Part shown: piece after piece, positions 1 to 57,877 of the stretch
How positions within the stretch are numbered: position 1 is the stretch's first letter
Layout of the letters: every line of letters begins with the position of its first letter
Source of the DNA: Gammaproteobacteria bacterium
GTDB lineage: Bacteria; Pseudomonadota; Gammaproteobacteria; Arenicellales; Poriferihabitantaceae
Direction of reading: 5' to 3'
Assembly: GCA_011088265.1 (NCBI GenBank)
Contig: JAALKB010000001.1
Span: 107,576-165,452 of the forward strand
Length of the DNA stretch: 57,877 nt
Notes under the pieces: model-generated
Databases searched by the model: none
What the model was told of the DNA's origin: nothing
Seen by the model: only the letters and a program-made list of their open reading frames with translations
Made by a program: the position numbers and the translations under genes

Positions 1-56
1 ACCGAATCAGAACCAAATTTCTTCTTAAACCGAATCAGAACCAAATTTCTTCTTAA
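1..56. repeat. perfect tandem duplication, 28 bp x 2 (may continue left of the window)
   Basis: accgaatcagaaccaaatttcttcttaa at 1-28 and again at 29-56. Confidence 0.95.
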
Positions 57-115
57 ATGGAGCAACTGTGGTAGTCTTAAAAAATTAACACTGATTTTCA
101 ACTGGTATAAACGAA

Positions 116-1045
116 TTGGCAGACAGAAGACTTCAGGTTTTTGCGACAGTGGCCAGGCTCTTGAGCTTTACCAAAGCAGCCGAATCCTTACATATGACTC
201 AGCCCGCAGTCACCTTTCAGATCAGGCAGTTAGAGGAGTACTTTAATACTCGGCTGTTTGACCGCACCCACAACCGAATTAATCTTACCGAGGCTGGTGA
301 ATTGGTGAAACGCTATGCCGATAACATCATCCTGCTCTATAGCGAGATGGACAACGAAGTCAGGACTCTAACCGGCGACGTCCAGGGGCCATTAATTGTG
401 GGAGCTAGCACCACCATTGGAGAATATTTCATCCCAGGAGTAATCGGCGCCTACCAATCCAACTTCCCAGACGTCAAGGTTCGGCTGAATGTGGCGAATA
501 CCAATGGCATTATCCATATGGTGGAGAACAATCAGATTGATATTGGTATTGTTGAGGGCCCGATTAATAACAAGAATCTCATTACTGATGTGGTTTGGGA
601 CGATGAGCTTGTGGTGGTTTGTCCCGCACAACATCCGTTAGCAGAGTTCAGTGAAATCGGTATTCCGGAGCTTATGAAGTATCCTTTCATTAGCCGTGAA
701 GAAGGCTCCGGGACTAGAGAGGTCGTTGAGAACTATCTACTGAAAAACGGCAGCACCATCGACAACCTTGATATCATTATGGAGTTTGGAAGCCCGGAAT
801 CCATTAAAAATGCAGTCGCAGCGGACCTTGGAATTTCTATTCTTTCTGTTGCCACCATGGAAAAAGAACTTGCATTGAACTCGCTTTGCGCAATCCCTCT
901 TGAATGTCCTATCAGGAGGCCCTTTTCAATTGTTCACCAACGACAAAAATTTCGGTTACGGGCAATGGATGAATTTCTTGAGTTCGCGCAAGCTCACTGT
1001 GAAAACCGGAAAAAGTTATTAAGGAAAACGATACCAAGCAGTTAG
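116..1045 (+). CDS. LysR-family transcriptional regulator
   Basis: 309-aa ORF with a TTG start. N-terminal wHTH signature (LQVFATVARLLSFTKAAESLHMTQPAVTFQIRQLE), followed by a LysR substrate-binding-type domain. Confidence 0.9.
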   Translation: MADRRLQVFATVARLLSFTKAAESLHMTQPAVTFQIRQLEEYFNTRLFDRTHNRINLTEAGELVKRYADNIILLYSEMDNEVRTLTGDVQGPLIVGASTTIGEYFIPGVIGAYQSNFPDVKVRLNVANTNGIIHMVENNQIDIGIVEGPINNKNLITDVVWDDELVVVCPAQHPLAEFSEIGIPELMKYPFISREEGSGTREVVENYLLKNGSTIDNLDIIMEFGSPESIKNAVAADLGISILSVATMEKELALNSLCAIPLECPIRRPFSIVHQRQKFRLRAMDEFLEFAQAHCENRKKLLRKTIPSS

Positions 1046-1145
1046 CACACGCCAAAAAACGTTAGTTTTCGGATCAATTGGCCATCACCTACTTTGGCAG
1101 CCAATTAGGCTTGTAATATTTTTGCCCAGCAAATAGGATAGGACC

Positions 1146-1652
1146 ATGTACTATGCTGGTTCAAAAAACAATCTGGATAAAGACGGCTATCGCCGTAATG
1201 TCGGTATCATTGTTTGTAACAGCGCAAGCCAGGTATTATGGGCAAGACGTATCCGCCACGATGGGTGGCAATTCCCCCAGGGAGGCATTGAACCAAGGGA
1301 GTCAGCAAAGGACGCTGCATTTCGCGAGTTATATGAAGAGATTGGCTTGGAGTCAAAAGATGTTCGGCTTTTGGGAAACACCATTAACTGGTTGCGTTAC
1401 GATGTTCCCTATGCCAATAGGATGCAACATCACAGGAGGAGAAAACAACAATTCAAGGGACAGAAACAAAGATGGTTCCTCTTTAAACTAACAGCAAAGG
1501 AATCATCAGTAAGGCTTGATCTATCGGAAAATCCGGAATTCGACCATTGGCAATGGATCGACTATTGGAGCCCAATTCACCATATTATCGATTTCAAGAA
1601 AAGTGTTTACAAGGAAGCATTGCGCGAACTAGAACCTTTGCTTTCTAAATAG
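1146..1652 (+). CDS. rppH: RNA pyrophosphohydrolase (NUDIX hydrolase)
   Basis: GYRRNVGIIVCN start and a Nudix box (GGIEPRESAKDAAFRELYEEIGL), typical of RppH/NudH. Confidence 0.88.
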   Translation: MYYAGSKNNLDKDGYRRNVGIIVCNSASQVLWARRIRHDGWQFPQGGIEPRESAKDAAFRELYEEIGLESKDVRLLGNTINWLRYDVPYANRMQHHRRRKQQFKGQKQRWFLFKLTAKESSVRLDLSENPEFDHWQWIDYWSPIHHIIDFKKSVYKEALRELEPLLSK

Positions 1653-1753
1653 AGAGCGAAAATAAACAGCACATCGCCCTACATATTGGACGCCAGGCAG
1701 ATTAGATGCCCAATTCCAAAAATGCGTCATCTCTTCTAAATCCTACTTACGCG

Positions 1754-3106
1754 CTACTCACCCGCCACAGTCATATTGTCGATCAGGATAGAACCTGTTC
1801 TGGTACTCCCCCTTAGATCGACATCCGAACCAATAGCCGCGAATCCACGAAACATATCGGTCAAATTCCCAGCAATAGTAAATTCCTGAACGGGATACTG
1901 GATCTCCCCATTCTCCACCCAAAACCCAAAAGCTCCCCTGGAATAATCGCCGGTTACGGTATTGACACCAAACCCAATGAGCTCACTTACGACCAACCCT
2001 CTCCCCATGGAACGGATTAACTCGTCAAGTCCCCCATCCGTACTATCGATGGTCAAATTATGGGTTCCTCCAGCATTAGCGGTTGATACAAGTCCAAGTT
2101 TACGAGCAGAGTAGCTACTTAAGACATAGTCTTCGAGCACCCCATTATTAACAATATCCCTGGGCGATGTAGCAATTCCTTCACTGTCGAATGCGGAACT
2201 ACCCGATGCTTTAAGAATATGGGGTTGTTCATGTATTCGTACATTATCGGGGAAAATTTGTTCTCCCTTCTGGTCTAACAGAAAGCTGGCCTTTCGATAT
2301 AGGCTTGAACCACTGATTGCTGAAACTAAATGTCCCAATAAACTGGAAGCAATCGAAGGTTCATAGATAACGGGATACTTTCCCGTTTTGATTTTTCTTG
2401 CTCCAAGGCGCCTAAGTGTGCGATTAGCCGCCTCCTTGCCCACTGATTCTACGGTCAGAAGATCTTTGGCATCTCTTTTCGAGTCATACCAGTAATCCCT
2501 TTGCATATCATTTCCTTCTCCACCGATTAAAGAACACCCCACGCTGTGTCGACTACTACGGGATAGTCCACGAAATCCGTGAGAGTTTGCGTAAAGGTCT
2601 ATTCCCGTATGACTGGAAATGGATGCGCCTTCTGTATTCGACACACGACTATCTGAAGAAAATGCTGCACTCTCACATCTCAATGCCATATCAATGGCCT
2701 CTTCCATCTCCAGTTCCCAGGGGTGATACAAATCCAGGTCAGGAAACTCAGTGGCCAATAGTTCTACGTCTGCCAAACCGTTATATTCATCTTCTTCAGT
2801 ATACTTCGCGATATTACAGGCGGACCGCACACTGGATTCAATCGCGGAGCGGGAAAAATCGGTGGTCGTTGCTGTGCCATTTCGATGCCCAAAATAGACC
2901 GAAATAGCTAAACTTTTATCCCTATTGCGTTCCACAGTTTCAACATCACCATTACGCACAGTGACGGACATTCCCTGACCCTTTCCAATAGACATCTCCG
3001 CCATGGTGGCACCAAATGATTTCGCAATTTCCAAAGCCAATTCGGTCACGTCAAGCAGCGTATTCTCAGTTTGGTTTCCCGGCTTTAGATTCCAACTCTC
3101 GCTCAT
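1754..3106 (-). CDS. pmbA: metalloprotease PmbA (TldE)
   Basis: 450 aa of the PmbA/TldD family. Overlaps the upstream tldD stop by 4 nt, the conserved pairing. Confidence 0.9.
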
Positions 3107-4551
3107 AGTGATACTCCACCCACAGTTAATCCATCAATTCTCATGGTGGGTTGTCCAACTCCTACCGGTACACTTTGTCCTTCCTTTCCACAGGATCCTA
3201 CTCCGCTGTCCAGTTTCATGTCATTTCCCAACATCGAAACCCGATTCAGAACATCTGGACCATTTCCTATTAAAGTAGCTCCCTTTACTGGCATAGTTAT
3301 TTTCCCCTTTTCTACCATATAAGCTTCAGAGGCGGTAAACACAAACTTACCAGAGGTGATATCCACCTGTCCGCCGCCAAAATTTACAGCATACAATCCT
3401 TTATCAATAGACTGAATAATTTCCTCAGGATCATGGTTGCCTGAATGCATATAGGTATTCGTCATTCTTGGCATCGGCAAATGGGCATATGATTCTCTTC
3501 TCCCATTGCCAGTGGGTTGCATACCCATCAGTCTGGCATTAAGTTGGTCCTGCATATAACCTTTAAGTATGCCTTTCTCAATTAGAACGGTGTTCTGAGT
3601 AGGCTCCCCTTCATCGTCGATAGATAAGGATCCTCTTCTGCCTCCCAGGGTCCCATCATCAACCACTGTACACAACTCTGATGCCACACGCTCTCCAATT
3701 CGACCACTGAAAACGGATGATCCTTTCCTGTTGAAGTCGCCTTCCAGTCCATGGCCGATAGCCTCGTGTAACAAAATACCAGGCCAGCCTGGGCCGAGAA
3801 CAACATTCATCTCTCCTGCCGGTGTATCGACGGCTTCCAGGTTTACGAGCGCCTGCCTCACCGCCTCTCTTGCATATTCATGGGCACAGCCATTCTCAAG
3901 GAAACACTTGTAATCTGTCCGACCACCTCCTCCGGCAGAGCCCTGTTCCCTACGCCCTTTGGAATCAACGATAACGCTAACGTTCATCCTCACCAGAGGT
4001 CGAATATCCACCGCCATTTCTCCATTCGACCGCACAACCAGAATAACATCGTGGACACCAGCCAAGCTCACGCTTACCTGAGAAACCCGCTGGTCAGTGT
4101 CTCTCGCCACTTGCTCCACTTCCTTTATTAAAGATACCTTCTCATCATCGCTTATGACATCCAGAGGATTATGTGTCGGATAAAATCGCTTGACTTCACT
4201 ACTATGGGCTTTGATCTGCACAATATCATTATCGCTGCCAGACTTCGCAATGGACCTTGCCGCTCTTGCGGCATCCATGAGTGCAGGCAATATAATCTCA
4301 TCAGAATAAGCAAAACCCGTTTTGTCCTGACTAACAGCTCGAATACCTACTCCTTGCTCAATGCCACAGCTACCTGACTTAACAGTACCCTCATCCAAAG
4401 ACCAGGATTCATGTCGTGAGTATTGAAAGTATAGATCGGCATAATCGATCTCAGCGCCATTTAGCAACCCCAGTGTTTTACCAATTTGCTGATCATCCAA
4501 ACCAGTTGGCTCCAACAATAATCGCCTGGCGACGGAAAAGTGATCTGACAT
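3103..4551 (-). CDS. tldD: metalloprotease TldD
   Basis: 482 aa. Contains the HEAIGHGLE zinc-binding motif characteristic of TldD. Confidence 0.92.
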
Positions 4552-4667
4552 TATCTCTTTTTTAATTAATTCAGGTGTTATTCGAAGGGGTATTGTAGCT
4601 CCACATAACCCCGATAGATACCACGACTAATGAGAATGAGGAAGGGAGGGTTTCTGGCGAGAGACAG

Positions 4668-5492
4668 CTAAAAAAGCTCAGGTCTACGGTGGCTAAGACT
4701 TGGCAGACTGCTCCGGATTCGGGACAGATAGGGTAAATCGATGTCCGCTGTGAGGAGACCACACTCCTCCTTCATATTACCCAAAACACGTCCCCATGGA
4801 TCAATGATCACAGATCGTCCATGGGGTTTTCGGCCATTGGGATGAACCCCTGTTTGCGCTGGGGCAACCACGTAGCAGGTGTTTTCTATCGCTCTTGCCT
4901 GCAATAGAGGAAGCCAATGGGCTTCTCCTGTGGTATTTGAAAACGCGGAAGGAACAATCAGAATTTCAGCTCCAAGACCCACTAATTTTCGGTACATCTC
5001 AGGAAATCGGAGGTCATAGCAAATACTCAACCCCACTTTTCCAAAAGGAGTGTCCACTACCTTGATTTCCTCACCGGGCTGGGTATAGGACGATTCAAGA
5101 TATTTTTCTTCCACGGATAAAACCACATCAAAAAGATGAATCTTGTCATATCGTGCTACCCGGTTACCATCCTGGTTGAAAACCAGCATGGTATTCGTTA
5201 TTCGACCGGGATCACTGGTTCTAAAAGGAAGACTGCCTGCAAAGATCCAGATACCATAACGGGCTGAGGCTGAACTCAAAAAATCCTGAATTTGTCCGCC
5301 GGCATCTCTTTCTGCAAATTGAAATAGCTGATCCCTACTACTTTGCATAAAAGCGAAACATTCGGGCAAAAAAACTGCCACGCTTTGTTTTGCGACGGCC
5401 AAACGAAGGTATTCGTTTATCTGTTTCAGATTCTGACTGATATCGTCTCCGGAATTAACCTGGACAACAGCCAAACGCGCCTTATCTGACAA
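4668..5492 (-). CDS. carbon-nitrogen hydrolase (nitrilase superfamily)
   Basis: 274 aa. The Glu/Lys/Cys triad contexts are visible (FLPECF, YDKIHLFD, SICYDLRFPE). Confidence 0.85.
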   Translation of the reverse strand: MSDKARLAVVQVNSGDDISQNLKQINEYLRLAVAKQSVAVFLPECFAFMQSSRDQLFQFAERDAGGQIQDFLSSASARYGIWIFAGSLPFRTSDPGRITNTMLVFNQDGNRVARYDKIHLFDVVLSVEEKYLESSYTQPGEEIKVVDTPFGKVGLSICYDLRFPEMYRKLVGLGAEILIVPSAFSNTTGEAHWLPLLQARAIENTCYVVAPAQTGVHPNGRKPHGRSVIIDPWGRVLGNMKEECGLLTADIDLPYLSRIRSSLPSLSHRRPELF

Positions 5493-5572
5493 AAGAAAAG
5501 TCTAAATAAAAACCACATGCTGCAAACGAAACAGCTGACTTCATCCGTCTACGATATCAGAAGAAGATAAAA

Positions 5573-6076
5573 CTATAAGGTATAAAAGTAGTGGCTACCG
5601 ACCTTGCCCACCAGAGTCTGCGTTGAGGCCCAATATGGCTCAACATTCTCCGCATGGTAATGAGTGGCATGGCCAATCTTCCACAGTTTTGCTCCATCCA
5701 GAAATAATCGAGCGGTAGTTAGAGCCACATCCCACGATTCAAAATTTCTGATAACATGGTGTCTAGCAGCTATTTGGGTCCAGCTGAACTGTTTTCTCTG
5801 CCAAACCACCTCGCAAACCGTGTCGGGATAGTCCGGGTTGGAAACGCGGTTCATTGTTACTGCAGCGATGGCCGCACGACCTTTAGGAGACTCACCACGT
5901 CCTTCATGGTAAATATTCATTGCGAGACAACCAATTTCCTGTCCTCTTGGAGGATTGGAAAAATCAAAATTTTTAGTGTGATCAAAATTCACGGCGTGCG
6001 CTGAATTTAAACTGACCATTCCAATTGCGATGGAAAAACCTATCCACCTTGCAACCAAATACAATTTTGTCAACAT
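5573..6076 (-). CDS. secreted SleB-like cell-wall hydrolase
   Basis: N-terminal signal-like segment, then the SleB-type core (NIYHEGRGES...AVTMNRV...VCEVVWQRKQFSW). Confidence 0.78.
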   Translation of the reverse strand: MLTKLYLVARWIGFSIAIGMVSLNSAHAVNFDHTKNFDFSNPPRGQEIGCLAMNIYHEGRGESPKGRAAIAAVTMNRVSNPDYPDTVCEVVWQRKQFSWTQIAARHHVIRNFESWDVALTTARLFLDGAKLWKIGHATHYHAENVEPYWASTQTLVGKVGSHYFYTL

Positions 6077-6334
6077 GATTTAATACCGTTTATTTGAAAA
6101 AAAATAGTGGTAAATATGAACTCATATTACCATAAGTTTTGCATAATTAAACGACGTATCTCCATATTTCACAAATTTAGCACTTTTATCAGCAAATTCA
6201 ACGGAATTTATGGATATAAAAAACTGCGTCCTACCAAATCCCGCCAATCCTTTTTATCTAATATGGTGTATTACACCATTGCAAGAGAACGAAAAATGAA
6301 GTGTGCGCTGGGCCGTAGAAATAGGTAAAAATAC

Positions 6335-7909
6335 CTAGAACTCCCGAGTCGAACGAAACTCAACGTCGGGCCATCGATCCATAGCCAAATGCAAGTTAGC
6401 TCGATTGGGTGCAATATAAGCCAACGTATTCAGCCCATCTAACGCTAGATTCTGCTCATTTCGACGCCTAAACTCGCTTTCAATTTTAGGATCCTTGAAT
6501 TCAATCCAGCGGGCAGTCGTCACCGGGACTGCTTCAAATCTACAATCCACGCTGTACTCTGTTTTAAGACGGTGGGCCACCACATCAAACTGCAATACAC
6601 CCACAGCCCCAAGTACCAGGTCATTACTGGAGAATGGACGAAAGACCTGAGTCGCTCCTTCTTCGCTTAGTTGAATCAATCCCTTTTGTAGGGCTTTCGC
6701 TCGCAGCGGATCTGCCAATCTGACTCTTCGGAATAATTCAGGTGCAAAATTTGGGATACCTGTGAACTTGAGCTCTTCACCCTCCGTAAACGTATCCCCA
6801 ATCTGGATAGTGCCATGATTATGCAGGCCGAGAATATCCCCTGCAAAAGCTTCTTCTGCATTTCCTCTTCTGGCTGCCATAAATGTATGGGCATTATGCA
6901 CTGTCATGTTCTTACCCGTTCTCACATGGCGCACTTTCATCCCTTTATCAAATCGCCCGGAAGTGATTCTCAGAAAGGCAACCCGATCATGGTGCGATGG
7001 ATCCATATTGGCTTGAATCTTAAACACGAAACCGCTGAATTTTGACTCTTCTGCTGCTACCGTCCTGGCATCGGTTTTCCGGGGCTGTGGAGAGGGTGCG
7101 AATTCCACAAAATTGTCCATTAGTTCATCGGTACCCAGTCTATTCAGGGCCGAGCCAAAAAACACCGGCGCCAACCTGCCACCAAGGTATTCCTCTTGAT
7201 CAAACTCATGGCTTGCCCCTTGCACCAATTCGATTTCATCTCGCAGCTGACCGGCCAAAATACCAATGTGTTGATCAAGCTCTTCACTATCTAGCCCTTC
7301 AATAAATACATCGTTCTCCAAACCACCACGACCAGAGAAAAGGTGCACCACATCATCATATAGTCGATATACCCCAACAAATGCCTTACCCATACCAACA
7401 GGCCACGTCATTGGGGCACAACTAATTTTCAAGACATCCTCAATTTCGTCCAGAATATCGATGGGGTCCTGGCCTTCCCGATCCATTTTGTTTACGAAGG
7501 TCATGATTGGCGTATCCCTCAATCGGCAAACCTCCATCAGTTTTACTGTTCGATCTTCGACGCCTTTAGCGATATCGATAACCATTAAGGCGGAGTCCAC
7601 GGCAGTTAAAGTTCGATAGGTATCTTCCGAAAAATCAGCATGACCAGGAGTATCTAACAGGTTAATCGTACGTTCCTTGTATGGAAACTGCATTACGGAA
7701 GAAGTAACAGAAATACCCCTTTGTTTTTCCAATTCCATCCAATCCGAGGTGGCATGACGGTCGCTTTTTCTTCCTTTGACTGTGCCTGCAACCTGAATTG
7801 CGCCACCGTATTGTAATAAGCGCTCTGTCAGTGTTGTCTTACCAGCATCAGGGTGAGAAATAATGGCGAAAGTGCGTCGTTGCTGAATCTCTTCTAACAA
7901 ATTGCTCAT
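6335..7909 (-). CDS. prfC: peptide chain release factor 3
   Basis: 524 aa. GTPase G1 motif [15 protein letters not shown] and DTPGHADF, with full-length RF3 architecture. Confidence 0.95.
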
Positions 7910-7959
7910 GCTTGGTTTCTTTTTGCGAAAATATCGAACAGGACCATTCTAAATCCGGT

Positions 7960-8023
7960 GGGGCGCGATTATACGTTTAAATACCTCTAATCGGCATCCC
8001 ATTTAGATGTAAAATCGCGCCCC
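7960..8023. repeat. long nested inverted repeat in the prfC/uup divergent spacer
   Basis: GGGGCGCGATT (7960-7970) pairs with AATCGCGCCCC (8013-8023). The inner arms ACGTTTAAAT / ATTTAGATGT match at 8 of 10 positions. Confidence 0.85.
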
Positions 8024-8068
8024 TGGACATACCCTATGTATTGACAATCCTTTATTCGTTAACCCCTA

Positions 8069-9967
8069 ATGGCTTTACTGAAACTTACTGACATCTCAAT
8101 CGCATTCGGTGATCATGAACTGCTTGACAACGCCAACCTGACGATAGATTCCGGACAACGAATTGGTTTGCTGGGCAGAAACGGGGAGGGTAAATCAACG
8201 TTACTTAGGCTCATCAACGGTGAAATAAAACCTGACAATGGAGAAATTCGCTACCAGGTCGGTAGCACTATCGCCTCCCTGGAGCAGACTCCAGGGATGG
8301 CACAGGAGTCCACTGTGTTTGATGTTGTCGCTTCGGGTTTGGGATCCGTAGGAGAATGGATTTCAGAATATCAATCAATCTCGATTGCCAGAGATGATCA
8401 CGCCAGGGGCGATCATGAACTTACCATGCATAGGCTAGCTGAGCTGCAACAAAAGCTGGAAGCCTGTGATGGCTGGAATCTCTCCGGCAATGTGGAAAAA
8501 ACGCTTAGCCGACTGAGTCTACCATCCCAGGAGATGGTTAATTCACTCTCTGGGGGCTGGCAACGGCGAGTCTCTCTGGCAAGAGCACTGGTAAGCGATC
8601 CGCAGATTCTTTTACTTGATGAACCTACAAACCATCTCGATACCGACACCATTATCTGGCTTGAGAAACAGATCAGGCAATTCAAGGGCGCTATTTTGTT
8701 TGTCACCCACGATAGGGAATTTCTACAGAATGTGGCAACGGATATCGTCGACCTGGAAAGAGGCAAGCTGACAAAATGGGCAGGCACCTACGACGACTAC
8801 CTACGGCGCAAACAAGCATCCATGGAACAGGAAGCCCGGCAACACGCCGAATTTGACAAAAAGCTCGCTAGTGAAGAAATATGGATACGTCAGGGGATCA
8901 AGGCAAGGCGTACCCGGAATGAAGGACGGGTTCGTTCCCTGCAAAAAATGCGCGAACATAGATCGGCGCGTCGAAATAGAAAAGGCAATGTCAAACTTGA
9001 AATTGACAAATCCTCCAACAGTGGTAAATTGGTAATTGAAGCAAAAAACATTAGTCACACCTATGTAGACAAGACCATTATTAGCGATTTCTCCACACGT
9101 ATTTTACGTGGGGATCGAATTGGGCTTATCGGACCGAATGGAGTTGGAAAAACAACGCTACTTAAGATCTTGCTAGGGGAGCTAGAGGCAGAACGAGGAA
9201 CCATCAAGCATGGGACAAAGCTCGAAGTCGCCTATTTCGACCAACTCCGCAGTCAGATAAATCTAGATCAAACAGTAATAGATGTAATTGGTCAGGGCCG
9301 GGACCAAATTACCATTAACGGAAAATCAAAACACGTTATCAGCTACCTCTCCGATTTTCTTTTCACCCCTGCACGGTCACGATCTCCAGTCAGTAGTTTA
9401 TCTGGCGGAGAAAAAGCAAGAGTATTACTGGCGAAACTATTCAGCAAACCAACCAATGTGCTTGTCATGGACGAACCAACCAATGATCTCGACATTGAAA
9501 CCCTCGAATTATTGGAAGAACTATTATTACAATTCGAGGGGACATTACTTTTAGTCAGTCACGATAGAAAATTCATGGATAACGTTATCACCAGCTCGTT
9601 TTCATTTGAAGGAGATGGAAAAGTCAATGAATACATAGGCGGTTACTCGGAGTGGTTGAGTCAGGTTACCCAAAAACCGGAAACAACTCCAGCCAGCAAT
9701 TCGAAATCCATTTCCACAAAAAACATTAGCAAAACCACGACGGCTGGGAGGAAAAAATTGAGCTATAACGACCAGCGAGAGCTTGCTGGACTCCCAGAAA
9801 AAATCGAAAAATTGGAAAAACGACAAGAACTGCTAACCGAAACAACATCTGATGCTAGCTTCTATCAGCTTCCGCAAATGGAAGTATCAAGGGCTCTCCA
9901 GGAGCTCAAGGAAATCGGCGAGTCTCTGGATCAGTGTTATGAAAGATGGTCTGAACTGGATTCCTGA
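8069..9967 (+). CDS. uup: ABC-F family ATPase (Uup-like)
   Basis: 632 aa. Two ABC cassettes (GRNGEGKST/LSGGWQRR and GPNGVGKTT/LSGGEKAR), a charged linker and a C-terminal coiled-coil tail. No transmembrane domain. Confidence 0.85.
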   Translation: MALLKLTDISIAFGDHELLDNANLTIDSGQRIGLLGRNGEGKSTLLRLINGEIKPDNGEIRYQVGSTIASLEQTPGMAQESTVFDVVASGLGSVGEWISEYQSISIARDDHARGDHELTMHRLAELQQKLEACDGWNLSGNVEKTLSRLSLPSQEMVNSLSGGWQRRVSLARALVSDPQILLLDEPTNHLDTDTIIWLEKQIRQFKGAILFVTHDREFLQNVATDIVDLERGKLTKWAGTYDDYLRRKQASMEQEARQHAEFDKKLASEEIWIRQGIKARRTRNEGRVRSLQKMREHRSARRNRKGNVKLEIDKSSNSGKLVIEAKNISHTYVDKTIISDFSTRILRGDRIGLIGPNGVGKTTLLKILLGELEAERGTIKHGTKLEVAYFDQLRSQINLDQTVIDVIGQGRDQITINGKSKHVISYLSDFLFTPARSRSPVSSLSGGEKARVLLAKLFSKPTNVLVMDEPTNDLDIETLELLEELLLQFEGTLLLVSHDRKFMDNVITSSFSFEGDGKVNEYIGGYSEWLSQVTQKPETTPASNSKSISTKNISKTTTAGRKKLSYNDQRELAGLPEKIEKLEKRQELLTETTSDASFYQLPQMEVSRALQELKEIGESLDQCYERWSELDS

Positions 9968-10010
9968 AGCGGGTAGATCCAACCAACTTTTTGCCAGTTG
10001 TTATACTAGG

Positions 10011-10892
10011 TTATTCAACAAAAGTCCGATCCAGCCATCCGCTTACCAGTTCGATCATTTGGTCTCCCTTTCCGGTGAAATAGTGATCAGCTCCCTCAAC
10101 AGATATTTGCTCAGAGTACTTATTTCCACCTTGATCTAACATCTTCCTACGTTCGGGCACCATTGCTAACGGCCTTGGGAATTCATCCGCACCATAAATA
10201 TCAAGCACTGGAACATTTATGTCAGCCAATGGGAAAGGTGTTTTCAGTTCTTGCCCCGCATCAGTTGCTCCTAGCCCCATCGCAACATATCCTTTGATCA
10301 AAGCATTTCCATTTGCATTCAACCAGTCATTCGTCATATGAGCGCCGCAGCTATGGGCCGCCAGAACAATCACGTCATGCCCTTCTTTCTTCAAAAAATC
10401 AATGGCTGTTTTGATTCTCTCGTGAGCATAGGACAATATGGGCAAATAGTCGTAATAGGTTTTTCCTTTTTCGAGCACAGGCATTTGAATCGCCAACGTA
10501 CTCCACCCCCTTTCTGACAACCCGACCCTTAACGGACCAATCAGATTTTGTTCTTCCGGATTAACATCTCTCCCATGCATGAGAACAACCGCTCCCACAG
10601 GATTATCTAAAGGGACATAGATGGAGAGGAAATCGTGGTCATTACCATGAAGCCATACCACTTCACCGTCAAAAAGTCCCGGCTCGATTTGTTCGGAAAT
10701 TCGAGCTTCACGCTCGAAATCAGGTGAAGAGGTAGCAGCTCCTTCTATAGCGAAACAGGAAAGGCAGAAAATCAACAGGAACTGCCATCGGCCAGGTTTT
10801 GTTTTTGCTAAAACCTTTGTTGTAGTTGTCGTTTTGATTGTCGTTGCGGTTATCATTTTGAATTTATTTCTGTCTGAGGAGAATAGAGCCAT
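10011..10892 (-). CDS. secreted alpha/beta-hydrolase-fold protein (DUF3530-like)
   Basis: 293 aa. Thr/Lys-rich N-terminus plus a hydrophobic segment. The nucleophile elbow is degenerate (AAHSCGA). Confidence 0.6.
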   Translation of the reverse strand: MALFSSDRNKFKMITATTIKTTTTTKVLAKTKPGRWQFLLIFCLSCFAIEGAATSSPDFEREARISEQIEPGLFDGEVVWLHGNDHDFLSIYVPLDNPVGAVVLMHGRDVNPEEQNLIGPLRVGLSERGWSTLAIQMPVLEKGKTYYDYLPILSYAHERIKTAIDFLKKEGHDVIVLAAHSCGAHMTNDWLNANGNALIKGYVAMGLGATDAGQELKTPFPLADINVPVLDIYGADEFPRPLAMVPERRKMLDQGGNKYSEQISVEGADHYFTGKGDQMIELVSGWLDRTFVE

Positions 10893-11258
10893 CGTAAAGC
10901 CAAAAGATAGAGCTAAAAAACGGCCACGTAATCTCTAATTCATATTAAGCCAGTATCGATCCAATACCGGAATTTTGCATTTGGTGCAAAGTGCTTTGGC
11001 ACGCATATCCCAAAATCCATATGATTGGCGGCCAATCTACCCAGCATGGCAAACACTAATAACCTCTTTGCGATATTCAAATCCCGTAAGCACTGGCTGA
11101 TAATTAGTCCCTCAACAAGCATGGTGCGAGTGGTTAGGCTTCATGTTCATTCTATCGGCCCATGCCGATTGATGTTGAGTTGTTGGTTTCGGTTTTGTTC
11201 AGTTCGTTAATTTCCACAGATTAGAAATCCGTTATCACTCCATTATCCTATATCTTGT

Positions 11259-11286
11259 GCGCTCGCCATTTACGAGCGCTTTTTTT
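11259..11286 (+). terminator. rho-independent terminator with no annotated plus-strand gene upstream
   Basis: GCGCTCG-ccattta-CGAGCGC followed by seven T. The T-run overlaps the stop codon of the minus-strand TrpD-like gene. Confidence 0.6.
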
Positions 11287-12394
11287 AGCCCGCGTTAAAC
11301 ACAGCCATCGCTTCGCCACTTGCTATTTTGGCTCTCACCAGGTCCGCACCGTCTTTAATATCACGGCATATTCCGAGATGACTGAGCACGATCGACGATC
11401 CATAAATCAGGCTATCCATCGCCGGCCCTCGTACATTATTCAACGCACTGAGACCTTCTGCTGCCACACGCTCTACAACAGGTTTCAATACTTCGGTGTT
11501 CAACCAGGAAGTTTTTTCCATTGCGGGAAGGATGTCCTCCGCAACAGGAACCATGCGCAATTTTTGTTCTATCCCTAACTCCTGGGGAGAGAGCTTATAT
11601 AAAGCCAGGTCGCCTTCATTATGATACCCAAAGTATCTTGATACCTGACTCAGCGAAGGAATACATCCACCTTCTACTCCTCGAATTATCATCCCCGAGT
11701 CATATCCGGCGTGTTTCGCTAATTGGTGGTAAACAGGAGGGTAGGCTTTGTGAACAAATCCTGTCATCAAGTGTGAACGTAATGCCCCACTAATTGGTTT
11801 TAGCACTACTTCCAAAGTCGACAGGCAGGTCCGCTTGACCATAGCGTCACGCAACCGCACCAGCCCATGCAACCCGGGAGCGATTTCTTTTTGGTCGAGA
11901 TATGCCCAACCCAAGTTTTTTTCATCTAGACGCTTTACCGCTTCAGCTACACTGAGATTCACCCGTTTCCCAAGTAATTCAAGCACCATATGACTTGTTA
12001 CCCCGTATTTAGGGCCAACAGAATGAACACCATGTGTATACGTCGGCACGCCACAAGATGCCAGGACCGCGGGAAGAAATGCCGTTACCGGCAGCCCTCT
12101 CAAATACCCATTAAAAGGATCAGTAATTGCCAACACCTCATCAGATTGGGTCGTAGCGGTTCTTAAGCCTTTTTTTAGCGCATTAAGCGCACCGAGATTT
12201 TCGTCATCGGTCTCACGCTTCATTCGAAGCGCAATTAACAGGATAGCGCTTTGTATCTGATCAACTTTTTCCTCCAAAATTAGCGACAAGGCATCTTCCG
12301 CCTGGTCAATGTCCAAAGACTTGCTTAATTCCGGGCCAGTTGCGACCAGTTGCAGGTAGGATCGCATACGAAGCTCTTCCCGACTAATACTCAT
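11285..12394 (-). CDS. glycosyl-transferase-family-3 (TrpD-like) protein lacking the canonical PRPP motif
   Basis: 369 aa. N-terminal helical bundle (ILLIALRMKRET) followed by a TrpD-like core. DPFNGYLRG sits where TrpD carries GTGGD. Confidence 0.6.
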   Translation of the reverse strand: MSISREELRMRSYLQLVATGPELSKSLDIDQAEDALSLILEEKVDQIQSAILLIALRMKRETDDENLGALNALKKGLRTATTQSDEVLAITDPFNGYLRGLPVTAFLPAVLASCGVPTYTHGVHSVGPKYGVTSHMVLELLGKRVNLSVAEAVKRLDEKNLGWAYLDQKEIAPGLHGLVRLRDAMVKRTCLSTLEVVLKPISGALRSHLMTGFVHKAYPPVYHQLAKHAGYDSGMIIRGVEGGCIPSLSQVSRYFGYHNEGDLALYKLSPQELGIEQKLRMVPVAEDILPAMEKTSWLNTEVLKPVVERVAAEGLSALNNVRGPAMDSLIYGSSIVLSHLGICRDIKDGADLVRAKIASGEAMAVFNAG

Positions 12395-12472
12395 TATATT
12401 TAGTCCTGGTTTTCAATATTTCTTCACCGAAAGTCGCACGCCATCAGCCAATTTTTAAAGCACATTGAAGAA

Positions 12473-13477
12473 TCAAAAATTTTCTTCTTCTACCTCGAGA
12501 TAACTCAGGCTTACAACCCGGCCAATGCTCTGTTCAAATCCATCCCAATCAGAAAATTCGGAAGTTCTCTCAACGACAATGGGCTTTATTTCAAAATCAG
12601 ACAGTCCCTCCTCAAACTTTTCCTGCACGACCCGGTGTATCAGGTCGTTCAATCTCTTCGCATTTTGAATAATTCCTACCCCGTCTGTCATGCCATGGCC
12701 CGGTACTACTGTTTCAGGAGCAAGCCCAATAAGATGATCAAGGGTTTCGGACAAGCCGCCGAAATGCCCATCATCCATTCTTCCAAGCCGTTTGTTAAAC
12801 ACCAGGTCACCGGTAAACAGGACCTTTCCCGGCATCACCATGATAGCAATATCAGAAGTTGTGTGGGCCTTACCCTTGTGATGAATAGAAAACACTCGAT
12901 CACCTATTTGGATCTGGTCTCCATCAACCACAGGCGAATCCGGAATTACTGCAACCGTTCCTTTTGTTCCACCGTTTGTCAGACGCCCCATTAAGTCGAC
13001 CCAGTTTTCGGCTTCGCCGCTGCGAGCCAGCTGAATCAAATCAGGATGAGCATAGCTCCTGGCCTCAGGATATATATCGTGAATCGCCTGATTAGCCAAC
13101 CAGTGGTCACCGTGGATGTGAGTGGAAAACAATGCTACAACCGGCAAATCAGTCACGGCTTTTATCTGCCCCAATACCATTCTTCCTGTTTGCACACTGC
13201 TGCCAGCGTCAACCACAACAACTCCTTCAGATGTAACAATGAAACCGGGGTTATTCATAAAGCCCTGGTTACTGGGGCTTGGTAAACCAGAAGGGCCGTG
13301 AATCACATAAACCGAATCGCTAACTTCAATTGCATGATATTTATCCCTTAGAGGCCCAGCCTCCTCTGAAGCATGGAGCACATTCCCAGAGACCACCAAC
13401 AATGCGGCGCCCACCAGAATCATACCGGCGGCATTGTCAAAAAGCCGTTTCGTTTTGTAAAAAAAGTGGATAGTCAT
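12473..13477 (-). CDS. secreted MBL-fold metallo-hydrolase
   Basis: 334 aa. Signal-like N-terminus and the HxHxDH motif (STHIHGDHW). Confidence 0.8.
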   Translation of the reverse strand: MTIHFFYKTKRLFDNAAGMILVGAALLVVSGNVLHASEEAGPLRDKYHAIEVSDSVYVIHGPSGLPSPSNQGFMNNPGFIVTSEGVVVVDAGSSVQTGRMVLGQIKAVTDLPVVALFSTHIHGDHWLANQAIHDIYPEARSYAHPDLIQLARSGEAENWVDLMGRLTNGGTKGTVAVIPDSPVVDGDQIQIGDRVFSIHHKGKAHTTSDIAIMVMPGKVLFTGDLVFNKRLGRMDDGHFGGLSETLDHLIGLAPETVVPGHGMTDGVGIIQNAKRLNDLIHRVVQEKFEEGLSDFEIKPIVVERTSEFSDWDGFEQSIGRVVSLSYLEVEEENF

Positions 13478-13763
13478 GATTACTCCGTAAATAACAACAG
13501 TTGTGAATAGAGATTACTCTGGATGCCCACCAGTCGAAAGCCCTGGGTACATGTTACCTAAGAATCTCAAACAAAGGCATAACTCCAGAGGTAGAGATAA
13601 TTGGTATGCCCTATCCCAAAATGAATAGAACACGGAAACTAGCCATAAAATCAGCTAAACTCGTTCGCTGAGTTGACAATTAAATGGAACTATCTCTTGT
13701 TGTTACTAACCAAATAGTGGGGTTTCTAACCATTGATACCATAAAAATAAACTGAGGTGTCCG

Positions 13764-14885
13764 ATGCGCTTTATTCGACTAGCACTATTCTGTTTTTCCA
13801 GATTGATGAATTCGTTCGCCAGAACTATCACCATAACGATGGTGTGTTGCATGGTAATACTTACGTTACCCTCCTTTTTTGCGACAGCAAATGCAAACAC
13901 AGACAAGGGAGTAGACACCTCATCGATACCACAGGGAAAATTCCTGGGGGCGAAACAAACTACCCATCCAGAGTGGTTTAAGGAGAGCTTCCTGGAATTT
14001 GAAGACGATATCGACGAAGCCACAATGGAAGGAAAACGGGTAGTATTATATTTTCATCAGGATGGCTGCCCTTACTGCAATTTACTAGTAGAAAAAAACT
14101 TCAACGACCCCCTGATCTCAGACAAGATTCGAAACAGATTTGATCTGATCGCGATCAATATGTGGGGAGATAAAGAGGTAGTTCAGGTTGGTGGCAGGAC
14201 TTTTACGGAAAAAACACTGGCAGCAGCCTTGTCTGTTAACTTTACACCCACTTTGTTATTCTTCACGGAAGATCGGGAAGTGGCACTCAGACTCGATGGT
14301 TATCATCCACCGGAGAAATTTGTCCACGCCCTTGACTACGTATCTGGAAAACAGGAGAAAATATCCACTTATCCTGCTTATCTCTCAAGGATCAATCAAA
14401 AGAGTGATGATGTTCCCCTCAATGAAAACCGATGGACCCGCTCTCCGCCTTTTGATTTGTCACAGTTAGGCGACAAACCCATCGCACTACTCTTTGAAGA
14501 GCCCAATTGCAGCTCTTGCAACTTACTTTACCAAAAGACATTTCAGGATCCGTCAGCAGAAGATTTGCTGGAACAGTTTCATGTGGTGCAATTAAACCGG
14601 TGGTCAAATACACCAATTACAAAACCGGATGGTAGTCCAACCACTGCCAAAGAGTGGGCAACGGAGCTTAACCTGGGATTTTCCCCTTCAATTGTTTTTT
14701 TCGATCAGCAAGGAACCAATGTGATGACCATTGACGCAATGTTCAAAACTTTCCACACCTTAGGTGTATTCGACTACATCGCATCAAAAACCTATCGCTC
14801 GGAGCCAAGCTTTCAAAGATACCTAACGGAACGTGCTGAGCACCTACGTAGCCTGGGACAGGATGTTGACATTTGGTCATATTGA
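13764..14885 (+). CDS. periplasmic protein with two SoxW/COG2143-type thioredoxin-fold modules
   Basis: GAGGTG RBS upstream of the ATG and a long hydrophobic N-terminus. Two modules carry CxxC motifs (DGCPYCNLL and PNCSSCNLL), each followed by a (T/S)P(T/S)-hydrophobic-FF strand (FTPTLLFF / FSPSIVFF). Confidence 0.72.
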   Translation: MRFIRLALFCFSRLMNSFARTITITMVCCMVILTLPSFFATANANTDKGVDTSSIPQGKFLGAKQTTHPEWFKESFLEFEDDIDEATMEGKRVVLYFHQDGCPYCNLLVEKNFNDPLISDKIRNRFDLIAINMWGDKEVVQVGGRTFTEKTLAAALSVNFTPTLLFFTEDREVALRLDGYHPPEKFVHALDYVSGKQEKISTYPAYLSRINQKSDDVPLNENRWTRSPPFDLSQLGDKPIALLFEEPNCSSCNLLYQKTFQDPSAEDLLEQFHVVQLNRWSNTPITKPDGSPTTAKEWATELNLGFSPSIVFFDQQGTNVMTIDAMFKTFHTLGVFDYIASKTYRSEPSFQRYLTERAEHLRSLGQDVDIWSY

Positions 14886-15005
14886 CTCCGTGATATAAAG
14901 GATAGCCAGTACTATCTGCTTACAAATTTAGCGCATCAACACTTGTCAATATATGCAAATGTATATTAAAGTTATTACATTGATTACTAAAGAGACAACA
15001 AAACG

Positions 15006-15704
15006 ATGACTGAACACGATCTGGCAAACTCCGACAGCCCTCAAAGGGCGCTATTGATCGGTCGCCCAGTCCCATCGTTTCAGGCACGGAGCACCCATGG
15101 GGACATCTCTTTAGAGGATTATCGAGGAAAATGGCTGGTTATGTTTTCCCACCCCGCTGACTTCACACCCGTTTGTACTTCTGAATTTATCGCGTTCCAA
15201 CGCTCAATTCACGAATTTGAAAACCGGAATTGTGCGCTGCTTGGACTCTCCGTCGACAGCATTTATTCACATGTCGCATGGGTTAAGAATATCCAGGAAA
15301 AATTTAATGTTGAGATTAGCTTCCCAATAGTCGAGGACATCTCCATGGCCGTCTCGTTCGCTTATGGAATGCTTGATGCTTCCTCTCAAAGCACGGCCAC
15401 GGTTAGAGCTGTATTTTTCATCGACCCATGCAGCATTCTTAGAGCGAAAATCATCTATCCCATGCAGGTAGGTAGGTCAATATCAGAAATCATTCGCACT
15501 TTAAGCGCTTTACAAGCTGCTGATGAGACGGGCATGTCCGCCGCGGAAGGCTGGCAACCCAACGAGCCTTTAACCCCGTTAGCACCTACCACGGTCTCTC
15601 AAGCTAACTCAGTGACAACTTCCAGCGAACACGCCGAATGGTATTACACAGAAAGAAAAGTCATTCCACCGAATGAGAACAAACCGTCCACTCGGAAACA
15701 CTAA
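15006..15704 (+). CDS. 1-Cys peroxiredoxin (Prx6-like) with a C-terminal extension
   Basis: 232 aa. Peroxidatic Cys context DFTPVCTSEF. Confidence 0.9.
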   Translation: MTEHDLANSDSPQRALLIGRPVPSFQARSTHGDISLEDYRGKWLVMFSHPADFTPVCTSEFIAFQRSIHEFENRNCALLGLSVDSIYSHVAWVKNIQEKFNVEISFPIVEDISMAVSFAYGMLDASSQSTATVRAVFFIDPCSILRAKIIYPMQVGRSISEIIRTLSALQAADETGMSAAEGWQPNEPLTPLAPTTVSQANSVTTSSEHAEWYYTERKVIPPNENKPSTRKH

Positions 15705-16172
15705 ATGCTAGCTAGTGAGAAAAAATTGGTGCATCACGAAGATAACACGCCGGGGCGCGACTGTGATCTCGACCAGCTGTGCAATACGTTGAAAGTGCTT
15801 GCCAATTCACAAAGGCTAAAAATACTTCGTCACCTACTCGATGGAGAAGCAGCAGTTGGAGAACTGGAATCCATGCTGGGACTAAAGCAACCCAACCTTT
15901 CTCATGAACTTCGAAAGCTCAGGGAGAGCGACATCGTTAAAACCCGGCGACAATCAAAGGTAATTTTTTATTCGATCTCTACTGAAAGCACTGAGAATAT
16001 GATTAGAAATGCCCTGAACCTCGACCCAAAAAGGGAAAGGCAACACCAACCCATTCTCTCTACAAATGAAACCATTAAAAACCCACTTCATTGGGAAAAA
16101 CAGGTTCACAACAGCCACTCCAATATGCCGAAAGAAGAATGCGGACACTTTCCCACCATACAATATCGTTAA
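15705..16172 (+). CDS. ArsR/SmtB-family transcriptional regulator (BigR/SoxR-like core, His/Cys-rich tail)
   Basis: Its ATG directly abuts the peroxiredoxin TAA. wHTH core LKVLANSQRLKILRHL...LSHELRKLRESDIVKTRRQSKVIFYSI. Cys at positions 20, 26 and 146. Confidence 0.9.
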   Translation: MLASEKKLVHHEDNTPGRDCDLDQLCNTLKVLANSQRLKILRHLLDGEAAVGELESMLGLKQPNLSHELRKLRESDIVKTRRQSKVIFYSISTESTENMIRNALNLDPKRERQHQPILSTNETIKNPLHWEKQVHNSHSNMPKEECGHFPTIQYR

Positions 16173-16197
16173 AAAATGCTCACATATGGAGAATATC

Positions 16198-16392
16198 ATG
16201 CCCCCCATACACCCAATAATTCCTGCCAGCGTTATGGTTTTTGTCATGCTGCTTACAACAGCTCCATTCGCTCATGCAGTTAACACTGACAGCGCATCTA
16301 CCATCTCTCATTCTCTATCCCATGATGTGCCGATTTCGATGCAGAGCGATAGCGAGGAAAATCCCGAAGAAGAGGAAGAACCCGACTGTTAG
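16198..16392 (+). CDS. 64-aa Sec-signal micro-protein, acidic, ending in a C-terminal Cys
   Basis: GGAG sits 6 nt upstream of the ATG at 16198. Hydrophobic h-region with an AHA-V cleavage-like site. The mature part of about 37 aa ends ...SEENPEEEEEPDC-stop. Same strand as arsR and the rhodanese gene, and lies between them. Confidence 0.45.
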   Translation: MPPIHPIIPASVMVFVMLLTTAPFAHAVNTDSASTISHSLSHDVPISMQSDSEENPEEEEEPDC

Positions 16393-16519
16393 AGTGGTCT
16401 AAGCAATATTCACAAGCATGTTGAAAACACACTGTTGAAGAGCGATATCCATCATGATACCTAAGATTTTTTCAATACCCGATTTTGTAACCAACTGATT
16501 AACCAACGAGGAAAATAAA

Positions 16520-17221
16520 ATGAAAATCCATAAATTAATAACCATAACTGCGCTCACAGCAGGGCTGAGTTTCAATGCATTAGCTGAAAATAAACCTGTA
16601 GGCATCACACCAGATATGATGTCCATAACGGTGACTCACAATGGCGAAGCTGTTGAAATAAAACGGAATCAGGATAATTCCAATACCGTCATTCCAGCTT
16701 TTGCCAAGACTTCACGGCATTGCCCTCCTTTTTGCATCCAGCCCATGTCCCTTGCCGAAGGCGTGGAGACCCTTGGAGAACTGGAAGTACTTGACTATGC
16801 GGCCAGGATGGAAGGTGGTGACAAGAGCATTCTTCTAATTGACTCCCGCACACCAGATTGGGTAGCGAAAGGCACCATTCCTAGCGCCGTCAATATTCCA
16901 TGGACAGAACTTGTACCCGCCAAAGGTGCAACAACAGAGGGTATTGTCAGTGTCATGAGAGACCAGTTCAATGTTAAAGTAGTGGAAGGGGCGGATGAAA
17001 TCGCGATTGACGATGCAATAGCAAACAATCAGGTATCGGAAGTATTCGATTATTCTGATGCGAGAACACTTGTTCTATTCTGCAATGGGATGTGGTGTGG
17101 TCAATCCCCAGCCAGCATTAAGACTCTCCTCAAATATGGCTACCCTGCGGAAAGCATCAAATGGTATCGCGACGGAATGCAATCCTGGGAAATTCTTGGT
17201 TTCAATACTGCAAAACCATAG
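16520..17221 (+). CDS. periplasmic rhodanese-domain sulfurtransferase
   Basis: GAGGAA RBS and a signal peptide (...SFNALA-ENK). CPPFC motif and a rhodanese active-site loop (FCNGMWCGQSP). Confidence 0.8.
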   Translation: MKIHKLITITALTAGLSFNALAENKPVGITPDMMSITVTHNGEAVEIKRNQDNSNTVIPAFAKTSRHCPPFCIQPMSLAEGVETLGELEVLDYAARMEGGDKSILLIDSRTPDWVAKGTIPSAVNIPWTELVPAKGATTEGIVSVMRDQFNVKVVEGADEIAIDDAIANNQVSEVFDYSDARTLVLFCNGMWCGQSPASIKTLLKYGYPAESIKWYRDGMQSWEILGFNTAKP

Positions 17222-17305
17222 TCAAAAATATCGCCAAAGCTATAGTCAAAACTTAGTCTGGCAATTGCAGAAACAATCCATATTAGCGTCAATAGGCAAT
17301 GAATC

Positions 17306-17332
17306 AAGGGCGACGTAAGTCGCCCTTTTTTT
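17306..17332 (+). terminator. rho-independent terminator after the rhodanese gene
   Basis: AAGGGCGAC-gtaa-GTCGCCCTT followed by a T-run. It lies between convergent genes. Confidence 0.8.
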
Positions 17333-17343
17333 GCCCTAAACTG

Positions 17344-18111
17344 CTAAGGCAAAACTAGCTCGATTGGATATCCCACTTCGGGCAGAGGATTACTAGAAAC
17401 CACTTTAATCAGCGCGAACCCGGGACGGGTATACCTATCCACCGACTCCACACGACCACTAAAATGGTTAACCTGCCCCGACGCTTTAACGCGTAGTTCG
17501 AGCACCTCCCCGTTCTGCGGTACTGCCTGCTCACCTATTTGCATACTGATAGTCACAACTCTTTGCCTGGAACCAAGCAAGATGACTGGCAAATTAGCAG
17601 AATCAATAGCGATACGCTCACCGGCATGGAAACCAAGCCTGAGGACATCTCCATCCACCGGAGCAACGAGTCGAGTCTGTCCAAGTTCAAAACGACGTTT
17701 AGCATACTCCGCTTTTGCCTCATCCAATTCCATCATCGCCTGTAAAAAGGTCAGCTCGGATAGTTGGAGTTCTACCCGGGATAAAGAACCCTCCTCATAA
17801 AGAACAGTATCTCTTTCGAAAGATCGTTTGGACTCCTCAAGTTGGGCAGCAATCGCCACTTTTCTCGATTTGGCCGATTCGAGGGAAAAATAGACATGTT
17901 CATTTTTCAATTCTGCCAGCAAATCCCCTGCTTTCACTGCATCCCCGACCTTAACATGTACCTTTCCGATTTCTCCATCAACCCCCGGATTCAATTTATA
18001 AACATGCGCGAATTCGACACGCCCGGTAAAGTTATCAGCGTAGGGACTCCCTGAAAACCCAAAAAGAGCCATGGCTAAACAACAAAGTATCAACAATTTA
18101 TTATTTGTCAC
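17344..18111 (-). CDS. short periplasmic HlyD/membrane-fusion-like adaptor
   Basis: 255 aa. Cleavable signal, split lipoyl-like motif (GKVHVKVGDAVKAGDLLAEL ... VAPVDGDV), a coiled-coil hairpin and a beta-barrel. No membrane anchor. Confidence 0.7.
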   Translation of the reverse strand: MTNNKLLILCCLAMALFGFSGSPYADNFTGRVEFAHVYKLNPGVDGEIGKVHVKVGDAVKAGDLLAELKNEHVYFSLESAKSRKVAIAAQLEESKRSFERDTVLYEEGSLSRVELQLSELTFLQAMMELDEAKAEYAKRRFELGQTRLVAPVDGDVLRLGFHAGERIAIDSANLPVILLGSRQRVVTISMQIGEQAVPQNGEVLELRVKASGQVNHFSGRVESVDRYTRPGFALIKVVSSNPLPEVGYPIELVLP

Positions 18112-18179
18112 AATGAACTATACCTTCAATAAATTTCATATAAACCCAACCCTAAATAGATCGATTTCTGAGACAACGA

Positions 18180-19490
18180 TTAATTCAGATCACCCTCAGC
18201 AAAAGAAACACCTCCCAATAGCGCGCCAATCTCTTCCCAGACGAAAGCACGTTCGTATTCTGCTTTTTTCTGGCGATATAGCGCCTTTGCCACCTCAGCG
18301 TTCGCACTTCCAATACGCGCACGGACCTCCATTTCGTATTGCAGCCTCACTTTATCCAACTCCAACTCCCGATAAAGCAGTTCTGCCTTTGCCGCACCAA
18401 CTTCGCTATTTAGCACACCAAGTTTATGGACCAACTCTAGAACTTTTTCCCTCAGTCTATATTCCAGAGAATCCAACTCCGCCCTGGCCTTTTCGACCTG
18501 AATCTGTTGCTGCTCAATGTCCGCCTTCTTACGCAAACGTTGCCCAATTGGGATGTCCAAATAAACCACTGCGCGGTATTGGTCACGACTACCTGAGAAA
18601 TGTTCCGCATACTCGGTGCCCTGGACTTGCAAACCCAATGTCGGATCCCATTTTCGGGAAACCAGTAACAACCTCTGCTCCGCTTCCTCCAGGTTTAGTC
18701 TACCCCGGGCAATTGCTGGAGACTCGCTTAGAACTCTCGCGAAAAGCTCATCGTAGTCCGGCAACTCCCTTTCATAATTTGATAACAAAGGCTCCACCAC
18801 CTGGCTAGGAAAGGCGTTGGGTCTATTTAACACCAGCGCTAATCGTAAACGGCTCATCCGTTGGACATTGGCAGCCTCAAGCCGGCTCACCAGAAATGAC
18901 TGATACCGGGACTCTAGCCGGCGGACTTCTATTTCGGAGGTTTCTTCATATATATCCATACTATCTCGGGCGCGGTCAAAGGCCAGATACGATAGCGTCA
19001 TTTCCTCGTCTATGGCTGCATAACCATAATCGGCAATAATGACATCAAAAAAAGCACGAATAATATCGACCCTCATTTGTAAATGTGAACGGCGCTGATG
19101 CTCGGCTAATGCAGACATTCTGGTATCAATAATTTGATTAGACGCCGAATCACGCCCAAAACGACTGATAGGTTTATGAATAAAAATAGATATCCGGCTA
19201 TCGTCAACAAAATCGTGCCCCGGATCCATCAACCTATCCACCTGACGCCACTCCAACCTCATATCAACTTCTGTTCCCATTTCCGCTTTAAGCGATAACC
19301 TTTCCATCTCCGCCTTTTTGATTTCCAGGCCTGAGGTCCTAAGACGCGGATGCTTCTCATCCAACATGGAAAGTGCCTGAGCAAGCGTTAATCTCCGGGG
19401 AAAGGGCTGATCATCCGCCATCGCGATGCTGGAGGTGAATACAACGAACATGAATACGAATGACAGCAGAAGATTCATGGTCACAACCAT
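18180..19490 (-). CDS. TolC-family outer-membrane factor
   Basis: The ORF runs to 19646, but a signal peptide (MVVTMNLLLSFVFMFVVFTSSIAMA-DD) starts at the internal Met codons at 19490/19478. Two OEP-type repeats rich in coiled-coil sequence. Confidence 0.72.
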   Translation of the reverse strand: MVVTMNLLLSFVFMFVVFTSSIAMADDQPFPRRLTLAQALSMLDEKHPRLRTSGLEIKKAEMERLSLKAEMGTEVDMRLEWRQVDRLMDPGHDFVDDSRISIFIHKPISRFGRDSASNQIIDTRMSALAEHQRRSHLQMRVDIIRAFFDVIIADYGYAAIDEEMTLSYLAFDRARDSMDIYEETSEIEVRRLESRYQSFLVSRLEAANVQRMSRLRLALVLNRPNAFPSQVVEPLLSNYERELPDYDELFARVLSESPAIARGRLNLEEAEQRLLLVSRKWDPTLGLQVQGTEYAEHFSGSRDQYRAVVYLDIPIGQRLRKKADIEQQQIQVEKARAELDSLEYRLREKVLELVHKLGVLNSEVGAAKAELLYRELELDKVRLQYEMEVRARIGSANAEVAKALYRQKKAEYERAFVWEEIGALLGGVSFAEGDLN

Positions 19491-19661
19491 TGCAGACGCA
19501 AATGCAGACACTTGTGACGAAGTGGTACCTGGACTGCTGGAACGGTTTCCCAGCAATCGGAAACCAGTACCACCCACCCAGATACTCAGCGGTCCTAAAG
19601 AGATTCGTTTTTCATGAGGATTCATTTTATATAACAAACAATCCATTAACGGGAGATGTTT

Positions 19662-20243
19662 TTAACCGGGTTGGTTAGCACGGCGATATCGATTAAAGCG
19701 TTCGGTGTGATAGTGACCTTCCGTCACAAAGCGACCAAGCAAAAGAAAGTCATGCGCATTCTTTAACGCTCCTGTGTAACGGGTAATAAGGGAGCCCGAT
19801 GCATCGAAAAACGCGAATACCGGAGTTGCGCGTACGCGAAGCGACTTGAGCGCGAAATCTTTCGAAGTCATCTCTTCTCCGTTGAAATCCACAACGGGAA
19901 CATCTCCCTCAGCATCCACGCTAATCACCCTAAAATTTTCATGAAAGTAGTCCTGTACACTGACCCGGTTTAACACCTGTTGCTTCATTCTCATACACCA
20001 TGGGCAGTCTTTGGTTTCAAACATTATCAGAACGCCCTTCTTTCCTTCTTCTATTGCTATTGCCGCCTCTTCCTGCAAGTCCCCAAAAGAAACATCGAAA
20101 AAGGTATCGGCACCATCAGCGATATTATCTTCGGTTATTTGAGCGAGACCAGTATTCCAAATCGAAAACAGGGCAAGGACAACCAAAACAGTTACATTCC
20201 ATTCAATACTTTTTGCCGGCCCACCCAATCTGTTAATCTTCAT
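19662..20243 (-). CDS. periplasmic SoxW/COG2143-type thioredoxin-fold protein
   Basis: 193 aa. Signal/anchor segment, then KDCPWCMRM and ATPVFAFFD. First gene of a minus-strand trio with the TolC-like and HlyD-like genes. Confidence 0.75.
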   Translation of the reverse strand: MKINRLGGPAKSIEWNVTVLVVLALFSIWNTGLAQITEDNIADGADTFFDVSFGDLQEEAAIAIEEGKKGVLIMFETKDCPWCMRMKQQVLNRVSVQDYFHENFRVISVDAEGDVPVVDFNGEEMTSKDFALKSLRVRATPVFAFFDASGSLITRYTGALKNAHDFLLLGRFVTEGHYHTERFNRYRRANQPG

Positions 20244-20258
20244 CTATTTCGAACCCCT

Positions 20259-20288
20259 CGATAGTCTTAAATTCGATAGTCTTAAATT
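20259..20288. repeat. perfect tandem duplication, 15 bp x 2
   Basis: cgatagtcttaaatt twice in succession. Confidence 0.95.
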
Positions 20289-20327
20289 ACTTTCGCAAAA
20301 CCACAGCTCATTACACCAAACACCAAT

Positions 20328-20353
20328 CGGTGATAAAGATCGGCGATAAAGAT
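20328..20353. repeat. tandem duplication, 13 bp x 2 (1 mismatch)
   Basis: cggtgataaagat / cggcgataaagat. Confidence 0.9.
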
Positions 20354-20634
20354 CGATATTAGCCCCGATGAGACAATATTCACGGAGTAAGGATGAAATA
20401 GACCGCCTTACAAACCAGGAATAGGGCAGAAAACCAGAATTGACGCCTTCCTAATCAGACTCTTTATCCTATTTTGTTATAGGAGTTTAGCGACTAACCA
20501 GAACGATTATCAATAGCCCCTTGGCTTACCCAATATCCCCATTGCGCAATATGATCGTAATACTGCCTGTTATAGAATTAGGTCCAAATGACGCCAAAAT
20601 TAGCGTCAAAAACCGCACTTAGAACATCAATGCC

Positions 20635-22038
20635 GTGAAATATCTCCCTCTTCTGTTTGACATTACTGACAAACCCTGTCTGATTGTAGGCGGCGGAAAA
20701 ATAGCAACCCGAAGGGCCCAGAATATTTATAATGCAAATGCCCGTGTTGATGTTATCAGTGTCACAACAACGGACCAGATAGCCCAGATAGCCACGGAAT
20801 CAGGGGGTAAGGTTATCCTCCGATCATGGCATTCGAACGATATAAAGACATACTATCGATTTGTAGTTGCCGCAACAAATGATGAAAGAACTAATGTTAA
20901 GATTGCTGAAACATGCAAACAGCTTGGCATCCCTGTAAATGTTATCAGCGATTCAACGCTTTCTGACTTTTCGTTTCCTGCTGTCATCGATCGTGATCCT
21001 TTGACGATTACTGTTTCAAGTGGCAGCGCTTCCCCTATTCTAACGAAACTACTGGCTCAGCGCATTGATGCTTTGATTCCACAAGGTTATGGAAAACTCG
21101 CTACCTTAATCCGCAGATATCGCCATAAAATTAGAGAGAACATTCTGTCCCCTGGCAATCGCAAACTTTTTTGGGAAAGAGTTCTAACAGGGAACATTGC
21201 TGAACACATCTTTTCTGGCAACCAGTCTCGGGCGGAGGAGTTATTGCTAAAGTCCCTTACTGATCCCGAGAACACGACACCCAAAGGAGAGGTATACCTG
21301 GTTGGTGCTGGACCTGGAGACCCTGACCTATTAACGTTCCGAGCTTATAGATTGCTCCAACAGTCAGAGATTGTTCTTTATGATCGACTGGTATCGGAAA
21401 AAATTTTATCTCAGATTGGTTCGGACAAAAAAATGGTTTATGTTGGAAAACAACGATCAAACCACTCCGTCCCTCAAGGAGATATAAACCAGCTGCTGGT
21501 TGACTATGCTGTTGCCGGGAAAAGAGTTGCCCGTCTAAAGGGTGGGGATCCGTTTATTTTTGGCCGAGGCGGGGAAGAGATCGAGCTACTTGCTAGCAGA
21601 CAGATACCATTTCAGGTGGTACCGGGAATCACTGCCGCCTCTGGCTGTGCCAGCTATAGCGGAATTCCACTGACTCATAGGGATCATGCACAGTCAGTCA
21701 GGTTTGTCACTGGACAGTTGCAGGATGGAACCGTGGATCTTCCTTGGGACCAGCTTGTTGCACCGAACCAAACCGTTGTTATTTATATGGGATTAAATGG
21801 ATTACCTGCAATTTCGACAAACCTTATCCGCTACGGTATGAATTCAGAAACACCGGCGGCGATGATCGAGCAGGGAACCACCCTTGATCAAAAAGTCCAT
21901 ATTTCTACCATTGCAAAGCTACCAGACATGGTTGCCAGCCACTGCATCAGACCACCAACACTACTAATCGTTGGTAGTGTGGTATCGCTACACCACTCAC
22001 TCAATTGGTTCGGAAATTCATCTCCATCAAAGAAATAA
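20635..22038 (+). CDS. cysG: siroheme synthase (uroporphyrinogen-III methyltransferase / precorrin-2 dehydrogenase / ferrochelatase)
   Basis: 467 aa with a GTG start. N-terminal Rossmann motif (VGGGKIATRR) and the C-terminal methyltransferase motif GAGPGDPDLLT. Confidence 0.92.
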   Translation: MKYLPLLFDITDKPCLIVGGGKIATRRAQNIYNANARVDVISVTTTDQIAQIATESGGKVILRSWHSNDIKTYYRFVVAATNDERTNVKIAETCKQLGIPVNVISDSTLSDFSFPAVIDRDPLTITVSSGSASPILTKLLAQRIDALIPQGYGKLATLIRRYRHKIRENILSPGNRKLFWERVLTGNIAEHIFSGNQSRAEELLLKSLTDPENTTPKGEVYLVGAGPGDPDLLTFRAYRLLQQSEIVLYDRLVSEKILSQIGSDKKMVYVGKQRSNHSVPQGDINQLLVDYAVAGKRVARLKGGDPFIFGRGGEEIELLASRQIPFQVVPGITAASGCASYSGIPLTHRDHAQSVRFVTGQLQDGTVDLPWDQLVAPNQTVVIYMGLNGLPAISTNLIRYGMNSETPAAMIEQGTTLDQKVHISTIAKLPDMVASHCIRPPTLLIVGSVVSLHHSLNWFGNSSPSKK

Positions 22039-22074
22039 AAATCAACCATTTCAACTTCGAAAGAGGAGCATTTT

Positions 22075-22503
22075 ATGACGAGTTTCACTCCTATTCAATC
22101 CTTACTAGGCGGCATGCTAATTGGAACCGCCGTGATTATTTTAATGGCCTTTTTAGGCCGTATAGCTGGCTCCAGCGGAATCATCGGTAGCCTTCTACCC
22201 CCCAAATTGGCCAATGATAAAAGCTGGCGCATCGCCTTTTTAATCGGGTTGCTCATCGCTGCATTTCTATTGGATACGGTCGCCGATTATTCAGCCGTCA
22301 TTCAAAACATCACCACTGAGCCAATGCTAATCATAGGTGGGTTACTCGTTGGCATTGGCGTAACTCTCTCCTCTGGCTGCACTAGTGGACATGGTATATG
22401 CGGCCTGGCGCGCCTTTCCCCCCGATCCATTGCAGCCACTCTAACCTTCATGGCATCCACGGCTGTGACTGTTTTTATCGCCAAGCATTTAATAGGACAA
22501 TAA
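22075..22503 (+). CDS. YeeE/YedE-family membrane protein (half-size, sulfur transport)
   Basis: 142 aa and multi-pass. Conserved GCTSGHG(I)CG motif. Confidence 0.85.
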   Translation: MTSFTPIQSLLGGMLIGTAVIILMAFLGRIAGSSGIIGSLLPPKLANDKSWRIAFLIGLLIAAFLLDTVADYSAVIQNITTEPMLIIGGLLVGIGVTLSSGCTSGHGICGLARLSPRSIAATLTFMASTAVTVFIAKHLIGQ

Positions 22504-22505
22504 AC

Positions 22506-22922
22506 ATGATCATCATCATTTCATTACTTGCCGGGGTGATTTTTGGCTTCGGAATTCTGACTTCCGGAATGGCAAACCCTGCAAAAGTACAAAACTTTTT
22601 CGATGTAGCCGGTACATGGGACCCGAGTCTAGCGTTTGTCATGGGTGGAGCGCTGCTTATCACAACACCGGGTTACTACCTCATTCTTAAGATGAACAAA
22701 CCCTTGCTCGCCGAAAAATTCAATCTATCCACGAATAAGAAAATAGACTCTACACTGATCATTGGCTCTATCATCTTTGGCATAGGTTGGGGCATTACTG
22801 GGTATTGTCCCGGTGCAGTATTACCCGCAGTAGGGACAGGTAATCATAGCGCTCTACTTTTTTGTGTTGCTATGGCGACGGGGATGATGGCAGCCCGATT
22901 AATTCGAAGCAGGACTCTCTAG
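22506..22922 (+). CDS. YeeE/YedE-family membrane protein (second half-size subunit)
   Basis: ATG at 22506, 3 nt after the previous stop. Hydrophobic, with a GYCPG motif. The longer ORF starting at 22398 overlaps the previous gene and is rejected. Confidence 0.85.
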   Translation: MIIIISLLAGVIFGFGILTSGMANPAKVQNFFDVAGTWDPSLAFVMGGALLITTPGYYLILKMNKPLLAEKFNLSTNKKIDSTLIIGSIIFGIGWGITGYCPGAVLPAVGTGNHSALLFCVAMATGMMAARLIRSRTL

Positions 22923-23025
22923 GGACTGTTGACATTCGGCAATAAAAAAACATCAGATTAACTCATAGAACTTCTCTCGATCCTGCAACTATCGTAAAGA
23001 CCAAATTCAGATTGAAACTCACCCA

Positions 23026-23898
23026 ATGAACATACTTACCAAGCCAGAGGTTACCGGTTTTTTTGATAAAGACACAAACACCGTCAGCTACGTTGTAAGA
23101 GACCCTACGTCACAATCCTGCGCGGTCATCGATTCTGTCACAGATCTAGACTACGCTGCGGGACGAATCCATTACCAATCAGCGAACCAGATTATTGAAC
23201 ATATCAGTCAAAATGACCTGATACTGGAATGGATAATTGAAACTCATGCCCATGCAGATCACCTATCTGCTGCTCCATATATACAGGAAAAGCTCGGGGG
23301 GAAAATTGGAATTGGACAAAAAATTACCATGGTTCAGAAAGCATTTGGGCAGGTTTTCGGAAATAGTGAGCAATTTCGAACCGACGGCAGTCAATTTGAT
23401 CGACTGTTCTCTAACAACGATTCCTATGAGATTGGAAACATGAAAGCCGTTGCCATTTCGACTCCCGGGCACACCCCTGCGTGCATGAGCCATGTTATCG
23501 GTGATGCCATTTTCGTGGGAGATACTATTTTTATGCCAGATGGTGGCACAGCAAGAGTTGACTTTCCGGGAGGAGACGCCCGCCAGTTATTCCAGTCAAT
23601 TCAGAGAATCCTTTCTTACCCCGAAGAAACCCGACTGTTTGTTTGCCATGATTATGGACCAAATGGGCGCGATTTTAGATGGCAAACATCTGTCAGAGAG
23701 CAAAGAGAAAATAGCATTCATGTTAGAGATAATATGACAGAGGAAGAATTTATCACCATTCGGACTGAGCGTGATAAGCAGCTCGGCATGCCGAAGCTTA
23801 TCATTCCTTCAATTCAGGTGAATATTCGGGCTGGACATCTACCTGAAAAAGATCCGGGGGGTACCCGATTCATTAAAGTTCCCCTTAATGTTTTATGA
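23026..23898 (+). CDS. MBL-fold hydrolase, persulfide-dioxygenase (Blh/ETHE1)-like
   Basis: 290 aa. ETHAHADHLS metal motif and GHTPAC. The context matches H2S-detoxification operons. Confidence 0.78.
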   Translation: MNILTKPEVTGFFDKDTNTVSYVVRDPTSQSCAVIDSVTDLDYAAGRIHYQSANQIIEHISQNDLILEWIIETHAHADHLSAAPYIQEKLGGKIGIGQKITMVQKAFGQVFGNSEQFRTDGSQFDRLFSNNDSYEIGNMKAVAISTPGHTPACMSHVIGDAIFVGDTIFMPDGGTARVDFPGGDARQLFQSIQRILSYPEETRLFVCHDYGPNGRDFRWQTSVREQRENSIHVRDNMTEEEFITIRTERDKQLGMPKLIIPSIQVNIRAGHLPEKDPGGTRFIKVPLNVL

Positions 23899-23983
23899 TT
23901 TCTTCCTACAGGATAAGAACGTAGAACAACACAAAATCGGGGAACCACTGGTGTGATAGTCGCTCTAACAGGCGTACAAATCC

Positions 23984-24568
23984 TTGATTATTGGCAACAT
24001 GAAACGACACCTACCTGCATACATAAAACGGATTAGCTCCCGTCTCTGGATGTGCCTCTTTATTACTCTTTCAGGTGAGGCGCAATCAGACCAGGAAGCA
24101 CTGGGGAAGATCCATAACTGGATCAAGAATGAACATCCATTTGTCAACCACATTCAAGGAGAGCGGTTAGAATCAAAATTGGGCGATGATTCAAGCCTTG
24201 TACTGTTTGATGTGAGAGAGCAGTCCGAGTACGAAATTAGCCATCTTCAAAATGCAATCCGGGTTGATCCGGATATTAGCGCGAAAGAGTTCGGTGAACT
24301 TTACGGATCAAACCTCATGAATAAGACAGTAATATTTTATTGTTCGGTTGGAAGAAGATCATCAGTACTTGCAGAAAAAGTACAAAAGCAGCTTTTGGAA
24401 CAGGGTTCAACTCGGGTACTAAATCTGGAAAATGGGATATTTGGCTGGCACAATGAAACCAGAAAACTAACGCGGGGAACTGATGAAACCGAATTTGTCC
24501 ATCCTTATAGCTGGCGCTGGGGAAGGCTCATTGAGCGCGAGGATTTAATTCGGTACGACCTGGACTAA
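23984..24568 (+). CDS. rhodanese-domain protein
   Basis: 194 aa. Active-site loop YCSVGRRSS. An alternative start lies at 23999. Confidence 0.8.
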   Translation: MIIGNMKRHLPAYIKRISSRLWMCLFITLSGEAQSDQEALGKIHNWIKNEHPFVNHIQGERLESKLGDDSSLVLFDVREQSEYEISHLQNAIRVDPDISAKEFGELYGSNLMNKTVIFYCSVGRRSSVLAEKVQKQLLEQGSTRVLNLENGIFGWHNETRKLTRGTDETEFVHPYSWRWGRLIEREDLIRYDLD

Positions 24569-24571
24569 ACG

Positions 24572-24973
24572 TTAACGACTACCCACCAGAGTAATCGCTT
24601 TTTCGATGGATTTCTCAAGATAATAACCATAATAGTCCGGGGTCATTAACCCAACCATTCGTTCAACCAATTCGTTTTTTTCATCGTCAATGAAAATCAC
24701 AGTTGGTGTGAAATCTGAATCGTAAGCAGAAAGAAAATCTCTGGTCGAGATTACCCGACCACCTTTATCGATAATGGTTTCACCCGCGTCAATGGAGACT
24801 TTAGCAAAGATCGCCCGATCTGCAAATTCTCCACTGGAAATAATCGCTGCAAAAAACTCACCTTCCACCCGTCGACAATATGGGCAATCAGATTGGTCTA
24901 CCATGAGCACCACTGGCTGGCTGGTTTCTTTCGCGAGTTTCGATATGGCTTGCCAATTTTCTGCTATTCTCAT
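24572..24973 (-). CDS. cytoplasmic SoxW/COG2143-type thioredoxin-fold protein
   Basis: 133 aa with no signal peptide. SDCPYCRRV and FTPTVIFID, the same module as at 13764, 14400 and 19662. Confidence 0.75.
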   Translation of the reverse strand: MRIAENWQAISKLAKETSQPVVLMVDQSDCPYCRRVEGEFFAAIISSGEFADRAIFAKVSIDAGETIIDKGGRVISTRDFLSAYDSDFTPTVIFIDDEKNELVERMVGLMTPDYYGYYLEKSIEKAITLVGSR

Positions 24974-24991
24974 TTAGATACTATCGAATGT

Positions 24992-25087
24992 GTTAGTCAG
25001 TTCACAAAGGAAGCGATAAAAAGGGCGTTGACTCTCACCAACACCCTTCGTCTAGACTGGCAGCAAGCCAATTAGAAACTGACTAAC
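24992..25087. repeat. nested inverted repeat between the small helical ORF and the thioredoxin-like gene
   Basis: GTTAGTCAGTT (24992-25002) pairs with AACTGACTAAC (25077-25087), 11 of 11 positions. Inner arms AAGGGCGTTG-actctcac-CAACACCCTT match at 9 of 10. Confidence 0.85.
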
Positions 25088-25116
25088 TGCCCAGCAAGGT
25101 TTTGAGGGTAATTGAC

Positions 25117-25359
25117 CTATTGAGGAACCCTCGCCTGCCACAAGCCCCCTTCACGCTCATGCTGAGCCACAGCATCAGAGGCTTGTTCATGGGCTTTCGC
25201 TACTAATTTCACTGCCTCTTCATTCTCACCAGCTTCATTAGCAGCTTTCGCTTTTTTCAGGAGCTTTTTGGTATCTCTCCATTCAAAACCTAATTTAGCG
25301 GCGGCCTGGCGTTGTTCATCAGCGGCTTTCCATGAAGCTTCAAATTCATCACTTGCCAT
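25117..25359 (-). CDS. small Ala/Lys/Glu-rich helical protein of unknown function
   Basis: 80 aa counted from the ATG that overlaps the soxB stop (ATGGCAAGTGA). The ORF extends to 25437 with a weak signal-like prefix. Composition is low-complexity helical. Confidence 0.4.
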   Translation of the reverse strand: MASDEFEASWKAADEQRQAAAKLGFEWRDTKKLLKKAKAANEAGENEEAVKLVAKAHEQASDAVAQHEREGGLWQARVPQ

Positions 25360-26992
25360 GGCGCTGGAAATCAACCCCTCGGACCATGTCGCCCCCAGAT
25401 TGAAAATAGGGATCTGGATCAAATAGATTATCAGCAACTGATTCGAGTACGGTTAGCAAATTTTCCCCGGTCATGTCCTGAACATAGGTCTCGCCATAGG
25501 TCATAGCCGTCTGGGTCATAACATCTTCCATGGTAATCCATTCCCCCGATAACACACTGGTACCCCAACGAAATCCGGGGGACAACGAAATATCTGCTCC
25601 ATATTCATGCCGAATTGCGTCACAAATAAGCTGATCCCAGGTGCCCATAAAATTCCCTCTTCGAAACAGAACCCGGTCAGACTTCGCCAATTTTTCTGTC
25701 AGAATAGCGTCATATTTCCGGCCAAGACGAAGTGGATTTACCTCAAACGCCTCGGCACGGGACTCGATCACCTGATCATCATAAGCCTGCCCTCTCAATG
25801 TAGAAATAAAGCTGGCGACTCCGGGATCAGCATCAAGTAGTTTTTCGAATACGGGGACCAGGTGATACTGCATTCCTTTAACTTCACCTTCATCAATATC
25901 AAAGTCCATCACACCAACAAATTTTCCATTGGTTCCCGCATTTGTGACCATGCACGTTCCGCCATCAGGGGTAGTCACATTAATTGGGACCGGAACGCCA
26001 TCATGAGTGTGTCCACCAAAAATAGCATCAATGCCATTGACTCTGGATGCGAGTTTTAAATCCACGTCCATTCCATTATGAGACAAGAGGATAATAGCGT
26101 CCGGAGCTTCTGTTTCCTGGATGGTATGAACCAATGCAATCATCTCTTCTTCCCTTATTCCAAATGACCAGTCAGGAAAAAAGCCCTGGGGATTAGCATT
26201 GGCTGTACGTGGGAAAGCCTGTCCTATAACGCATATTTTTCTTCCAGCAATAACACGGGATGTGTATGGTTTGAATGCTATCCCTTCGTCTTCATCAAAC
26301 AATCCCAACCCACCATATCTATCTGTCATCTCAAAATAGGAATCATCAAATAAGCTGTCTTCCTTAATCCGAATATTTTGGCTCAGAAACTCACCCTTGA
26401 AGCGCTTGAGATTGGCAAGAAACTCCTCCTCGTGATAGGTAAACTCCCAATGGCCCGTCATAATATTCACATCAAGCAGATTGGAGGCATCGACCATATC
26501 CACTCCCCGGGTCCAAAGCGCAGTAGCCGATCCCTGCCATAAATCGCCTCCATCCATAGTAAGCGTATTCTCAATACCTCCCGCCTGAGCCCGCATTCGA
26601 TCAAGTAGTGTTTTTATCTGGGCAAACCCTCCCATCCGACCATATTTCCGCGCATTGGTCTCAAAGTCCAGATTGGTATACGCATAGGATTCGATGCTGC
26701 CCGGTTCAATTCCAGCTCTATCCAACAGGGCTCTTCCTACAAGATGGGGGAGCTGTCCCTTAGCCTCGCCTACGCCAAGGTTAACATTGGGTTCCCGGTA
26801 GTAAACCGGTAGCAGCTGGGCATGGGTGTCTGTGGTGTGAAGCACTCGGACACTCCCCTTTATGGGAATATCGTATAGAGTTTCCAGGCTTTCCGCATTG
26901 GCCAATTCAAGAATATCATTGCGTACGGCCAGGGTACCTGTTGCAGCGAAACCAATCAATTTCAAGATAGTTCTTCGATTAAGTTTTGTCAT
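25349..26992 (-). CDS. soxB: thiosulfohydrolase SoxB (apparently C-terminally truncated)
   Basis: Tat signal (NRRTILK), metallophosphoesterase motifs (HTTDTHAQ, GGHTHD) and a 5'-nucleotidase C-domain. The ORF stops 8 codons after the conserved GGDMVR motif. Confidence 0.85.
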   Translation of the reverse strand: MTKLNRRTILKLIGFAATGTLAVRNDILELANAESLETLYDIPIKGSVRVLHTTDTHAQLLPVYYREPNVNLGVGEAKGQLPHLVGRALLDRAGIEPGSIESYAYTNLDFETNARKYGRMGGFAQIKTLLDRMRAQAGGIENTLTMDGGDLWQGSATALWTRGVDMVDASNLLDVNIMTGHWEFTYHEEEFLANLKRFKGEFLSQNIRIKEDSLFDDSYFEMTDRYGGLGLFDEDEGIAFKPYTSRVIAGRKICVIGQAFPRTANANPQGFFPDWSFGIREEEMIALVHTIQETEAPDAIILLSHNGMDVDLKLASRVNGIDAIFGGHTHDGVPVPINVTTPDGGTCMVTNAGTNGKFVGVMDFDIDEGEVKGMQYHLVPVFEKLLDADPGVASFISTLRGQAYDDQVIESRAEAFEVNPLRLGRKYDAILTEKLAKSDRVLFRRGNFMGTWDQLICDAIRHEYGADISLSPGFRWGTSVLSGEWITMEDVMTQTAMTYGETYVQDMTGENLLTVLESVADNLFDPDPYFQSGGDMVRGVDFQRHGK

Positions 26993-27108
26993 AGGAAGTT
27001 TCTAATTCGACTAATTTAAAATGAGAATAGGCTATTTTAGGATACTATCAGAGTTGCATTAGGCCAGAGTTGATAGGAGCTGTTTTCACTTCCAACTCTC
27101 GACCCTTA

Positions 27109-27136
27109 CCTTACCTTCTCAACCTTACCTTCTCAA
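27109..27136. repeat. perfect tandem duplication, 14 bp x 2
   Basis: ccttaccttctcaa twice, preceded by a partial ccttac. Confidence 0.95.
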
Positions 27137-27442
27137 ACCTACTTTAATCAGGCCAAGGAATTGTATCTTCCTTTATGGATATAGTGACTCTAGCGTCATT
27201 ATCCCCGTGAGATATCGCACCGATCCGTTTCGCTGTATAGAATACATTCAGAATATGAAAATTCTGGCATTCAGATTGTTAGCACCCCAGCACATAAAAA
27301 CCGCTGTTACAAAGAATTGCTTTCTTTATTTGGTCTACTCGTCTACTAATATCATCAATTGGCCATCAAATTAGCCATCAATTGATAATGCCCTGAAATT
27401 CATATCATCCTTAATACTTAACAAAATTTAAAGATCAACAAC

Positions 27443-27673
27443 ATGACTGAAGCCAATCAGGAACTAGATGCCAGAAATCTGAATTGCCCTCTTCCTATTT
27501 TGAAGGCAAAAAAAACCATTAACAAAATGGAATCCGGTCAGGTTTTAAGAATTCTTGCCACGGATCCAGGCTCGGTCAAAGACTTCGAAGCCTTTGCCAG
27601 ACAAACCGGCAACGAATTGCTTGAGTCAACAGAGTCTGGCGATGAATTTCATTTTTTGCTGCAAAAAAAGTGA
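27443..27673 (+). CDS. tusA: TusA-family sulfurtransferase
   Basis: 76 aa. Conserved LNCPLPILKAKK (CPxP) motif. Confidence 0.9.
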   Translation: MTEANQELDARNLNCPLPILKAKKTINKMESGQVLRILATDPGSVKDFEAFARQTGNELLESTESGDEFHFLLQKK

Positions 27674-27738
27674 CTAAACACTCAACACTGAATTGGAAAT
27701 CATGTGAACCACATTTTCCTCAATATCCGGAGTAACCC

Positions 27739-28869
27739 GTGGAACTTGAACATTATCAACAAATAGCCCTTTACGGATTTATCGGTGCACTTATCTTGGG
27801 TGCCATCGCAAGCCGAACTCAATTTTGTACCATGGGAGCGGTTAGTGACTGGATTAACATGGATTCACTAACTCGAATGCGTGTTTGGTTTCTCGCCATA
27901 GGAGTGGCTATTTTAGGAACTCAGGCAATGCATTTGAGCGGTATGATTGATCTTAGAGAATCGATTTATCTAAATACAAACTTCACATGGTTAGGACATA
28001 TTCTGGGAGGATTTATCTTTGGCGTCGGGATGACTATGGCATCAGGCTGCGGGCAGCGAACATTGGTCAGATTAGGCGGCGGAAACTTGAAATCGCTGGT
28101 TGTCTTTCTGGTGATGGGAATTACCGCCTATGCAACTCTAAGGGGGCTGTTCGCTCTGATTCGTTTAGAGATAAATGGACCCACAACCGTCGATCTCACC
28201 GAAACAGGCCTCACTACTCAGGGTCTTCCAGGACTTCTTGGTTACCTCACAGGCATTTCCGCTGAACTCGCAGGTTTCATTTGTGTGGTTGTCATTGCTG
28301 GAGGTGCCATCGCCTTCTCCCTTCGGGATAGTGAAGTATGGAAACAATTCGATAATCTGCTAGCGGGGATAGGCATTGGCCTAATTATAGTAGGTGCCTG
28401 GTATACAACCGGTGTATTGGGATACGATGATTTTGACCCCCTACAACTAGAAGCAGCTTCTTTTATCGCTCCAGTTGGAAATTCAATTAGCTACGTGATG
28501 ACCTATACTGGTTCAAGTATCAATTTTGGCATTGCCGTGGTTTTTGGGCTAGTTGCCGGCGCGTTCCTCTACAGCATTGTTTCCGGCACTTTTCGTTTGG
28601 AAAGCTTTAGTGACAAAAATGATTTCATCAATCACTTTATCGGCGCCATCATGATGGGGTTCGGTGGAGTACTTGGACTAGGTTGTACTATTGGACAAGG
28701 TGTTAGTGGAGTATCCACTCTCGCCATTGGCTCAATAATTACGCTAATATTCATCATTACAGGATCTGTTTTTGCATTAAAAATGCAATACTATCTGTAC
28801 GATGATCTTGGCTGGAAATATGCTTTGAAATCTACATTAAGAGATGCGATTCCACACGCAAGAGATTAA
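27739..28869 (+). CDS. yeeE: full-length YeeE/YedE-family (thiosulfate/sulfur-compound) transporter
   Basis: 376 aa with a GTG start. Multi-pass, with conserved Cys motifs FCTMGA, SGCGQR and LGCTIGQG. Directly downstream of tusA. Confidence 0.88.
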   Translation: MELEHYQQIALYGFIGALILGAIASRTQFCTMGAVSDWINMDSLTRMRVWFLAIGVAILGTQAMHLSGMIDLRESIYLNTNFTWLGHILGGFIFGVGMTMASGCGQRTLVRLGGGNLKSLVVFLVMGITAYATLRGLFALIRLEINGPTTVDLTETGLTTQGLPGLLGYLTGISAELAGFICVVVIAGGAIAFSLRDSEVWKQFDNLLAGIGIGLIIVGAWYTTGVLGYDDFDPLQLEAASFIAPVGNSISYVMTYTGSSINFGIAVVFGLVAGAFLYSIVSGTFRLESFSDKNDFINHFIGAIMMGFGGVLGLGCTIGQGVSGVSTLAIGSIITLIFIITGSVFALKMQYYLYDDLGWKYALKSTLRDAIPHARD

Positions 28870-28902
28870 CCAGGGAAAACCCATGCCAGGAAATCGTACA
28901 CC

Positions 28903-28944
28903 AGGAAAACCCCGCCATAGGAAAACCCCACCATAGGAAAACAT
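28903..28944. repeat. tandem repeat, 16 bp x about 2.6
   Basis: aggaaaaccccgccat / aggaaaaccccaccat / aggaaaacat. Related ccagg(g)aaaaccc copies occur from 28870. Confidence 0.9.
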
Positions 28945-28970
28945 AGACCAGGCTTCCCAGATGATACCCA

Positions 28971-29867
28971 ATGTCCCTTGTCAATATTGAGTTTACGCTG
29001 TTTTCTGCTTTCTATTCTCCGCTCATCCTTACCATGGGCGGAGGGTTTCTGAAACAGGAGGGACTTGAATATACCTGGACCGTTTCGCCCCCAGGGAAAT
29101 CAGCTATCCAGGGAATCATTGACGGTACCGCTGACGTTATTCAATCAGCTCCGAGCCAAGGGTTTAACCCGCAACATTCCACCATAGGAAGTGCCCAGCC
29201 GGAAATTCGCCACTTTGCACAAATTAACGAAATGGATGGCTTTTTTATTAGTGGCCGAAAAGCGGATCCGGATTTCCAATGGAAAAAGCTCGAAGGAGCA
29301 GAAGTCGTCATGTTTAAAGGCGGTCAACCAAACGTCATGTTCCGCTATGCCTGCCACAAAGCAGGCATAGATTATGATAGCATTATTCCGATCACGCCCG
29401 GCGGACCAAAAGCAATAGACGATGCATTTAGAAATGGAGAAGGGCAGTACGTCCAACAACAAGGACCTTTTCCCCAACAACTGGAAGCCAACAACATGGC
29501 CTCTATTTTATCCATGTCGGGACCATTGGTTGGAGAGTGTGCGTTCTCCAGTCTAGCTGCATCGAAACAATGGTTGGAAACTGACGAGGCAGAAGCATTT
29601 TGCCAGGCTTATCGCAAGGCACGAGAGTTTATTAATTATGCAGAGGCTAAAGAAATAGCAGAAATTCAACTACCATTCTTTCCACAAACCACCCTTGACA
29701 TCCTGGAATCCTGCATAAAATCCTACCAGAAATTAGGTTGTTGGACCTCTCATATTGAAATTACAAAACAGGCATTCGACGCTACTCAGGATATTTACAT
29801 ACGTATGGGATCACTTTCCGAAAAAATTCCATATTATAAAGTCTGCTCTCTTCCCCCAGAATCCTGA
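28971..29867 (+). CDS. hypothetical protein, possibly an NMT1/THI5 (SsuA/TauA-like) binding fold without a signal peptide
   Basis: 298-aa ORF with coding-like composition. The family assignment is tentative and rests only on overall resemblance. Confidence 0.5.
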   Translation: MSLVNIEFTLFSAFYSPLILTMGGGFLKQEGLEYTWTVSPPGKSAIQGIIDGTADVIQSAPSQGFNPQHSTIGSAQPEIRHFAQINEMDGFFISGRKADPDFQWKKLEGAEVVMFKGGQPNVMFRYACHKAGIDYDSIIPITPGGPKAIDDAFRNGEGQYVQQQGPFPQQLEANNMASILSMSGPLVGECAFSSLAASKQWLETDEAEAFCQAYRKAREFINYAEAKEIAEIQLPFFPQTTLDILESCIKSYQKLGCWTSHIEITKQAFDATQDIYIRMGSLSEKIPYYKVCSLPPES

Positions 29868-30037
29868 TCAACAGAGACGACTGCAAGAGGGACAGTCACG
29901 AAGTAATTGGCCCATTAACAGACAGAATTACCATCAGGTTGAATCAGACCTGGTCATTATCATTGATGCTATTTATTCCACGACAGGATAATCGCGATAG
30001 AATAATATGGAGATAGGATCAACTATCGATTATCAAC

Positions 30038-31024
30038 TTACGAAAAACGAAGGGCATCCTTATTATCGCAATACCACTTATAGGTATCCATCAGCCCTTC
30101 TTCCAACTCAATATCGTGCCGCCATCCAAGTCGATGTAACGTATCCATGTTAAGATATTTACGCATCGTTCCGTCTGGTTTGCTCGTATCAAAATCAATA
30201 TTCCCGCGATAGCCCGTCACTTTAGCCATGGTCTCGGCGAGCTCTCTGATTGAAAGATCTTCACCAGTACCGACATTGAGATGGGATCGGAATAACGTGG
30301 TGTTTTGTTCCAATTCAGCTTTATCTATATTCATTACGTGCACACAGGCTCGTGCTAAATCATCTACATGAAGAAACTCTCGACACGCCGCGCCGGTCCC
30401 CCAGACAGTTACGTTTGCTAATCCCCTGATTTTCGCTTCATGAAACCGGCCCATTAAGGCAGGAATAACGTGACTGTTTTCCGGGTGAAAATTGTCATTT
30501 GGACCATATAGATTGGTCGGCATTACGGACCTAAAGTCTGTTCCATATTGACGGTTATATGACTCACACAGCTTTATACCGGCTATCTTCGCTATAGCAT
30601 AGGGCTCATTTGTTGGTTCCAGTTTTCCCGTAAGTAGAGCAGATTCATCCATTGGTTGATCAGCGAGCTTCGGATAAATGCATGAAGAGCCCAAAAACAA
30701 CACCCGCTCTACCTGCCTAAGATATGACTGATGGATCAGATTCGTCTCTATCATTAGATTTTGATAGATAAAGTCGGCGGGAAAAGTATCGTTTGCATGA
30801 ATGCCCCCAACCTTCGCCGCACAAATGTAGACCTGATCAACCCGTGCATCCCCCATAAACTGCTCAACCTGGGATTGGCTTGTCAAATCCAGCTCCGCCC
30901 TCGAACGGGTCAATACCGTATGATATCCGTCACTTTCAAGCCGTCTTTTCACCGCTGCACCAACCATACCATTGTGGCCTGCGACGAAAATACGTTTGGA
31001 TTTTACCTGAGAACTATTTTGCAT
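30038..31024 (-). CDS. fcl: GDP-L-fucose synthase
   Basis: [13 protein letters not shown] Rossmann motif and NLYGPNDNF. Start chosen at the Met preceded by AGGA; the ORF extends to 31054. Confidence 0.9.
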
Positions 31025-31077
31025 TTTTCCTGTTTTTTCTTCTTCATCGAACAATAATGAACAATGGACCCATTTTC

Positions 31078-32190
31078 TCAGTGGTATTGCACACCCGCTT
31101 TTTTGGCCCGCTTCAATGTCAGTTTCGCATAGATTAGTTGTATAACCAAGAATGGGATAAAAACGAAAAGTCGTTCATTGCCCGGAATATTAACAATCCA
31201 TAGCGCTCCTAATCCCTGAAGAAAAGCCATACAGCTGAGTAGCAACGTTACCTCCAAATGGGTATAACCGCTACGCACCAACAACTGGTAAAGATGGGAG
31301 CGATGAGCCTGTAGTGCTTTCTCTTTATTGAGCAGACGACGAAAGAAGGTAAATAACGTATCGAAAATGAAATGGAACAATAACATGGGCATCACCAGGA
31401 AAGACGTATGGGATGCATCGTACCGCGCTGCAATGATTGCCAAAGTTGCAAAAACAAAACCAAGAAAAGCGCTACCGACATCTCCCATGAATATTTTTGC
31501 GGGAGGGGCGTTATAAATGAGAAAACCGACAGCACCTGCGATGATGGTATAACAGGAAATATATACAAAAGTACTGCCCGCATAATAGCTAATAATCATG
31601 AAAAACAACGCCGAAATCACAGCGGTGCTCGCCACTAAACCATCGATTCCATCCATGAAGTTATATGCATTAGTCAGCCCCAAAATCCAAAAAAAGGAAA
31701 CCACGTAACCTATCCAACCAAGAGGCAGTTGATCCGCCCAGGGCATCGACAAGGTATCGATGACAATTCCGCAGTAAAGCACGACAACAACAGCAACTAC
31801 ATGGGTAATCAGTTTAAAAACCGCTGTTTTTTCTGAGAAGTCATCTAAAAATGAAATGATGGCGATCAAAATAGAAGAACTCACAAATCCAATCATATAT
31901 TTTTGTTGAGCACTCCCACTTTCGGCAAATAAGGCTATCGCCACCATGCCAATCAAAAAGGTCGCAACGATAGAAATACCACCACTTTTAGGGATGGCAC
32001 TTTTGTGGGAAGATCGGTGATTTGGATGATCGAGAATCCGGACAAATTTTAACATTCCCCATGTGATCAATGTCGCGACAATGGTCAGTGCCAAGCCGAA
32101 AAGGATATGAAAATATAGTTCCGAAACTGCCACTAGTTTTCCGTTAAATGAGCTCGTGATGGAGTTTGAGCGATCTTTGTTCTCAATCAC
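31078..32190 (-). CDS. glycosyltransferase family 4 polyprenyl-phosphate sugar-1-phosphate transferase (WecA/WbpL-like)
   Basis: 370 aa and multi-pass. [12 protein letters not shown] motif. Confidence 0.85.
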
Positions 32191-32287
32191 ACAAACGATA
32201 AGAGTGGTTTAAGCCAGGAAAGCGTTCTCCAACCTAAACGCTAATCTGCGTATAACGACAATTGGTAAATATAAAAATCAACCAGGT

Positions 32288-34147
32288 TCAAACGTCGGGA
32301 TTATAAGTCTCAACCATTTCAAAAAGAAGCTTCTTGATCCGCTCTTCATCGTTCGCCTCAATACTTTCCTGTAAGTCTTCGAGGCATTTTTCAAGATAAA
32401 CCAGATTTGGAGCTCGCTCCACTTCCCTCATTATTCTTGGGTGAAAAGTCGGCACCGAAGATTCTGAAATAAGTAACTCCTCAAACAGTTTTTCTCCATC
32501 CCTCAGTCCTAAAAATTCAATCTCGATCCCGTTTTCTGGATAATCATTTTCCTTGATATCCAGCCCGCTGAGTCGGATCATTTTTTTTGCGAGATTAACG
32601 ATAGAAACCGGTTCCCCCATGTCTAGCACAAAAACATCACCGCCCTCTCCCATCGCTCCGGCCTGTAGCACTAGTTGAGTGGCCTCCTTAATGGTCATAA
32701 AATATCGAATAATTTCTGGATGTGTCACAGTGACCGGCCCACCTCTCTGAATTTGATCTCTAAAAAGTGGCACCACGGAACCAGACGAATCCAATACGTT
32801 ACCAAAACGAACCATGGTAAAACGGGTTTTCATTTGTGGTCTTTGGCTAAGATCCTGTAAAAGCAATTCGGCCAATCGTTTCGTGGCACCCATAATATTC
32901 GCAGGTCGTACCGCCTTGTCCGTAGACACCAGGACGAAAGTAGTTACTGATGCATCTATCGCCGCCAAGGCACAGTTTCTTGTGCCCATCACATTATTTA
33001 CTGCGCCAATAAGCGGGTTCTTTTCTACTAGAGGGACATGCTTATAGGCCGCCGCATGATAAATAGTTTGCACCCCATAATAACGACAGAGGTAACTCAA
33101 ACGATTTTTATCCAATACAGACCCCAAAGAAATCTCTGCATGGAAGTCCTGTTCCACAAGCTCTCGTTCCAATTGATACAAATTGAACTCACTGTGGTCG
33201 AATAGCACCAGTCGCTTTGGGTTTAATTGGCTGATTTGCCTTGAGAGTTCTGAACCAATAGAACCACCGGCGCCAGTGACCATCACCACTTTTCCGGTAA
33301 TATCGGCATGCAAAAGGCCGTCTATTGGTGCAACCGCATCTCGATCAAGAAGGTCAGAGATATCGATACCTCTAATATCTCTAATATCTACCTCACAGCT
33401 TTCCAGTTCAGAAATATCCGGCAGGGTGTGAATAGGAACCGGGTAGGGCTCCAAACTGGCCAGTATTTCATGTCGACGATGCTGGCTTGCTGACGGCATA
33501 GCCAACAAGATGTCCTGAACATCAAACTTATCAATCAATTGACCAGTTTCATCCGGATGATAAACATGCAGGCCGTTAACCTGTTGGTTTTTTAACGTAA
33601 ACTGATCGTCAAGAAACGCGACTGGTCTCATTTCCCGACTATACGACATTGAAATTGCGAGCTGCATGCCAGCTGCACCCGCACCGTAAATCAGAACATT
33701 TTTCCGGTTGTCGGGCTCCATGCCTAATATTCCGGGGACTCTCACTGTCAACAACCATCTGGCCATCATTCTTGCGCCACCCACCAACAACAAACAGGTC
33801 AACCAATTGATCATGACCACGGATCTAGGCACTATCTGAATTCCGGACAAAAACGCACAGACCCCCCAAATCAGGGAATAAAGACTAATCGCCTGGAAAA
33901 CCTTCCACAGAGAGACAAATCCAATGTATCGGATGATTGTTTGATAAAGGCTAAAGTAGAGAAAAACCGGGATCGCAAGCACCGGAGCCATCACCCAAAG
34001 CCATATTTCGTCACCGCTTGGGTCATAGGCCTCTCCATATCTCAACGAGAATGCCACCCACAACGCAACTATCACCAATAGAGTATCAACTAACAGTATT
34101 AGTACCTGTTTGTGGCGCCGTCGGATAGACAAAACATAATTGATCAT
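32288..34147 (-). CDS. membrane-anchored nucleotide-sugar 4,6-dehydratase/epimerase (CapD/WbpM/PglF family)
   Basis: 619 aa. Four N-terminal transmembrane segments, then VTGAGGSIGSEL and the rest of a CapD-type core. Confidence 0.9.
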   Translation of the reverse strand: MINYVLSIRRRHKQVLILLVDTLLVIVALWVAFSLRYGEAYDPSGDEIWLWVMAPVLAIPVFLYFSLYQTIIRYIGFVSLWKVFQAISLYSLIWGVCAFLSGIQIVPRSVVMINWLTCLLLVGGARMMARWLLTVRVPGILGMEPDNRKNVLIYGAGAAGMQLAISMSYSREMRPVAFLDDQFTLKNQQVNGLHVYHPDETGQLIDKFDVQDILLAMPSASQHRRHEILASLEPYPVPIHTLPDISELESCEVDIRDIRGIDISDLLDRDAVAPIDGLLHADITGKVVMVTGAGGSIGSELSRQISQLNPKRLVLFDHSEFNLYQLERELVEQDFHAEISLGSVLDKNRLSYLCRYYGVQTIYHAAAYKHVPLVEKNPLIGAVNNVMGTRNCALAAIDASVTTFVLVSTDKAVRPANIMGATKRLAELLLQDLSQRPQMKTRFTMVRFGNVLDSSGSVVPLFRDQIQRGGPVTVTHPEIIRYFMTIKEATQLVLQAGAMGEGGDVFVLDMGEPVSIVNLAKKMIRLSGLDIKENDYPENGIEIEFLGLRDGEKLFEELLISESSVPTFHPRIMREVERAPNLVYLEKCLEDLQESIEANDEERIKKLLFEMVETYNPDV

Positions 34148-34270
34148 GGCTAAAAATCGCCTAATGTCAAAGCTGAAAAGTAATGGACCGACATGTCGGA
34201 GCCATTAGTCATGGATGATATTCGTAGAAAAGCAGTCTGGAATCTGAGGCATGTTGTCCAGGAAAGTATA

Positions 34271-34948
34271 TCAGGGGTAAATAATGCTGCGTTTCGTCAA
34301 TAGAGCGACCACCTTCCCAACACAATCATCCAGTGTCATCTGATCTGTATCCACGACCAGATCTGCATTATCTGGTTCTTCATAGGGAGAAGATATGCCA
34401 GTAAAGTTTGATATTTCTCCTTTACGCGCCCGTTTATATAACCCTTTGACATCACGATTTTCACATACGTCCAAGGGACAACGACAATAAACTTCGATAA
34501 AATCGTTTTCATTCTCCACCATCATGCGAACGCGCTGTCGATCAACATTAAAAGGTGAAATAAATGCGGTTAATGCCAATACTCCAGCATCCACAAACAA
34601 ACGGGACATCTGGCCTATACGCCGAATGTTCTCCGTTCTGTCTTCCTCGGTAAACCCAAGATCACCACATAGTCCATGCCGCACATTGTCACCATCGAAT
34701 ACAAAAGTATGGCAGCCGACCTCATACAGTTCCTGTTCCACCGCATGGGCTAGCGTAGACTTCCCACTACCCGACAAGCCGGTGAACCAAATAATAGCAC
34801 TACGGTGTCCATTTAGAGTCTCTCGCTGGGTTCGGGATATCGAAGCCTGATGCCAAACGGTATTTTCCGACTTTTGAGGTGTTTTCAGATTTTCAATCAT
34901 GGTCGGATTATACATTCTATCGCTATAGTCAGAGTCTTTACATTCCAT
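34271..34948 (-). CDS. cysC: adenylyl-sulfate (APS) kinase
   Basis: WFTGLSGSGKST P-loop and DGDNVRHGL. The start is ambiguous (Met1, Met12 or Met17). Confidence 0.92.
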   Translation of the reverse strand: MECKDSDYSDRMYNPTMIENLKTPQKSENTVWHQASISRTQRETLNGHRSAIIWFTGLSGSGKSTLAHAVEQELYEVGCHTFVFDGDNVRHGLCGDLGFTEEDRTENIRRIGQMSRLFVDAGVLALTAFISPFNVDRQRVRMMVENENDFIEVYCRCPLDVCENRDVKGLYKRARKGEISNFTGISSPYEEPDNADLVVDTDQMTLDDCVGKVVALLTKRSIIYP

Positions 34949-34958
34949 CTCTTAAAAA

Positions 34959-35609
34959 CTATTTCAGATCGACGGACATCTCCTCCAACTTTCTCATCTG
35001 ATTATTGAATTCCATTGTGCGATCCGTGGTTTTTCGCTGAATTTCTTCGCCCTGAATACTGTAATAAAGCAAAAATACCCCTAGACATCCAAGCAGAAGA
35101 ACTATTCTTGTTTTTGATTGCCCGTAAACGATCTCCGTTGCATGTGCTATCAACCAGATCCACCACACGACACAGATTGCCAAGCCAACATAGGGAATAA
35201 ATATCCCTATGGCCAAAATAGGTAAAATCACACAGGTATAGGCCACACACCGGTAAGCCACTTCAAATTTTTTATCGGCACCCAGGACACGCCACACCCC
35301 ATACATAAACCCAGCTAGAACAAAACTCCCTCCTACGCCGAGTAATGGATAGAACAAAGTATGCCAAAATGGGGATAACCCTAATCTAAAACCACCCAAC
35401 CCCAAACTAGTCAGTCCGAAAAACTGGATGGCCACCACAAACACGGTACCTAAAACGGACATCACCCCGACAAAAATCAGTGGATCGGTATAGCCTCCAG
35501 TTACAGGCATAAACGAATACAGTTTTTTCGGATTTGACAATAAGAGGCGGGATATTCCAAATACTGGACGGATATCCGACAACAATGATAACAATCTGCT
35601 CATCAACAT
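34959..35609 (-). CDS. multi-pass membrane protein (Yip1-like?)
   Basis: 216 aa with five or so hydrophobic segments. The family call is tentative. Confidence 0.55.
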   Translation of the reverse strand: MLMSRLLSLLSDIRPVFGISRLLLSNPKKLYSFMPVTGGYTDPLIFVGVMSVLGTVFVVAIQFFGLTSLGLGGFRLGLSPFWHTLFYPLLGVGGSFVLAGFMYGVWRVLGADKKFEVAYRCVAYTCVILPILAIGIFIPYVGLAICVVWWIWLIAHATEIVYGQSKTRIVLLLGCLGVFLLYYSIQGEEIQRKTTDRTMEFNNQMRKLEEMSVDLK

Positions 35610-35837
35610 ACTTTGCTTACAATTCCAACAAAGAACAATTTGGTAATAGGAAGTTGGGGAAAGTTGGGATGACTCACCATTTTATTTTCAACTTTATGCT
35701 GAAACTCAACAATCGCTTGGGTTACCGAAGACTCATCCACCTTATTCAGAATAAGGTGGTCATACACTTCGGGATAATTCCATTTTTCCATCCCTGGACT
35801 ATCGGCATAAACAATCTAATGGTCAATGGCCAAATGT

Positions 35838-37382
35838 TCAATGCTTAGAGGTTGACCGACGATAGTGACCTTGAATAATGCGATCAATCACCATGGCACA
35901 AAACAGAATGGCCAAACCAGCCAGCATACCCTGCCCTTTCGCTGCATATTGTAATGCTTCAAGCACATCTTTTCCCAAACCGTCCGCCCCAATTAAAGAA
36001 GCGATAACAACCATGGAGAGGCACATCAGAATTGTCTGGTTAATTCCAGTCATGATAGACGGCATCGCCAGTGGGATTTCAACATCCTTGAGCAGAGTCC
36101 ATTTCGTACAACCAAATGCGATGGCCGCCTCTTTTGTGTTTTCAGGCACTCCCCTCATACCCAAGGCAGTTAGTCTAATAACAGGGGGCATACCAAAAAT
36201 TATTGTAGCCAGTACACCGGGAGGCTTACCTGTACCAAAGAAAGCAATAATCGGGATTAAATAGACGAATGCTGGCATTGTTTGCATAAAATCGAGCACA
36301 GGTAGCGCAGTATTATAGGCTCGCTGGCTTTTACCAAACCAAATTCCTAAAGGAATACCCATTAACACGCATAAAAATGCAGCTGCCCCAAGCAAAGCAA
36401 CCGTAATCATACTTGTTTCCCACAGACCGACCATACCCAAATAAGCCAGGGCTGTGGCCGTAAATACGGCAACCCGGGGCCCGGCTAAGCGCCATGCTGT
36501 CACAAGAATTACCGTAAATACCACTGGCCATGGCGTACCAACGAAAACGGTTTCCAAACCATCGAGTATTGATCTGATCACAACTACCACAGTGTCAAAA
36601 ACATCGCCGAACTCATTGGACAACCAGTCAAAACCCTCCTCCATCCATCTGGAGATAGGTGAAAAGTACTGTTTCTTCTCAATCGGAAAGTCTAGAACCC
36701 AGGGCTCTAACGATTTAGCGATTTTACCAACCGTAAACCGATAGATTGTCAGCGGTACAATGGCAAGCCAAAGCACTACACCGAAACTAATCCATTTCCA
36801 GCTCAATCCCGAAGGAACTGAGGCATCCGCACGCCATTCCAGATATTGTTTTTCATAGCGCATATTGGCGTAAAACCCCTGTACCAACCTCAGAGCAACC
36901 AGCAATACCAAGCCAAGAACCAAATAAAAAGTAGCGTCCGCAGCAGCAGCCGCGGCTTCATCTATCAACCTCGCCACGACTTTTTTCAAGTTGTCTGCTC
37001 GAGTGGTAATACTTTCCACTGCGGCCAGATCATTGGCCAATCTCGCCGCTTCCGCTTTTTCATAAAGCCCTTCATATTTTCCTGTCAGGCGCTCCGCTCT
37101 CGACAATTTATCCGCGCCCAATTCTCCCCACAATCCTTTGCCAATTTGAACAAAGGCAAGAATTTCCAATACCATAAAAGTCCAGAAATATCCCCAAATA
37201 CCCCGCCCTGCCGCCCAGAAAGGTCCCACCAATGCGGCCATTTTGTTCCATGACCACGGAAATCTCGTTGCGGCCTGGATTTTGTCAAACTCCCGGTTGT
37301 AGTACTCCTTGTTTTCAACCACAAAGTCCCCAACGGAGGCACCCAATTTATTGGGCTCTGCTGAAAAGCCTGTTTCTTGCAT
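35838..37382 (-). CDS. proW: glycine-betaine-type ABC permease (ProW/OpuAB) with a roughly 290-aa N-terminal extension
   Basis: The C-terminal 220 aa carry the BPD permease core (EAA-like loop AIAFGCTKWTLLKDVEIP). The start codon overlaps the proV stop. Confidence 0.88.
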   Translation of the reverse strand: MQETGFSAEPNKLGASVGDFVVENKEYYNREFDKIQAATRFPWSWNKMAALVGPFWAAGRGIWGYFWTFMVLEILAFVQIGKGLWGELGADKLSRAERLTGKYEGLYEKAEAARLANDLAAVESITTRADNLKKVVARLIDEAAAAAADATFYLVLGLVLLVALRLVQGFYANMRYEKQYLEWRADASVPSGLSWKWISFGVVLWLAIVPLTIYRFTVGKIAKSLEPWVLDFPIEKKQYFSPISRWMEEGFDWLSNEFGDVFDTVVVVIRSILDGLETVFVGTPWPVVFTVILVTAWRLAGPRVAVFTATALAYLGMVGLWETSMITVALLGAAAFLCVLMGIPLGIWFGKSQRAYNTALPVLDFMQTMPAFVYLIPIIAFFGTGKPPGVLATIIFGMPPVIRLTALGMRGVPENTKEAAIAFGCTKWTLLKDVEIPLAMPSIMTGINQTILMCLSMVVIASLIGADGLGKDVLEALQYAAKGQGMLAGLAILFCAMVIDRIIQGHYRRSTSKH

Positions 37383-38428
37383 TAGTTATTTCCCCCTTTG
37401 ATGCCCTTTAGTAGCGTAGTTTTACTTACAACCCCGACATCTTTACCATCATCCGTTATCACGATGGGTTGATCCGTGGTAGTCGAGATATCAATTAACC
37501 CACTTAGATCAGTATCATGGGGCACTCTGGGAGCGACAGATAGATCATCGCCATGCTGCCATTCATAGTCCACCATTCTCTGCATAATAGAATGAGCAAA
37601 AATCAATTTCAGAGTTGATATTCCTTCAACAAAGTCCCTTACATAGTCATCAATCGGATTGGTAACAATCTCCTCGGGAGTCCCTATCTGGACAATGGCT
37701 CCATCCTTCATAATAGCAATTCGATTTCCTATTCGAATTGCCTCATCCAGATCATGGGTAATAAAAACGGTAGTTTTATCCAGGTCTGCTGACAATGCCA
37801 TAAACTGTTCCTGAAGCTGACGTCGAATTAACGGATCAAGCGCCGAAAAAGGCTCGTCCATTAATAACACTTCCGGGTCAGATGCTAGTGCACGGGCCAA
37901 TCCCACCCGTTGTTGCATACCGCCAGACAGTTCCCGAGGATAGCGATCTTCATAACCATCCAGATTCACTAAATCAAGACAGCGTTGAGAAACTTCCCAT
38001 CTTGTGGATTTGGGCTCACCTTGAACCTGAAGTGGAAATGCCACATTATCCCTAACCGTCCGATGGGGAAATAATGCCATGTGCTGAAACACCATTCCGA
38101 TATGAGCCGCCCGCAGCTTACGTAAATCGTCTTCGTTAAGTTTAAGCACATCCTTTCCAAGAACATTGATCTTTCCAGCTGTTGGCTCTATCAGCCTGTT
38201 TAGATGCCGAACCATAGTAGATTTACCTGAACCGGATAAACCCATCACACAAAAGATCTCACCTCTTGGAACCGAAAAAGAACAATCCGCAATACCAACG
38301 ACGCAGCCGAATTTCTCCAACACCTGAGGCTTGGATAGGTTATCTTCTTTAACGGCCTTCATTGCCTTTTCGGCTTTGTCGCCGAATATTTTCCAGACAC
38401 CTTCTAGCTCTATGACTTTTTCACTCAA
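37382..38428 (-). CDS. proV: glycine-betaine/proline-type ABC ATPase (ProV/OpuAA)
   Basis: Walker A GLSGSGKST, signature LSGGMQQRV, Walker B LLMDEPFSALD and a C-terminal CBS-like tail. Confidence 0.93.
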   Translation of the reverse strand: MSEKVIELEGVWKIFGDKAEKAMKAVKEDNLSKPQVLEKFGCVVGIADCSFSVPRGEIFCVMGLSGSGKSTMVRHLNRLIEPTAGKINVLGKDVLKLNEDDLRKLRAAHIGMVFQHMALFPHRTVRDNVAFPLQVQGEPKSTRWEVSQRCLDLVNLDGYEDRYPRELSGGMQQRVGLARALASDPEVLLMDEPFSALDPLIRRQLQEQFMALSADLDKTTVFITHDLDEAIRIGNRIAIMKDGAIVQIGTPEEIVTNPIDDYVRDFVEGISTLKLIFAHSIMQRMVDYEWQHGDDLSVAPRVPHDTDLSGLIDISTTTDQPIVITDDGKDVGVVSKTTLLKGIKGGNN

Positions 38429-38539
38429 GCTGATAATCCTCTAAAATATGGTGCTTGTAGTCTTACTCTAGTGTGATGTTCATCAGGAACACATACAAAC
38501 GAGACCTCAAGCATGTTGAACAAATCGAATACGTTCAAA

Positions 38540-38569
38540 AACACCCGTTACTGGAACACCCGTTATTGG
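38540..38569. repeat. tandem duplication, 15 bp x 2 (1 mismatch)
   Basis: aacacccgttactgg / aacacccgttattgg. Confidence 0.9.
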
Positions 38570-38635
38570 GCTCTCACATGATTCGTTATTATCCCGGTAC
38601 TGCCTAGGGAAATATCTACGATAACCATTTCATAC

Positions 38636-38670
38636 AAAACGAGCGGTGATCTCCACCGCTCGTTTTGTTT
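38636..38670 (-). terminator. bidirectional-looking rho-independent terminator downstream of proX
   Basis: AAAACGAGCGGTG-atctc-CACCGCTCGTTTT, a perfect 13-bp stem including the A/T tracts. It sits between proX and proV. Confidence 0.8.
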
Positions 38671-38739
38671 CTGATTATTATGACTACTTTACTTCACTGC
38701 GTGGAAAACACAAGGATTCGTCAGCAGGGCTCTACCCTG

Positions 38740-38779
38740 GTTAAATCCTATGTTAAATCCTATGTTAAATCACGCCTAT
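38740..38779. repeat. tandem repeat, 12 bp x 2 plus a third copy with a 4-nt insertion, reaching the proX stop codon
   Basis: gttaaatcctat / gttaaatcctat / gttaaatc-acgc-ctat. Confidence 0.9.
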
Positions 38780-39735
38780 TGCAGCCAGGTACTTACCAAA
38801 TCAGCATTTTTCTCAACCCACTCTTTCGCGAACTCTGCCTTGTCAACTTTATCGACAACAACTGCATAGGTCATTCCAGAAACGAGATCAGTGTCTAATT
38901 TGATGTTTGACAACATACTAGCCACACCAGGGTGGGAGTCCTGCAACGCAGTTGCATAGTGAACATGCAAATAAGCCAGGTCCCATGCAACAGGAGCCTC
39001 AGACTTTTCCAACCAATCAGGATCATCGGTAGGCTGAATCACATTCCATTTAGCAGCGTCATAATCTGGTTCACTGAGAATCACCAGATCGTGGAGAGCG
39101 AAAACATGGTTAGGCGTGTAGCAGAAAAAAGTGATGTTCTCGTCTTTCGCAACCGCACTATCAACCTCAGCCATCGCAAGGGTTTCGTCCATTTCTTTCA
39201 GCGACATGGTTTCGTTGTAACCATAGCTTTTCGCGCGGATCTTCTCAACATTGGTCGATGCCCAACCAGAGGCGCCAATCCAGACCTCACCCATGCCATC
39301 TCCGTCAGAGTCGAAATGTTTCGCCATATCCGGATCACTTAAGTCAGACAGGGCCTTGATTCCGGTTCTCTCAGCAGTACCCTTGGTAACGCACATGCCC
39401 TGGAACGCAGGCACACCATTAGGACTCATGGCAACTGTGCCTTTTTCCGTTACAAAGGTATTGTGAAGATTGGATTGGTTAGGCAACCAAACCTCTGGGT
39501 GAACATGCATACTGCCTGCATCCATGGCCTCAAATACTACAGGGTTTGTTCCACTTTGAAGCTCAACTTCCAAACCAAAGTTGTCTTCTATGACCACTTT
39601 GAGAATGTCTGCTGTTGCTGCCACAGAGGGCCAGTTAGGGACACCAATTACTACGTCAGCTGCCTGGGCTGCTGCGCCAAACACCATTGCTCCAGCAAGC
39701 ACAGGCGCCGTTATTTTTCGAGTTATTGCTTTCAT
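38776..39735 (-). CDS. proX: periplasmic substrate-binding protein of the OpuAC/ProX family
   Basis: Signal peptide MKAITRKITAPVLAGAMVFGAAAQA from the Met at 39735 (the ORF extends to 39789). Trp-rich binding-protein core. Confidence 0.82.
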   Translation of the reverse strand: MKAITRKITAPVLAGAMVFGAAAQAADVVIGVPNWPSVAATADILKVVIEDNFGLEVELQSGTNPVVFEAMDAGSMHVHPEVWLPNQSNLHNTFVTEKGTVAMSPNGVPAFQGMCVTKGTAERTGIKALSDLSDPDMAKHFDSDGDGMGEVWIGASGWASTNVEKIRAKSYGYNETMSLKEMDETLAMAEVDSAVAKDENITFFCYTPNHVFALHDLVILSEPDYDAAKWNVIQPTDDPDWLEKSEAPVAWDLAYLHVHYATALQDSHPGVASMLSNIKLDTDLVSGMTYAVVVDKVDKAEFAKEWVEKNADLVSTWLQ

Positions 39736-40165
39736 TTTTATACCTTTGGTTATTTTTTTCCGGAACGAACTAATATAAAACCCGCTCAATCATACTTTCT
39801 TTTTCAGGCTTTCCTGTCCACGGACAATCCTGTATTTTGCAATTTTGGAATACCAAATCCAATGATATCGAAATACAACCGCAAGGTTAGCATCTAAACA
39901 AAAGTAACGTTTATACGTGCCCAGGTTGCGCAGAAAAATGATATTGCGTAAGTTAAGTGTATTATTAATCCTAGTGCGATAGCAAGTTTGTGGATATTAC
40001 AGGCGAAACATCTGAAATTTGGCCCACCAGCCGTTGATTTCAGTAATGTTTTATCTTTATATTGCTTGTCTCAAAAATGTTTGCTCAAAATTCAAACAAC
40101 GCGTGTCACGAATCTTAATTCCATAGCACTGCTAACAACTAACAATAACCGATGTGGGAACTATC

Positions 40166-41065
40166 ATGAACAAACAGAATATTAGCCATCCATACTGGGG
40201 TATAGATAACGACTATGGCGTCCTCACTGATGTGCTGCTGGGAAAACCGAATTACTTCAAATGGGTTGAAGCCGGACCGCTAATTGGTCGCACGCTGCGG
40301 AATATGCACAAAACTGGTATTAAATTTGACTTTGATCTGGCTCAACGTCAGCATGCAGAAATGGTTAAAATCTATGAAAATGCCGGTGTGAAATGTCATT
40401 ATCTGGATTCTGACCCAGTGCTGCACAGAAATTTTTTCGCCAGAGATTCCAGTGCCATGACGCCCTGGGGAGCTCTGATCTGTCATATGCAACTTAAATG
40501 TCGACGAGCAGACTACCACACTGCAATAAAATTCTACCAGGACAACAACATCCCCATTTGGCAATATGCGACTGCAGGACATTTTGAAGGAGGTGATTTT
40601 GTTATTCTGGAACCTGGGACGGTATTGATCGGGTATTGCGGTGAGAGATCCGAACAGGAGGGATCTGAACAGGTCGCTGAATTTGTTCAAAAAGAAGGCT
40701 GGGATGTCGAAGTGGCACCGATCCCCGCTCTCTTTGTGCATATGGATGGGCTCGTTGTTCCTTTAGACCAAAAACTCCTGGTGACTTGTCTGGATGCTTT
40801 GGAGGGCTGGGTTGTTGACTGGCTAAAAAAGAAAGGTTTCTCCTTCGTTGATGTTGGGTTCAATGAAGCCAAAGATCTGGGAGTCAACCTGGTTTCCCTC
40901 GGTAACAAATGCGTCCTATCGATGTCAGGAAGTGTTAACCTCAATAAAAAACTCCGTTCGTTAGGTTATAAAGTCTACGCTCCAGATATGTCGATGTTCA
41001 CTTTGGGGGGTGGAGGCGTTCACTGTTTGTGCCAGGCGCTAAGACGGGAATCAGTAGAAATATAA
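40166..41065 (+). CDS. amidinotransferase-fold (DDAH / arginine-deiminase-like) guanidino-modifying enzyme
   Basis: About 300 aa. C-terminal GGGGVHCLCQAL, the catalytic-Cys context of the guanidino-group-modifying superfamily. An alternative GTG start lies at 40154. Confidence 0.75.
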   Translation: MNKQNISHPYWGIDNDYGVLTDVLLGKPNYFKWVEAGPLIGRTLRNMHKTGIKFDFDLAQRQHAEMVKIYENAGVKCHYLDSDPVLHRNFFARDSSAMTPWGALICHMQLKCRRADYHTAIKFYQDNNIPIWQYATAGHFEGGDFVILEPGTVLIGYCGERSEQEGSEQVAEFVQKEGWDVEVAPIPALFVHMDGLVVPLDQKLLVTCLDALEGWVVDWLKKKGFSFVDVGFNEAKDLGVNLVSLGNKCVLSMSGSVNLNKKLRSLGYKVYAPDMSMFTLGGGGVHCLCQALRRESVEI

Positions 41066-41186
41066 ACCCAAAAAATTAAGCCCTAAGGCCCCGTCAGGAC
41101 CCGGTTCGATGAACCGAATAGACCACCTGATCACCAAAATAACCATTAAGTCTTGAATATTAAGAAACTAAAGAATAGAAATCATC

Positions 41187-42437
41187 ATGTCAAATAGTGC
41201 AATAAAGATCGATGGCAGTAGGCTCTGGGATAGCATCATGGCCATGGCGGAAATTGGCCCTGGTGATGAGGGAGGGTCAAGACGCCTCGCTTTAACGGAT
41301 GAAGACAAAGAAGGTCGCGATATTTTCGTTCAGTGGTGCAAGCAGGCTGGTTGCCACATTACTATTGATGATTTAGGCAATATTTTTGCCCGACGTCCAG
41401 GACAGGATGATAGCTTGCCTCCGATCGTCGCCGGGAGTCATTTAGATACTCAGCCCCATGGTGGGAAATTTGATGGCATCTACGGCGTCCTGGCCGCATT
41501 GGAAGTTGTGCGGACTCTGAACGATCATAATATCACTACTCGTGCTCCCCTGGAAATTGTCATGTGGACGAATGAAGAAGGCTCTCGTTTCGCCCCAGCT
41601 ATGATCGCTTCCGGCGTATTTGCGGGATTGTTTACCAAAGAGTTTGCTTATTCCCGGGAAGATGTCGATGGTCTAACCCTGAAGGATGAATTAAAGCGCA
41701 TTGATTATCTCGGAGAGCAGCCTTGCGGCACACACCCTATCGGCGCGTTGTTCGAGGCACATATTGAACAAGGCCCGATTCTAGAAGCAAATCGAAATCA
41801 AATTGGAATCGTTATCGGTGGTCAGGGACAGCGATGGTTTGATGTCACCTTAAAAGGACAGGATTCTCACGCCGGCTCCACCCCAATGAAAGGTCGTAAA
41901 GATGCCTTGGTTGCTGCATCTGAACTCATACTATCTATCCAGCGCATTGCACTGGATTATGCCCCCCATGGCGTCGCTACCGTGGGTCAAATGTCCGTCA
42001 GCCCTAACTCCCGCAATACCATTCCAGGGGAGGTATTCCTAACAGTAGATATCCGTAACCCCGATGACGACGTCCTTCTTGAAATGCGTGATGCCTTCGA
42101 AGCATCGCTGGGGAAAGTTCATGACTCTCACGGCGTTGTCGTTGATAGCAAAGAAATATGGCACTGCCCACCTGTCGTATTTGATCAAGAATGCGTTTCT
42201 GCAGTAAGAAATGCAGCAAGCAGGATCGGCTATTCCCATCAGGATATTGTCTCTGGAGCGGGGCATGATGCTTGCCAGGTTTGTCGAGTTGCTCCTACAG
42301 CGATGATTTTCGTTCCATGTGAAGCAGGACTCAGTCACAATGAACAGGAGCATGCTGAACCAACAGATCTGGAGGCAGGATGCAATGTGCTGCTTCATGC
42401 CATGCTAGAAATGACGGAACAGGTTTCCTCGGAATAA
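41187..42437 (+). CDS. M20-family Zn amidase (N-carbamoyl-L-amino-acid / allantoate amidohydrolase type)
   Basis: 416 aa. GSHLDTQPHGGKFDGIYGV motif typical of the AmaB/AllC group. Confidence 0.85.
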   Translation: MSNSAIKIDGSRLWDSIMAMAEIGPGDEGGSRRLALTDEDKEGRDIFVQWCKQAGCHITIDDLGNIFARRPGQDDSLPPIVAGSHLDTQPHGGKFDGIYGVLAALEVVRTLNDHNITTRAPLEIVMWTNEEGSRFAPAMIASGVFAGLFTKEFAYSREDVDGLTLKDELKRIDYLGEQPCGTHPIGALFEAHIEQGPILEANRNQIGIVIGGQGQRWFDVTLKGQDSHAGSTPMKGRKDALVAASELILSIQRIALDYAPHGVATVGQMSVSPNSRNTIPGEVFLTVDIRNPDDDVLLEMRDAFEASLGKVHDSHGVVVDSKEIWHCPPVVFDQECVSAVRNAASRIGYSHQDIVSGAGHDACQVCRVAPTAMIFVPCEAGLSHNEQEHAEPTDLEAGCNVLLHAMLEMTEQVSSE

Positions 42438-42502
42438 AGATTACCCAAAAAGACTTTATCCAGAGATCACCTTTATTCGTACTTACTGAATTCTTCCACA
42501 CT

Positions 42503-42808
42503 ATGTGCAAAACAACAGAAATCGGTAGCGCTTCCTCCACCGTATTCATTGAAAACCAAAGAACCCGGGTGACCGAATGGCGGTTTTTGAAAAGAGACGA
42601 TAACACTGGCTGGCATCGACACGACTATGATTACGTTGTTGTACCATTATTTGACGGTACGTTAAAGATAAGGACTGAAGATGGGAATCTGACTCAGGCT
42701 CCGATGCTAAATGGAATACCTTATTTTCGCGAAAAAGGAGTTGAACATGATGTTATCAACGACAACGATTTTGAATGCGCTTTTGTCGAAATTGAATTTA
42801 TAAGATAG
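42503..42808 (+). CDS. small cupin-domain protein
   Basis: 101 aa from the ATG at 42503. GWHRHDYDY...VEHDV cupin motifs. The longer ORF from 42380 overlaps the M20 gene. Confidence 0.6.
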   Translation: MCKTTEIGSASSTVFIENQRTRVTEWRFLKRDDNTGWHRHDYDYVVVPLFDGTLKIRTEDGNLTQAPMLNGIPYFREKGVEHDVINDNDFECAFVEIEFIR

Positions 42809-42867
42809 CGATTTTTCGTTAAACGCCACCTCCACGAAAACACTGCACAGACTTCTAAAGAGTTGAC

Positions 42868-43827
42868 ATGAGCGATTACCCCGAGTTCTCTGATCCCATT
42901 ACTCGTCCCCGTTACACGGGCCTGCCCACTTTCATGCGAGCTCCCTATCAGGAAAATTTCGACGGAGTCGATATCGGTTTAATAGGAGTACCATTCGATG
43001 GTGGAGTAACTAACCGTCCCGGCGCTCGACACGGCCCAAGAGAAATCAGAAACCAATCAAGTCTGATTAGGAAAATGAATCAGGCAACTGGCATTTCACC
43101 TCATGAAATTTGCAGTGTAGCCGATATTGGAGATGCCTGGGTGCAGAAACCTTTCACCCTGGAGGGAAGCCATCAGGAAATTTATGGGTTTTACCAATCG
43201 GTAATGGATGCAGGAGTAACTCCGGTATCAGCGGGTGGGGATCACTCGATCACTCTTCCTATTTTTCGCGCACTAGCCAGAAAGGGCCCCATTGGAATGG
43301 TTCACTTCGACGCTCATTGCGACACTGGTGACGATTACATGGGTTCAAAATTTCACCATGGCGCACCTTTCAGCCGAGCCGTGGAAGAAGGATTACTCGA
43401 CCCCAAACGCACTATTCAAATCGGCATCAGAGGATCACTAAACGATCCCGATGTCTGGAAGTTTAGTCATGACTCCGGGATGCGGGTTATCTATATAGAA
43501 GAATACTTTGAAATGGGATACAAATCAGTTATCGAAGAAGCCCGGAAGATAGTTGGCAATGGCCCCACATATATCAGCTTTGATGTCGACGCCCTGGATC
43601 CCGTTTATGCTCCGGGAACAGGTACTCCAGAGATTGGTGGCTATTCCACTCTGGAGGCCCAAATGATGATTCGAGGATTAAGCGGGCTTAATTTAGTGGG
43701 AGGTGATGTGGTAGAGGTCTCCCCACCATTCGATCCAAGCGGTAATACTGCGCTAGTGGGAGCCACAATGATGTTCGAAATTCTTTGCGTTGTAGCTGAA
43801 TCATTACAATCCCACAAAGCGACTTAA
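42868..43827 (+). CDS. agmatinase-family ureohydrolase (agmatinase / guanidinobutyrase / guanidinopropionase type)
   Basis: Mn-site motifs GGDHSIT, HFDAHCDTGD and SFDVDALDP. Confidence 0.9.
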   Translation: MSDYPEFSDPITRPRYTGLPTFMRAPYQENFDGVDIGLIGVPFDGGVTNRPGARHGPREIRNQSSLIRKMNQATGISPHEICSVADIGDAWVQKPFTLEGSHQEIYGFYQSVMDAGVTPVSAGGDHSITLPIFRALARKGPIGMVHFDAHCDTGDDYMGSKFHHGAPFSRAVEEGLLDPKRTIQIGIRGSLNDPDVWKFSHDSGMRVIYIEEYFEMGYKSVIEEARKIVGNGPTYISFDVDALDPVYAPGTGTPEIGGYSTLEAQMMIRGLSGLNLVGGDVVEVSPPFDPSGNTALVGATMMFEILCVVAESLQSHKAT

Positions 43828-43914
43828 TGTGGACAGTAGACAGTAGCCCTGCTCCATGGCCCGAGATAGCTTAATAGGACTCCGGTCTGGCCGGCGCACA
43901 GATCGATACAATAG

Positions 43915-43950
43915 CAGAAATAGAAAAACTCACAGAAATAGAAAAATTAG
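43915..43950. repeat. tandem duplication, 18-bp period x 2 (14-bp identical core)
   Basis: cagaaatagaaaaa at 43915 and again at 43933. The second copy abuts the stop codon of the TPR gene. Confidence 0.9.
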
Positions 43951-44498
43951 ATAATATTCTGCTGAATCTGTTTTCTGATTAGCTTAATGCTCTCGCTGAT
44001 ATTGTGCATATGGGGGTTGTACTGTAGCGCCCTCTCGAGAAACACCAGGGCAGCAAGGTGATTTTCTAACTGCATATAAATCAGGCCCTGTCCTGATAGT
44101 GCACCAAAGTGGCGGGGTTCCAGTCTTAATGTCTGTTTTACATCACTGGTGGACAATTCATACTCCCCCATCATGTAATAAGCCGTGGCTCGCGCATTCC
44201 AGCCTTCAGCGAATTCCGGCGCTAGATCAACAACCTTTGAAAAATACTCAACCGCAACTTTCAAATCAGCCCCATGCATGCTTTGCATTCCCTGCGCCAT
44301 TAGCAGAGTGACATCTTCATCGTCAAAATGTCGCCAAACACGCCATATCTGGTTGGTAATGCTGACGGCCTCCACATGGTTTTCCGTCTCGTGCAAACGA
44401 TCAAAAAGGCCAACCAGTTCAGGATCGTTCTGATCGGCGTTGGCAGGAACCATAGCAAACAGCGCGAAAACAAGGGTAGTTTTAAGCAATATTCTCAT
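43947..44498 (-). CDS. secreted TPR-repeat protein
   Basis: GGAGG RBS ahead of the Met at 44498. Signal peptide MRILLKTTLVFALFAMVPANA, followed by TPR-like repeats. Confidence 0.72.
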   Translation of the reverse strand: MRILLKTTLVFALFAMVPANADQNDPELVGLFDRLHETENHVEAVSITNQIWRVWRHFDDEDVTLLMAQGMQSMHGADLKVAVEYFSKVVDLAPEFAEGWNARATAYYMMGEYELSTSDVKQTLRLEPRHFGALSGQGLIYMQLENHLAALVFLERALQYNPHMHNISESIKLIRKQIQQNII

Positions 44499-44649
44499 CG
44501 TTCTATCCTCCATATCATTAGGTTTGAACATCAGACACTATCAAGGTTCACTGAAAAACGTGTAAATTACAAGTTTCCAGACAGAAAACAAACCATTTAC
44601 TTCTTGAACAAAATACGAGCCGAATTACACAGAGTTCGAAAAATCACAA

Positions 44650-45627
44650 CTATGATAAGGCAGCTACAGCCGCTTCAAGCGTCTGGGCGTTTATGACAGA
44701 CAGATAGTCTGGAGCTCCCTCCATTCCCCTGAACGTTTTCTTAACGATACCTTCGAGATTAGGACGCTTTTCCCCTGCGGTATCTCCCTTCCCCAAGCCA
44801 CCACCAAATTCAATGAATAGCTGGACCTCGGCAGCTCCCAATGCTTGTAAGTTTCTATGCCACAAAACAGGATTGAATAGCTGAAGGAACAATCGGGACT
44901 TAATTGAACCAGGATACTCATTGTGGGAACCACCGGTGAAATTGGACATCACTCCAATTTCAGGAGAACAAAAATCGGCCTGCTCAAGATTACTCCTAAA
45001 ATGCGTTGCGGCGGTGACCATGTAAAAGGTATGAAAAGCGCCTTCGGTTTTTAAATGAGCACTTCTTTTTCTCGGAAATCTTTCGGCCATATCAACGACC
45101 AATGCCTCCAGATCCTCAGGCTTACCGCCCACTACATTTTGATCAGGAAGATTGCAGGCAGAAATGCCGCAATAGTGCCTCTGGGCCAGTGATGTCGCTG
45201 ATTCAAAATCAATCATAAGCGCTTCCATTTCACCCTCCCCATAGTCGCCCATCAATTCTCCCCGGCGCTTGACCAACTGCAACGCCAGTTCAAAAGTCAG
45301 CGACTTACCACAAACCAGTGCCGAATATTCGCCAAGACTATGTCCAGCCGCCATTGAAGGTTGAACCTTTCCCTCGGTTAGCTCCTCAAAAATTCGCATA
45401 CACGCAATAGAATGAGTCAGCAAAACCGGTTGAGTAAAACGGGTAAAATTGATTTGGTTCTCAGGGTCTTCAAACGAGAGCTTTTTTATGTCATATCCAA
45501 GCACATCGCTCGCTTCTTCGTAGGTTTGCTTTACGGAATCATATTGATCGTATAAATCCAGACCAATTCCGCGATACTGCGCCCCCTGCCCCGGAAACAG
45601 GAAAGCAATGTTCTTAACTTGCGACAT
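44650..45627 (-). CDS. fabD: ACP S-malonyltransferase-family acyltransferase (stand-alone)
   Basis: [10 protein letters not shown] and [10 protein letters not shown] motifs. It is not within a fabH/fabG/acpP cluster in this window. Confidence 0.75.
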
Positions 45628-45825
45628 AATGATGATTTAAAAATGGAAGAATTGAATAGCTATAGAATTATACGATCATTGGCCCGAAGTGGCTTCGAGA
45701 TTTTCCACGAAAAGGGCAAGATGCTTCTCATATTCAGCAAATACTTCTCTGTGGTACATGTATGGTTAATACCAAACCGCTACAATATCGGCATCGTTAA
45801 TAGAACACAATCTTCGGGTAGAAAA

Positions 45826-46719
45826 ATGACAACAGTAATTGACGGCAAAGCATTTGCAGTCGGACTTCGAAAGAAAATCGGAGATTCGGTATCATCTCTC
45901 ATCAATGAACATAATATAAAACCTGCTCTTGCTGTGGTATTGGTTGGGGAAGACCCAGCGAGTCAGGTTTATGTCCGCAACAAAGGCAAGCAAACCCTTG
46001 AAGCGGGCATGGATTCCATTGAACATAAGCTTCCTGTGGATACCTCAGAAGAAGATTTACTTTCTCTGGTAGATCAGCTTAATAACGACCCTAAAATTAA
46101 CGGTATTCTGGTTCAGTTACCTCTACCTAAACAGATTGATGAATCCAGGGTCATCAACACAATTAGCGTTGAGAAAGATGTTGATGGATTTCATATTGAA
46201 AATGTTGGAAAGCTCTCTATCGGCGAGGAATCATTAGTGCCATGCACACCTGCGGGTTGCATAATGCTCTTGAAAGATCATCTTGGTAGCTTATCCGGTA
46301 AAAATGCAGTGGTAGTGGGGAGATCAAATATTGTCGGCAAGCCCGTGTCAATGCTACTCCTAAAGGAAAGTTGCACCGTCACCATCACCCATTCCAGAAC
46401 TCAGGATTTACCCAGTGTTTGCCGTGAAGCAGATATTCTTATCGCCGCCGTTGGTGTCCCTGAAATGATCAAAGGGGAGTGGGTAAAGCCCGGGGCAGTG
46501 GTTATCGATGTCGGTATTAATCGCGTCAGCACCGACGAAGGTAAAACCAAACTGGTTGGAGACGTCGACTTTAAAGCCGCAATGGAAGTAGCCGGTGCGG
46601 CAACTCCAGTTCCTGGCGGCGTTGGCCCTATGACAATTGCCTGCTTACTTCGAAATACTGTCATTGCTGCCTGCCGCCAGCATAACGTAGAGATTCCCGA
46701 AGCGATAAAGTCATTTTAA
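45826..46719 (+). CDS. folD: bifunctional methylenetetrahydrofolate dehydrogenase/cyclohydrolase
   Basis: [11 protein letters not shown] start, [14 protein letters not shown] and GGVGPMT. The 69-codon upstream extension of the ORF overlaps fabD and is rejected. Confidence 0.93.
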
Positions 46720-46744
46720 ACTTTAACTATTTTAAACTTTAACT
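46713..46744. repeat. perfect tandem duplication, 16 bp x 2, spanning the folD stop codon
   Basis: attttaaactttaact twice. The first copy contains the folD TAA at 46717-46719. Confidence 0.95.
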
Positions 46745-46968
46745 GTGGACTATAAGCTAACCTAATAGGCTAACCAGGGGAATCCATAGAACTACTAACT
46801 ATTGGCCCCGTTTATTTGACTCTTTTCGCCTAACGATAGCCGGCATATTTATGTTTTCGGCCTGGTGCTTTTAGCCTTTTGGCTTGCTGCTTTCGCCTAA
46901 GAAATATTCCGAATATGAGTGATGACTGAAAAGTTAAAATCAACATCAACACAAATTCAATTCGTAAA

Positions 46969-47619
46969 TTAGTCGATAGCGGACATAGAGAGAGAGAGTT
47001 GTTTAATTTGCTCTTCAGATAAGGCAAATGCGATCGGGTTCATAATACTGTTTTTTCGTGCACCCGATTTGAACGCCAGCAGTTGGGCTTCGAGATAAGC
47101 GGCTCCCTGGCCCGAGACACGAGGAAAGGCCGGAGGGATGCCGTGGCCAGAAGGTCCATGACAACTCATACAGGCTGCAATCATATAGGGTTCATAACCA
47201 CCACGATAAATTTTGCCACCCTCTAATGCCTGCTCTTCCTGGTCAGGGGTAATTGATCCCTTATTTGAATCAAGACTGACATAATAAGCATCCAAATTAG
47301 CCATATCTTCATCAGATAACGCCGCAGACATTCCCTGCATAACCGGATTTGCGCGATCTCCGGATTTAAAGCTGGCCAATTGAGATGCAATATATCCTGG
47401 AACCTGCCCGGCTAAATGAGGAAAATCTGGTGAAGCGCTGATTCCAACTTGACCGTGACAGGATGCACAAGGCGCCGCTTTTTGCTTACCAGCTTCAATA
47501 TCACCATCCTGAGCTGACACCGAGTGGGAAGTCAAACCGCCGATAGCCACAACAATCATTGCCAAACGAGACGCTTTAGTCAATCGAATTAAAGAGCAGC
47601 GAAATAAAGAGCGGACCAT
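46969..47619 (-). CDS. dihaem cytochrome c4
   Basis: Signal peptide plus two CxxCH sites (CASCHG, CMSCHG). Divergent from engB, as in many gammaproteobacteria. Confidence 0.9.
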
Positions 47620-47760
47620 TGAGTAAGAACCTTAGAAGATTAGCGCGGGAATGATCTATATCAGGTTATTCCCGTTCAACCGTTGAAAATTAATTCACCC
47701 GCATGCGGGCAGAACACGTAAAATTGAGGCCGGATTATATCAACAAACATTCCTAAAAAC

Positions 47761-48396
47761 TTGAGTTCCATCGACTTTAAAAAGGCGAAATACACCTTAG
47801 CCGCCCATTATTCCCATCAATGGCCTGAGGACAATGGCGCAGAGGTCGCATTTGCCGGAAGATCCAATGTCGGTAAATCCAGCGCAATCAATGTTATTAC
47901 TAACCAAAACCGACTGGCGAAAACCAGCAAGACTCCAGGTAGAACCCAGCAAATAGTATTTTTTGACGTCGAGGAAGATATACGCCTGGTTGATCTACCA
48001 GGGTATGGCTATGCTAAAGCACCTGAAGCATTGCGAAAGCATTGGCAATCTTTCATCTCGGACTATCTGTTTAGTCGACAATGTTTAAGAGCGCTGGTCA
48101 TCCCCATGGACATTCGTCGACCCCTTACAGCGCTGGACCTCACCATGCTTGAATGTTGCTGGCAAACTGATCTACCAGCCCATGTACTGCTCACGAAATC
48201 CGACAAATTCAACCGAGGGAAGGCAATCAACACATTACAAAGTGTTAGGAAAGAACTTAAGTCCGCTCCACTCACTTCCGTTCAGTTGTTCTCTTCCCTG
48301 AAAAAAGAAGGGGTGGATGAGGCGAGATCCAAACTCAATGAGTTGTACCGACATCAAAGAAAAAAAGAACAAAATTCACCAACAGACTTAAGGTAA
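47761..48396 (+). CDS. engB: ribosome-biogenesis GTPase YihA/EngB
   Basis: TTG start. FAGRSNVGKSS G1 motif, DLPGYGY and TKSDK. Confidence 0.9.
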   Translation: MSSIDFKKAKYTLAAHYSHQWPEDNGAEVAFAGRSNVGKSSAINVITNQNRLAKTSKTPGRTQQIVFFDVEEDIRLVDLPGYGYAKAPEALRKHWQSFISDYLFSRQCLRALVIPMDIRRPLTALDLTMLECCWQTDLPAHVLLTKSDKFNRGKAINTLQSVRKELKSAPLTSVQLFSSLKKEGVDEARSKLNELYRHQRKKEQNSPTDLR

Positions 48397-48421
48397 ATTG
48401 TGAGCTAAATTAGTGGATCCT

Positions 48422-49687
48422 TTATGGCCTAATATGGCCAGCACCGATTACAATGTATTTTTGAGTAGTCAACCCTTCAAGCCCAACTGGTCCTCTGACA
48501 TGTAGCTTGTCAGTACTAATACCAATTTCCGCCCCAAGACCGTATTCAAAGCCATCTGCAAACTGGGTAGAAGCGTTTACCATCACTGAACTCGAGTCCA
48601 CACAACGAAGAAAACGCTGACTATGTTCAAGATTTTGAGTCAAAATGGAGTCAGTATGATGAGACCCATAGTGATTGATGTGATCGATCGCTTCATCAAG
48701 GCCATCCACTAATCGAATTGAGAGGACTCCATCGAGATATTCGGTATGCCAGTCTTCCTCAGTGACCTCTCCAATTGACGATACTATTTGCCGTGATGCT
48801 TCACAACCTCTTAATTCGATGTGTGTATCCGTGTATTTCTGACACAATCGGGGTAGCACTGTAGGAGCGATATTCTTATCCACTAGCAAAGTCTCCATAG
48901 CCCCACAAACACCATAGCGCCTGGCTTTAGCATTAAAAGCAACGGCAATGGCGCTTTCAACATCCGCGTCTGAATCAATATAGACATGACATATCCCGTC
49001 AAGGTGCTTAATCACGGGAACAGACGCCTCCTCACTAACTCTTGTAGTCAAACTTTTACCGCCACGAGGCACAATCACGTCCACATATTCCTTTAGCTGA
49101 ATTAGTTCACCTACTGCCGCTCTATCAGTGGTTTCAACTAATTGAACACATTCCGCACCCAAACCAGCCTTGGACAATCCATCATACACACAGTTAACAA
49201 TTGCCAAATTGGAATAGATCGCTTCAGAACCTCCCCGCAGAATCACGGCATTACCTGCCTTAAGGCAAAGCGCCGCAGCATCTATGGTCACATTGGGCCT
49301 GGACTCATAAATAATTCCAATCACTCCCAGTGGAACTCTCATTTTTCCCACTTGAATACCGCTTGGCCGATAGTTCATCCCTGTAATTTCGCCCACTGGG
49401 TCAGGTAGCTGAGCGATTTGATGACAACCTTCAACCATGGCCGAGATACGGATCTCGTCGAGTTCCAACCTGTCCAGCAAGGCCGCGGTTAGGTCATTTT
49501 CCCGGCCGGCTTTCATATCTTTCTCATTCTCCGAGAGAATATAGGGCGCCTGCTGTTCCAAGCTTTCAGCGATCGCTTTTAGCGCCGCATTTTTTTGCGC
49601 CGTCGTAGCGTTTGCTATTTTCGACGCCGCACATCTGGCAGACTCCCCAAGACGGAGTATATATTTTGAAATGTCAGTATTTTCCAT
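48422..49687 (-). CDS. proA: glutamate-5-semialdehyde dehydrogenase
   Basis: About 420 aa of aldehyde-dehydrogenase-type ProA. Start taken at MENTDISKY; the ORF extends to 49717. Confidence 0.92.
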
Positions 49688-49791
49688 AGCGCATTCAGCA
49701 CAAAACCTATTTAACAAATGAGATAGAGCAAATGAGATTAAAAAATTAGAAAGCCAACTGAATCACAGTACGTTGCAAAAAACAGGGAAAT

Positions 49792-50817
49792 CTAGCTCAC
49801 TCTTAATCCACACAACCCGAGCGCAACGCTTTCAATTTCCTCCCAGATATTCTCCCGCTGAAAAGAAGCCCTTCCCTTTACCATCAGATCGATTCGCCCT
49901 AAACGACGTAGCAAATTCAAACATTGAGACAAAGTTAATCGCCGCATAGCTCCTGTTATCAAGCGACTTCGGGCTCCCCAGACACCGTGTTTTTGAAACA
50001 ACGATTGTGGATTCTCACCCTGGGCCGATGCTATCAACAAATTACAAAGCGTTCGTGTATCCCGCGACAAAGCCCATAAGATCACAATAGGTTCCACTTG
50101 CTCGCGTTTCAGACTTTGCAAAATACGTATGCAACGGTTGGTAGCTCCAGAAAGACAGGCATTAACAAAACCATACACGTCAAATCTTGCATGATCGGCG
50201 ATCACTTTCTCCATAAGCTCAACAGAGATTCGGCGATCTGGATATAGCAGCGTCAAAAGATTAATCTCCTGCGCAGCTGCCAGTAGATTGCCTTCAACAA
50301 AATAAGCCAGTCTTTCCGCAACATCGCGGTCGAACGATAATCCTTTTCTGGTCATTCGCCCGGCAATCCATTCTGGTAATTTGGCAACATTAATTGCCGG
50401 ACACTCGACCACTACCCCCGAACCCTCAACCGCTTTAAACCATTTCGTGTTCTGCGCTCGTTTATCGATTTCGCCACTGATTATCACCAAAATTGTGTCC
50501 GCATTCTTTTGCATGGACATATAGAAAATCAGCGCCTTGGCTCCGGCATCCCCCGGCTTTCCAGACGGAATGCGTAACTCGATGACTTTTTTCTCAGCAA
50601 AAATAGACACCGACTGCATATGATCGGTTATTTGATTCCAGTCAAATCCGGTTTCAGACGTAAATCGAAGTCTTTCAAGATAACCAGCCTCTGTCGCCTG
50701 AACGCGGAAAAGATCGACAGCTTCTTCAAGTAAAAGAGTTTCTGCTCCAAAAAAATGATAAACCGGTTGGAGGCCCTGATTGAAGTGCTCTGATAATGAG
50801 GGGAGACTAATACGCAA
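49792..50817 (-). CDS. holA: DNA polymerase III delta subunit
   Basis: 341 aa, downstream of lptE/leuS in the conserved order. Confidence 0.85.
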   Translation of the reverse strand: MRISLPSLSEHFNQGLQPVYHFFGAETLLLEEAVDLFRVQATEAGYLERLRFTSETGFDWNQITDHMQSVSIFAEKKVIELRIPSGKPGDAGAKALIFYMSMQKNADTILVIISGEIDKRAQNTKWFKAVEGSGVVVECPAINVAKLPEWIAGRMTRKGLSFDRDVAERLAYFVEGNLLAAAQEINLLTLLYPDRRISVELMEKVIADHARFDVYGFVNACLSGATNRCIRILQSLKREQVEPIVILWALSRDTRTLCNLLIASAQGENPQSLFQKHGVWGARSRLITGAMRRLTLSQCLNLLRRLGRIDLMVKGRASFQRENIWEEIESVALGLCGLRVS

Positions 50818-51105
50818 ACCTGATACCCAATTGACACATAAATCCCACTGACATTCAGTTTAGTTTAGGGAAAATAAATTGGGAGTACATTCTCTCAGGC
50901 TTTGCCAGTTACGGCATTGTACACACTTGGTACCCACGAGAATTATCTCCGAAAGTCGCTCACAGGGCTAATCCTCGTGAGAAAAACAGTAAAGAATAAA
51001 ACAGGAACAAAAAGAACCCTATCACCATTAACCAGAAAACGCGTTAATTCCAGTAATGTGGACCGAATGAACGCCAGGGAAGACCCTGATGAACGGGTCC
51101 GCAAT

Positions 51106-51582
51106 CTAGAGTCGGCTCAATCTTCTTAGTAACTGTAAAATCAGATCTTTTTCCATTTCTTCTCTTAAGAACTCCGCTTCCTGCTCAGCGAGCAATTCCT
51201 GGTTGGGGTCGTATTCCTGGGTTCTGGTTTGAGAAATAGCGGTGGGTGGTTGCAGTGTTTCTCCATTACCGCTCACAACCGAATAATCGAGGTTATAGTA
51301 ATAGGTATATCCGGTGGCCCTTCCTTGAGCGTCCGTCTTGCTCACCGAACTCAGGTATTGCAAATTTGTGATATCCAATTGGGTAGTACCGGTTTGACTG
51401 ATGACAACAGCGGCGCCATTCCTTTCAAGTTCGTTGGTAAGCGATTCAATAAAGTCTTGATCAGTACCGGACAGGGAAACACTACTTAACGATTTCGGCA
51501 AAGAAAAATTGCCACGCAAATGGAAACCACACCCGGAAATCAGGGAGATAGCAAGCAAAGCAGGTATCAAGCGTTTAAACAT
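51106..51582 (-). CDS. lptE: LPS-assembly lipoprotein LptE
   Basis: Lipobox LISGC after MFKRLIPALLAIS. The position between leuS and holA is conserved. Confidence 0.8.
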   Translation of the reverse strand: MFKRLIPALLAISLISGCGFHLRGNFSLPKSLSSVSLSGTDQDFIESLTNELERNGAAVVISQTGTTQLDITNLQYLSSVSKTDAQGRATGYTYYYNLDYSVVSGNGETLQPPTAISQTRTQEYDPNQELLAEQEAEFLREEMEKDLILQLLRRLSRL

Positions 51583-51630
51583 TGGCGTTTCCATAAAGTC
51601 ATCAATTAGCAAGTGTGGGTATTATAAGAC

Positions 51631-54099
51631 CTAAATGACGAGATTCACCAGTCTACCAGGGACAACAATGACTTTTTTAATGGGTTTTCCCCCTATGTAC
51701 TTCTGCACTTTCTCGTCAGCTAACACCATTTTTTCGATTTCAACTTTCTCACAGGAAGTAGAAACTTCAATTTCACTACGCAATTTCCCGTTTACCTGAA
51801 TTACAAGCAGGACAGTATCACTAACGAGAGCATTTTTATCCACATCAGGCCACGACGCGTCGATCACGTCTCCTCGCTCTCCCATTTCGCACCACAATTG
51901 ATGAGCGATATGAGGAACAATGGGAGCCAATACTTTATTTAAGATTATCAGAGCCTCACGAAGAACCACTGGACCATCCTCATGTCGCTGAAAATCATAC
52001 TTATCGAGGGCATTGAGCAACTCCATCGCCCCAGCAATCACCGTATTGTAGTGAAACTTTTCGTAATCCCGATTTATTTTTTCCAAAATAGAATGCGTCA
52101 ACTTACGGATTCTCCTTGCATCTCCATCAGACACGGATTCCCGCCAATCAGGTTCGTCCATCCTCGCTTGCACACCAGCGACCGCAGTTTTTGAGTTTTG
52201 GGTCAAGGTCCACCATCGTCGCAGGAATCGATGGGCTCCAGCCACGGCATCATCGTTCCATTCAAGCGCCTGTTCTGGCGGAGCTGCGAACATCACAAAA
52301 AGCCGAACGGTGTCCGCCCCATAAAGATCAATCATTGATTGGGGATCTACCGTATTCCCTTTGGATTTTGACATCTTCGAGCCGTCCTTTAATACCATTC
52401 CCTGGGTTAACAGATTGGTAAAGGGCTCATCACTGGTCACCAATCCTGCATCCCGCATCAATTTATGAAAAAATCGGGCATACAAAAGATGCAACACAGC
52501 ATGCTCAATACCGCCCACATATTGATCAACCGGCAGCCAATAGTTTGCTCGCTCATCTAGCATGGCGTTCGCTCCAGGGCAACAATAGCGTGCAAAATAC
52601 CATGAAGATTCAAAGAAAGTATCAAAAGTATCCGTCTCCCGGGTTGCAGGATAGCCCGAGCCTGGCAGAGTAGTATTGTAAAATTCAGGGTCTTCCTTGA
52701 TAGGAGATTTCACACCACAGAAAGCAACATCTTCGGGTAAAATAACTGGCAATTGGTCGTCGGGAACCGGAATAACGTTATCATTCTCGTCGTATATTAT
52801 CGGGATTGGACATCCCCAATATCGCTGACGAGACACGCCCCAATCCCGAATCCGATAGTTAATTTTGCGCTCACCGACTCCTTTTTCCTCCAGAGCAGCA
52901 ATGATCGCATCACTGGCGCTGGTAAAATCCAAACCATCAAACTCACCTGAGTTATAGGTCAGTCCGTTTTTGGCCGTCATCGACGACGTCAAATAATCAT
53001 GGGAAGGATGATCTGGTGATGCAATAACCGGTCTAATTTCAATTTCATGTTTGATCGCAAACTCCCAATCCCGTTGATCATGGGCTGGTACCGCCATCAC
53101 AGCACCGGTGCCATACCCCATCAGTACAAAATTGGCGACCCAAACGGGAACTTCTTCGCCACTAATAGGATGAACGGCATTGATACCCAAAGGAATTCCT
53201 TTTTTCTCCATGGTTTCAAGCTCGGACTCCGCAGTATTGGTCTGTTTGCATTGAGCCACGAACTCCGAAACCCTGGCGTTACTCTCTGCGACTTTTAGTG
53301 TCAACGGATGCTCCGCTGCAACGGAAACAAATGTCACTCCCATAATAGTGTCAGGACGGGTGGTGTAAACACCCAAAGACTCTTCCCCCGGCACCTCGAA
53401 ATTGAACTCCACTCCTTCGGAGCGTCCTATCCAGTTACGCTGCATGGTCCGCACTGCATCCGGCCACCCTTCAAGATTGTCAATTTCTGTCAGCAACTCC
53501 TCCGCATAAGCGGTAATTCTGATAAACCATTGCGGGATCTCTTTTCGCTCTACCAGGGCACCGGATCGCCACCCTCTGCCATTTTCCACCTGCTCGTTGG
53601 CTAGCACTGTCTGTTCCACAGGATCCCAATTCACTACCGCCATTTTTTTATAAGCTAATCCCTTTTCAACCAGCCGGTTGAAAAACCATTGCTCCCACTG
53701 GTAATACTCAGGTGTACAGGTTGCCAGTTCCCGGTCCCAATCATAGGCAAAGCCCAGCCGCTTGAGCTGACCTTTCATATAATCAATATTCTCATATGTC
53801 CATTTCGCTGGGGGCATTTGATGTTTTATGGCAGCATTTTCCGCTGGCAGACCAAACGCATCCCACCCCATGGGCTGAAGCACATTTTTACCCAGCATGC
53901 GCTGATACCGGCTAATGACATCACCAATGGTATAGTTACGCACATGTCCCATGTGCAGTTGCCCCGAAGGATATGGCAACATTGATAGACAGTAGAACTT
54001 CTCTCTCTGTGGATCCTCTTTTACAACAAAACTTCGATTATTTCCCCAATGCTGCTGAACCCGCTGTTCGATTTCTGTTGGGGAGTATTCGTTAGTCAT
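51631..54099 (-). CDS. leuS: leucine--tRNA ligase
   Basis: HIGH-type motif (HMGHVRNY) and KMSKS. Start taken at [12 protein letters not shown]; the ORF extends 38 codons further, to 54213. Confidence 0.95.
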
Positions 54100-54445
54100 T
54101 TCAATTCTGGCGATTATCAATCTCTGATCACGACATCCTGTTTCTAAACCATCATCATGATGATCTTTGGAGTGCCCTGTCAAATACATATTCACTGCTG
54201 CTGGCACCGCCACCGGATGTTCTATCCAAAAACAATACCTGACTCAATCAGAAGCCCGTTTACAGCACATAACGTTCTAAACCCTCTGTCAGAGGTTAGA
54301 AAAGAGCGCGATTTTAACTGATTACCATCATCGACGGTGATTAACCGACATATTTTTAGTGTTCATCATTCAAAGCATCTTAAAGCCAAGAGGAATAGGA
54401 CTACTATTAAGGGCCCGAGATATCGATCACCTGGAAATTTCAAAC

Positions 54446-54473
54446 TAAATTCACCCGGCTAAATTCACCCGGC
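54446..54473. repeat. perfect tandem duplication, 14 bp x 2
   Basis: taaattcacccggc twice, in the leuS/dnaG divergent spacer. Confidence 0.95.
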
Positions 54474-54550
54474 CAAATCACTCACTTAACATCACTGATT
54501 CAGGTGAGCAAATGATGCGCAGAATATTGCGCATGGAGTAAAATCCAGCG

Positions 54551-56332
54551 ATGGCTGGCAAAATCCCTAACACCTTCATTGATGATCTCATCGCTCGCGT
54601 TGATATTGTGGATATTATTGATCGCAGGGTGCCGCTCATCCGAAAGGGTAAAGAATATCAGGCTTGTTGCCCGTTTCACGAAGAAAAAACCCCTTCCTTT
54701 ACGGTCAGCCCATCAAAACAGTTCTACCACTGCTTCGGCTGTGGTGCCCACGGAACAGTAATTGGTTTTTTAATGGACTACGCAAACCTAAGTTTTGTTG
54801 AGGCCATCGAAGAACTCGCTGATGGAATGGGGATAACCGTTCCCAGGGAAGACTCCGGCTCACGAGGCAGTAACACTGCCCCCCAGGAAGCCACGGGAGA
54901 GTTGCTCAGGATAGTCGAACAGGCAAGCTACTGGTTTCAACAGCAGCTTCGAAATGATGATGGCGGTAAGAAGGCTATCGAGTACCTTAAGAAAAGAGGA
55001 CTCGATGGCAGAATAGCCGCCAGCTTCGGCATAGGGTATGCTCCTAATAGCTGGAATGGGCTCGCTGGCGCATTGGGCACCTCCGCCCAAAATCAGCAAT
55101 TTTTGCTGAAAGCAGGTTTGGTCTCCCAAAAAGAGAATTCTCCAGAAGCTGCATACTATGATCGCTTCCGGGGAAGGGTGATGTTCCCTATCGAGGACCA
55201 CCGGGGTAGAACCGTAGCATTCGGAGGTCGCATTCTGGACCAGGGAGAACCTAAATACCTTAATTCACCCGAAACTTCACTATTTCACAAGGGCGCAGAA
55301 CTTTATGGATTACATCGCGCCAGACGCGCAATCGACGCCGAGAGTAGAAGTATCGTGGTCGAGGGATATATGGATGTCATCAGTCTTGCGCAATTCGGAG
55401 TGGACAATGCAGTTGCCACATTAGGCACCGCAACAACACGCACCCATCTTCAAAGACTTTTTCGACTCGCTCCAGAAATCGTATTTTGTTTCGATGGTGA
55501 TCGAGCTGGACGGAGCGCTGCCTGGAAAGCGATGGTGATTGCTTTACCCGAAATGCAGGATGGCCGCTTAACCGGATTTCTTTTTCTTCCAGACGGTGAA
55601 GACCCAGACAGCTGGATCCGCAACCACGGAAAGGAAGGCTTTAATCAACAACTTGATCAAGCTATTTCGTTGCCGGAATTCCTCTTTGACGGCTTAACCA
55701 GGCAGGTCGATATGGCTCGAATGGAAGGAAAAGCACGCCTCGTGAGTTTGGCAAAACCACTGCTAGCCCAACTACCCCAAGGGGCATTAAAAGAGATAAT
55801 GTTTGCCCGTCTATCCTCTCTAAGCGGTCTTAGCGCTGGACAACTCGGATCCGATCAGTCTCTCCAAAAGGCCCAAAATACCCACAACAGAAACCGGGAT
55901 GCAAACTTACCAGAAGGGCAGTTATCACCATTGGCTCTAGCCACCAGCCTACTGCTACAAAACCCAGAGCTAGGAAAAACCATCTCGAATATCGATGATC
56001 TCAGGAGCCTGAATATCAAGGGGGCGAACATTCTATTAGCAATGATCGACGCCAGTCTGAATACTCAGGAACAGACCACGGCAAGACTGCTCGAGTCTTT
56101 TCGGGAATCTGAATTTCATTCATATCTTGAAAAATTGGCAGGACGCTCCCACTTTGTGGACGATCAATCGTTGGAACTTTATTTCAACGACACCCTGGAT
56201 CGGTTGTTATATCAACAAAAAGAACAACACCGCCTGGTTTTATTGGAAAAATCTCGACAGGGAACTCTGGCTCCCGGCGAAAAAGAACAATTAGTGAAGT
56301 TATTGCAGACCCGAGTTGTTGATCGCGAATAA
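54551..56332 (+). CDS. dnaG: DNA primase
   Basis: Zn ribbon CCPFHEEKTPSF...CFGCGAHG, a TOPRIM domain (VVEGYMDV, DGDRAGR) and a C-terminal DnaB-binding region. Confidence 0.95.
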   Translation: MAGKIPNTFIDDLIARVDIVDIIDRRVPLIRKGKEYQACCPFHEEKTPSFTVSPSKQFYHCFGCGAHGTVIGFLMDYANLSFVEAIEELADGMGITVPREDSGSRGSNTAPQEATGELLRIVEQASYWFQQQLRNDDGGKKAIEYLKKRGLDGRIAASFGIGYAPNSWNGLAGALGTSAQNQQFLLKAGLVSQKENSPEAAYYDRFRGRVMFPIEDHRGRTVAFGGRILDQGEPKYLNSPETSLFHKGAELYGLHRARRAIDAESRSIVVEGYMDVISLAQFGVDNAVATLGTATTRTHLQRLFRLAPEIVFCFDGDRAGRSAAWKAMVIALPEMQDGRLTGFLFLPDGEDPDSWIRNHGKEGFNQQLDQAISLPEFLFDGLTRQVDMARMEGKARLVSLAKPLLAQLPQGALKEIMFARLSSLSGLSAGQLGSDQSLQKAQNTHNRNRDANLPEGQLSPLALATSLLLQNPELGKTISNIDDLRSLNIKGANILLAMIDASLNTQEQTTARLLESFRESEFHSYLEKLAGRSHFVDDQSLELYFNDTLDRLLYQQKEQHRLVLLEKSRQGTLAPGEKEQLVKLLQTRVVDRE

Positions 56333-56376
56333 ATAAGAAAACCAGTTGTTAACAATGCGTGTTGCAACTAATTTGA

Positions 56377-56385
56377 TGGTATAAT
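56377..56385 (+). promoter_or_regulatory. extended -10-like element (TGgTATAAT) upstream of rpoD
   Basis: Exact TGnTATAAT match. No good -35 element at 17-bp spacing. Confidence 0.35.
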
Positions 56386-56389
56386 CCGC

Positions 56390-56411
56390 GGTCGCATTTT
56401 TGCGACCTTTT
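56390..56411 (+). terminator. terminator/attenuator-like hairpin in the dnaG-rpoD spacer
   Basis: GGTCGCA-tttt-TGCGACC followed by TTTT, 5 nt downstream of a TGgTATAAT element. Confidence 0.5.
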
Positions 56412-56475
56412 ACAGCTAGGCTATAAGAACAACTATTGACCGATCAGCGCTACTAATTATCAAGGCAACACTATT

Positions 56476-57877
56476 ATGAGCAAAGAATCTCAATCACTGG
56501 AATTCGAAGAAGATAATCTCGATGTCGTTGAGGAAGATGTCAGTGTTGATGTTGAACCGGAACAACCAGCTGCAGCCCCTCCCCCTACTCCCATAGCCAC
56601 CCCAACAGGGCAACCACAATCTGATCTCAAGAAGCTTGTCCTTAAAGGAAAAGCACAGGGATTTTTGACCTACGCTGAGATCAACGATCACCTACCCGAA
56701 AATATGCACGATACCGACCAAATAGAGGTCGTTGTTAATATGATCAATGATATGGGCATTGAGGTTGTAGATAAAGCGCCCGACATTGACAGCATGACGC
56801 TCAAAAGAGACAACCCTGAAGACCAGGAAGTTGCCGAAGAAGTCAGTGCCGCACTAAAAACAGCCGTTGAAAGCGAATTTGGACGAACCACCGACCCCGT
56901 TCGAATGTATATGCGGGAAATGGGGACGGTAGAATTGTTAACCCGGGAAGATGAAATTGCGTTAGCAAAACGAATCGAAGCCGGCAACCGTCAGAGCGCT
57001 CAAGCGGTTGCACTGGCCCCGGTTGCGATCCGCAAGCTACTTAATTTTGCGGATAGTATCGAAATGGGAGACATGAAGCTCTCCGACGTGGTCATCGACT
57101 TTATGGAACTCGACGCCCTGGATGATGAAACCGTTGCCATCCCAGGAGAGCCCGGACAAAACGCACAGGAAGAAGAAGATTCCCCTAGCGGTCCTGACTA
57201 TGATGACGCCGTCGTACGTTTCAAACGCATGCGACGAACCTGGAAAGCTCTCGAGGCTGCTTGGGAAAAACATGCTATTGATAGCAAACAAGCACTGAAG
57301 AATCGTCAAAAGCTTGGCGATGAGCTACTGCAAATAAAATTCGTTCCCGTTAAATTCGAAGCATTAGCCGCTACCTTACGTGACAGCATGACTGAGATCC
57401 GAAGCTGCGAACGAAAAATTGCTAAATATTGCGTAACCTATGGAAAAGTACCCCGAGAAACTTTTCTGCAATATTTCTCTGGCAACCAAGGGGATATGGA
57501 TCAATTTGAAAAACTTGTTGTCGCATGTTCAGATAACGCTCCTCGATTGGAAAAATACCGGAACACAATCTCCGAATGCTGCGATCAGTTAGTAAGGTGC
57601 CAGCAGAATACCGGGCTCGATATCGCTGAATTAAAAGACCTAAGTCGAAAACTGTCCATCGGCGAAGCGAAAGCGCGCCGAGCCAAGAAAGAAATGGTGG
57701 AAGCAAATTTGAGACTCGTTATCTCAATCGCCAAAAAGTACACTAACAGGGGCTTGCAATTCCTGGACTTGATTCAGGAAGGGAACATTGGCCTTATGAA
57801 AGCCGTCGATAAATTTGAATATCGCCGGGGATACAAGTTTTCAACCTACGCCACATGGTGGATCAGACAAGCAATTA
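56476..57877 (+). CDS. rpoD: RNA polymerase sigma-70 factor RpoD (3' end outside the window)
   Basis: Open frame from the ATG at 56476 to the window end, translated by hand. Contains [31 protein letters not shown] and [31 protein letters not shown]. It is absent from the ORF track because it has no stop codon. Confidence 0.95.

Follow-up and report, generated by a model that had tools for sequence, protein, structure and literature searches.

About 600 unrelated short tandem duplications in the non-coding DNA of a sponge symbiont, probably scars of replication misalignment

The window, the whole 57,877-nt stretch of DNA analysed here, comes from the genome of a gammaproteobacterium that lives as a near-clonal symbiont in the sponge Mycale hentscheli and is probably 'Ca. 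Entomycale ignis', the producer of mycalamide. Short, directly adjacent repeats lie between and beside its genes, among them cysG, tusA, folD and dnaG (Table 1). The window was scanned with TRF, by direct reading of the sequence and with a scan of our own. TRF and our scan recovered every strong case listed in the initial annotation; three further entries stand in lesser form, one as a decayed copy, one as a degenerate array and one as a weak case. A pair proposed at 16488-16511 shares a common core of only 7 nt and is unconvincing. Within the window's genes, the repeats reported by TRF were all short, low-scoring or of a period divisible by three. The window is somewhat richer in perfect duplications than the genome mean, with six of period at least 12 against 2.65 expected (Poisson P = 0.05).

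Table 1. Tandem duplications in the window and their gene context. Gene coordinates are in brackets.
Position	Unit	Copies and match	Found by	Context
1..56 (TRF 1-57)	28 bp, ACCGAATCAGAACCAAATTTCTTCTTAA	2, perfect	TRF, sequence	About 60 nt upstream of LysR-family gene (116-1045; LysR Pfam match)
17211..17258	12 bp, degenerate array	4.1, 72% matches	TRF	3' end of rhodanese gene (16520-17221; Pfam); old, decayed example
20258..20288	15 bp, TCGATAGTCTTAAAT	2.1, perfect	TRF, sequence	Divergent spacer, thioredoxin-like gene (19662-20243, minus strand) / cysG (20635-22038) (Pfam)
20326..20355	13 bp, ATCGG(T/C)GATAAAG	2.3, 1 mismatch	TRF, sequence	Same spacer as 20258..20288
27108..27136	14 bp, ACCTTACCTTCTCA	2.1, perfect	TRF, sequence	Between 5'-nucleotidase/SoxB-like gene (25349-26992, minus strand) and tusA (27443-27673) (Pfam)
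27353..27384	12 bp, degenerate	2.8, 81% matches	TRF; absent from initial annotation	Same spacer as 27108..27136
28903..28942	16 bp, AGGAAAACCCC(G/A)CCAT	2.5, 1 mismatch	TRF, sequence	34 nt past stop of YeeE/Sulf_transp gene (27739-28869)
35649..35668	10 bp, GGAAGTTGGG / GAAAGTTGGG	Pair, 1 mismatch; weak case	Sequence	
38540..38569	15 bp, AACACCCGTTA(C/T)TGG	2, 1 mismatch	TRF, sequence	Between ABC ATPase gene (37382-38428, minus strand) and proX/OpuAC gene (38776-39789, minus strand)
38740..38771	12 bp, GTTAAATCCTAT	2.7, perfect	TRF, sequence	Immediately downstream of proX stop
43915..43950	18 bp, CAGAAATAGAAAAACTCA / CAGAAATAGAAAAATTAG	Pair, 3 mismatches; decayed copy	Sequence; below TRF threshold	Between arginase-family gene (42868-43827) and TPR gene (43947-44531, minus strand)
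46713..46744	16 bp, ATTTTAAACTTTAACT	2, perfect	TRF, sequence	First copy contains last codons and TAA stop of folD (45619-46719; domains matched)
54445..54478	14 bp, CTAAATTCACCCGG	2.4	TRF, sequence	Between leuS (51631-54213, minus strand) and dnaG (54551-56332) (Pfam)

These cases belong to a genome-wide pattern of some 600 unrelated short tandem duplications in non-coding DNA. Our scan of the 4.17 Mb genome found 191 perfect duplications of period at least 12, against about 0-0.3 per 4.17 Mb in Markov-simulated genomes (order 1, 3 and 5), which bears out the initial claim of an excess over chance. The majority (150/191) fall wholly or partly in intergenic DNA, at 216 per Mb, and the other 41 in coding DNA, at 12 per Mb, so that duplications are 18-fold depleted in coding sequence as mapped by our own crude hexamer-scored ORF caller. 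The contrast between genes and spacers first suspected in the window extends to the whole genome. Moreover, 32 of the 41 coding duplications have a period divisible by three. With up to two mismatches and periods of 13-21, 587 non-coding events were counted (844 per Mb), and events are present across all 145 contigs of at least 10 kb. Non-coding events with zero, one, two and three mismatches number 113, 182, 287 and 354 (0, 0.5, 9.5 and 73.5 in shuffled controls), a series that reflects a long-running process.

The units are unrelated to one another. 135 of 183 occur nowhere else in the genome, comparison of units genome-wide revealed no real repeat families beyond a few local arrays, and no motif was found at the duplication junctions. 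REP/BIME sequences, MITEs, cyanobacterial STRR heptamers and CRISPR arrays are likewise short intergenic repeats. However, they have a shared consensus or unique spacers, whereas here the unit differs at each locus and the copies directly adjoin, and the earlier exclusion of a dispersed family, REP element or CRISPR array holds. Exact repeats of at least 11 nt within 150 nt of each other are concentrated at a gap of zero (207 adjacent, 172 with a gap of 1-5 nt, 35-60 per wider gap class), which demonstrates a tandem geometry. The period distribution has a plateau at 10-15 bp and drops steeply above 16 bp (83, 89, 67, 33, 12, 5 and 3 events with at most one mismatch for periods 13 to 19); 13% are longer than 16 bp, compared with 33% in relatives (P = 0.01). 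Microhomology at the junctions is just 0-3 nt, with 0-1 nt of extra identity in 59%. It is slightly above chance, being absent in 30% of cases against 54% expected. With so little microhomology, the events are not classical microhomology-mediated duplications, nor do they demonstrate classical slippage between direct repeats.

From each relative a sample of 0.2-0.43 Mb was scanned, and in these samples the density of non-coding events (at most two mismatches, period 13-21) was 103 per Mb in G001, of the same genus, 161 in G006, 72 in G013, 44 in G014, 72 in G004 and 127 in G007. A set of 80 proteobacterial loci gave 82 per Mb. Pooling the seven sets gives 92 per Mb, and the symbiont exceeds this by a ratio of 9.1 (95% CI 6.6-12.6). 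For perfect duplications the enrichment over relatives is about 6-fold in non-coding and about 1.8-fold in coding DNA. The low coding value could mean that the excess is specific to non-coding DNA, or that selection rather than mutation rate is responsible. Of the explanations first offered, a lineage-specific slippage-type signature purged from genes is supported by the genome-wide coding depletion with its in-frame bias, by the unrelated units and by the roughly 9-fold excess; its microhomology-duplication component is qualified by the 0-3 nt found at junctions.

A missing mismatch-repair or polymerase gene had been suggested as a cause, and none is missing. The genome encodes MutS, MutL, UvrD, Rep, RecQ, RecJ, ExoVII (XseA), DnaQ, RNase HI (RnhA) and Xni. 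The 5'-nuclease domain of Pol I (PolA) is present with all acidic motifs intact. Pol I carries one unusual change, RPPMP to RAAMP, but proline-less variants also occur in relatives, and G014, a sampled relative with such a variant, has no excess of duplications. Ku is absent from the genome, as is ExoI, which 16 of 20 relatives lack as well. These two absences are insufficient, and no loss of a mismatch-repair, exonuclease or polymerase gene was found that explains the pattern.

Taken together, these data make it likely that replication misalignment left the duplications as neutral or nearly neutral scars, in unusual number in this lineage, and that they are not functional elements. When DNA is synthesised in replication or repair, the growing strand's 3' end would occasionally re-pair 10-16 nt upstream on the template; alternatively, an equivalent short displaced strand may be re-incorporated. 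The re-paired stretch would be copied twice, leaving a head-to-tail duplication of arbitrary sequence. Such events would be RecA-independent, because little or no microhomology is used. Within genes, selection would remove the insertions because they shift the reading frame or otherwise disturb it, with a minority of periods divisible by three surviving. In spacers, copies would persist, slowly gain mismatches and now and then grow into multi-copy, VNTR-like arrays. In line with this reading, spacers are 21% longer than their orthologues in G001 (n = 40, P = 0.023). Per non-coding base, scars are roughly nine times as frequent as in relatives, which points to an indel spectrum altered in this lineage. 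Weak purifying selection and a weak bias towards deletion, in a population confined to its host, may have reinforced the change.

Bacterial VNTRs and minisatellites are born by slipped-strand mispairing, or replication misalignment, and RecA-independent rearrangements of this kind have been studied in E. coli. The duplications described here are similarly head-to-tail and arbitrary in sequence; they are scarce in coding DNA, where the survivors are in frame, and occasionally reach 3-7 copies. They differ in their abundance relative to relatives, the sharp ceiling near 16 bp, the very small microhomology and the lack of any exonuclease or mismatch-repair loss. Flap-endonuclease defects (yeast rad27/FEN1, E. 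coli polA 5'-exonuclease mutants) give insertion spectra dominated by short tandem duplications. The length scale seen here fits short displaced flaps or primers, although the symbiont, unlike those mutants, retains the nuclease domain of Pol I and Xni. In chloroplast intergenic spacers, most insertions are duplications of adjacent sequence, confined to non-coding DNA of a compact, clonally inherited genome. A related 15-bp intergenic insertion is described for a barley chloroplast mutator. The genetic system differs, and the likeness is qualitative. In fission yeast, microhomology-mediated tandem duplications (MTDs) occur genome-wide; in genes the reading frame filters them, while in intergenic DNA they are unbiased. 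Three ssp1 MTD alleles have 5-8 bp of microhomology at each end of segments of 55-92 bp, and E. coli MTDs arise at about 1/20th of the S. pombe frequency (PMC8639346). The present duplications share the tandem arrangement, genome-wide spread, frame filtering and lack of intergenic bias, but their units are only 10-16 bp and most have next to no extra identity.

A purely population-genetic excess, with mutation itself ordinary, is an unlikely account. Drift would fix slightly deleterious spacer insertions in a clonal, host-restricted symbiont of small effective population size with a weak deletion bias, while free-living relatives purge them. The population is indeed near-clonal (99.85-100% identity across specimens and studies), insertion sequences have multiplied (element ends of two families sit at about 25 and about 19 contig ends), and the greater length of spacers relative to G001 fits this account too. 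Decayed copies outnumber perfect ones, which implies long retention, and coding DNA is hardly enriched. However, a 9-fold excess would need about 90% of insertions to be purged in relatives, and promoter-free convergent spacers tolerate them equally. Perfect copies, the youngest class, are already 2-10 times enriched over relatives, and the size spectrum is unlike theirs. Moreover, the relatives with reduced genomes, G004 (2.3 Mb) and G007 (2.5 Mb), are plausible symbionts without an excess, and the non-coding fraction of 16.6% is barely above the 11.8-16% of relatives.

It is very improbable that the duplications are paired direct-repeat sites for regulators or part of a special 5' or 3' UTR architecture, both proposed at the outset. 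Response regulators typically bind at direct repeats, and some copies lie near the start or stop codon of a gene (one begins 16 nt before the thioredoxin-like gene, one is upstream of dnaG and one covers the folD stop). However, the units have no sequence in common, and promoter-less convergent spacers are as dense as divergent ones (285 and 274 per Mb, with 179 in co-directional spacers). Positions within spacers are uniform, without the preference for stop codons that had been noted. Identity spans the whole period, including positions free of protein constraint, the duplications are missing from same-genus and same-family genomes, and an Rfam search of the window gave no matches.

Footprints of staggered cuts, either target-site duplications of excised elements or products of fill-in and end joining of 10-16-nt 5' overhangs, are scarcely plausible. 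The narrow 10-16 bp range and near-absent microhomology resemble such products, and the genome holds many IS copies, but the abundant IS ends adjoin short TA/TAG-type targets and not 10-16-bp duplications. The absence of Ku speaks against end joining, no element sequence is left between the copies, the junctions lack a motif, and precise excision that retains the duplication is not known from bacteria.

Assembly, scaffolding or sequencing has left some traces in these data. In G000, which has a scaffold N-gap just before the window start, the 28-mer of 1..56 occurs three times, then Ns, then twice more, and L154 has a gap of the same kind. Four other assemblies (JAAHTH01, WLWU01, WLWE01 and Logan SRR10090330) have exactly two copies without a gap; therefore the true state is two copies, and the extra copies in G000 are a scaffolding artefact. 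Thirty-one contig ends are poly-G. Copy-number differences of one unit between assemblies (6 vs 7, 4 vs 5) are limited to arrays longer than the 55-nt overlaps at many contig ends, which we take as the assembler's k-mer size, and may be assembly effects. As a source of the pattern, artefacts are nonetheless extremely improbable: two-copy duplications fall below that k-mer length, artefacts would neither avoid genes nor favour periods divisible by three there, and relatives assembled as short-read MAGs lack the excess. The assemblies compared come from NCBI, ENA and Logan and from differing samples of two M. hentscheli studies, and in at least eight independent ones the duplications at 16.6-38.9 kb and the 28-mer are identical. 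In particular, 20258..20288 and 20326..20355 are identical in six independent assemblies, 27108..27136 is unchanged in the aligned assemblies, 28903..28942 in ten, and 38540..38569 in L152-L154.

All of the strong tandem duplications that the initial annotation had listed were recovered by Tandem Repeats Finder within 1-2 nt, and the bases read agree. They are collected in the table together with three weaker cases; a further candidate at 16488-16511 is unconvincing. The 28-mer at 1-56 stood as a two-copy duplication, but the start of the window adjoins a scaffold gap and the copy count in this sponge-symbiont genome (G000, host Mycale hentscheli) is inflated, the unit occurring three times, then Ns, then twice more at C128:107393-107632. 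In four other assemblies it is present exactly twice and gap-free. Biologically, then, the locus is a plain 28 bp x2 duplication, and the remainder is a scaffolding artefact. Scaffold N-gaps coincide with tandem duplications both here and at L154:1786-1885, a locus from another assembly, with identical sequence on both flanks, and overlapping contig ends have thus been joined with Ns. An Rfam search of the window gave zero matches. Window positions 25349-29867 form a sulfur-oxidation and thiosulfate-uptake neighbourhood (a SoxB-like 5'-nucleotidase, tusA, yeeE, rhodaneses, cysG and thioredoxin-like genes), and dnaG and leuS lie at 51.6-56.3 kb.

Tandem duplications in the window (window coordinates) and examples of insertion sequence (IS)-terminated contig ends in G000 (contig coordinates)
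Feature	Position	Match between copies	Basis or remark
28 bp x2	1-57	perfect	Tandem Repeats Finder and base reading
15 bp x2.1	20258-20288	perfect	Tandem Repeats Finder and base reading
13 bp x2.3	20326-20355	1 mismatch	Tandem Repeats Finder and base reading
14 bp x2.1	27108-27136	perfect	Tandem Repeats Finder and base reading
16 bp x2.5	28903-28942	1 mismatch	Tandem Repeats Finder and base reading
15 bp x2	38540-38569	1 mismatch	Tandem Repeats Finder and base reading
12 bp x2.7	38740-38771	perfect	Tandem Repeats Finder and base reading
16 bp x2	46713-46744	perfect	Tandem Repeats Finder and base reading
14 bp x2.4	54445-54478		Tandem Repeats Finder and base reading
Decayed 18-bp pair	43915-43950	3 mismatches	weaker case
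Degenerate 12-mer array	17211-17258		weaker case
10-mer pair	35649-35668	1 mismatch	weaker case
IS-terminated contig end	C36:1-55		
IS-terminated contig end	C99:1-56		
IS-terminated contig end	C198:34538-34596		

The whole G000 assembly (4.17 Mb, 317 contigs), in which the window occupies C128:107576-165452, was scanned for perfect adjacent duplications. Our own scan found 430 loci at periods of 8-60, 191 of them at a period of at least 12, where genomes simulated under Markov models of order 1, 3 and 5 contain essentially none. Genes were mapped crudely as hexamer-scored ORFs (3718 genes, 83% coding), with calls in the window that agree with Pfam. On this map, the loci with a period of at least 12 divide into 136 intergenic, 14 straddling a gene end and 41 coding. 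The corresponding densities are 216/Mb in non-coding DNA versus 12/Mb in coding DNA, which bears out genome-wide the earlier impression that coding sequence is depleted. Moreover, the period is divisible by three in 32 of the 41 coding survivors. An assembler is blind to genes and to reading frame, and both contrasts therefore point to real events filtered by selection. Imperfect copies are frequent as well: non-coding DNA holds 113, 182, 287 and 354 events of period 13-21 with 0, 1, 2 and 3 mismatches, against 0, 0.5, 9.5 and 73.5 in block-shuffled controls. Recognisable duplications of 13-21 bp thus occur about once per 1.2 kb of non-coding DNA. Decayed copies are no rarer than perfect ones; the process is long-running, with slow loss and no recent burst.

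The same loci were located by exact-protein look-up in other assemblies from two Mycale hentscheli studies, namely JAAHTH01 (the deposit of PMC7196800), WLWU01, WLWE01, WLWF01, WLWG01, the ENA 'STOR20-1' scaffolds and Logan assemblies of several runs. The data suggest that this symbiont is the producer of mycalamide that PMC7196800 names. Between 16.6 and 38.9 kb of the window, identity to the other assemblies is 99.85-100% with zero indels and all two-copy duplications unchanged, and the 28-mer at the window start is likewise matched. The duplications are hence genuine, and they are fixed in a population that is close to clonal. When window positions 16662-38869 were set against loci L141-L161 (up to 10 assemblies, different sponge samples, two studies), 0-12 substitutions and no indels were seen per 2-21 kb. 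No polymorphism of a two-copy locus was found in ~28 kb across up to 10 assemblies, as expected of a population so nearly clonal.

Copy number does differ at two longer arrays when G000 is compared with WLWU01/WLWF01: a 13-mer array on C260 has 6 vs 7 copies and a 14-mer array on C32 has 4 vs 5. Both arrays exceed 55 nt, the overlap common to many contig ends and taken as the assembler k-mer size, and the differences may reflect either this or VNTR-type instability. A 14-mer array of 50 nt on C35 has 3 copies in both. For users of metagenome-assembled genomes, scaffold gaps at repeats are unreliable here, as are copy numbers wherever an array exceeds the assembler k-mer. Next to the 13-mer array, at C260:15100-15150, lies a spaced direct repeat, GCGTTTAACTT..GCGCGTTTAACTT, which may be an older duplication broken up by later change. 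A 4.2-kb locus is present on two long contigs of GCA_012103415.1, L147 (WLWU01000014.1) and L148 (WLWU01000016.1), reflecting either a large duplication or redundant contigs.

Density was compared with relatives of this Arenicellales/UBA10353-type gammaproteobacterial lineage, with 0.2-0.43 Mb sampled from each of six (one of the same genus, five of the same family), and with the cysG loci of 80 other proteobacteria (1.24 Mb in total), using the same gene caller and scan throughout. Counting events of period 13-21 with up to 2 mismatches, G000 has 844 per Mb of non-coding DNA. The same-genus relative G001 has 103, and the same-family relatives have 161 (G006), 127 (G007), 72 (G004), 72 (G013) and 44 (G014); the 80 proteobacterial loci have 82. 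When pooled, 587 events in 0.696 Mb of G000 compare with 39 in 0.423 Mb of the seven comparison sets (rate ratio 9.1, 95% CI 6.6-12.6). In G001 alone, 7 events were seen where 57 would be expected at the G000 rate (P = 5e-17). These comparisons show an excess that is species-specific, approximately nine-fold and characterised by a narrow range of sizes. In length, orthologous spacers of G000 exceed those of G001 by 21% (n = 40, P = 0.023). The DNA of the nearest other species is only ~74% identical, hence spacers could not be aligned with it, and the next closest protein among 5.8 billion has 85% identity and no contig on record.

The copies lie directly adjacent, head to tail, with nothing between them. 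Tandem Repeats Finder and the gap distribution agree on this, the latter peaking at 0: among exact direct repeats of at least 11 nt in spacers, 207 are at gap 0, 172 at gaps of 1-5 nt (mostly imperfect tandems) and 35-60 in each class of wider gap. Most loci (168) have 2 copies; 9 have 3 and 6 have 4-6. Junctions show little microhomology, measured as the identity that runs past the second full copy: 30% have 0 nt, 29% have 1 nt and 20% have 2-3 nt, compared with 54%, 28% and 16% expected by chance in silico, and longer identities are mostly partial third copies. Neither a motif nor a primase-type start signal was found at the junctions. In the size spectrum of perfect non-coding loci, period 4 is at chance level and a plateau extends over 10-15 bp (24-33 loci per period), after which the counts fall to 11, 4, 3 and 1 at periods 16-19. 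Allowing up to 1 mismatch, the counts for periods 13-19 are 83, 89, 67, 33, 12, 5 and 3. Events longer than 16 bp make up 33% of those in the relatives, whose events are few, vs 13% in G000 (P = 0.01). A separate bump at period 6 (228 perfect loci observed vs 132 simulated), extending to periods 5 and 7, is distinct from the 10-15-bp plateau.

These features fit neutral scars of short-range misalignment during replication or repair, tolerated only outside genes. They match replication-misalignment tandem duplications, as in the birth of VNTRs, in their adjacent copies, arbitrary local units and purge from coding DNA with in-frame survivors. Accordingly, the duplications represent a known mutational process in a form that differs in both quantity and quality, and not a new genetic element. 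The first explanation offered by the initial annotation, a lineage-specific slippage or microhomology-duplication signature purged from coding DNA, was the correct one, and the finding behind it is real and statistically overwhelming. The excess could instead have built up by drift, in a clonal symbiont where both selection and deletion are weak. Coding DNA is weakly enriched (perfect coding duplications are only ~1.8 times as frequent as in relatives) and the population is nearly clonal, as drift would have it. However, the duplications have a size spectrum of their own, enrichment is already seen in their youngest class, and relatives with reduced genomes show no excess. For these reasons a changed mutation spectrum is favoured as the larger part of the excess.

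Such a change might, as a tentative reading that we consider somewhat doubtful, amount to a naturally occurring mutator phenotype for small tandem duplications. Some feature of replication or lagging-strand maturation peculiar to this lineage would then generate duplications of 10-16 nt, with almost no microhomology, at about ten times the usual rate per substitution. Candidate steps would be the handling of primers or flaps, or nascent-strand realignment, and the abrupt limit near 16 nt would correspond to a physical dimension of the replication machinery. If true, bacteria would have a defined indel signature for which no genetic cause is known. The closest described phenomenon in the literature consulted is microhomology-mediated tandem duplication (MTD) in fission yeast, where the alleles described have 5-8 bp of microhomology and longer segments, and which is reported there to be much rarer in E. 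coli (PMC8639346). MTD needs at least 4-5 nt of identity at both segment ends, whereas the events in G000 use almost none. G000 is a naturally occurring system in which to study what governs insertions within bacterial indel spectra, and can help to tell mutation bias and drift apart in symbionts restricted to a host. Deletion bias is usually thought to keep bacterial genomes compact, and short tandem duplications are raw material for VNTRs, spacer growth and some promoter and UTR changes.

To look for a genetic cause, 17 proteins of E. coli K-12 replication and repair (annotated record) were run by tblastn against the whole G000 genome, and 20 relatives were searched by protein family for ExoI, Ku and the 5'-nuclease domain. 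RecA, recX, mutS, mutL, uvrD, rep, recQ, recJ, xseA, dnaQ and rnhA are full length. MutS looks split because a contig break falls within it. MutL appears truncated because a scaffold gap (C262:4012-4112) sits in its Gln-rich linker; both domains are present, the C-terminal DMHAAHERITYE and CNHGRP motifs included. ExoX, SbcC, MutH, Dam and HolE were not found in G000. ExoI is absent too, as it is from 16 of the 20 relatives, low-density ones included. The flap nucleases, namely the Pol I 5'-nuclease domain and an Xni-like paralogue, are present as in all relatives, and the acidic motifs are intact in G000. A mutator arising from lost mismatch repair, ssDNA exonuclease or flap nuclease was rejected, all being present except ExoI and ExoX, of which ExoI was compared across the relatives, and the check for a missing mismatch-repair or polymerase gene revealed no lineage-specific loss among the genes searched. 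The arch motif in the Pol I 5'-nuclease domain (C288:16659-17513) reads RAAMP in G000 alone and RPPMP in 24 of 30 relatives. The prolines are also missing in G014 (RDVMP) and G021 (RSAMP), and this lead was dropped because G014 has the lowest duplication density.

Duplication density is 285 per Mb in convergent, 274 in divergent and 179 in co-directional spacers; in the last of these the positional profile is flat, and density is constant in spacers up to 400 bp. Since promoter-free convergent spacers are equally dense, neither paired protein-binding sites nor a special UTR architecture, both suggested earlier, is supported. Direct-repeat regulator sites are further contradicted by the lack of enrichment in promoter spacers, of a fixed distance to genes and of conservation in relatives, which are without these duplications. 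The earlier impression that copies favour stop codons is a chance outcome of short spacers. Annotators should not take gene-adjacent direct repeats in G000 for regulator sites. Events are distributed over all of the assembly and not concentrated in some contigs, and their density shows no relation to contig GC.

Mobile or dispersed elements are an unlikely source. The unit sequence is confined to its own locus in 135 of 183 units, and clustering by shared 9-mers joined units only by chance or within a few local arrays, with no consensus common to loci. A dispersed repeat family (REP, MITE or STRR) thus does not fit, and neither does a CRISPR array, as copies abut without unique spacers between them; the initial annotation was right to set aside repeat families, REP elements and CRISPR. 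Fill-in duplications by NHEJ, a process defined by Ku/LigD, were rejected, Ku having no match in G000. Two families of IS ends terminate many G000 contigs (TAGTCGTCCCTGAAGAACCCGAAAAGG... at ~25 ends and TAGTCCGTCCTGAAAAAAGGCGCGATG... at ~19). Both abut TA/TAG-type targets, so the abundant IS do not make target duplications of 10-16 bp, and transposon footprints were dismissed. Contigs of G001 also terminate in an IS end of ~94% identity. In G000, 31 contig ends are long poly-G/poly-C runs (e.g. C13:20060-20114, C149:1-42), taken to be an artefact of sequencing chemistry; some of them are absorbed into ORF calls, and they give false 'tandem repeats' such as CCCCCCCCCCCGCCCC.

Follow-up and report, generated by a model that had tools for sequence, protein, structure and literature searches.

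Organization of the locus

Within the analysed stretch of DNA (57,877 nt, in the following referred to as the window), a micro-protein ending in Glu-Pro-Asp-Cys (EPDC) is encoded upstream of a periplasmic rhodanese-like protein on the same strand. The features of this region are as follows:

14943-14972: promoter-like site upstream of the peroxiredoxin gene
15006-15704, plus strand: peroxiredoxin (AhpC-TSA; PRK13189 peroxiredoxin, 238 bits, above cutoff)
15705-16172, plus strand: ArsR/SmtB-family regulator (HTH_5)
16188-16191, plus strand: GGAG ribosome-binding site, read directly from the sequence, 6 nt 5' of the ATG at 16198
16198-16392, plus strand: EPDC-tail micro-protein gene from the ORF list, 64 aa, stop codon included
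16198-16278, plus strand: signal-peptide-like segment of the micro-protein, residues 1-27, with h-region IIPASVMVFVMLLTTAPF and AHA-V site
16339-16350, plus strand: semi-conserved internal motif M-Q-S-D, M48 and Q49 invariant among the closest relatives
16366-16389, plus strand: acidic tail and family motif EEEEEPDC, Cys64 last (position counts of 47 members)
16520-17221, plus strand: periplasmic rhodanese-like protein, 233 aa (PF00581, 39.6 bits against a gathering cutoff of 22.2, residues 100-224)
17306-17327, plus strand: terminator-like hairpin with T-run

Since its stop codon abuts the start of arsR, the peroxiredoxin constitutes the first gene of a predicted prx-arsR-peptide-rhodanese operon, of which ArsR is probably the regulator. 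The arsR gene ends 25 nt upstream of the micro-protein ORF and the rhodanese gene starts 127 nt downstream of it, with no terminator-like hairpin between the micro-protein and rhodanese genes, while the hairpin 3' of the rhodanese closes the predicted transcription unit.

The ORF translates into MPPIHPIIPASVMVFVMLLTTAPFAHA followed, after the AHA-V site, by VNTDSASTISHSLSHDVPISMQSDSEENPEEEEEPDC and the stop codon. An alternative ATG at 16186, in frame with 16198 and the point at which the region given in the first-pass annotation begins, would yield a product beginning with MENIM. The GGAG site, the hydrophobic segment, AHA-V, a mature part of about 37 residues and a single, last Cys had all been claimed there and are all present in the sequence. 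The mature part comprises 37 aa with 11 Asp/Glu, two His, no Lys/Arg and a single Cys as the final residue; its C-terminal stretch SEENPEEEEEPDC may serve as an example of a synthetic tail peptide. AlphaFold2 predicted a sole helix at residues 7-20, inside the signal segment, and a mature part without secondary structure. At AHA-V there is no Cys, and the window micro-protein thus lacks a lipobox (pattern [LVI][ASTVI][GAS]C). Nearly all homologues carry some Lys/Arg in the n-region; because the window micro-protein has none, its hydrophobic segment could stay uncleaved as a membrane anchor. Whether the segment is cleaved or kept as an anchor, the tail is located on the periplasmic side.

A family of syntenic homologues

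A direct protein search with the 64-aa peptide gave no match except itself, which by itself suggested an orphan ORF. This reading was overturned by synteny: homologous small ORFs were found at 47 loci, 38-180 nt upstream of the orthologous rhodanese and on the same strand, in Gammaproteobacteria and some Alphaproteobacteria. In all 47 members a signal peptide is followed by a linker that evolves fast and by [E/D]-[P/D]-[D/E]-Cys at the C-terminus, to which one further residue is sometimes added. The tail Cys is invariant (47/47), being the last residue in 18 and the penultimate one in 29 members; it is preceded by D or E at -1 (46/47), by P (42) or D (5) at -2 and by E (44) or D (3) at -3. Conservation of the ORF and its terminal Cys at syntenic loci, the lack of which the first-pass annotation had named as a refuting outcome, is therefore borne out.

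The signal peptides of the homologues are of canonical Sec or lipoprotein type, with lipobox-like sites (LTAC, MTAC, LSAC, LWGC) at loci L024, L030, L031, L033 and L042 and a lipobox in part of the Thiothrix and Thiohalophilus members. The linker differs in length and make-up across the family, giving tethers of 20-100 residues, and even the closest relatives, whose rhodaneses are 83-84% identical to that of the window, retain only 36-38% identity in the peptide. We take the C-terminal Glu-Pro-Asp-Cys to be the sole functional element of the peptide under constraint.

The internal motif follows the family pattern hydrophobic-[F/Y/M/A]-Q-[S/T]-[D/E], and LFQSD, VYQSD and IAQSD recur in other clades. 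A second conserved motif 5' of the tail, together with a fast core between fixed ends as in many precursor peptides, could mean that the ORF encodes a precursor from which a secreted, RiPP-like or signalling peptide arises by processing or modification. This motif would then be where processing or recognition takes place, and the C-terminal Cys would be modified by the rhodanese, with release of the product. Sec and lipoprotein signal peptides do occur on RiPP precursors (PMC13056109). We nevertheless regard a precursor as quite improbable, since the Q-S-D motif is missing from the lipoprotein-type members, no protease, MNIO, radical-SAM enzyme, other maturase or dedicated exporter is conserved beside the pair, and the best NCBIfam RiPP-precursor match, HvfA, reached 17.3 bits against a cutoff of 95 in one Thiothrix member only. 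Likewise, the neighbours hold no recurrent maturase-like cluster as would be expected for a bufferin or oxazolin/HvfA (MNIO RiPP) precursor.

Pfam and NCBIfam profile scans with four family members gave no meaningful match and no family model; weak matches to HvfA, LytA and ExtH were discarded as signal-peptide or low-complexity noise. Profile searches of protein databases recovered about a dozen to ~20 called members only, publicly annotated without a name, as "hypothetical protein" or as "Lipoprotein", and on 14 public contigs the window-type gene has been called, with a length of 64 aa. In the literature on periplasmic rhodaneses, C-terminal Cys arms and Thiothrix we found no description of an EPDC-tail peptide. 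Taking synteny and predicted features together, the EPDC-tail ORFs are a real, previously unnamed family of putatively secreted, disordered small proteins.

It should be noted that the failed direct search, which recovered only the query ORF, and the fact that the gene is left uncalled in most genome annotations would both fit a spurious ORF, whose conserved GA-rich tract would instead act at the DNA or RNA level in front of the rhodanese. However, 47 loci retain the frame, the signal peptide and a stop codon immediately after Cys (or Cys+1) in spite of linker indels, and the Pro, Asp and Cys codons vary freely at their third positions, as does the stop codon: Pro at the motif is encoded by CCA, CCG, CCC and CCT in 6, 8, 11 and 14 cases, Cys by TGC in 30 and TGT in 14, and all three stop codons are in use. 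Values of dN/dS lie below 1 (0.08-0.58) in 10 of 11 close pairs, dS being saturated in the eleventh, and Rfam returned no RNA family in the window. A spurious ORF is thereby effectively refuted; these codon and substitution patterns instead show selection at the level of the predicted protein.

Scanning six frames of 822 kb of related loci for ORFs of at least 30 aa ending in [DEG][PD][DE]C(x) gave 46 hits, 45 of which immediately precede the orthologous rhodanese in the same orientation; the micro-protein ORF is the only hit in the 57.9-kb window. A motif-first scan of metagenomes for EEEEPDC followed by a stop gave eight ORFs with a signal peptide, seven with the same rhodanese directly downstream and the eighth at a contig end. 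The link between motif ORF and rhodanese is thus confirmed far beyond chance.

Genomic context of the pair

Clustering of ORFs within 5 kb in 80 loci revealed no third conserved gene: neighbours are clade-specific or, at many loci, housekeeping genes (UvrB-, Mfd- and LolE-like, identified by eye). The arsR gene lies upstream of the pair only in loci L001-L011 (7/11) and L013-L015. A position between arsR and the rhodanese, in which the micro-protein had originally been described, consequently holds for the sponge-symbiont clade and L013-L015 and not for the family; the sole constant unit is the peptide-rhodanese pair, while ArsR and the other neighbours are clade-specific. The ArsR homologues carry two conserved Cys, one in LCxxLKxLAN and one in a C-terminal ECGxFP on a long tail. 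After the generic ArsR/SmtB model, the window ArsR scored best against the BigR model, with 71.8 bits below the 155-bit cutoff.

These neighbours bear on a possible role as a metal or metalloid ligand, in which tail and Cys would bind Cu, Ag, Zn, Cd, Hg or As as a periplasmic chaperone or buffer, with the rhodanese as an accessory. The window operon contains an ArsR/SmtB regulator and adjoins an RND adaptor and an outer-membrane factor, but ArsR and efflux genes are limited to one clade, and what ArsR resembles best, after the generic model and below cutoff, is a sulfite/persulfide sensor. Recurrent neighbours are sulfur enzymes and not metal pumps, with the rhodanese as the sole constant partner, although a SCO1/MauG fusion lies near the pair at L008. 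Poly-carboxylate and thiolate would form a plausible soft/hard mixed ligand set; however, one conserved Cys provides no CxxC or CxC site, and His (0-2 per member) and Met (0-3) occupy no fixed position among the 47 members, so that conserved His/Met motifs of the PcoE/SilE kind are absent. The first-pass annotation had described the mature part as strongly acidic, which stands, and as His/Ser-rich in SHSLSHD, which does not stand as a family trait: the segment is idiosyncratic to the window, being absent from the closest relatives, whose peptide has one His. The Cu/Ag/Zn reading offered there loses its main basis with this segment, and we hold a metal ligand to be very doubtful.

Sulfur-oxidation genes, on the other hand, recur near the pair. 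The window itself encodes

25349-26992, minus strand: SoxB (equivalog, 645 bits)

as well as a Blh-like persulfide dioxygenase, a second rhodanese and TsuA/YeeE-like transporters, in addition to the BigR-like ArsR. At other loci SoxB-like (L016), FccB (L057) and SQR-like (L045) genes are found, and SoxZ at L034 only, about 1.5 kb away. Hosts of the pair include Thiothrix, Leucothrix, Cocleimonas, Thiohalophilus, Chromatiales, the Olavius Gamma3 symbiont and sponge symbionts. SoxY and SoxZ were not found among the scanned window ORFs of at least 100 aa, in agreement with the initial statement that the window holds no soxYZ. Since SoxB is present, SoxYZ is probably encoded elsewhere in the genome, and the peptide would therefore be an extra carrier and not a SoxY substitute.

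The partner rhodanese

The partner protein displays the following features:

16520-16585, plus strand: Sec-type signal peptide, residues 1-22, MKIHKLITITALTAGLSFNALA followed by ENKPVG (ALA/ENKPVG), read from sequence
16721-16735, plus strand: CPPFC, Cys68-x3-Cys72 (residues 68-72), in the N-terminal extension, conserved block TSRxCPxFCIQP
17081-17098, plus strand: active-site loop CNGMWC, Cys188-x4-Cys193, with F187-P197 invariant and CNGMWCGQS starting at residue 188

All 80 rhodanese homologues share the N-terminal architecture with a conserved mature start KPVGITPD. A cytoplasmic rhodanese, which had been named as an outcome that would overturn the first reading, is thus contradicted by a signal peptide at all loci. 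The CPPFC motif is present in all 80 loci, with C68, P69, P70, F71 and C72 invariant in alignment A1. In the AlphaFold2 model, a strand spans residues 183-189 and a helix starts at 195, placing Cys188 at the end of the central beta-strand, where the catalytic Cys of rhodaneses is usually found; the model has a pLDDT of 76, which falls below 50 at CPPFC and is too low there to judge the distance between the two Cys pairs. Best Foldseek matches were rhodaneses of the single-domain type, namely RDL2, BH2092 and the rhodanese-like domain of MOCS3 (probability 0.72-1.0, TM about 0.57-0.62 on target), whereas a PDB sequence search gave marginal matches only, with E of 0.02 or worse. The 7515 relatives of the protein are named only 'rhodanese-like domain-containing protein'.

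In Magnetococcales and Rhodobacterales the subfamily occurs with no peptide close by, so that the peptide is not obligatory for the enzyme. In the loop CNG-x-WC, all 46 rhodaneses linked to a peptide have M or L as x, as against P or N in 29 that lack one; this residue tracks the presence of the peptide, but the correlation is confounded by phylogeny. Docking of the acidic tail on a basic enzyme was rejected, the mature rhodanese having a pI of 4.7 in the window and of 4.4-9.0 across clades; since the window enzyme is itself acidic, simple charge attraction does not explain the poly-Glu tail.

The loop CNGMWCGQS is atypical in being longer, holding two Cys and lacking Arg/Lys, a pattern that would suggest thiol-disulfide chemistry no less than the classic activity of a thiosulfate sulfurtransferase. 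The peptide might be a redox partner whose terminal thiol exchanges electrons with the CX4C or CX3C pair, either reducing the rhodanese disulfide or becoming oxidised to a peptide or mixed disulfide, as a periplasmic thiol buffer or regulatory pseudo-substrate. Besides the two invariant Cys pairs and the loop without a basic residue, the neighbourhood in the clade of the window, where periplasmic thioredoxin-like proteins and the peroxiredoxin surround the pair, speaks for such a partner, but most loci have no thioredoxin-like neighbours. TsoB (NF045694), a selenoprotein family in which a rhodanese is fused to a DsbD-like thioredoxin domain, is listed with UxxxxU, the spacing of the CxxxxC in CNGMWC (PMC13188914). 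The Tso system shares similar parts with the window, namely rhodanese, DsbD-like thioredoxin domain and ArsR-type regulator, and the window rhodanese, Trx-like proteins and ArsR all match its models weakly (15-45 bits against family cutoffs of 115-805). However, the window proteins are separate and contain no selenocysteine, and this parallel in motif spacing, not in aligned U/U against C188/C193, is a lead only. Furthermore, a peptide with one Cys would be unable to resolve its own mixed disulfide. We consider a redox partner unlikely, while assigning it an appreciable probability.

Proposed function

An invariant Cys tail with a constant place upstream of one rhodanese subfamily in sulfur-oxidising bacteria makes the micro-protein a strong candidate for a new thiol or sulfur carrier of the periplasm. 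We tentatively propose that its terminal thiol is dedicated to the adjacent four-Cys periplasmic rhodanese, serving it as co-substrate or persulfide carrier, a model of which we infer every chemical step and for which the balance falls slightly short of even. Peptide and rhodanese would be co-transcribed, in the window as part of the predicted prx-arsR-peptide-rhodanese unit, and both exported by Sec, after which the peptide would be free in the periplasm (~37 aa) or membrane-tethered. The rhodanese would take sulfane sulfur from thiosulfate, polysulfide or persulfide onto Cys188 of the CNGMWC loop, and the terminal Cys of the flexible tail would enter the active site and exit as a persulfide, the reverse direction being equally possible. 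Acceptors to which the carrier might then hand its sulfur are Sox enzymes, transporters of the TsuA/YeeE type or stored sulfur. The first-pass annotation had envisaged a swinging tail that ends in Cys, an idea in keeping with the variable linker, the mature part without predicted secondary structure and the lipid-anchored members. Besides the peptide-less rhodaneses, the acidic enzyme and the atypical loop described above, it counts against a carrier that a single thiol could become trapped in a disulfide under the oxidising conditions of the periplasm and that the predicted signal peptide of the window member has no basic n-region.

The tethered Asp-Cys-COO- could take the place of a low-molecular-weight thiol in genetically encoded form; a glutathione pool on the scale of the cytoplasmic one is not known from the periplasm. 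In a bolder form, which we regard as rather improbable, EPDC-tail proteins would be the disordered, protein-borne low-molecular-weight thiol of the cell envelope, with a single reactive Cys on a soluble or lipid-anchored tether and the rhodanese as loader or unloader, keeping zero-valent or sulfane sulfur soluble and mobile. A thiol-bearing envelope protein for sulfur mobilisation was postulated in the Rohwerder-Sand model (summarised in PMC1142338), and in the literature searched we found no gene assigned to this role.

To our knowledge, no physiological thiol acceptor is established for the widespread periplasmic rhodaneses, and a co-encoded Cys-terminal peptide would, if the carrier proposal holds, supply it. 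It would also extend the few known sulfur carriers (SoxY, DsrC/TusE and TusA) by a new architecture in which a terminal Cys sits on a disordered tether, and give a handle on how sulfane sulfur moves through the envelope of sulfur oxidisers. The module of micro-protein and enzyme spans sponge symbionts, Thiothrix/Leucothrix, Chromatiales and some Alphaproteobacteria, yet is almost invisible to annotation: few members are called, no family model exists and a sequence search with a single member finds nothing.

Comparison with known systems

SoxY is a periplasmic carrier that presents a reactive Cys on a flexible C-terminal tail to its partner enzymes, and the proposed carrier resembles it in compartment and tail Cys, with SoxB encoded in the same window. 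In contrast, SoxY forms a folded domain, ends in a GGCGG tail and depends on SoxZ as its obligate partner, while the peptide has no fold in the AlphaFold2 prediction, ends in EPDC and is paired with a rhodanese; no SoxY profile matched it in Pfam or NCBIfam, GGCGG is absent from 47/47 tails and no adjacent soxZ occurs among the scanned window ORFs.

The window rhodanese has the fold and the signal peptide of PspE from E. coli and Sud from Wolinella and, like them, a Cys where the central strand ends, but matches the PspE model weakly (E = 0.09), and its subfamily differs by an N-terminal extension of ~55 aa with CPPFC, a longer two-Cys loop free of Arg/Lys and a large insertion. We know of no dedicated peptide partner for PspE or Sud.

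As a precedent, DsrC bears its reactive Cys one residue before the end of a C-terminal arm with the motif ...PTGCA (PMC8477390), a position found in 29/47 of the peptides, and DsrC/TusE work with sulfurtransferases, as proposed for the peptide. They are, however, cytoplasmic, folded proteins of about 100 aa without a signal peptide, to which the peptide has no sequence similarity; with no profile match and a mature part predicted to be unstructured, the near-terminal Cys alone is analogous.

Finally, by analogy with glutathione and other low-molecular-weight thiols we infer an anionic Cys acceptor in which carboxylates flank the thiol. Unlike these diffusible metabolites, the peptide would be ribosomally made, carry its thiol on a tether of 20-100 residues and sometimes be lipid-anchored.

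The peptide and its operon

The small ORF lies on the forward strand between an ArsR-type regulator and a four-cysteine rhodanese:

15705-16172 (+): ArsR, gene end 25 nt 5' of the peptide ORF
16198-16392 (+): peptide ORF, encoding MPPIHPIIPASVMVFVMLLTTAPFAHAVNTDSASTISHSLSHDVPISMQSDSEENPEEEEEPDC
16520-17221 (+): rhodanese (PF00581), start 127 nt 3' of the peptide ORF

All elements described in the first-pass annotation, namely a GGAG, a hydrophobic signal-like segment, an AHA-V site and a 37-residue mature part with a lone terminal Cys, are present. The GGAG stands 6 nt 5' of the ATG, and position 16186, the coordinate used in that annotation, is an alternative ATG in the same frame. Hydrophobic stretch and AHA-V site resemble a Sec signal peptide, the one irregularity being the lack of Lys/Arg before the hydrophobic core. 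AlphaFold2, run on a small alignment, yielded a single helix comprising the hydrophobic segment (residues 7-20), with the other 44 residues unstructured. Of the mature residues, 11 are Asp/Glu, none is Lys/Arg and two are His; the only Cys is the final residue. Judged from sequence and model, the peptide is predicted to be secreted and disordered, with a Lys/Arg-free n-region in the window. An imperfect inverted repeat (16182-16212) spans its GGAG and ATG, was scored terminator-like on the minus strand by the terminator scan (12 pairs including G-T) and might influence translation initiation.

The peroxiredoxin stop codon abuts the arsR start, the terminator scan found no terminator-like site between the prx, arsR, peptide and rhodanese genes, and one such site follows the rhodanese gene at 17306-17327. 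We therefore infer that these four genes form one operon. After the generic ArsR/SmtB model, ArsR scored best with the sulfite/persulfide sensor BigR (71.8 bits, below cutoff). It contains a conserved Cys in LCxxLKxLAN and is extended at its C-terminus by about 50 residues that end in a conserved ECGxFP, both also found at three loci of the genome scan (L001, L013, L014); two Cys in this arrangement would be compatible with persulfide or redox sensing. On the minus strand (17344-19646), an RND-type periplasmic adaptor, unusually short at 255 aa, and an outer-membrane factor adjoin the rhodanese, with no inner-membrane pump gene adjacent to them; this pair is conserved in the sponge-symbiont clade only (L001-L011).

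A conserved family revealed by synteny

A protein search with the peptide returned no match but the peptide itself, called as a 64-aa gene on 14 contigs, and Pfam and NCBIfam scans returned nothing. When 5.8 billion proteins and a set of 1.84 billion representative proteins were searched with profiles, just about 20 called family members came up, labelled "hypothetical protein" or, for a single UniRef entry, "Lipoprotein", and full-text literature searches found no description of the peptide, which is a member of no known family. Scanning 185,579 species genomes with the rhodanese gave 80 loci. At rhodanese identities of about 45% and above, nearly every locus has a small ORF on the same strand, 38-180 nt 5' of the rhodanese gene, and each of these ORFs runs from a signal peptide through a variable linker to a C-terminal [E/D]-[P/D]-[D/E]-Cys. 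The ORF and the terminal Cys singled out in the first-pass annotation are thus conserved in syntenic loci: across 47 members the Cys is invariant (47/47), with D/E at -1 in 46/47, P at -2 in 42/47 (else D) and E at -3 in 44/47 (else D). The stop codon comes directly after this Cys in 18/47 members; in the other 29/47 a single residue (D/E/N/K) stands between them. Conservation acts at the protein level. All four Pro codons are in use in the motif (6/8/11/14), its Cys is encoded by TGC/TGT at 30/14, all three stop codons are represented, and dN/dS in ten close pairs is 0.08-0.58 for the peptide versus 0.03-0.23 for the rhodanese.

Among ORFs of at least 30 aa ending in [DEG][PD][DE]C(x) in six frames of 822 kb of loci, 45/46 lie directly 5' of the rhodanese, and the window holds a single one, the peptide ORF. 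In an independent scan of a metagenome collection for EEEEPDC followed by a stop, 8 of the 22 matches were ORFs with signal peptide and acidic tail; the partner rhodanese lies directly downstream in 7 of these 8, the remaining one being cut by the contig end. The other matches have no signal peptide and are due to chance. The peptide represents a real, conserved gene family, coupled genetically and exclusively to one periplasmic rhodanese subfamily, and the reading as a spurious ORF can in practice be dismissed. The family illustrates well how synteny can bring out a conserved micro-protein overlooked by sequence search and annotation.

Three parts are constrained: the export signal, a short internal motif and the EPDC end. 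By sequence, most members have Sec type-I signal peptides; lipobox-like sites (LTAC, MTAC, LSAC, LWGC) are seen in the Thiohalophilus member and in several from Thiothrix. The internal motif, hydrophobic-[F/Y/M/A]-Q-[S/T]-[D/E], occurs in most non-lipoprotein members (e.g. LFQSD, VYQSD, IAQSD; SMQSD in the window). Linkers vary in length from about 20 residues to over 100; some consist of poly-Glu, others of Glu/Lys with a KKK patch, and those of Thiothrix are rich in Ala/Glu/Lys/Pro. About one third of members have another Cys near the start of the mature part, which the window peptide lacks. The closest relatives share 36-38% peptide identity where the rhodanese is 83-84% identical. Selection is focused on the terminal Cys in an anionic setting. 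Of the mature part as first described, the acidic end with its Cys is conserved, whereas the His/Ser-rich SHSLSHD is missing even from the closest relatives. This bears on the alternative first-pass reading of a Cu/Ag/Zn-binding peptide, argued from His/Met/Asp/Cys content and the metal-sensor-like ArsR tail: His and Met are conserved nowhere among the 47 members and the ArsR argument has fallen away, which makes a metal role improbable.

The partner rhodanese

The signal peptide, CPPFC and CNGMWCGQS attributed to the rhodanese were confirmed in its sequence:

Signal peptide: clean, predicted cleavage between ALA and ENKPVG
CPPFC: residues 68-72
CNGMWCGQS: from residue 188

The subfamily comprises 7515 proteins at E <= 1e-10, annotated solely as "rhodanese-like domain-containing protein", and has no close solved structure; the model resembles the single-domain sulfurtransferases RDL2, BH2092 and the MOCS3 rhodanese-like domain. 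TSRxCPxFCIQP and FCNGxWCGQSP are kept in 80/80 homologues, peptide present or not. In the model, Cys188 sits at the end of the central strand, the usual catalytic position in rhodaneses, and the CPPFC region is of low confidence. The active-site loop is Arg/Lys-free, longer than that of PspE or GlpE, and has a second Cys five residues after Cys188. Residue x of CNGxWC is Met/Leu in 46/46 peptide-linked enzymes and Pro/Asn in 29 peptide-less ones, but no peptide was detected for five Met-type enzymes, three of which lie at contig ends; this covariation is suggestive, though confounded by phylogeny. Tandem rhodanese duplicates occur in a Thiohalomonadaceae MAG (L044, 1451-2900) and a Thioploca MAG (L049, 5329-6576), the Thioploca copies having a divergent loop (CNGPWCNKS) and no peptide.

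For the rhodanese/DsbD-fusion selenoprotein TsoB, a published table lists a UxxxxU motif (PMC13188914). Its spacing equals that of the CNGMWC loop, as compared by the listed motif, which hints, as a lead only, that both loop cysteines may be redox-active. Thiol-disulfide (electron) exchange between the peptide and the CX4C or CX3C pairs is the main rival to sulfur transfer, and we regard it as rather unlikely.

Genomic context

Across the 80 loci no third gene is consistently linked to the peptide-rhodanese pair. ArsR, peroxiredoxin, thioredoxin-like proteins, RND adaptor and outer-membrane factor accompany it in the sponge-symbiont clade only, L013-L015 keep just peroxiredoxin and ArsR of these, and elsewhere the pair is flanked by housekeeping genes. 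The arsR-rhodanese setting of the first-pass annotation therefore holds for the window, its clade and L013-L015, and not beyond. A processed or modified secreted peptide is another conceivable reading, to which we give little credence, since the neighbours include no conserved maturase.

Sulfur enzymes recur near the pair: SoxZ (L034), a SoxB-like protein (L016), the flavoprotein of flavocytochrome c sulfide dehydrogenase (L057) and an SQR-like flavoprotein (L045). Most of the hosts are bacteria known to oxidise sulfur, or relatives of these. In an Acidiferrobacterales MAG (L008, 1025-4436) the pair is followed by an SBP56-family protein, SBP56 being the family of the methanethiol oxidase MtoX, and a SCO1/SenC-di-haem peroxidase (MauG-like) fusion.

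Several local arrangements were seen besides. In Thiohalophilus and in Thiohalomonadaceae MAGs a sigma-54 activator adjoins the pair (L042 6776-8143, L044 2959-4359, L045 1075-2463, all minus strand); its N-terminal PAS domain has a Cys/His-rich stretch, CYK[IV]SHH.D.PC.QHGEHCPL, and it is possibly a dedicated regulator in this clade. At seven Rhodobacterales loci, mostly Celeribacter (L061-L064, L068, L071, L072; about 5600-6000), a strongly conserved gene (about 105 aa; …TFETTPGVAQDLMEAL…YSQWQKREDYQAML…) precedes a peptide-less rhodanese, overlapping or abutting its start, and by eye looks like a small monooxygenase-like (ABM) domain. Loci L108 (2811-3505) and L111 (1565-2313), from the closest relatives of the window locus, have a PhdYeFM antitoxin/PIN toxin pair 3' of the rhodanese and no RND adaptor or outer-membrane factor genes. 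Between rhodanese and RND adaptor, most sponge-symbiont relatives (L001-L011, about 6800-8600) have genes for a CBS-domain protein and for a class-V aminotransferase, both absent from the window.

A possible sulfur carrier

The most economical reading is that the terminal thiol of the peptide meets the catalytic cysteine(s) of the rhodanese. Rhodaneses require a thiophilic co-substrate, and we know of no substantial glutathione pool in the periplasm. Sulfur carriers are by established design proteins with a Cys at or next to the end of a flexible arm, SoxY being one example. DsrC, with the motif ...PTGCA, is another (PMC8477390). The peptide resembles both in this design and, by analogy, may be a new architecture of sulfur/thiol carrier with its reactive Cys on a flexible C-terminal arm. 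For these reasons, and given the sulfur-oxidation neighbours, we favour a role of the peptide in sulfane-sulfur transfer, in which it would accept or donate a persulfide, a function that is unproven and that we put at slightly short of even chances. However, the rhodanese subfamily also occurs without a nearby peptide, and the window rhodanese is itself acidic, so that the poly-Glu stretch requires another explanation; speculatively, it could keep the tether extended and soluble, raise the thiol pKa against adventitious oxidation, or bind cations. The sulfur acceptor of periplasmic rhodaneses is a standing question, and the peptide makes its answer testable with simple reagents.

Sulfur genes in the window

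The window is a sulfur island, with CysG and a TsuA-like transporter in addition to the following genes, of which those at 22075-24973 form a sulfide-detoxification-type cluster:

22075-22503: Sulf_transp ORF, by look one half of a split YeeE/YedE-type sulfur transporter
22398-22922: DUF6691 ORF, by look the other half
23026-23898: Blh-like persulfide dioxygenase, matching only the dioxygenase half of NF040641
23984-24568: second rhodanese
24572-24973: thioredoxin-like gene, on the opposite strand
25117-25437 (-): SAXB-like (SoxAX-binding protein) small ORF, 69.9 bits against a cutoff of 95 (below)
25349-26992 (-): full-length SoxB thiosulfohydrolase, TIGR04486 equivalog, 645 bits against a cutoff of 550 (above)

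The two transporter ORFs overlap by 105 nt, perhaps because a wrong start was chosen. The SAXB-like ORF is immediately 3' of SoxB on the same strand and overlaps its 3' end; a Sox system is therefore encoded in the genome at least in part. Within the window no soxYZ was seen, in agreement with the first-pass annotation, though SoxB is present. A metallo-beta-lactamase-fold protein with a signal peptide (12473-13477, minus strand) best matches SoxH-related 'quinoprotein relay system' zinc metallohydrolases (152 bits, below the cutoffs of 280-300), and the partner rhodanese weakly matches the PQQ-associated CXXCW protein of the same system (23 bits).

Follow-up and report, generated by a model that had tools for sequence, protein, structure and literature searches.

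Three adjacent genes in the 57.9-kb stretch of DNA analysed here (the window) encode a secreted thioredoxin, a TolC-type outer-membrane factor (OMF) and a short periplasmic adaptor, and very probably make up a genuine conserved unit that has no pump gene next to it. The trio is one self-contained envelope module, inherited as a unit in sulfur-oxidising Gammaproteobacteria. Because this unit recurs in more than 80 sulfur-oxidising bacteria and was never seen beside an RND pump, it probably serves as a so far undescribed route out of the periplasm, tied to thiol chemistry. The TolC-fold duct and the three-domain adaptor are of known kinds, while their pump-less combination with a thioredoxin appears to be new. 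Full-text literature searches found no description of a thioredoxin-OMF-adaptor gene trio; the gene neighbourhood reported for thiocyanate dehydrogenase (PMC6504805) may be a different arrangement.

The layout agrees with a preliminary description of this DNA, which had proposed three co-directional minus-strand genes flanked by a convergent rhodanese gene and a non-coding region. All three open reading frames (ORFs) were found where it had placed them, in the order thioredoxin, OMF, adaptor, with the thioredoxin gene first, and both flanks are as it had them. The features, in window coordinates, are:

13764-14885, plus strand: secreted double-thioredoxin protein of the neighbouring block (Pfam/NCBIfam)
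15006-15704, plus strand: peroxiredoxin of the same block (Pfam/NCBIfam)
15705-16172, plus strand: BigR-like ArsR regulator of the same block (Pfam/NCBIfam)
16198-16392, plus strand: small acidic secreted protein of the same block, with C-terminus EEEEEPDC
16520-17221, plus strand: secreted rhodanese of 233 aa, same block (Pfam/NCBIfam), convergent with the trio
17306-17327, no strand: G+C-rich, terminator-like hairpin of 9 pairs, AAGGGCGAC-GTAA-GTCGCCCTT, lying where the adaptor and rhodanese genes converge
17344-18111, minus strand: short periplasmic adaptor, ORF of 255 aa (TIGR01730 RND_mfp, 97.9 bits)
18180-19646, minus strand: TolC-family OMF, longest ORF 488 aa (Pfam OEP, 1.5e-20, in two stretches)
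19662-20243, minus strand: thioredoxin, ORF of 193 aa (Pfam Thioredoxin_2, 1.4e-17)
20244-20634, no strand: non-coding stretch of 391 bp separating the thioredoxin gene from the divergent cysG

The hairpin is likely to be a terminator, and its location leaves no space for another gene 3' of the adaptor. The non-coding stretch at the other end is presumed to be a promoter and regulatory region. It contains tandem direct repeats, one of 15 nt present twice (20258-20287) and one of 13 nt present twice (20326-20351); alignment with related loci revealed no conserved motif in it, and an Rfam search of the window matched no family.

Export signals are present on all three products, signal-peptide cleavage being judged by eye. 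The thioredoxin has a CPWC active site, a signal-like N-terminal segment and, at the C-terminus, a basic tail (RYRRANQPG) that is conserved. Thioredoxins in the same position at four other loci (L001, L011, L006 and L007) are 44-74% identical to it, and 75 of 76 orthologues retain the CP[FWY]C motif. The OMF probably starts at an internal codon of the 488-aa ORF, so that the mature protein would have about 411 aa: some 50 N-terminal residues of the ORF are not conserved, and a signal-like segment that ends AMA/DD at residue 77/78 follows them. It has no lipobox. The AlphaFold2 model of the protomer (pLDDT 90.3) has canonical TolC topology, with two repeats of a helix, two strands and a 69-residue helix; Foldseek matches to TolC, CusC and OprM have TM-scores of 0.70-0.77 (about 0.75 for TolC itself). 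The mature part is free of cysteine, as are 79 of 80 orthologues. A role for the thioredoxin in maintaining cysteines of the duct proteins was considered and ruled out: mature OMFs and adaptors are essentially cysteine-free, so the thioredoxin cannot be acting on them.

The adaptor passes the generic TIGR01730 cut-off with a match confined to model positions 16-212 of 322. Its AlphaFold2 model (pLDDT 93.9) comprises beta-barrel, lipoyl and alpha-hairpin domains, the hairpin helices being residues 71-106 and 112-144, and the chain stops directly after the barrel. The best Foldseek matches are to the three-domain parts of AcrA, MexA and MacA; there is no membrane-proximal domain, lipobox or transmembrane anchor. 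The N-terminal signal peptide, as read by eye, ends SPYA/DN, and most members of the alignment have a site of the A-x-A type. A lipoprotein form was rejected, since the LILCC in the signal segment misfits a lipobox and its cysteine is not conserved in the family. Canonical adaptors use an R-L-S motif at the hairpin tip to dock on the OMF and open its aperture. The motif is present here as R100-x3-L104-x6-S111, three positions that vary little or not at all in the family, and 44 of 61 orthologues have it in strict form. The hairpin matches that of AcrA in length (36-residue helices), with about eight residues between the signal segment and the first strand. By analogy with the AcrAB-TolC and MacAB-TolC structures, these two dimensions suggest that an adaptor docked on the OMF tip would be unable also to reach the inner membrane. 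On the OMF side, the tip-1 glycine occurs in 50 of 62 loci with an adaptor and in 0 of 17 loci without one; we draw no conclusion on a relation between tip and adaptor, since in the window's own clade the adaptor is present and the glycine absent.

Recurrence was assessed in a survey anchored on the OMF alignment, in which 139 relatives yielded 80 loci, with about 20 kb inspected per genome. A thioredoxin gene lies immediately upstream of the OMF gene in 73 of the 80 loci and two genes away in three more, and an adaptor of about 250 aa immediately downstream in 61. Junctions frequently overlap by 4 nt, and the usual operon order is tlpA-trx-omf-adaptor-acyP. The adaptor family was collected by a full HMMER search, a word-indexed search having given only two proteins. 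Among the 249-256-aa adaptors (25-49% identical) the OMF gene was directly upstream in every neighbourhood looked up; the full trio surrounds P0002, P0003, P0005, P0153, P0116 and P0028, and P0010 lies on a 1-kb contig with only the OMF visible beside it. Relatives of 278-283 aa belong to other subfamilies, one stand-alone and one of AaeA/FUSC type, the 283-aa Vibrio member of the latter having a FUSC gene next to it. Carriers are almost all from sulfur-oxidising gammaproteobacterial lineages, including sponge symbionts, Thioalkalivibrio, Halothiobacillus, Thiogranum, Woeseiaceae and Arenicellales; most are known as metagenome bins or unnamed isolates is not implied, but at least two, Thioalkalivibrio denitrificans ALJD and Thiofaba sp. 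EF100, are strains with a name and not bins from metagenomes.

The claim that no inner-membrane pump adjoins the trio also holds. RND, MFS and ABC exporter genes are absent from the window. Within -6 to +8 genes of the OMF, none of the 80 loci has an RND pump or a multi-transmembrane protein of more than 900 aa, and one has an ABC exporter. No FUSC-family gene was found next to the trio loci, nor any recurrent metal-binding protein or metal pump near them.

A signal-bearing WCPPC TlpA/ResA-like gene, the commonest upstream neighbour, directly precedes the thioredoxin gene in 23-25 loci, and the adaptor gene is followed by cutA-dsbD-tlpA in L007/L008 and L068, by cutA-dsbD in L048 and by dsbD-tlpA in L076; the window itself contains no DsbD or CcdA gene. 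At seventeen thioredoxin-OMF loci, mostly of Arenicellales, no adaptor turned up in about 10 kb even with a threshold of E<10, so the adaptor must be dispensable or replaced in some lineages. About 14 Arenicellales genomes have the arrangement soxZ-soxA-x-soxB-trx-omf, without an adaptor. The window's trio lies about 5 kb from soxB, in a sulfur island that also holds rhodaneses, a Blh-like persulfide dioxygenase, TusA and YeeE; soxB itself is abutted by a different thioredoxin of 133 aa.

The plus-strand block at 13764-17221, which converges on the trio, is kept in the window's clade. It adjoins the trio in L011/L012, where the adaptor is only 30% identical, and the same block stands beside the trio in L016, L018, L019, L020 and L029, where the peroxiredoxin and ArsR genes were not individually identified. 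It is a possible functional partner of the trio, outside the universally conserved unit. The link with sulfur suggested in the preliminary description finds circumstantial backing in the sulfur-oxidiser hosts, the sox-adjoining thioredoxin-OMF pairs of Arenicellales and the rhodanese, peroxiredoxin, ArsR and double-thioredoxin neighbours of the window's clade. Most loci outside Arenicellales lack sox neighbours and have housekeeping surroundings (proS, slt, LysM, acylphosphatase), with which a general envelope role fits as well as one in sulfur metabolism.

Comparison with known systems shows both what is shared and what is missing. With AcrAB-TolC, MexAB-OprM and CusCBA the trio shares a TolC-fold OMF (trimeric in those systems), a three-domain adaptor and the R-x3-L-x6-S tip, and its hairpin is similar in length to those of AcrA and MexA. 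Unlike RND pumps, it lacks an RND transporter both inside the operon and in the roughly 10 kb around it (80 species), its adaptor lacks the membrane-proximal domain and lipid anchor, and a CPxC thioredoxin is the constant third gene. EmrA (MFS), HlyD (type I secretion) and AaeA (FUSC/PET) show that three-domain adaptors can function without a membrane-proximal domain, but these have an N-terminal transmembrane helix in the inner membrane and an adjacent transporter gene, neither of which applies here. EmrA and HlyD, moreover, have much longer hairpins, in contrast to the short hairpin and cleavable-looking signal peptide of the trio adaptor. The concept of a periplasmic cargo, and of a small soluble periplasmic protein encoded with adaptor and OMF, recalls the Cus system (CusF-CusB-CusC). 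Cus, however, requires CusA and the proton-motive force, and its chaperone is a Met/His copper binder rather than a CxxC thioredoxin.

The thioredoxin itself resembles SoxW/SoxS and the DsbD/CcdA(SoxV)-dependent reductases (TlpA, CcmG/ResA) in being a secreted protein of CPxC thioredoxin fold; DsbD and TlpA-like genes stand in the trio operon of several lineages. In some sox clusters soxW directly follows soxB. The Arenicellales gene, directly after soxB, occupies the same place. To our knowledge no Sox thioredoxin is coupled to an OMF, and none is described as such in the literature searched.

How might such a unit work? We propose, tentatively and with considerable doubt about the overall mechanism, an adaptor-opened, periplasm-fed duct to which the thioredoxin contributes a chemical step. 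A ring of adaptors would dock tip to tip on the OMF trimer and hold or gate the channel open; as a permanently open duct would make for a leaky outer membrane, some gating must be assumed. The lower end of the duct would be free in the periplasm, so that cargo could enter there and leave down its gradient, driven by neither ATP nor the proton-motive force. The thioredoxin, kept reduced via a DsbD/TlpA pathway often encoded in the same operon, would stand at the entrance of the duct and there reductively release, or hand over, cargo bound as a thiol, disulfide or persulfide. That cargo would most plausibly be sulfane sulfur or polysulfide derived from Sox/rhodanese chemistry. Export as the direction of transport is inferred, and so is this specific cargo, in which we have less confidence than in the overall mechanism. 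A point against the mechanism is that a porin would suffice: a periplasm-fed channel has no obvious need for a 100-Å TolC barrel and an adaptor.

In its most specific form the proposal becomes pump-independent export of zero-valent sulfur or polysulfide across the outer membrane, driven by thiol-disulfide chemistry, which we consider distinctly unlikely as a complete statement. Here, where the adaptor-opened TolC duct begins, electrons from DsbD/TlpA would enable the thioredoxin to cleave sulfane sulfur from a periplasmic carrier, be it SoxY, a rhodanese or the protein with the C-terminal cysteine.

Several other explanations must be weighed against a pump-less, thiol-coupled route. The preliminary description had itself raised two, that the adaptor is a truncated pseudogene and that a local rearrangement has parted the trio from a pump, and both failed. 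The adaptor is some 100 aa shorter than typical RND adaptors, but about 250 aa is the usual size in its large family (among the 150 top-scoring representatives of 50%-identity clusters, about 107 have 240-270 aa), more than 100 such clusters keep the same length and C-terminus, and the three-domain model is confident. Neighbourhoods of homologues, furthermore, give identical gene order in 61-76 of 80 species and, at the 80 OMF-anchored loci, no adjoining RND pump and one ABC exporter; pseudogene, local rearrangement and chance juxtaposition alike are thus refuted, with practically nothing left in their favour. More serious, though still unlikely in our view, is that an ordinary tripartite pump, its RND, ABC, MFS or FUSC transporter being encoded elsewhere, has the OMF and adaptor as its outer parts, the thioredoxin being accessory or simply co-located. 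It is well established that E. coli tolC is encoded apart from its pumps; the adaptor scores above the generic TIGR01730 cut-off and keeps the RLS tip, pump-serving adaptors without a membrane-proximal domain do exist, such as the AaeA-type Vibrio relative, and the absence of a pump covers only about 20 kb per genome. Yet adaptor genes, equally by established knowledge, are almost always encoded with their transporter, and here this is so at 0 of 61 adaptor-bearing loci. Both parts that contact or approach a pump, the membrane-proximal domain and the anchor, are missing, and the tightest partner of the OMF is no transporter but the thioredoxin (76 of 80).

The remaining alternatives accept the duct and change its cargo. 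General redox or metal homeostasis of the envelope, through disposal of Cu(I), another thiophilic metal or metalloid, or oxidised thiols, is a further unlikely but reasonable candidate; the thioredoxin might then be a reductase or chaperone, by analogy with CusF-CusB-CusC, cutA-dsbD and the Scs copper-tolerance loci. It would accommodate the cutA-dsbD genes, in some cases with tlpA, 3' of the adaptor in five loci, the TlpA/ResA-like upstream neighbour, the housekeeping rather than sulfur-island surroundings of most loci and the peroxiredoxin and ArsR/SmtB-type regulator that adjoin the window's trio. DsbD/TlpA adjacency is, however, equally expected for any periplasmic reductase, metal-binding proteins and metal pumps do not recur nearby, the carriers recovered are almost exclusively of sulfur-oxidiser lineages and in Arenicellales the thioredoxin-OMF pair is joined to the sox operon. 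Much less probable is export or surface display of a reduced cysteine-containing peptide or protein, for which the EEEEEPDC protein would be the candidate, or of the thioredoxin itself. In type I secretion TolC ducts are known to pass unfolded proteins, the trio of the window's clade does have beside it a small secreted protein that is conserved and has a C-terminal cysteine, and a thioredoxin that kept the cargo cysteine reduced would fit; but the EEEEEPDC protein is confined to window-type loci (the window, L011, L016 and L018-L020) and missing from the other 70 or so, it carries a signal peptide and so is already Sec-exported, and there is no ABC/C39 exporter as energy source.

If a pump-less, thiol-coupled route is the correct reading, it would follow a different operating principle, in which a duct with a docking-competent adaptor takes its cargo from the periplasm and depends on redox chemistry; TolC-type ducts, in the textbook view, have no other use than as the outer end of a pump energised at the inner membrane. 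Its occurrence in many sulfur-oxidising lineages, in some of which it is wired into sox operons, makes the trio a concrete candidate for the passage of reactive or zero-valent sulfur through the outer membrane. Should the specific form of the proposal, with zero-valent sulfur or polysulfide as cargo, be true, the trio would provide, for many sulfur oxidisers, a missing step in placing sulfur outside the cell or in clearing the periplasm of reactive sulfur. The labels that automated annotation attaches to these genes are misleading, the public entries being 'efflux RND transporter periplasmic adaptor subunit', 'TolC family protein' and 'outer membrane protein TolC'.

The three minus-strand reading frames noted in the preliminary description, coding for a thioredoxin, a TolC-family outer-membrane factor (OMF) and a short adaptor, are present exactly as described there:

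17306-17327: hairpin with a 9-bp stem, 3' of the adaptor gene
17344-18111, minus strand: adaptor, 255 aa; TIGR01730 at 97.9 bits, over only positions 16-212 of 322
18180-19646, minus strand: OMF; Pfam OEP at 1.5e-20, in two stretches
19662-20243, minus strand: thioredoxin, 193 aa; Pfam Thioredoxin_2 at 1.4e-17, CPWC motif after a signal-like N-terminus

Next to the hairpin is a converging rhodanese gene, and at the other end a non-coding stretch of 391 bases lies 5' of the thioredoxin gene, with a divergent cysG beyond. Upstream of the thioredoxin gene are tandem direct repeats, TCGATAGTCTTAAAT twice and ATCGG(T/C)GATAAAG twice (20258-20287 and 20326-20351), both perfect or near-perfect. They may be binding sites for a regulator, and are not conserved in related loci.

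All three proteins are predicted to be exported. The AlphaFold2 model of the OMF (pLDDT 90.3, from 45 homologues) has the canonical TolC topology, in which a helix, a pair of strands and a helix of 69 residues occur twice over, and its Foldseek matches are TolC, CusC and OprM, with TM-scores of about 0.70-0.77. Its reading frame includes some 50 extra N-terminal residues before a signal-like segment ending AMA/DD. This extension, within 19415-19646, is seen also in the 63%-identical homologue from the related locus L001, and no clear ribosome-binding site was found at the candidate OMF starts; since the extension is not conserved among relatives, the start codon of the 18180-19646 frame is only putative. 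The adaptor model (AlphaFold2, pLDDT 93.9) runs from a first barrel strand through one lipoyl half, a hairpin of helices 71-106 and 112-144 (36 and 33 residues) and the second lipoyl half to the β-barrel, where the chain ends. The closest structures found with Foldseek are three-domain portions of MacA, MexA and AcrA (e.g. 2f1m, TM 0.75/0.85). The adaptor therefore has no membrane-proximal domain. Judged from the sequence and an alignment of homologues, its N-terminus reads as a Sec signal (…SGSPYA/DN) with no lipobox.

So short an adaptor might be taken for a truncated pseudogene of a full-length membrane-fusion protein, but family length and a shared start and end rule this out. With HMMER, 11,217 of 1.84 billion cluster representatives were matched, and in the top 150 about 107 have a length of 240-270 aa. 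Thirty aligned relatives have a common start, the signal and then the first barrel strand, and a common end, and conserve the hairpin-tip block ERDxxLY(D/E)EGSLSxVEL. Within it, R100, L104 and S111 follow the pattern R-x3-L-x6-S, the 'RLS' motif with which AcrA (R128/L132/S139) and MacA (R131/L135/S142) touch the TolC aperture; 44 of 61 orthologous adaptors carry it in strict form.

The absence of a transporter, also claimed from the sequence, holds on closer inspection. No sizeable reading frame of the window codes for an RND, MFS or ABC exporter; ABC proteins are limited to a betaine-type importer and an ABC-F factor. Nor is this a local accident. An OMF-anchored genome scan, taking one genome per species, gave 139 relatives, and the best 80 loci, each with flanks of around 10 kb on both sides, were analysed with three profile HMMs after we had called the reading frames ourselves. 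When genes -6 to +8 of the 80 loci were screened for multi-spanning proteins or those with Walker/signature motifs, no protein of >900 aa with many transmembrane segments was seen, and there was a single ABC exporter (L085). The only recurrent membrane neighbours are BrkB/YihY (at variable distance), UPF0114, rhomboid, an opposite-strand 7-TM protein and DsbD.

In these best 80 of the 139, the thioredoxin gene (trx) is directly upstream of omf in 73 loci and two genes off in three more, while the short adaptor is directly downstream of omf in 61; 4-nt overlaps are frequent at the junctions. Chance juxtaposition of the three genes is refuted by the recurrence of the same order across the 80 loci. 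All the 249-256-aa adaptors whose neighbourhoods were looked up (49% down to 25% identity) have an OMF gene directly upstream. It is preceded by trx in P0002, P0003, P0153, P0005, P0116 and P0028; only omf is visible upstream on the 1-kb contig of P0010. The conserved pump-less trio is real.

In most lineages the operon order is tlpA-trx-omf-adaptor-acyP, surrounded by housekeeping genes (proS, slt, LysM, DUF4398). The first gene encodes a signal-bearing WCPPC TlpA/ResA-like protein (23-25 loci) and the last a cytoplasmic acylphosphatase (20 loci), in most cases with a 4-nt overlap of the adaptor stop. The acylphosphatase, of about 89 aa and lacking a signal peptide, lies directly 3' of the adaptor at L025, L027, L041, L042, L057, L059, L070, L071, L081, L083 and L084; the overlap would couple a cytoplasmic enzyme translationally to a periplasmic module. 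Other loci have cutA-dsbD-tlpA (L007/L008, L068), cutA-dsbD (L048) or dsbD-tlpA (L076) after the adaptor, and in one lineage (L067, L074, L078) genes for OmpA-family, DUF6627 and secreted Peptidase_C39_2/TPR proteins precede trx on the same strand.

The 80 host genomes belong almost entirely to sulfur-oxidiser lineages of Gammaproteobacteria: Ca. Poriferihabitaceae sponge symbionts (the window's nearest relatives), Thiohalomonadaceae, Ectothiorhodospiraceae (including Thioalkalivibrio denitrificans), Halothiobacillaceae (including Thiofaba), Thiogranum, Acidiferrobacteraceae, Woeseiaceae, Granulosicoccaceae, Sedimenticolaceae and Arenicellales, with one betaproteobacterial bin. Sponge metagenomes are the only data sets in which the window itself recurs. 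A direct succession of soxZ, soxA (TIGR04484), one unassigned gene, soxB (TIGR04486, 817 bits) and trx-omf is seen in about 14 Arenicellales genomes, at locus positions of about 5800-11200 (L026, L032, L033, L035-L039, L045, L047, L049, L050, L058), with a glutamine synthetase/glutamate synthase-like cluster after omf in place of the adaptor. Seventeen loci of about 21 kb each, mostly of Arenicellales, keep trx-omf with no adaptor found even at E<10, so that the core kept most constantly is the thioredoxin-OMF pair.

The trio has been relocated to a sulfur island in the clade of the window. A block convergent on it, comprising a double thioredoxin, a peroxiredoxin, a BigR-like ArsR regulator, a small acidic secreted protein and a secreted 233-aa rhodanese, is kept at L011/L012 though the adaptor there is only 30% identical; the rhodanese, small acidic protein and double thioredoxin recur also at L016, L018, L019, L020 and L029. 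The window's sulfur genes include soxB, a Blh-like persulfide dioxygenase, further rhodanese and thioredoxin genes, TusA, YeeE-type transporters and cysG:

20635-28869: sulfur island on the other side of the trio, beginning with cysG
22075-22503, plus a DUF6691 gene (ORF end 22922): split YeeE/YedE-type pair
23026-23898: Blh-like persulfide dioxygenase
23984-24568: rhodanese
24572-24973: thioredoxin, 133 aa
25349-26992: soxB, TIGR04486 at 645 bits against a cut-off of 550
27739-28869: TusA and full-length YeeE/TsuA-like transporter

What the trio does is a matter of hypothesis. In the models, the adaptor keeps every OMF-facing part and lacks every inner-membrane-facing one, and the OMF has the full TolC architecture. 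Adaptors would dock tip-to-tip on the OMF, opening or gating the channel. With an AcrA-sized hairpin and about eight residues between signal and first strand, the assembly would stop short of the inner membrane; its lower rim would be open to the periplasm, from which cargo would enter the duct and exit without ATP or proton-motive force. The thioredoxins keep CP[FWY]C in 75 of 76 orthologues, and any cysteine is absent from the mature form of 79 of 80 OMFs and 50 of 61 adaptors, so that the thioredoxin target must be something else. Recharged via DsbD/TlpA, the thioredoxin would act at the duct entrance in reductive release or hand-over of thiol-bound cargo, and electrons rather than a pump would tie the system to the cytoplasm. 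We put this mechanism forward tentatively, as a real possibility falling somewhat short of an even chance; it is weakened by the lineages that have no adaptor, by the housekeeping surroundings of the operon in most genomes and by the gating that has to be assumed. Judging by the hosts and by the neighbouring sox and rhodanese genes, sulfane sulfur or polysulfide is the most plausible cargo, a choice we rate lower than the mechanism as a whole.

The loci span only about 20 kb each, and the OMF and adaptor could serve a pump encoded elsewhere; we think this unlikely, however, as it fits poorly with an adaptor stripped of its pump-facing parts and with the thioredoxin as constant partner. We also doubt a role in metal or general redox stress, which agrees with the cutA-dsbD-tlpA neighbours but leaves the restriction to sulfur oxidisers and the sox fusion unaccounted for. 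Export of a cysteine-bearing peptide or protein would give the clade-specific small acidic protein a place, yet nothing beyond that protein points to it and it seems very improbable.

Taken singly, the members of the trio fall into known families (TolC/OMF, membrane-fusion-type adaptor, thioredoxin fold). The transporter and the inner-membrane-facing parts of the adaptor, both of them defining for tripartite pumps, are missing, and we therefore do not class the trio among such pumps. EmrA, HlyD and AaeA also lack a membrane-proximal domain but, unlike the trio adaptor, are membrane-anchored with an adjoining transporter; a 283-aa AaeA-type relative, in contrast to the pump-less trio, adjoins a FUSC gene. 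Full-text literature searches found no description of the trx-omf-adaptor arrangement, and databases give the proteins generic names ('efflux RND transporter periplasmic adaptor subunit', 'TolC family protein', 'outer membrane protein TolC', 'hypothetical protein'). The trio would be unexpected for efflux-pump specialists, and offers a handle on outer-membrane passage of sulfur species, with carriers existing as named strains, among them Thioalkalivibrio denitrificans ALJD and Thiofaba sp. EF100.

At the first helical tip of the OMF (residues 179-186 of a 436-aa construct), a glycine in the consensus ELGQVSD is found, across L015-L094, in 50 of 62 adaptor-bearing loci and in none of 17 adaptor-less ones. 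The window's clade (YEETSE) has no glycine and still has the adaptor. The pattern may represent lineage-specific co-evolution of docking surfaces. At L006 (11523-20762), on a Ca. Poriferihabitaceae chromosome, a cluster reminiscent of those for ribosomally made, modified peptides (YcaO, two methyltransferases, C39-peptidase ABC exporters) comes after the trio and is probably unrelated to it.

The small, secreted and very acidic protein of the window (16198-16392, plus strand) ends EEEEEPDC, with a C-terminal cysteine, and has no Pfam match. Relatives, with endings such as EEEDPEC and DEEPEC, occur at L011 10349-10588, L016 14632-14901, L018 14644-14913, L019 5498-5854 and L020 13051-13386, and the gene is always flanked by that for the ArsR regulator on one side and that for the secreted rhodanese of 233 aa on the other. 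SoxY and DsrC also have C-terminal cysteines, and by this analogy the protein could serve as a sulfur-carrier arm in the periplasm.

Follow-up and report, generated by a model that had tools for sequence, protein, structure and literature searches.

Of the described systems, the one whose logic comes closest to that proposed for the locus presented here is the agmatine pathway of AguA and AguB. AguA, a cysteine-dependent deiminase of the pentein fold, turns the guanidino into a ureido group, after which a second hydrolase, AguB, frees CO2 and ammonia and leaves the amine. Direct hydrolysis is represented by GpuA, the 3-guanidinopropionase of Pseudomonas, whose gene neighbours encode a sodium:solute symporter and a regulator of the LysR family. 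Here we describe a cluster in which both chemistries appear to stand beside an importer, found in a window (the whole stretch of DNA that was analysed) of 57,877 nucleotides. The host is a marine sulfur-oxidising bacterium. From the gene identities, catalytic residues and linkage we infer a substrate, an order of reactions and a physiological role, and we lean towards reading the cluster as a unit that takes up a small zwitterionic omega-guanidino acid and releases its nitrogen, with 3-guanidinopropionate and/or taurocyamine as the likeliest candidates. Such a unit would share the two-step logic of AguA and AguB and depart from it in its parts. The first enzyme is not a PF04371 protein like AguA and has no more than weak matches to ADI and DDAH in Pfam; the second is a metallo-amidase of the M20 family, whereas AguB belongs to the nitrilase superfamily; the substrate would be an acid and not a cation like agmatine; and the enzymes come with an ABC importer of betaine type.

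The layout of the locus is given in Table 1. An earlier note on this DNA had described an importer transcribed divergently from a row of four genes, with no regulator among them. All genes were found where it had placed them, with the motifs that it quoted, and the importer and enzyme genes do lie on the minus and plus strands, respectively. No regulator gene is encoded in the cluster, but relatives carry a divergent LysR regulator. The note had also called the region an island, a term that does not hold in the compositional sense, since its GC content of 0.45-0.46 is no different from that of the rest of the window. The plus-strand genes are separated by 121, 65 and 59 bp, with no terminator-like sites on the plus strand inside the row, and in the divergent promoter region the sigma-70-like matches are weak and do not rise above the level of shuffled sequence. 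On the importer side, the binding-protein gene has its true start at the ATG at 39735, and the hairpin that follows it is likely an attenuating terminator, judging from its stem and tail. The flanking ORF at 34959-35609 encodes a Yip1-type membrane protein.

Table 1. Features of the importer and enzyme genes, with positions in the window.
Feature	Position	Strand	Basis or detail
Permease of OpuA/ProU-type ABC importer, 514 aa	35838..37382	-	PF00528 (BPD_transp_1), residues 342-499
ABC ATPase, betaine/proline/choline family, 348 aa	37382..38428	-	TIGR01186, proV subfamily
Strong hairpin between binding-protein and ATPase genes	38634..38668		15-pair stem (8 G-C), then T-rich tail
Periplasmic OpuAC-type substrate-binding protein, Sec signal peptide	38776..39735	-	PF04069, 170.8 bits
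Divergent promoter region between binding-protein gene and enzyme operon, 430 bp	39736..40165		Read from sequence
Pentein-fold (guanidino-group-modifying) enzyme, 299 aa, cytoplasmic	40166..41065	+	Pfam ADI 71.8 bits, DDAH_eukar 49.5 bits
M20 hydantoinase/carbamoylase-family amidase, 416 aa	41187..42437	+	TIGR01879, 421.7 bits (cut-off 204)
Small single-domain cupin, 101 aa (101 codons), accessory	42503..42808	+	Cupin_2, E 0.0055 (weak in Pfam)
Mn-ureohydrolase (arginase family), guanidino-acid hydrolase type	42868..43827	+	PF00491, 299 bits

The structure model of the first plus-strand protein (pLDDT 96.2) has a fold equally near to DDAH, arginine deiminase (ADI), the amidinotransferases and the arginine dihydrolase ArgZ, with 15-20% identity throughout. 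With DDAH, ADI and ArgZ it shares the fold (TM 0.73-0.82), the catalytic Cys, His and Asp and the Asp that holds the guanidinium. D94, H192, D194 and C287 align with Asp166, His278, Asp280 and Cys406 of P. aeruginosa arginine deiminase, C287 lying in the previously quoted GGGGVHCLC motif at residue 281. The protein is compact like DDAH and the N-domain of ArgZ and is without the helical insert of ADI. In contrast to this structural likeness, its gene context differs from that of all three, and its scores against all NCBIfam DDAH, ADI and ArgZ models (25-62 bits) fall so far under the cut-offs (300-1025) that it represents an uncharacterised family. R113, E141 and R161 are invariant among 58 family members. 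R113 and R161 sit in the RR and GERS motifs common to ADI and DDAH, which hold the substrate carboxylate in those enzymes, and their conservation points to an anionic guanidino substrate. We propose that the protein is a candidate guanidino-acid deiminase; that it would have the chemistry of a deiminase, rather than that of a dihydrolase or an amidinotransferase, is suggested solely by the neighbouring carbamoylase.

By its closest matches, this neighbour is of the N-carbamoyl-beta-alanine amidohydrolase type. It scores 654 bits against NF006769 (cut-off 452), carries the motif GSHLDTQPHGGKFDG at residue 83 as had been noted, and matches 5thw in the PDB with 551 bits, allantoate amidohydrolase with 182 bits and the M20 beta-ureidopropionase of Rhizobium radiobacter (8c46, an N-carbamoyl-beta-alanine amidohydrolase) with 484 bits, a strong full-length similarity within the hydantoinase/carbamoylase family. 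An assignment as AllC was rejected, the equivalog model giving 250 bits against a cut-off of 597. A single copy of the gene was found in the genome. Unlike that of the beta-ureidopropionase, it is not beside dihydropyrimidinase or dihydropyrimidine dehydrogenase genes and instead follows the deiminase-fold gene, so its ureido acid would derive from a guanidino acid and not from a pyrimidine. The row could also be a remnant of ureide or pyrimidine catabolism, with the M20 enzyme hydrolysing allantoate or beta-ureidopropionate and the cupin acting as a ureidoglycine-type aminohydrolase, as might be thought from the label 'allantoate amidohydrolase' on the best-scoring NCBIfam subfamily model and from the place of the cupin gene downstream of the M20 gene. 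We consider this highly improbable given the failed allantoate equivalogs, and dihydropyrimidinase, allantoinase and ureidoglycolate genes do not recur beside the cluster. The cupin itself argues against it as well, being missing from 79 of 80 related loci, while its solved relatives (2fqp, E 1e-24, and 3lag, E 1e-18, both of ~97 residues) are of unknown function. Although the earlier note counted it in the cluster and the gene is real, its occurrence in the closest relative only (L001) places it outside the conserved unit.

The last gene of the row had been taken for an agmatinase-family ureohydrolase with intact Mn motifs. The motifs (GGDH, DAHCD and DVDALDP) are indeed intact, but the protein is not the agmatinase of polyamine metabolism; by its scores it is closest to the 3-guanidinopropionase GpuA of P. 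aeruginosa (3nip, 414.8 bits, a full-length match over residues 2-313), ahead of GbuA (295.5 bits) and E. coli SpeB (189 bits). Unlike gpuA in Pseudomonas, the window gene stands last in an operon with the deiminase-fold enzyme and the carbamoylase, beside an ABC importer. Its R68 aligns with Arg72 of GbuA, the equivalent of Arg105 of human AGMAT, which has been proposed to reach the acid group of the substrate (PMC9772407). The three enzymes might alternatively form a methylarginine or arginine pathway in which citrulline made by the DDAH- or ADI-like enzyme would be cleaved by the M20 enzyme as a citrullinase, with the ureohydrolase serving as arginase. Homologues are named N-dimethylarginine dimethylaminohydrolase or arginine deiminase family protein in databases, the carboxylate-holding arginines of the first enzyme are conserved, and in Paraglaciecola, where the deiminase-M20 pair is still seen at 43% identity, the next genes encode an aminotransferase of class I/II and an aldehyde dehydrogenase. 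Against such a pathway, which we judge improbable, stand the DDAH, ADI and ArgZ scores given above, the 89.5 bits of the ureohydrolase on the arginase model (cut-off 227.6), an importer of betaine rather than amino-acid type, and the lack of recurrent ornithine-handling genes nearby. Of the substrates suggested in the earlier note, guanidinopropionate and taurocyamine-like compounds fit best, and methylarginine is unlikely.

For the favoured guanidino acid, the substrate would be a C2-C3 compound whose guanidino and acid groups are two methylenes apart, taurocyamine being the sulfonate analogue of 3-guanidinopropionate. The aromatic cage of the OpuAC-type protein would hold the delocalised guanidinium cation, and the ABC importer would then take the compound in. 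The predicted enzymes fit both of the routes for guanidino-group removal that had been envisaged. In one branch, the Cys-His-Asp machinery of the pentein enzyme would convert the guanidino to a ureido group with release of one ammonia, and the M20 carbamoylase would hydrolyse the resulting 3-ureidopropionate or N-carbamoyltaurine, setting free CO2 and another ammonia and leaving beta-alanine or taurine. In the other, the GpuA-like ureohydrolase would act directly on compounds of this class, giving the amine and urea. Neither ureC nor urea carboxylase/allophanate hydrolase was found over cut-off in the genome, which is 97% complete, so the guanidino nitrogen should be usable via the first branch only. 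Two enzymes acting on one substrate within one operon would be unusual, and they may therefore have different substrates. As to the amine, taurine could enter the ald-xsc-pta route and beta-alanine that of methylmalonate/malonate-semialdehyde dehydrogenase (MMSDH), the genes for both of which are present. In our sample of 400 Gammaproteobacteria genomes (399 for xsc), xsc occurs in 26 of 399, yet in 5/5 of those with the binding protein and 5/5 of those with the deiminase gene, a co-occurrence that may reflect shared habitat and kinship instead of function.

Creatine or guanidinoacetate would give N-carbamoylsarcosine or N-carbamoylglycine by the same deiminase step and sarcosine or glycine by the action of the M20 enzyme. 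At least two genes for sarcosine oxidase beta score over cut-off in the genome, genes resembling that of dimethylglycine dehydrogenase are numerous, the relatives are mostly sponge-associated (judged by name), the use of creatine by sponge symbionts is discussed in parts of the literature, and an aromatic cage would suit a methylated guanidinium. We nevertheless regard these substrates as unlikely, because the ureohydrolase is nearest to guanidinopropionase and not to a creatine- or guanidinoacetate-specific enzyme, the M20 enzyme most resembles the beta-alanine type, and in 80 loci no sarcosine or glycine-cleavage genes are repeatedly found next to the cluster.

The importer has its own departures from known systems. 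With 77 bits on the ProX model (cut-off 215) and 70.8 on that for the choline-binding ChoX (cut-off 379), the binding protein is placed by sequence in a distinct OpuAC-type subfamily. Its structure model (pLDDT 87.7) best matches the folds of TmoX (4xz6), ProX (1r9l), ChoX (2reg) and DmpX (7yle), with TM 0.69-0.76 but 17-20% identity. W83, W158 and Y206 align with the aromatic cage of ProX, Tyr replacing Trp at one position, and these residues and W35 are invariant among 24 homologues. Unlike in those systems, the partner ATPase is without the CBS pair (ABC_tran alone was found by Pfam); it reaches 353.8 bits on TIGR01186 (cut-off 326.6), covering only profile positions 2-250 of 363. The partner permease has a ProW-like core in its C-terminal half (ChoW model 277 bits, cut-off 363; ProW model 263 bits, cut-off 439) and an N-terminal extension of ~240 residues with a weak DUF2628 match (E 0.0036), which is conserved, as homologues in related loci have 509-529 aa. 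Judged by its binding protein and ATPase, the transporter resembles an importer of nutrients. A sister subfamily of the binding protein (36-40% identity) adjoins a cysteate sulfo-lyase, which links the clade as a whole to small zwitterionic sulfonates.

An aromatic cage is also the classic site for trimethylammonium ligands, which means that a common betaine could be what the importer carries. The transporter would then be a common importer of compatible solutes or methylated amines, of the betaine, choline, TMAO and DMSP class, and a chance neighbour of enzymes that are fed by another route. The retained cage is in keeping with this, as are the ligands of the nearest folds (TMAO, glycine betaine, choline and DMSP) and part of the gene distribution. 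In all five other genomes of the gammaproteobacterial sample that carry the binding protein at 67-80% identity, the transporter sits amid housekeeping genes, with none of the deiminase, M20 and ureohydrolase genes closer than ~8 kb; the single genome of the alphaproteobacterial sample with a 73% identical binding protein has no deiminase match; and at some deiminase-M20 loci a family-5 binding protein takes the place of this one. The low identity to any solved betaine-type protein, the failed ProX and ChoX cut-offs and the ATPase without CBS osmosensing domains nonetheless make a chance neighbour doubtful, and the linkage points the same way. Among 54 loci that have a deiminase homologue with flanks of 5 kb or more in both directions, 25 have the M20 gene beside the deiminase gene, 23 the binding-protein subfamily and 11 the ureohydrolase, and 17 have none of the three. 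The neighbourhood check thus bears out the co-conservation of the enzymes, with the M20 gene following the deiminase-fold gene, while that of the transporter holds in part, and the transporter-enzyme linkage is facultative. Among bacteria with the genes, Ruegeria atlantica HKCCD9103 and Paraglaciecola marina D3211 are in culture. Of the 400 genomes, five have a close binding protein, five a close deiminase gene (elsewhere in the genome where both occur) and four have both, giving a co-occurrence of 4/5 against 1/~394. Where the two adjoin, the transporter is divergent, upstream or downstream, in Gamma- as well as Alphaproteobacteria.

Both the substrate and the chemistry of the cluster are inferred, and we read it as a conserved but modular unit that would serve the use of small guanidino acids, with compounds that have a two-methylene spacer as the best candidates. 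The earlier note had described an inferred guanidino-compound catabolic island in which an importer is divergent from four enzyme and cupin genes, and this picture was largely right and open to sharpening. Every motif that it quoted was found in the sequence; the word "island" does not hold in the sense of composition, with a GC content no different from that of the surroundings. The seven genes form two divergent units (see the table). Intergenic gaps on the plus strand are 121, 65 and 59 bp, and no terminator-like site on that strand was found inside the row of enzyme genes. The two flanks are unrelated: one carries glycan genes, cysC and the gene of a Yip1 membrane protein, the other TPR, fabD-like and folD genes. 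A 12-base unit (GTTAAATCCTAT) stands in tandem repeat at 38740-38779, abutting the stop codon of the binding-protein gene.

Features of the two divergent units (window positions)
Feature	Position	Strand	Remarks
Permease gene	35838-37382	-	514 residues; ProW-like core behind a long N-terminal extension
N-terminal extension of the permease	36663-37382	-	~240 residues
ATPase gene	37382-38428	-	proV-family; 348 aa
Strong hairpin	38634-38668		between the binding-protein gene and the ATPase gene
Binding-protein gene	38776-39735	-	true start ATG at 39735; Sec signal peptide after the start
Pentein-fold enzyme gene	40166-41065	+	299 aa
M20 carbamoylase-type amidase gene	41187-42437	+	
Cupin gene	42503-42808	+	101 codons
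Arginase-family enzyme (ureohydrolase) gene	42868-43827	+	

The first enzyme of the plus-strand row belongs to the pentein superfamily of guanidino-group-modifying enzymes. Its AlphaFold model (pLDDT 96.2) matches DDAH, ADI, AGAT, ArgZ and NnhA, a 2-nitroimidazole nitrohydrolase (PMC11659421), with a Foldseek probability of 1.00. In an alignment with P. aeruginosa ADI, residues D94, H192, D194 and C287 pair with Asp166, His278, Asp280 and Cys406, which are the catalytic residues given in PDB mutant titles. Across 58 family members (23-86% identity), each of these four is kept in 90% or more of the sequences, and no change is seen at R113, E141 or R161. R113 and R161 fall in the RR and GERS motifs common to ADI and DDAH. 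These motifs bind the carboxylate of the substrate in both enzymes, which argues for an anionic substrate here as well.

The subfamily of the enzyme is a different matter. Pfam returned PF02274 (ADI) and PF19420 (DDAH) alone, both weak, and the NCBIfam models of DDAH, ADI and ArgZ reached 25-62 bits against cut-offs of 300-1025. An identity as DDAH was rejected with all three models under cut-off (NF045659, 61.7 against 300; NF045660, 56.8 against 340; NF045658, 40.1 against 450), as was one as the N-domain of ArgZ/AgrE (NF052232, 32.4 against 450). ArcA was rejected both by score (TIGR01078, 47.9 against 489.1) and by size, having ~410 residues with a helical insert against 299 aa, and the alignment with ADI is limited to two separate stretches. 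Comparison of folds singled out no nearest subfamily: NnhA, DDAH, ADI, AGAT/amidinotransferases and ArgZ match about equally at 15-20% identity, the ArgZ domain having the lowest rmsd (2.6 A). Public data hold 437 representative clusters of the family at E 1e-10 or better, homologues carry generic names alone in the databases, and our literature searches, on deiminases of guanidinopropionate and taurocyamine, on guanidino acids in sponges and on DDAH-like genes of sponge symbionts, found no paper on the family or the cluster. No member of the family is known to have been characterised. A second pentein paralogue (45% identity) is present in the source genome at G000:C198:27718-28650 (locus L087:8718-9650), where its neighbours are an ABC system with a family-5 binding protein, EamA exporters, an Ldh_2 dehydrogenase and an aldehyde dehydrogenase; paralogues of this type recur in other genomes.

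The M20 enzyme falls in the hydantoinase/carbamoylase family (TIGR01879, 421.7 against a cut-off of 204), contains both PF01546 and PF07687, and is also over the cut-off of one subfamily model. Its nearest structures are two from Burkholderia, both uncharacterised, and the N-carbamoyl-beta-alanine amidohydrolase 8c46. Allantoate and ureidoglycolate hydrolase structures score far lower, and an identity as AllC was rejected (TIGR03176, 250 against 597.75; NF006768, 297.4 against 532). Agrobacterium-type carbamoylases may also act on N-carbamoyltaurine; our literature search gave no confirmation of this activity, and it is not counted as evidence. In three related loci (L007:5196-6416, L012 and L015) a protein of 406 residues with three RidA/L-PSP domains is encoded downstream of the M20 gene and may act on reactive imines or enamines. 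The cluster follows the same logic as the agmatine deiminase pathway, but its enzyme families are different ones, and it adds a betaine-fold importer and a hydrolase of the GpuA type. The known pathway from AguA to N-carbamoylputrescine amidase uses a PF04371 deiminase and an amidase of the nitrilase superfamily, whereas the cluster has PF02274/PF19420 and M20 domains in their place.

The last gene of the row had been assigned to an "agmatinase-family" ureohydrolase. Its Mn motifs are intact (GGDH, DAHCD and DVDALDP), but the name probably does not hold in the polyamine sense, as the best solved relative is P. aeruginosa GpuA (3nip, 414.8 bits over residues 2-313), ahead of guanidinobutyrase GbuA (295.5) and E. 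coli agmatinase SpeB (189). Of the SpeB models, TIGR01230 was just over its cut-off (175.7 against 174.3) and NF002564 under it (290.6 against 302). R68 aligns with Arg72 of GbuA, the counterpart of Arg105 in human AGMAT, for which a contact with the acid group of taurocyamine and other guanidino acids has been proposed (PMC9772407). With all three sequence features of GpuA present, namely the nearest similarity, the binuclear-Mn motifs and the acid-contacting arginine, the enzyme is predicted to be a guanidino-acid hydrolase and not an agmatinase of the polyamine pathway.

The importer is of the OpuA/ProU type (PF04069, 170.8 bits; TIGR01186, 353.8 against 326.6; PF00528 found). A model of its binding protein (pLDDT 87.7) has TmoX, ProX, ChoX and DmpX as its nearest folds at 17-20% identity, and an identity as ProX or ChoX was rejected (NF008334, 77.2 against 215; the choline-binding model TIGR03414, 70.8 against 379.05). 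In alignment, W83, W158 and Y206 take the places of the three tryptophans that form the cage of E. coli ProX, and these residues and W35 are invariant in 24 homologues. These aligned and invariant aromatic residues predict that the cation-pi cage is retained, which would suit an onium group and a delocalised guanidinium alike and so does not decide between them. Osmoregulated ProV/OpuAA ATPases carry C-terminal tandem CBS domains. A Pfam search of the ATPase gave no match to CBS domains, and the proV model TIGR01186 was covered at positions 2-250 of 363 only; for an ATPase lacking the CBS pair, a nutrient importer is a better fit than an osmoregulated one. The N-terminal extension of the permease, with DUF2628 as a weak match only (E 0.0036), is kept in all homologues (509-529 aa, loci L001-L079) and in a sister subfamily.

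This sister binding-protein subfamily (36-40% identity), which shares the long permease, occurs in other genomes (L123-L129) and as a copy in the source genome itself (G000:C116:1860-2780, locus L088). In five of seven loci its neighbours are an alpha/beta hydrolase and CuyA, a D-cysteate sulfo-lyase (491 bits, cut-off 450). Every genome with the sister subfamily also has xsc, which in one of them lies 7 kb from the sister binding protein. The importer of this subfamily may carry a cationic or zwitterionic sulfonate.

A scan anchored on the pentein protein gave 80 loci (42-91% identity), most with record names of Arenicellales, Candidatus Poriferihabitaceae, Spongiihabitans, Granulosicoccaceae, Ruegeria and other Rhodobacteraceae. 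The cupin gene recurs in the closest relative only. The linkage counts rest on 54 loci in which the pentein gene is flanked by 5 kb or more on each side: M20 is adjacent to it in 25, the binding-protein subfamily of the window in 23 and the ureohydrolase in 11, with none of the three adjacent in 17. Loci with the pentein gene alone had housekeeping neighbours only. The transporter can be divergent, upstream or downstream in both Gamma- and Alphaproteobacteria, and at some loci a family-5 binding protein replaces the OpuAC-type one. Five genomes with the pentein and transporter genes but no adjacent M20 have an M20 homologue (48-51% identity) elsewhere. Ruegeria atlantica HKCCD9103, a cultured carrier, has its LysR, deiminase, M20 and binding-protein genes in one row (locus L031); Paraglaciecola marina D3211 is a second cultured carrier. 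Paraglaciecola keeps the deiminase-M20 pair at 43% identity under a divergent LysR; the aldehyde dehydrogenase and aminotransferase downstream in its operon reached no specific family cut-off.

In the reverse direction, five other genomes among 400 sampled Gammaproteobacteria have a binding protein 67-80% identical to that of the window, and in none of the five was a deiminase, M20 or ureohydrolase gene found within ~8 kb of it. Four of these carriers have a close homologue of the deiminase gene elsewhere in the genome, and only one sampled gammaproteobacterial genome has such a gene without the binding protein, using a family-5 system instead. The neighbours of the unlinked transporters gave no clue to function, and the co-occurrence counts are inflated by kinship. 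The alphaproteobacterial sample, too thin to replicate the co-occurrence, held one genome in which the binding protein is 73% identical and no deiminase matched, and one with both proteins at ~52% identity, unlinked. Gene neighbourhood, the check suggested at the outset, thus upholds the adjacency of enzymes and transporter, not a constant linkage or a place for the cupin.

The source genome is 97% complete and has six arginase-family genes (contigs C68, C261, C128, C21, C11 and C32); no urease alpha subunit, urea carboxylase or allophanate hydrolase over cut-off was found in it. Urea from the ureohydrolases would thus be lost to the cell as an excreted end product, and therefore the deiminase-carbamoylase branch alone would give the guanidino nitrogen as ammonia. 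That the deiminase route replaces urease as a general rule was rejected, with urease present in two of five related genomes and absent in three. Taurine or beta-alanine could be used further, since both ald-xsc-pta, which forms the core of taurine dissimilation, and methylmalonate-semialdehyde dehydrogenase are present. Although xsc occurs in only 26 of 399 sampled genomes, it is present in 5/5 with the binding protein and 5/5 with the deiminase gene. This co-occurrence and the sulfo-lyase-linked sister subfamily make us lean towards a sulfonate such as taurocyamine, while a shared habitat could explain them equally well.

Among the nitrogen-rich metabolites of animals are guanidinopropionate, taurocyamine, guanidinoacetate and creatine, whose bacterial fate in the sea is, to our knowledge, poorly mapped. 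The known bacterial routes split guanidino acids to urea, which is of use only with urease; the cluster suggests a second route without that need. Our furthest-reaching proposal is a tentative one, and we hold it to be rather unlikely: the pentein protein would have a new activity, that of a guanidino-acid deiminase for taurocyamine and/or 3-guanidinopropionate, and would form with a beta-ureidopropionase-type M20 enzyme and a guanidinium-binding betaine-fold protein a urease-independent route. Host-associated marine sulfur oxidisers could thereby recover every nitrogen atom of animal guanidino acids and, from taurocyamine, also a taurine skeleton that would supply sulfite to sulfur oxidation. 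If confirmed, this would add a new EC activity, call for the re-annotation of a few thousand proteins labelled "dimethylarginine dimethylaminohydrolase" or "arginine deiminase family", widen the ligand range of the betaine-binding-protein fold to guanidinium compounds, and suggest that a specific nitrogen currency passes from host to symbiont in the case of sponge-associated bacteria, from which most close homologues come, judged by record name. The interest lies in a central enzyme family that is uncharacterised yet easy to test. In the source genome, two or more sarcosine oxidase beta genes are over cut-off, and more than 10 ORFs of ~820 residues are dimethylglycine-dehydrogenase-like, which indicates that this sulfur oxidiser invests heavily in the catabolism of methylated amines.
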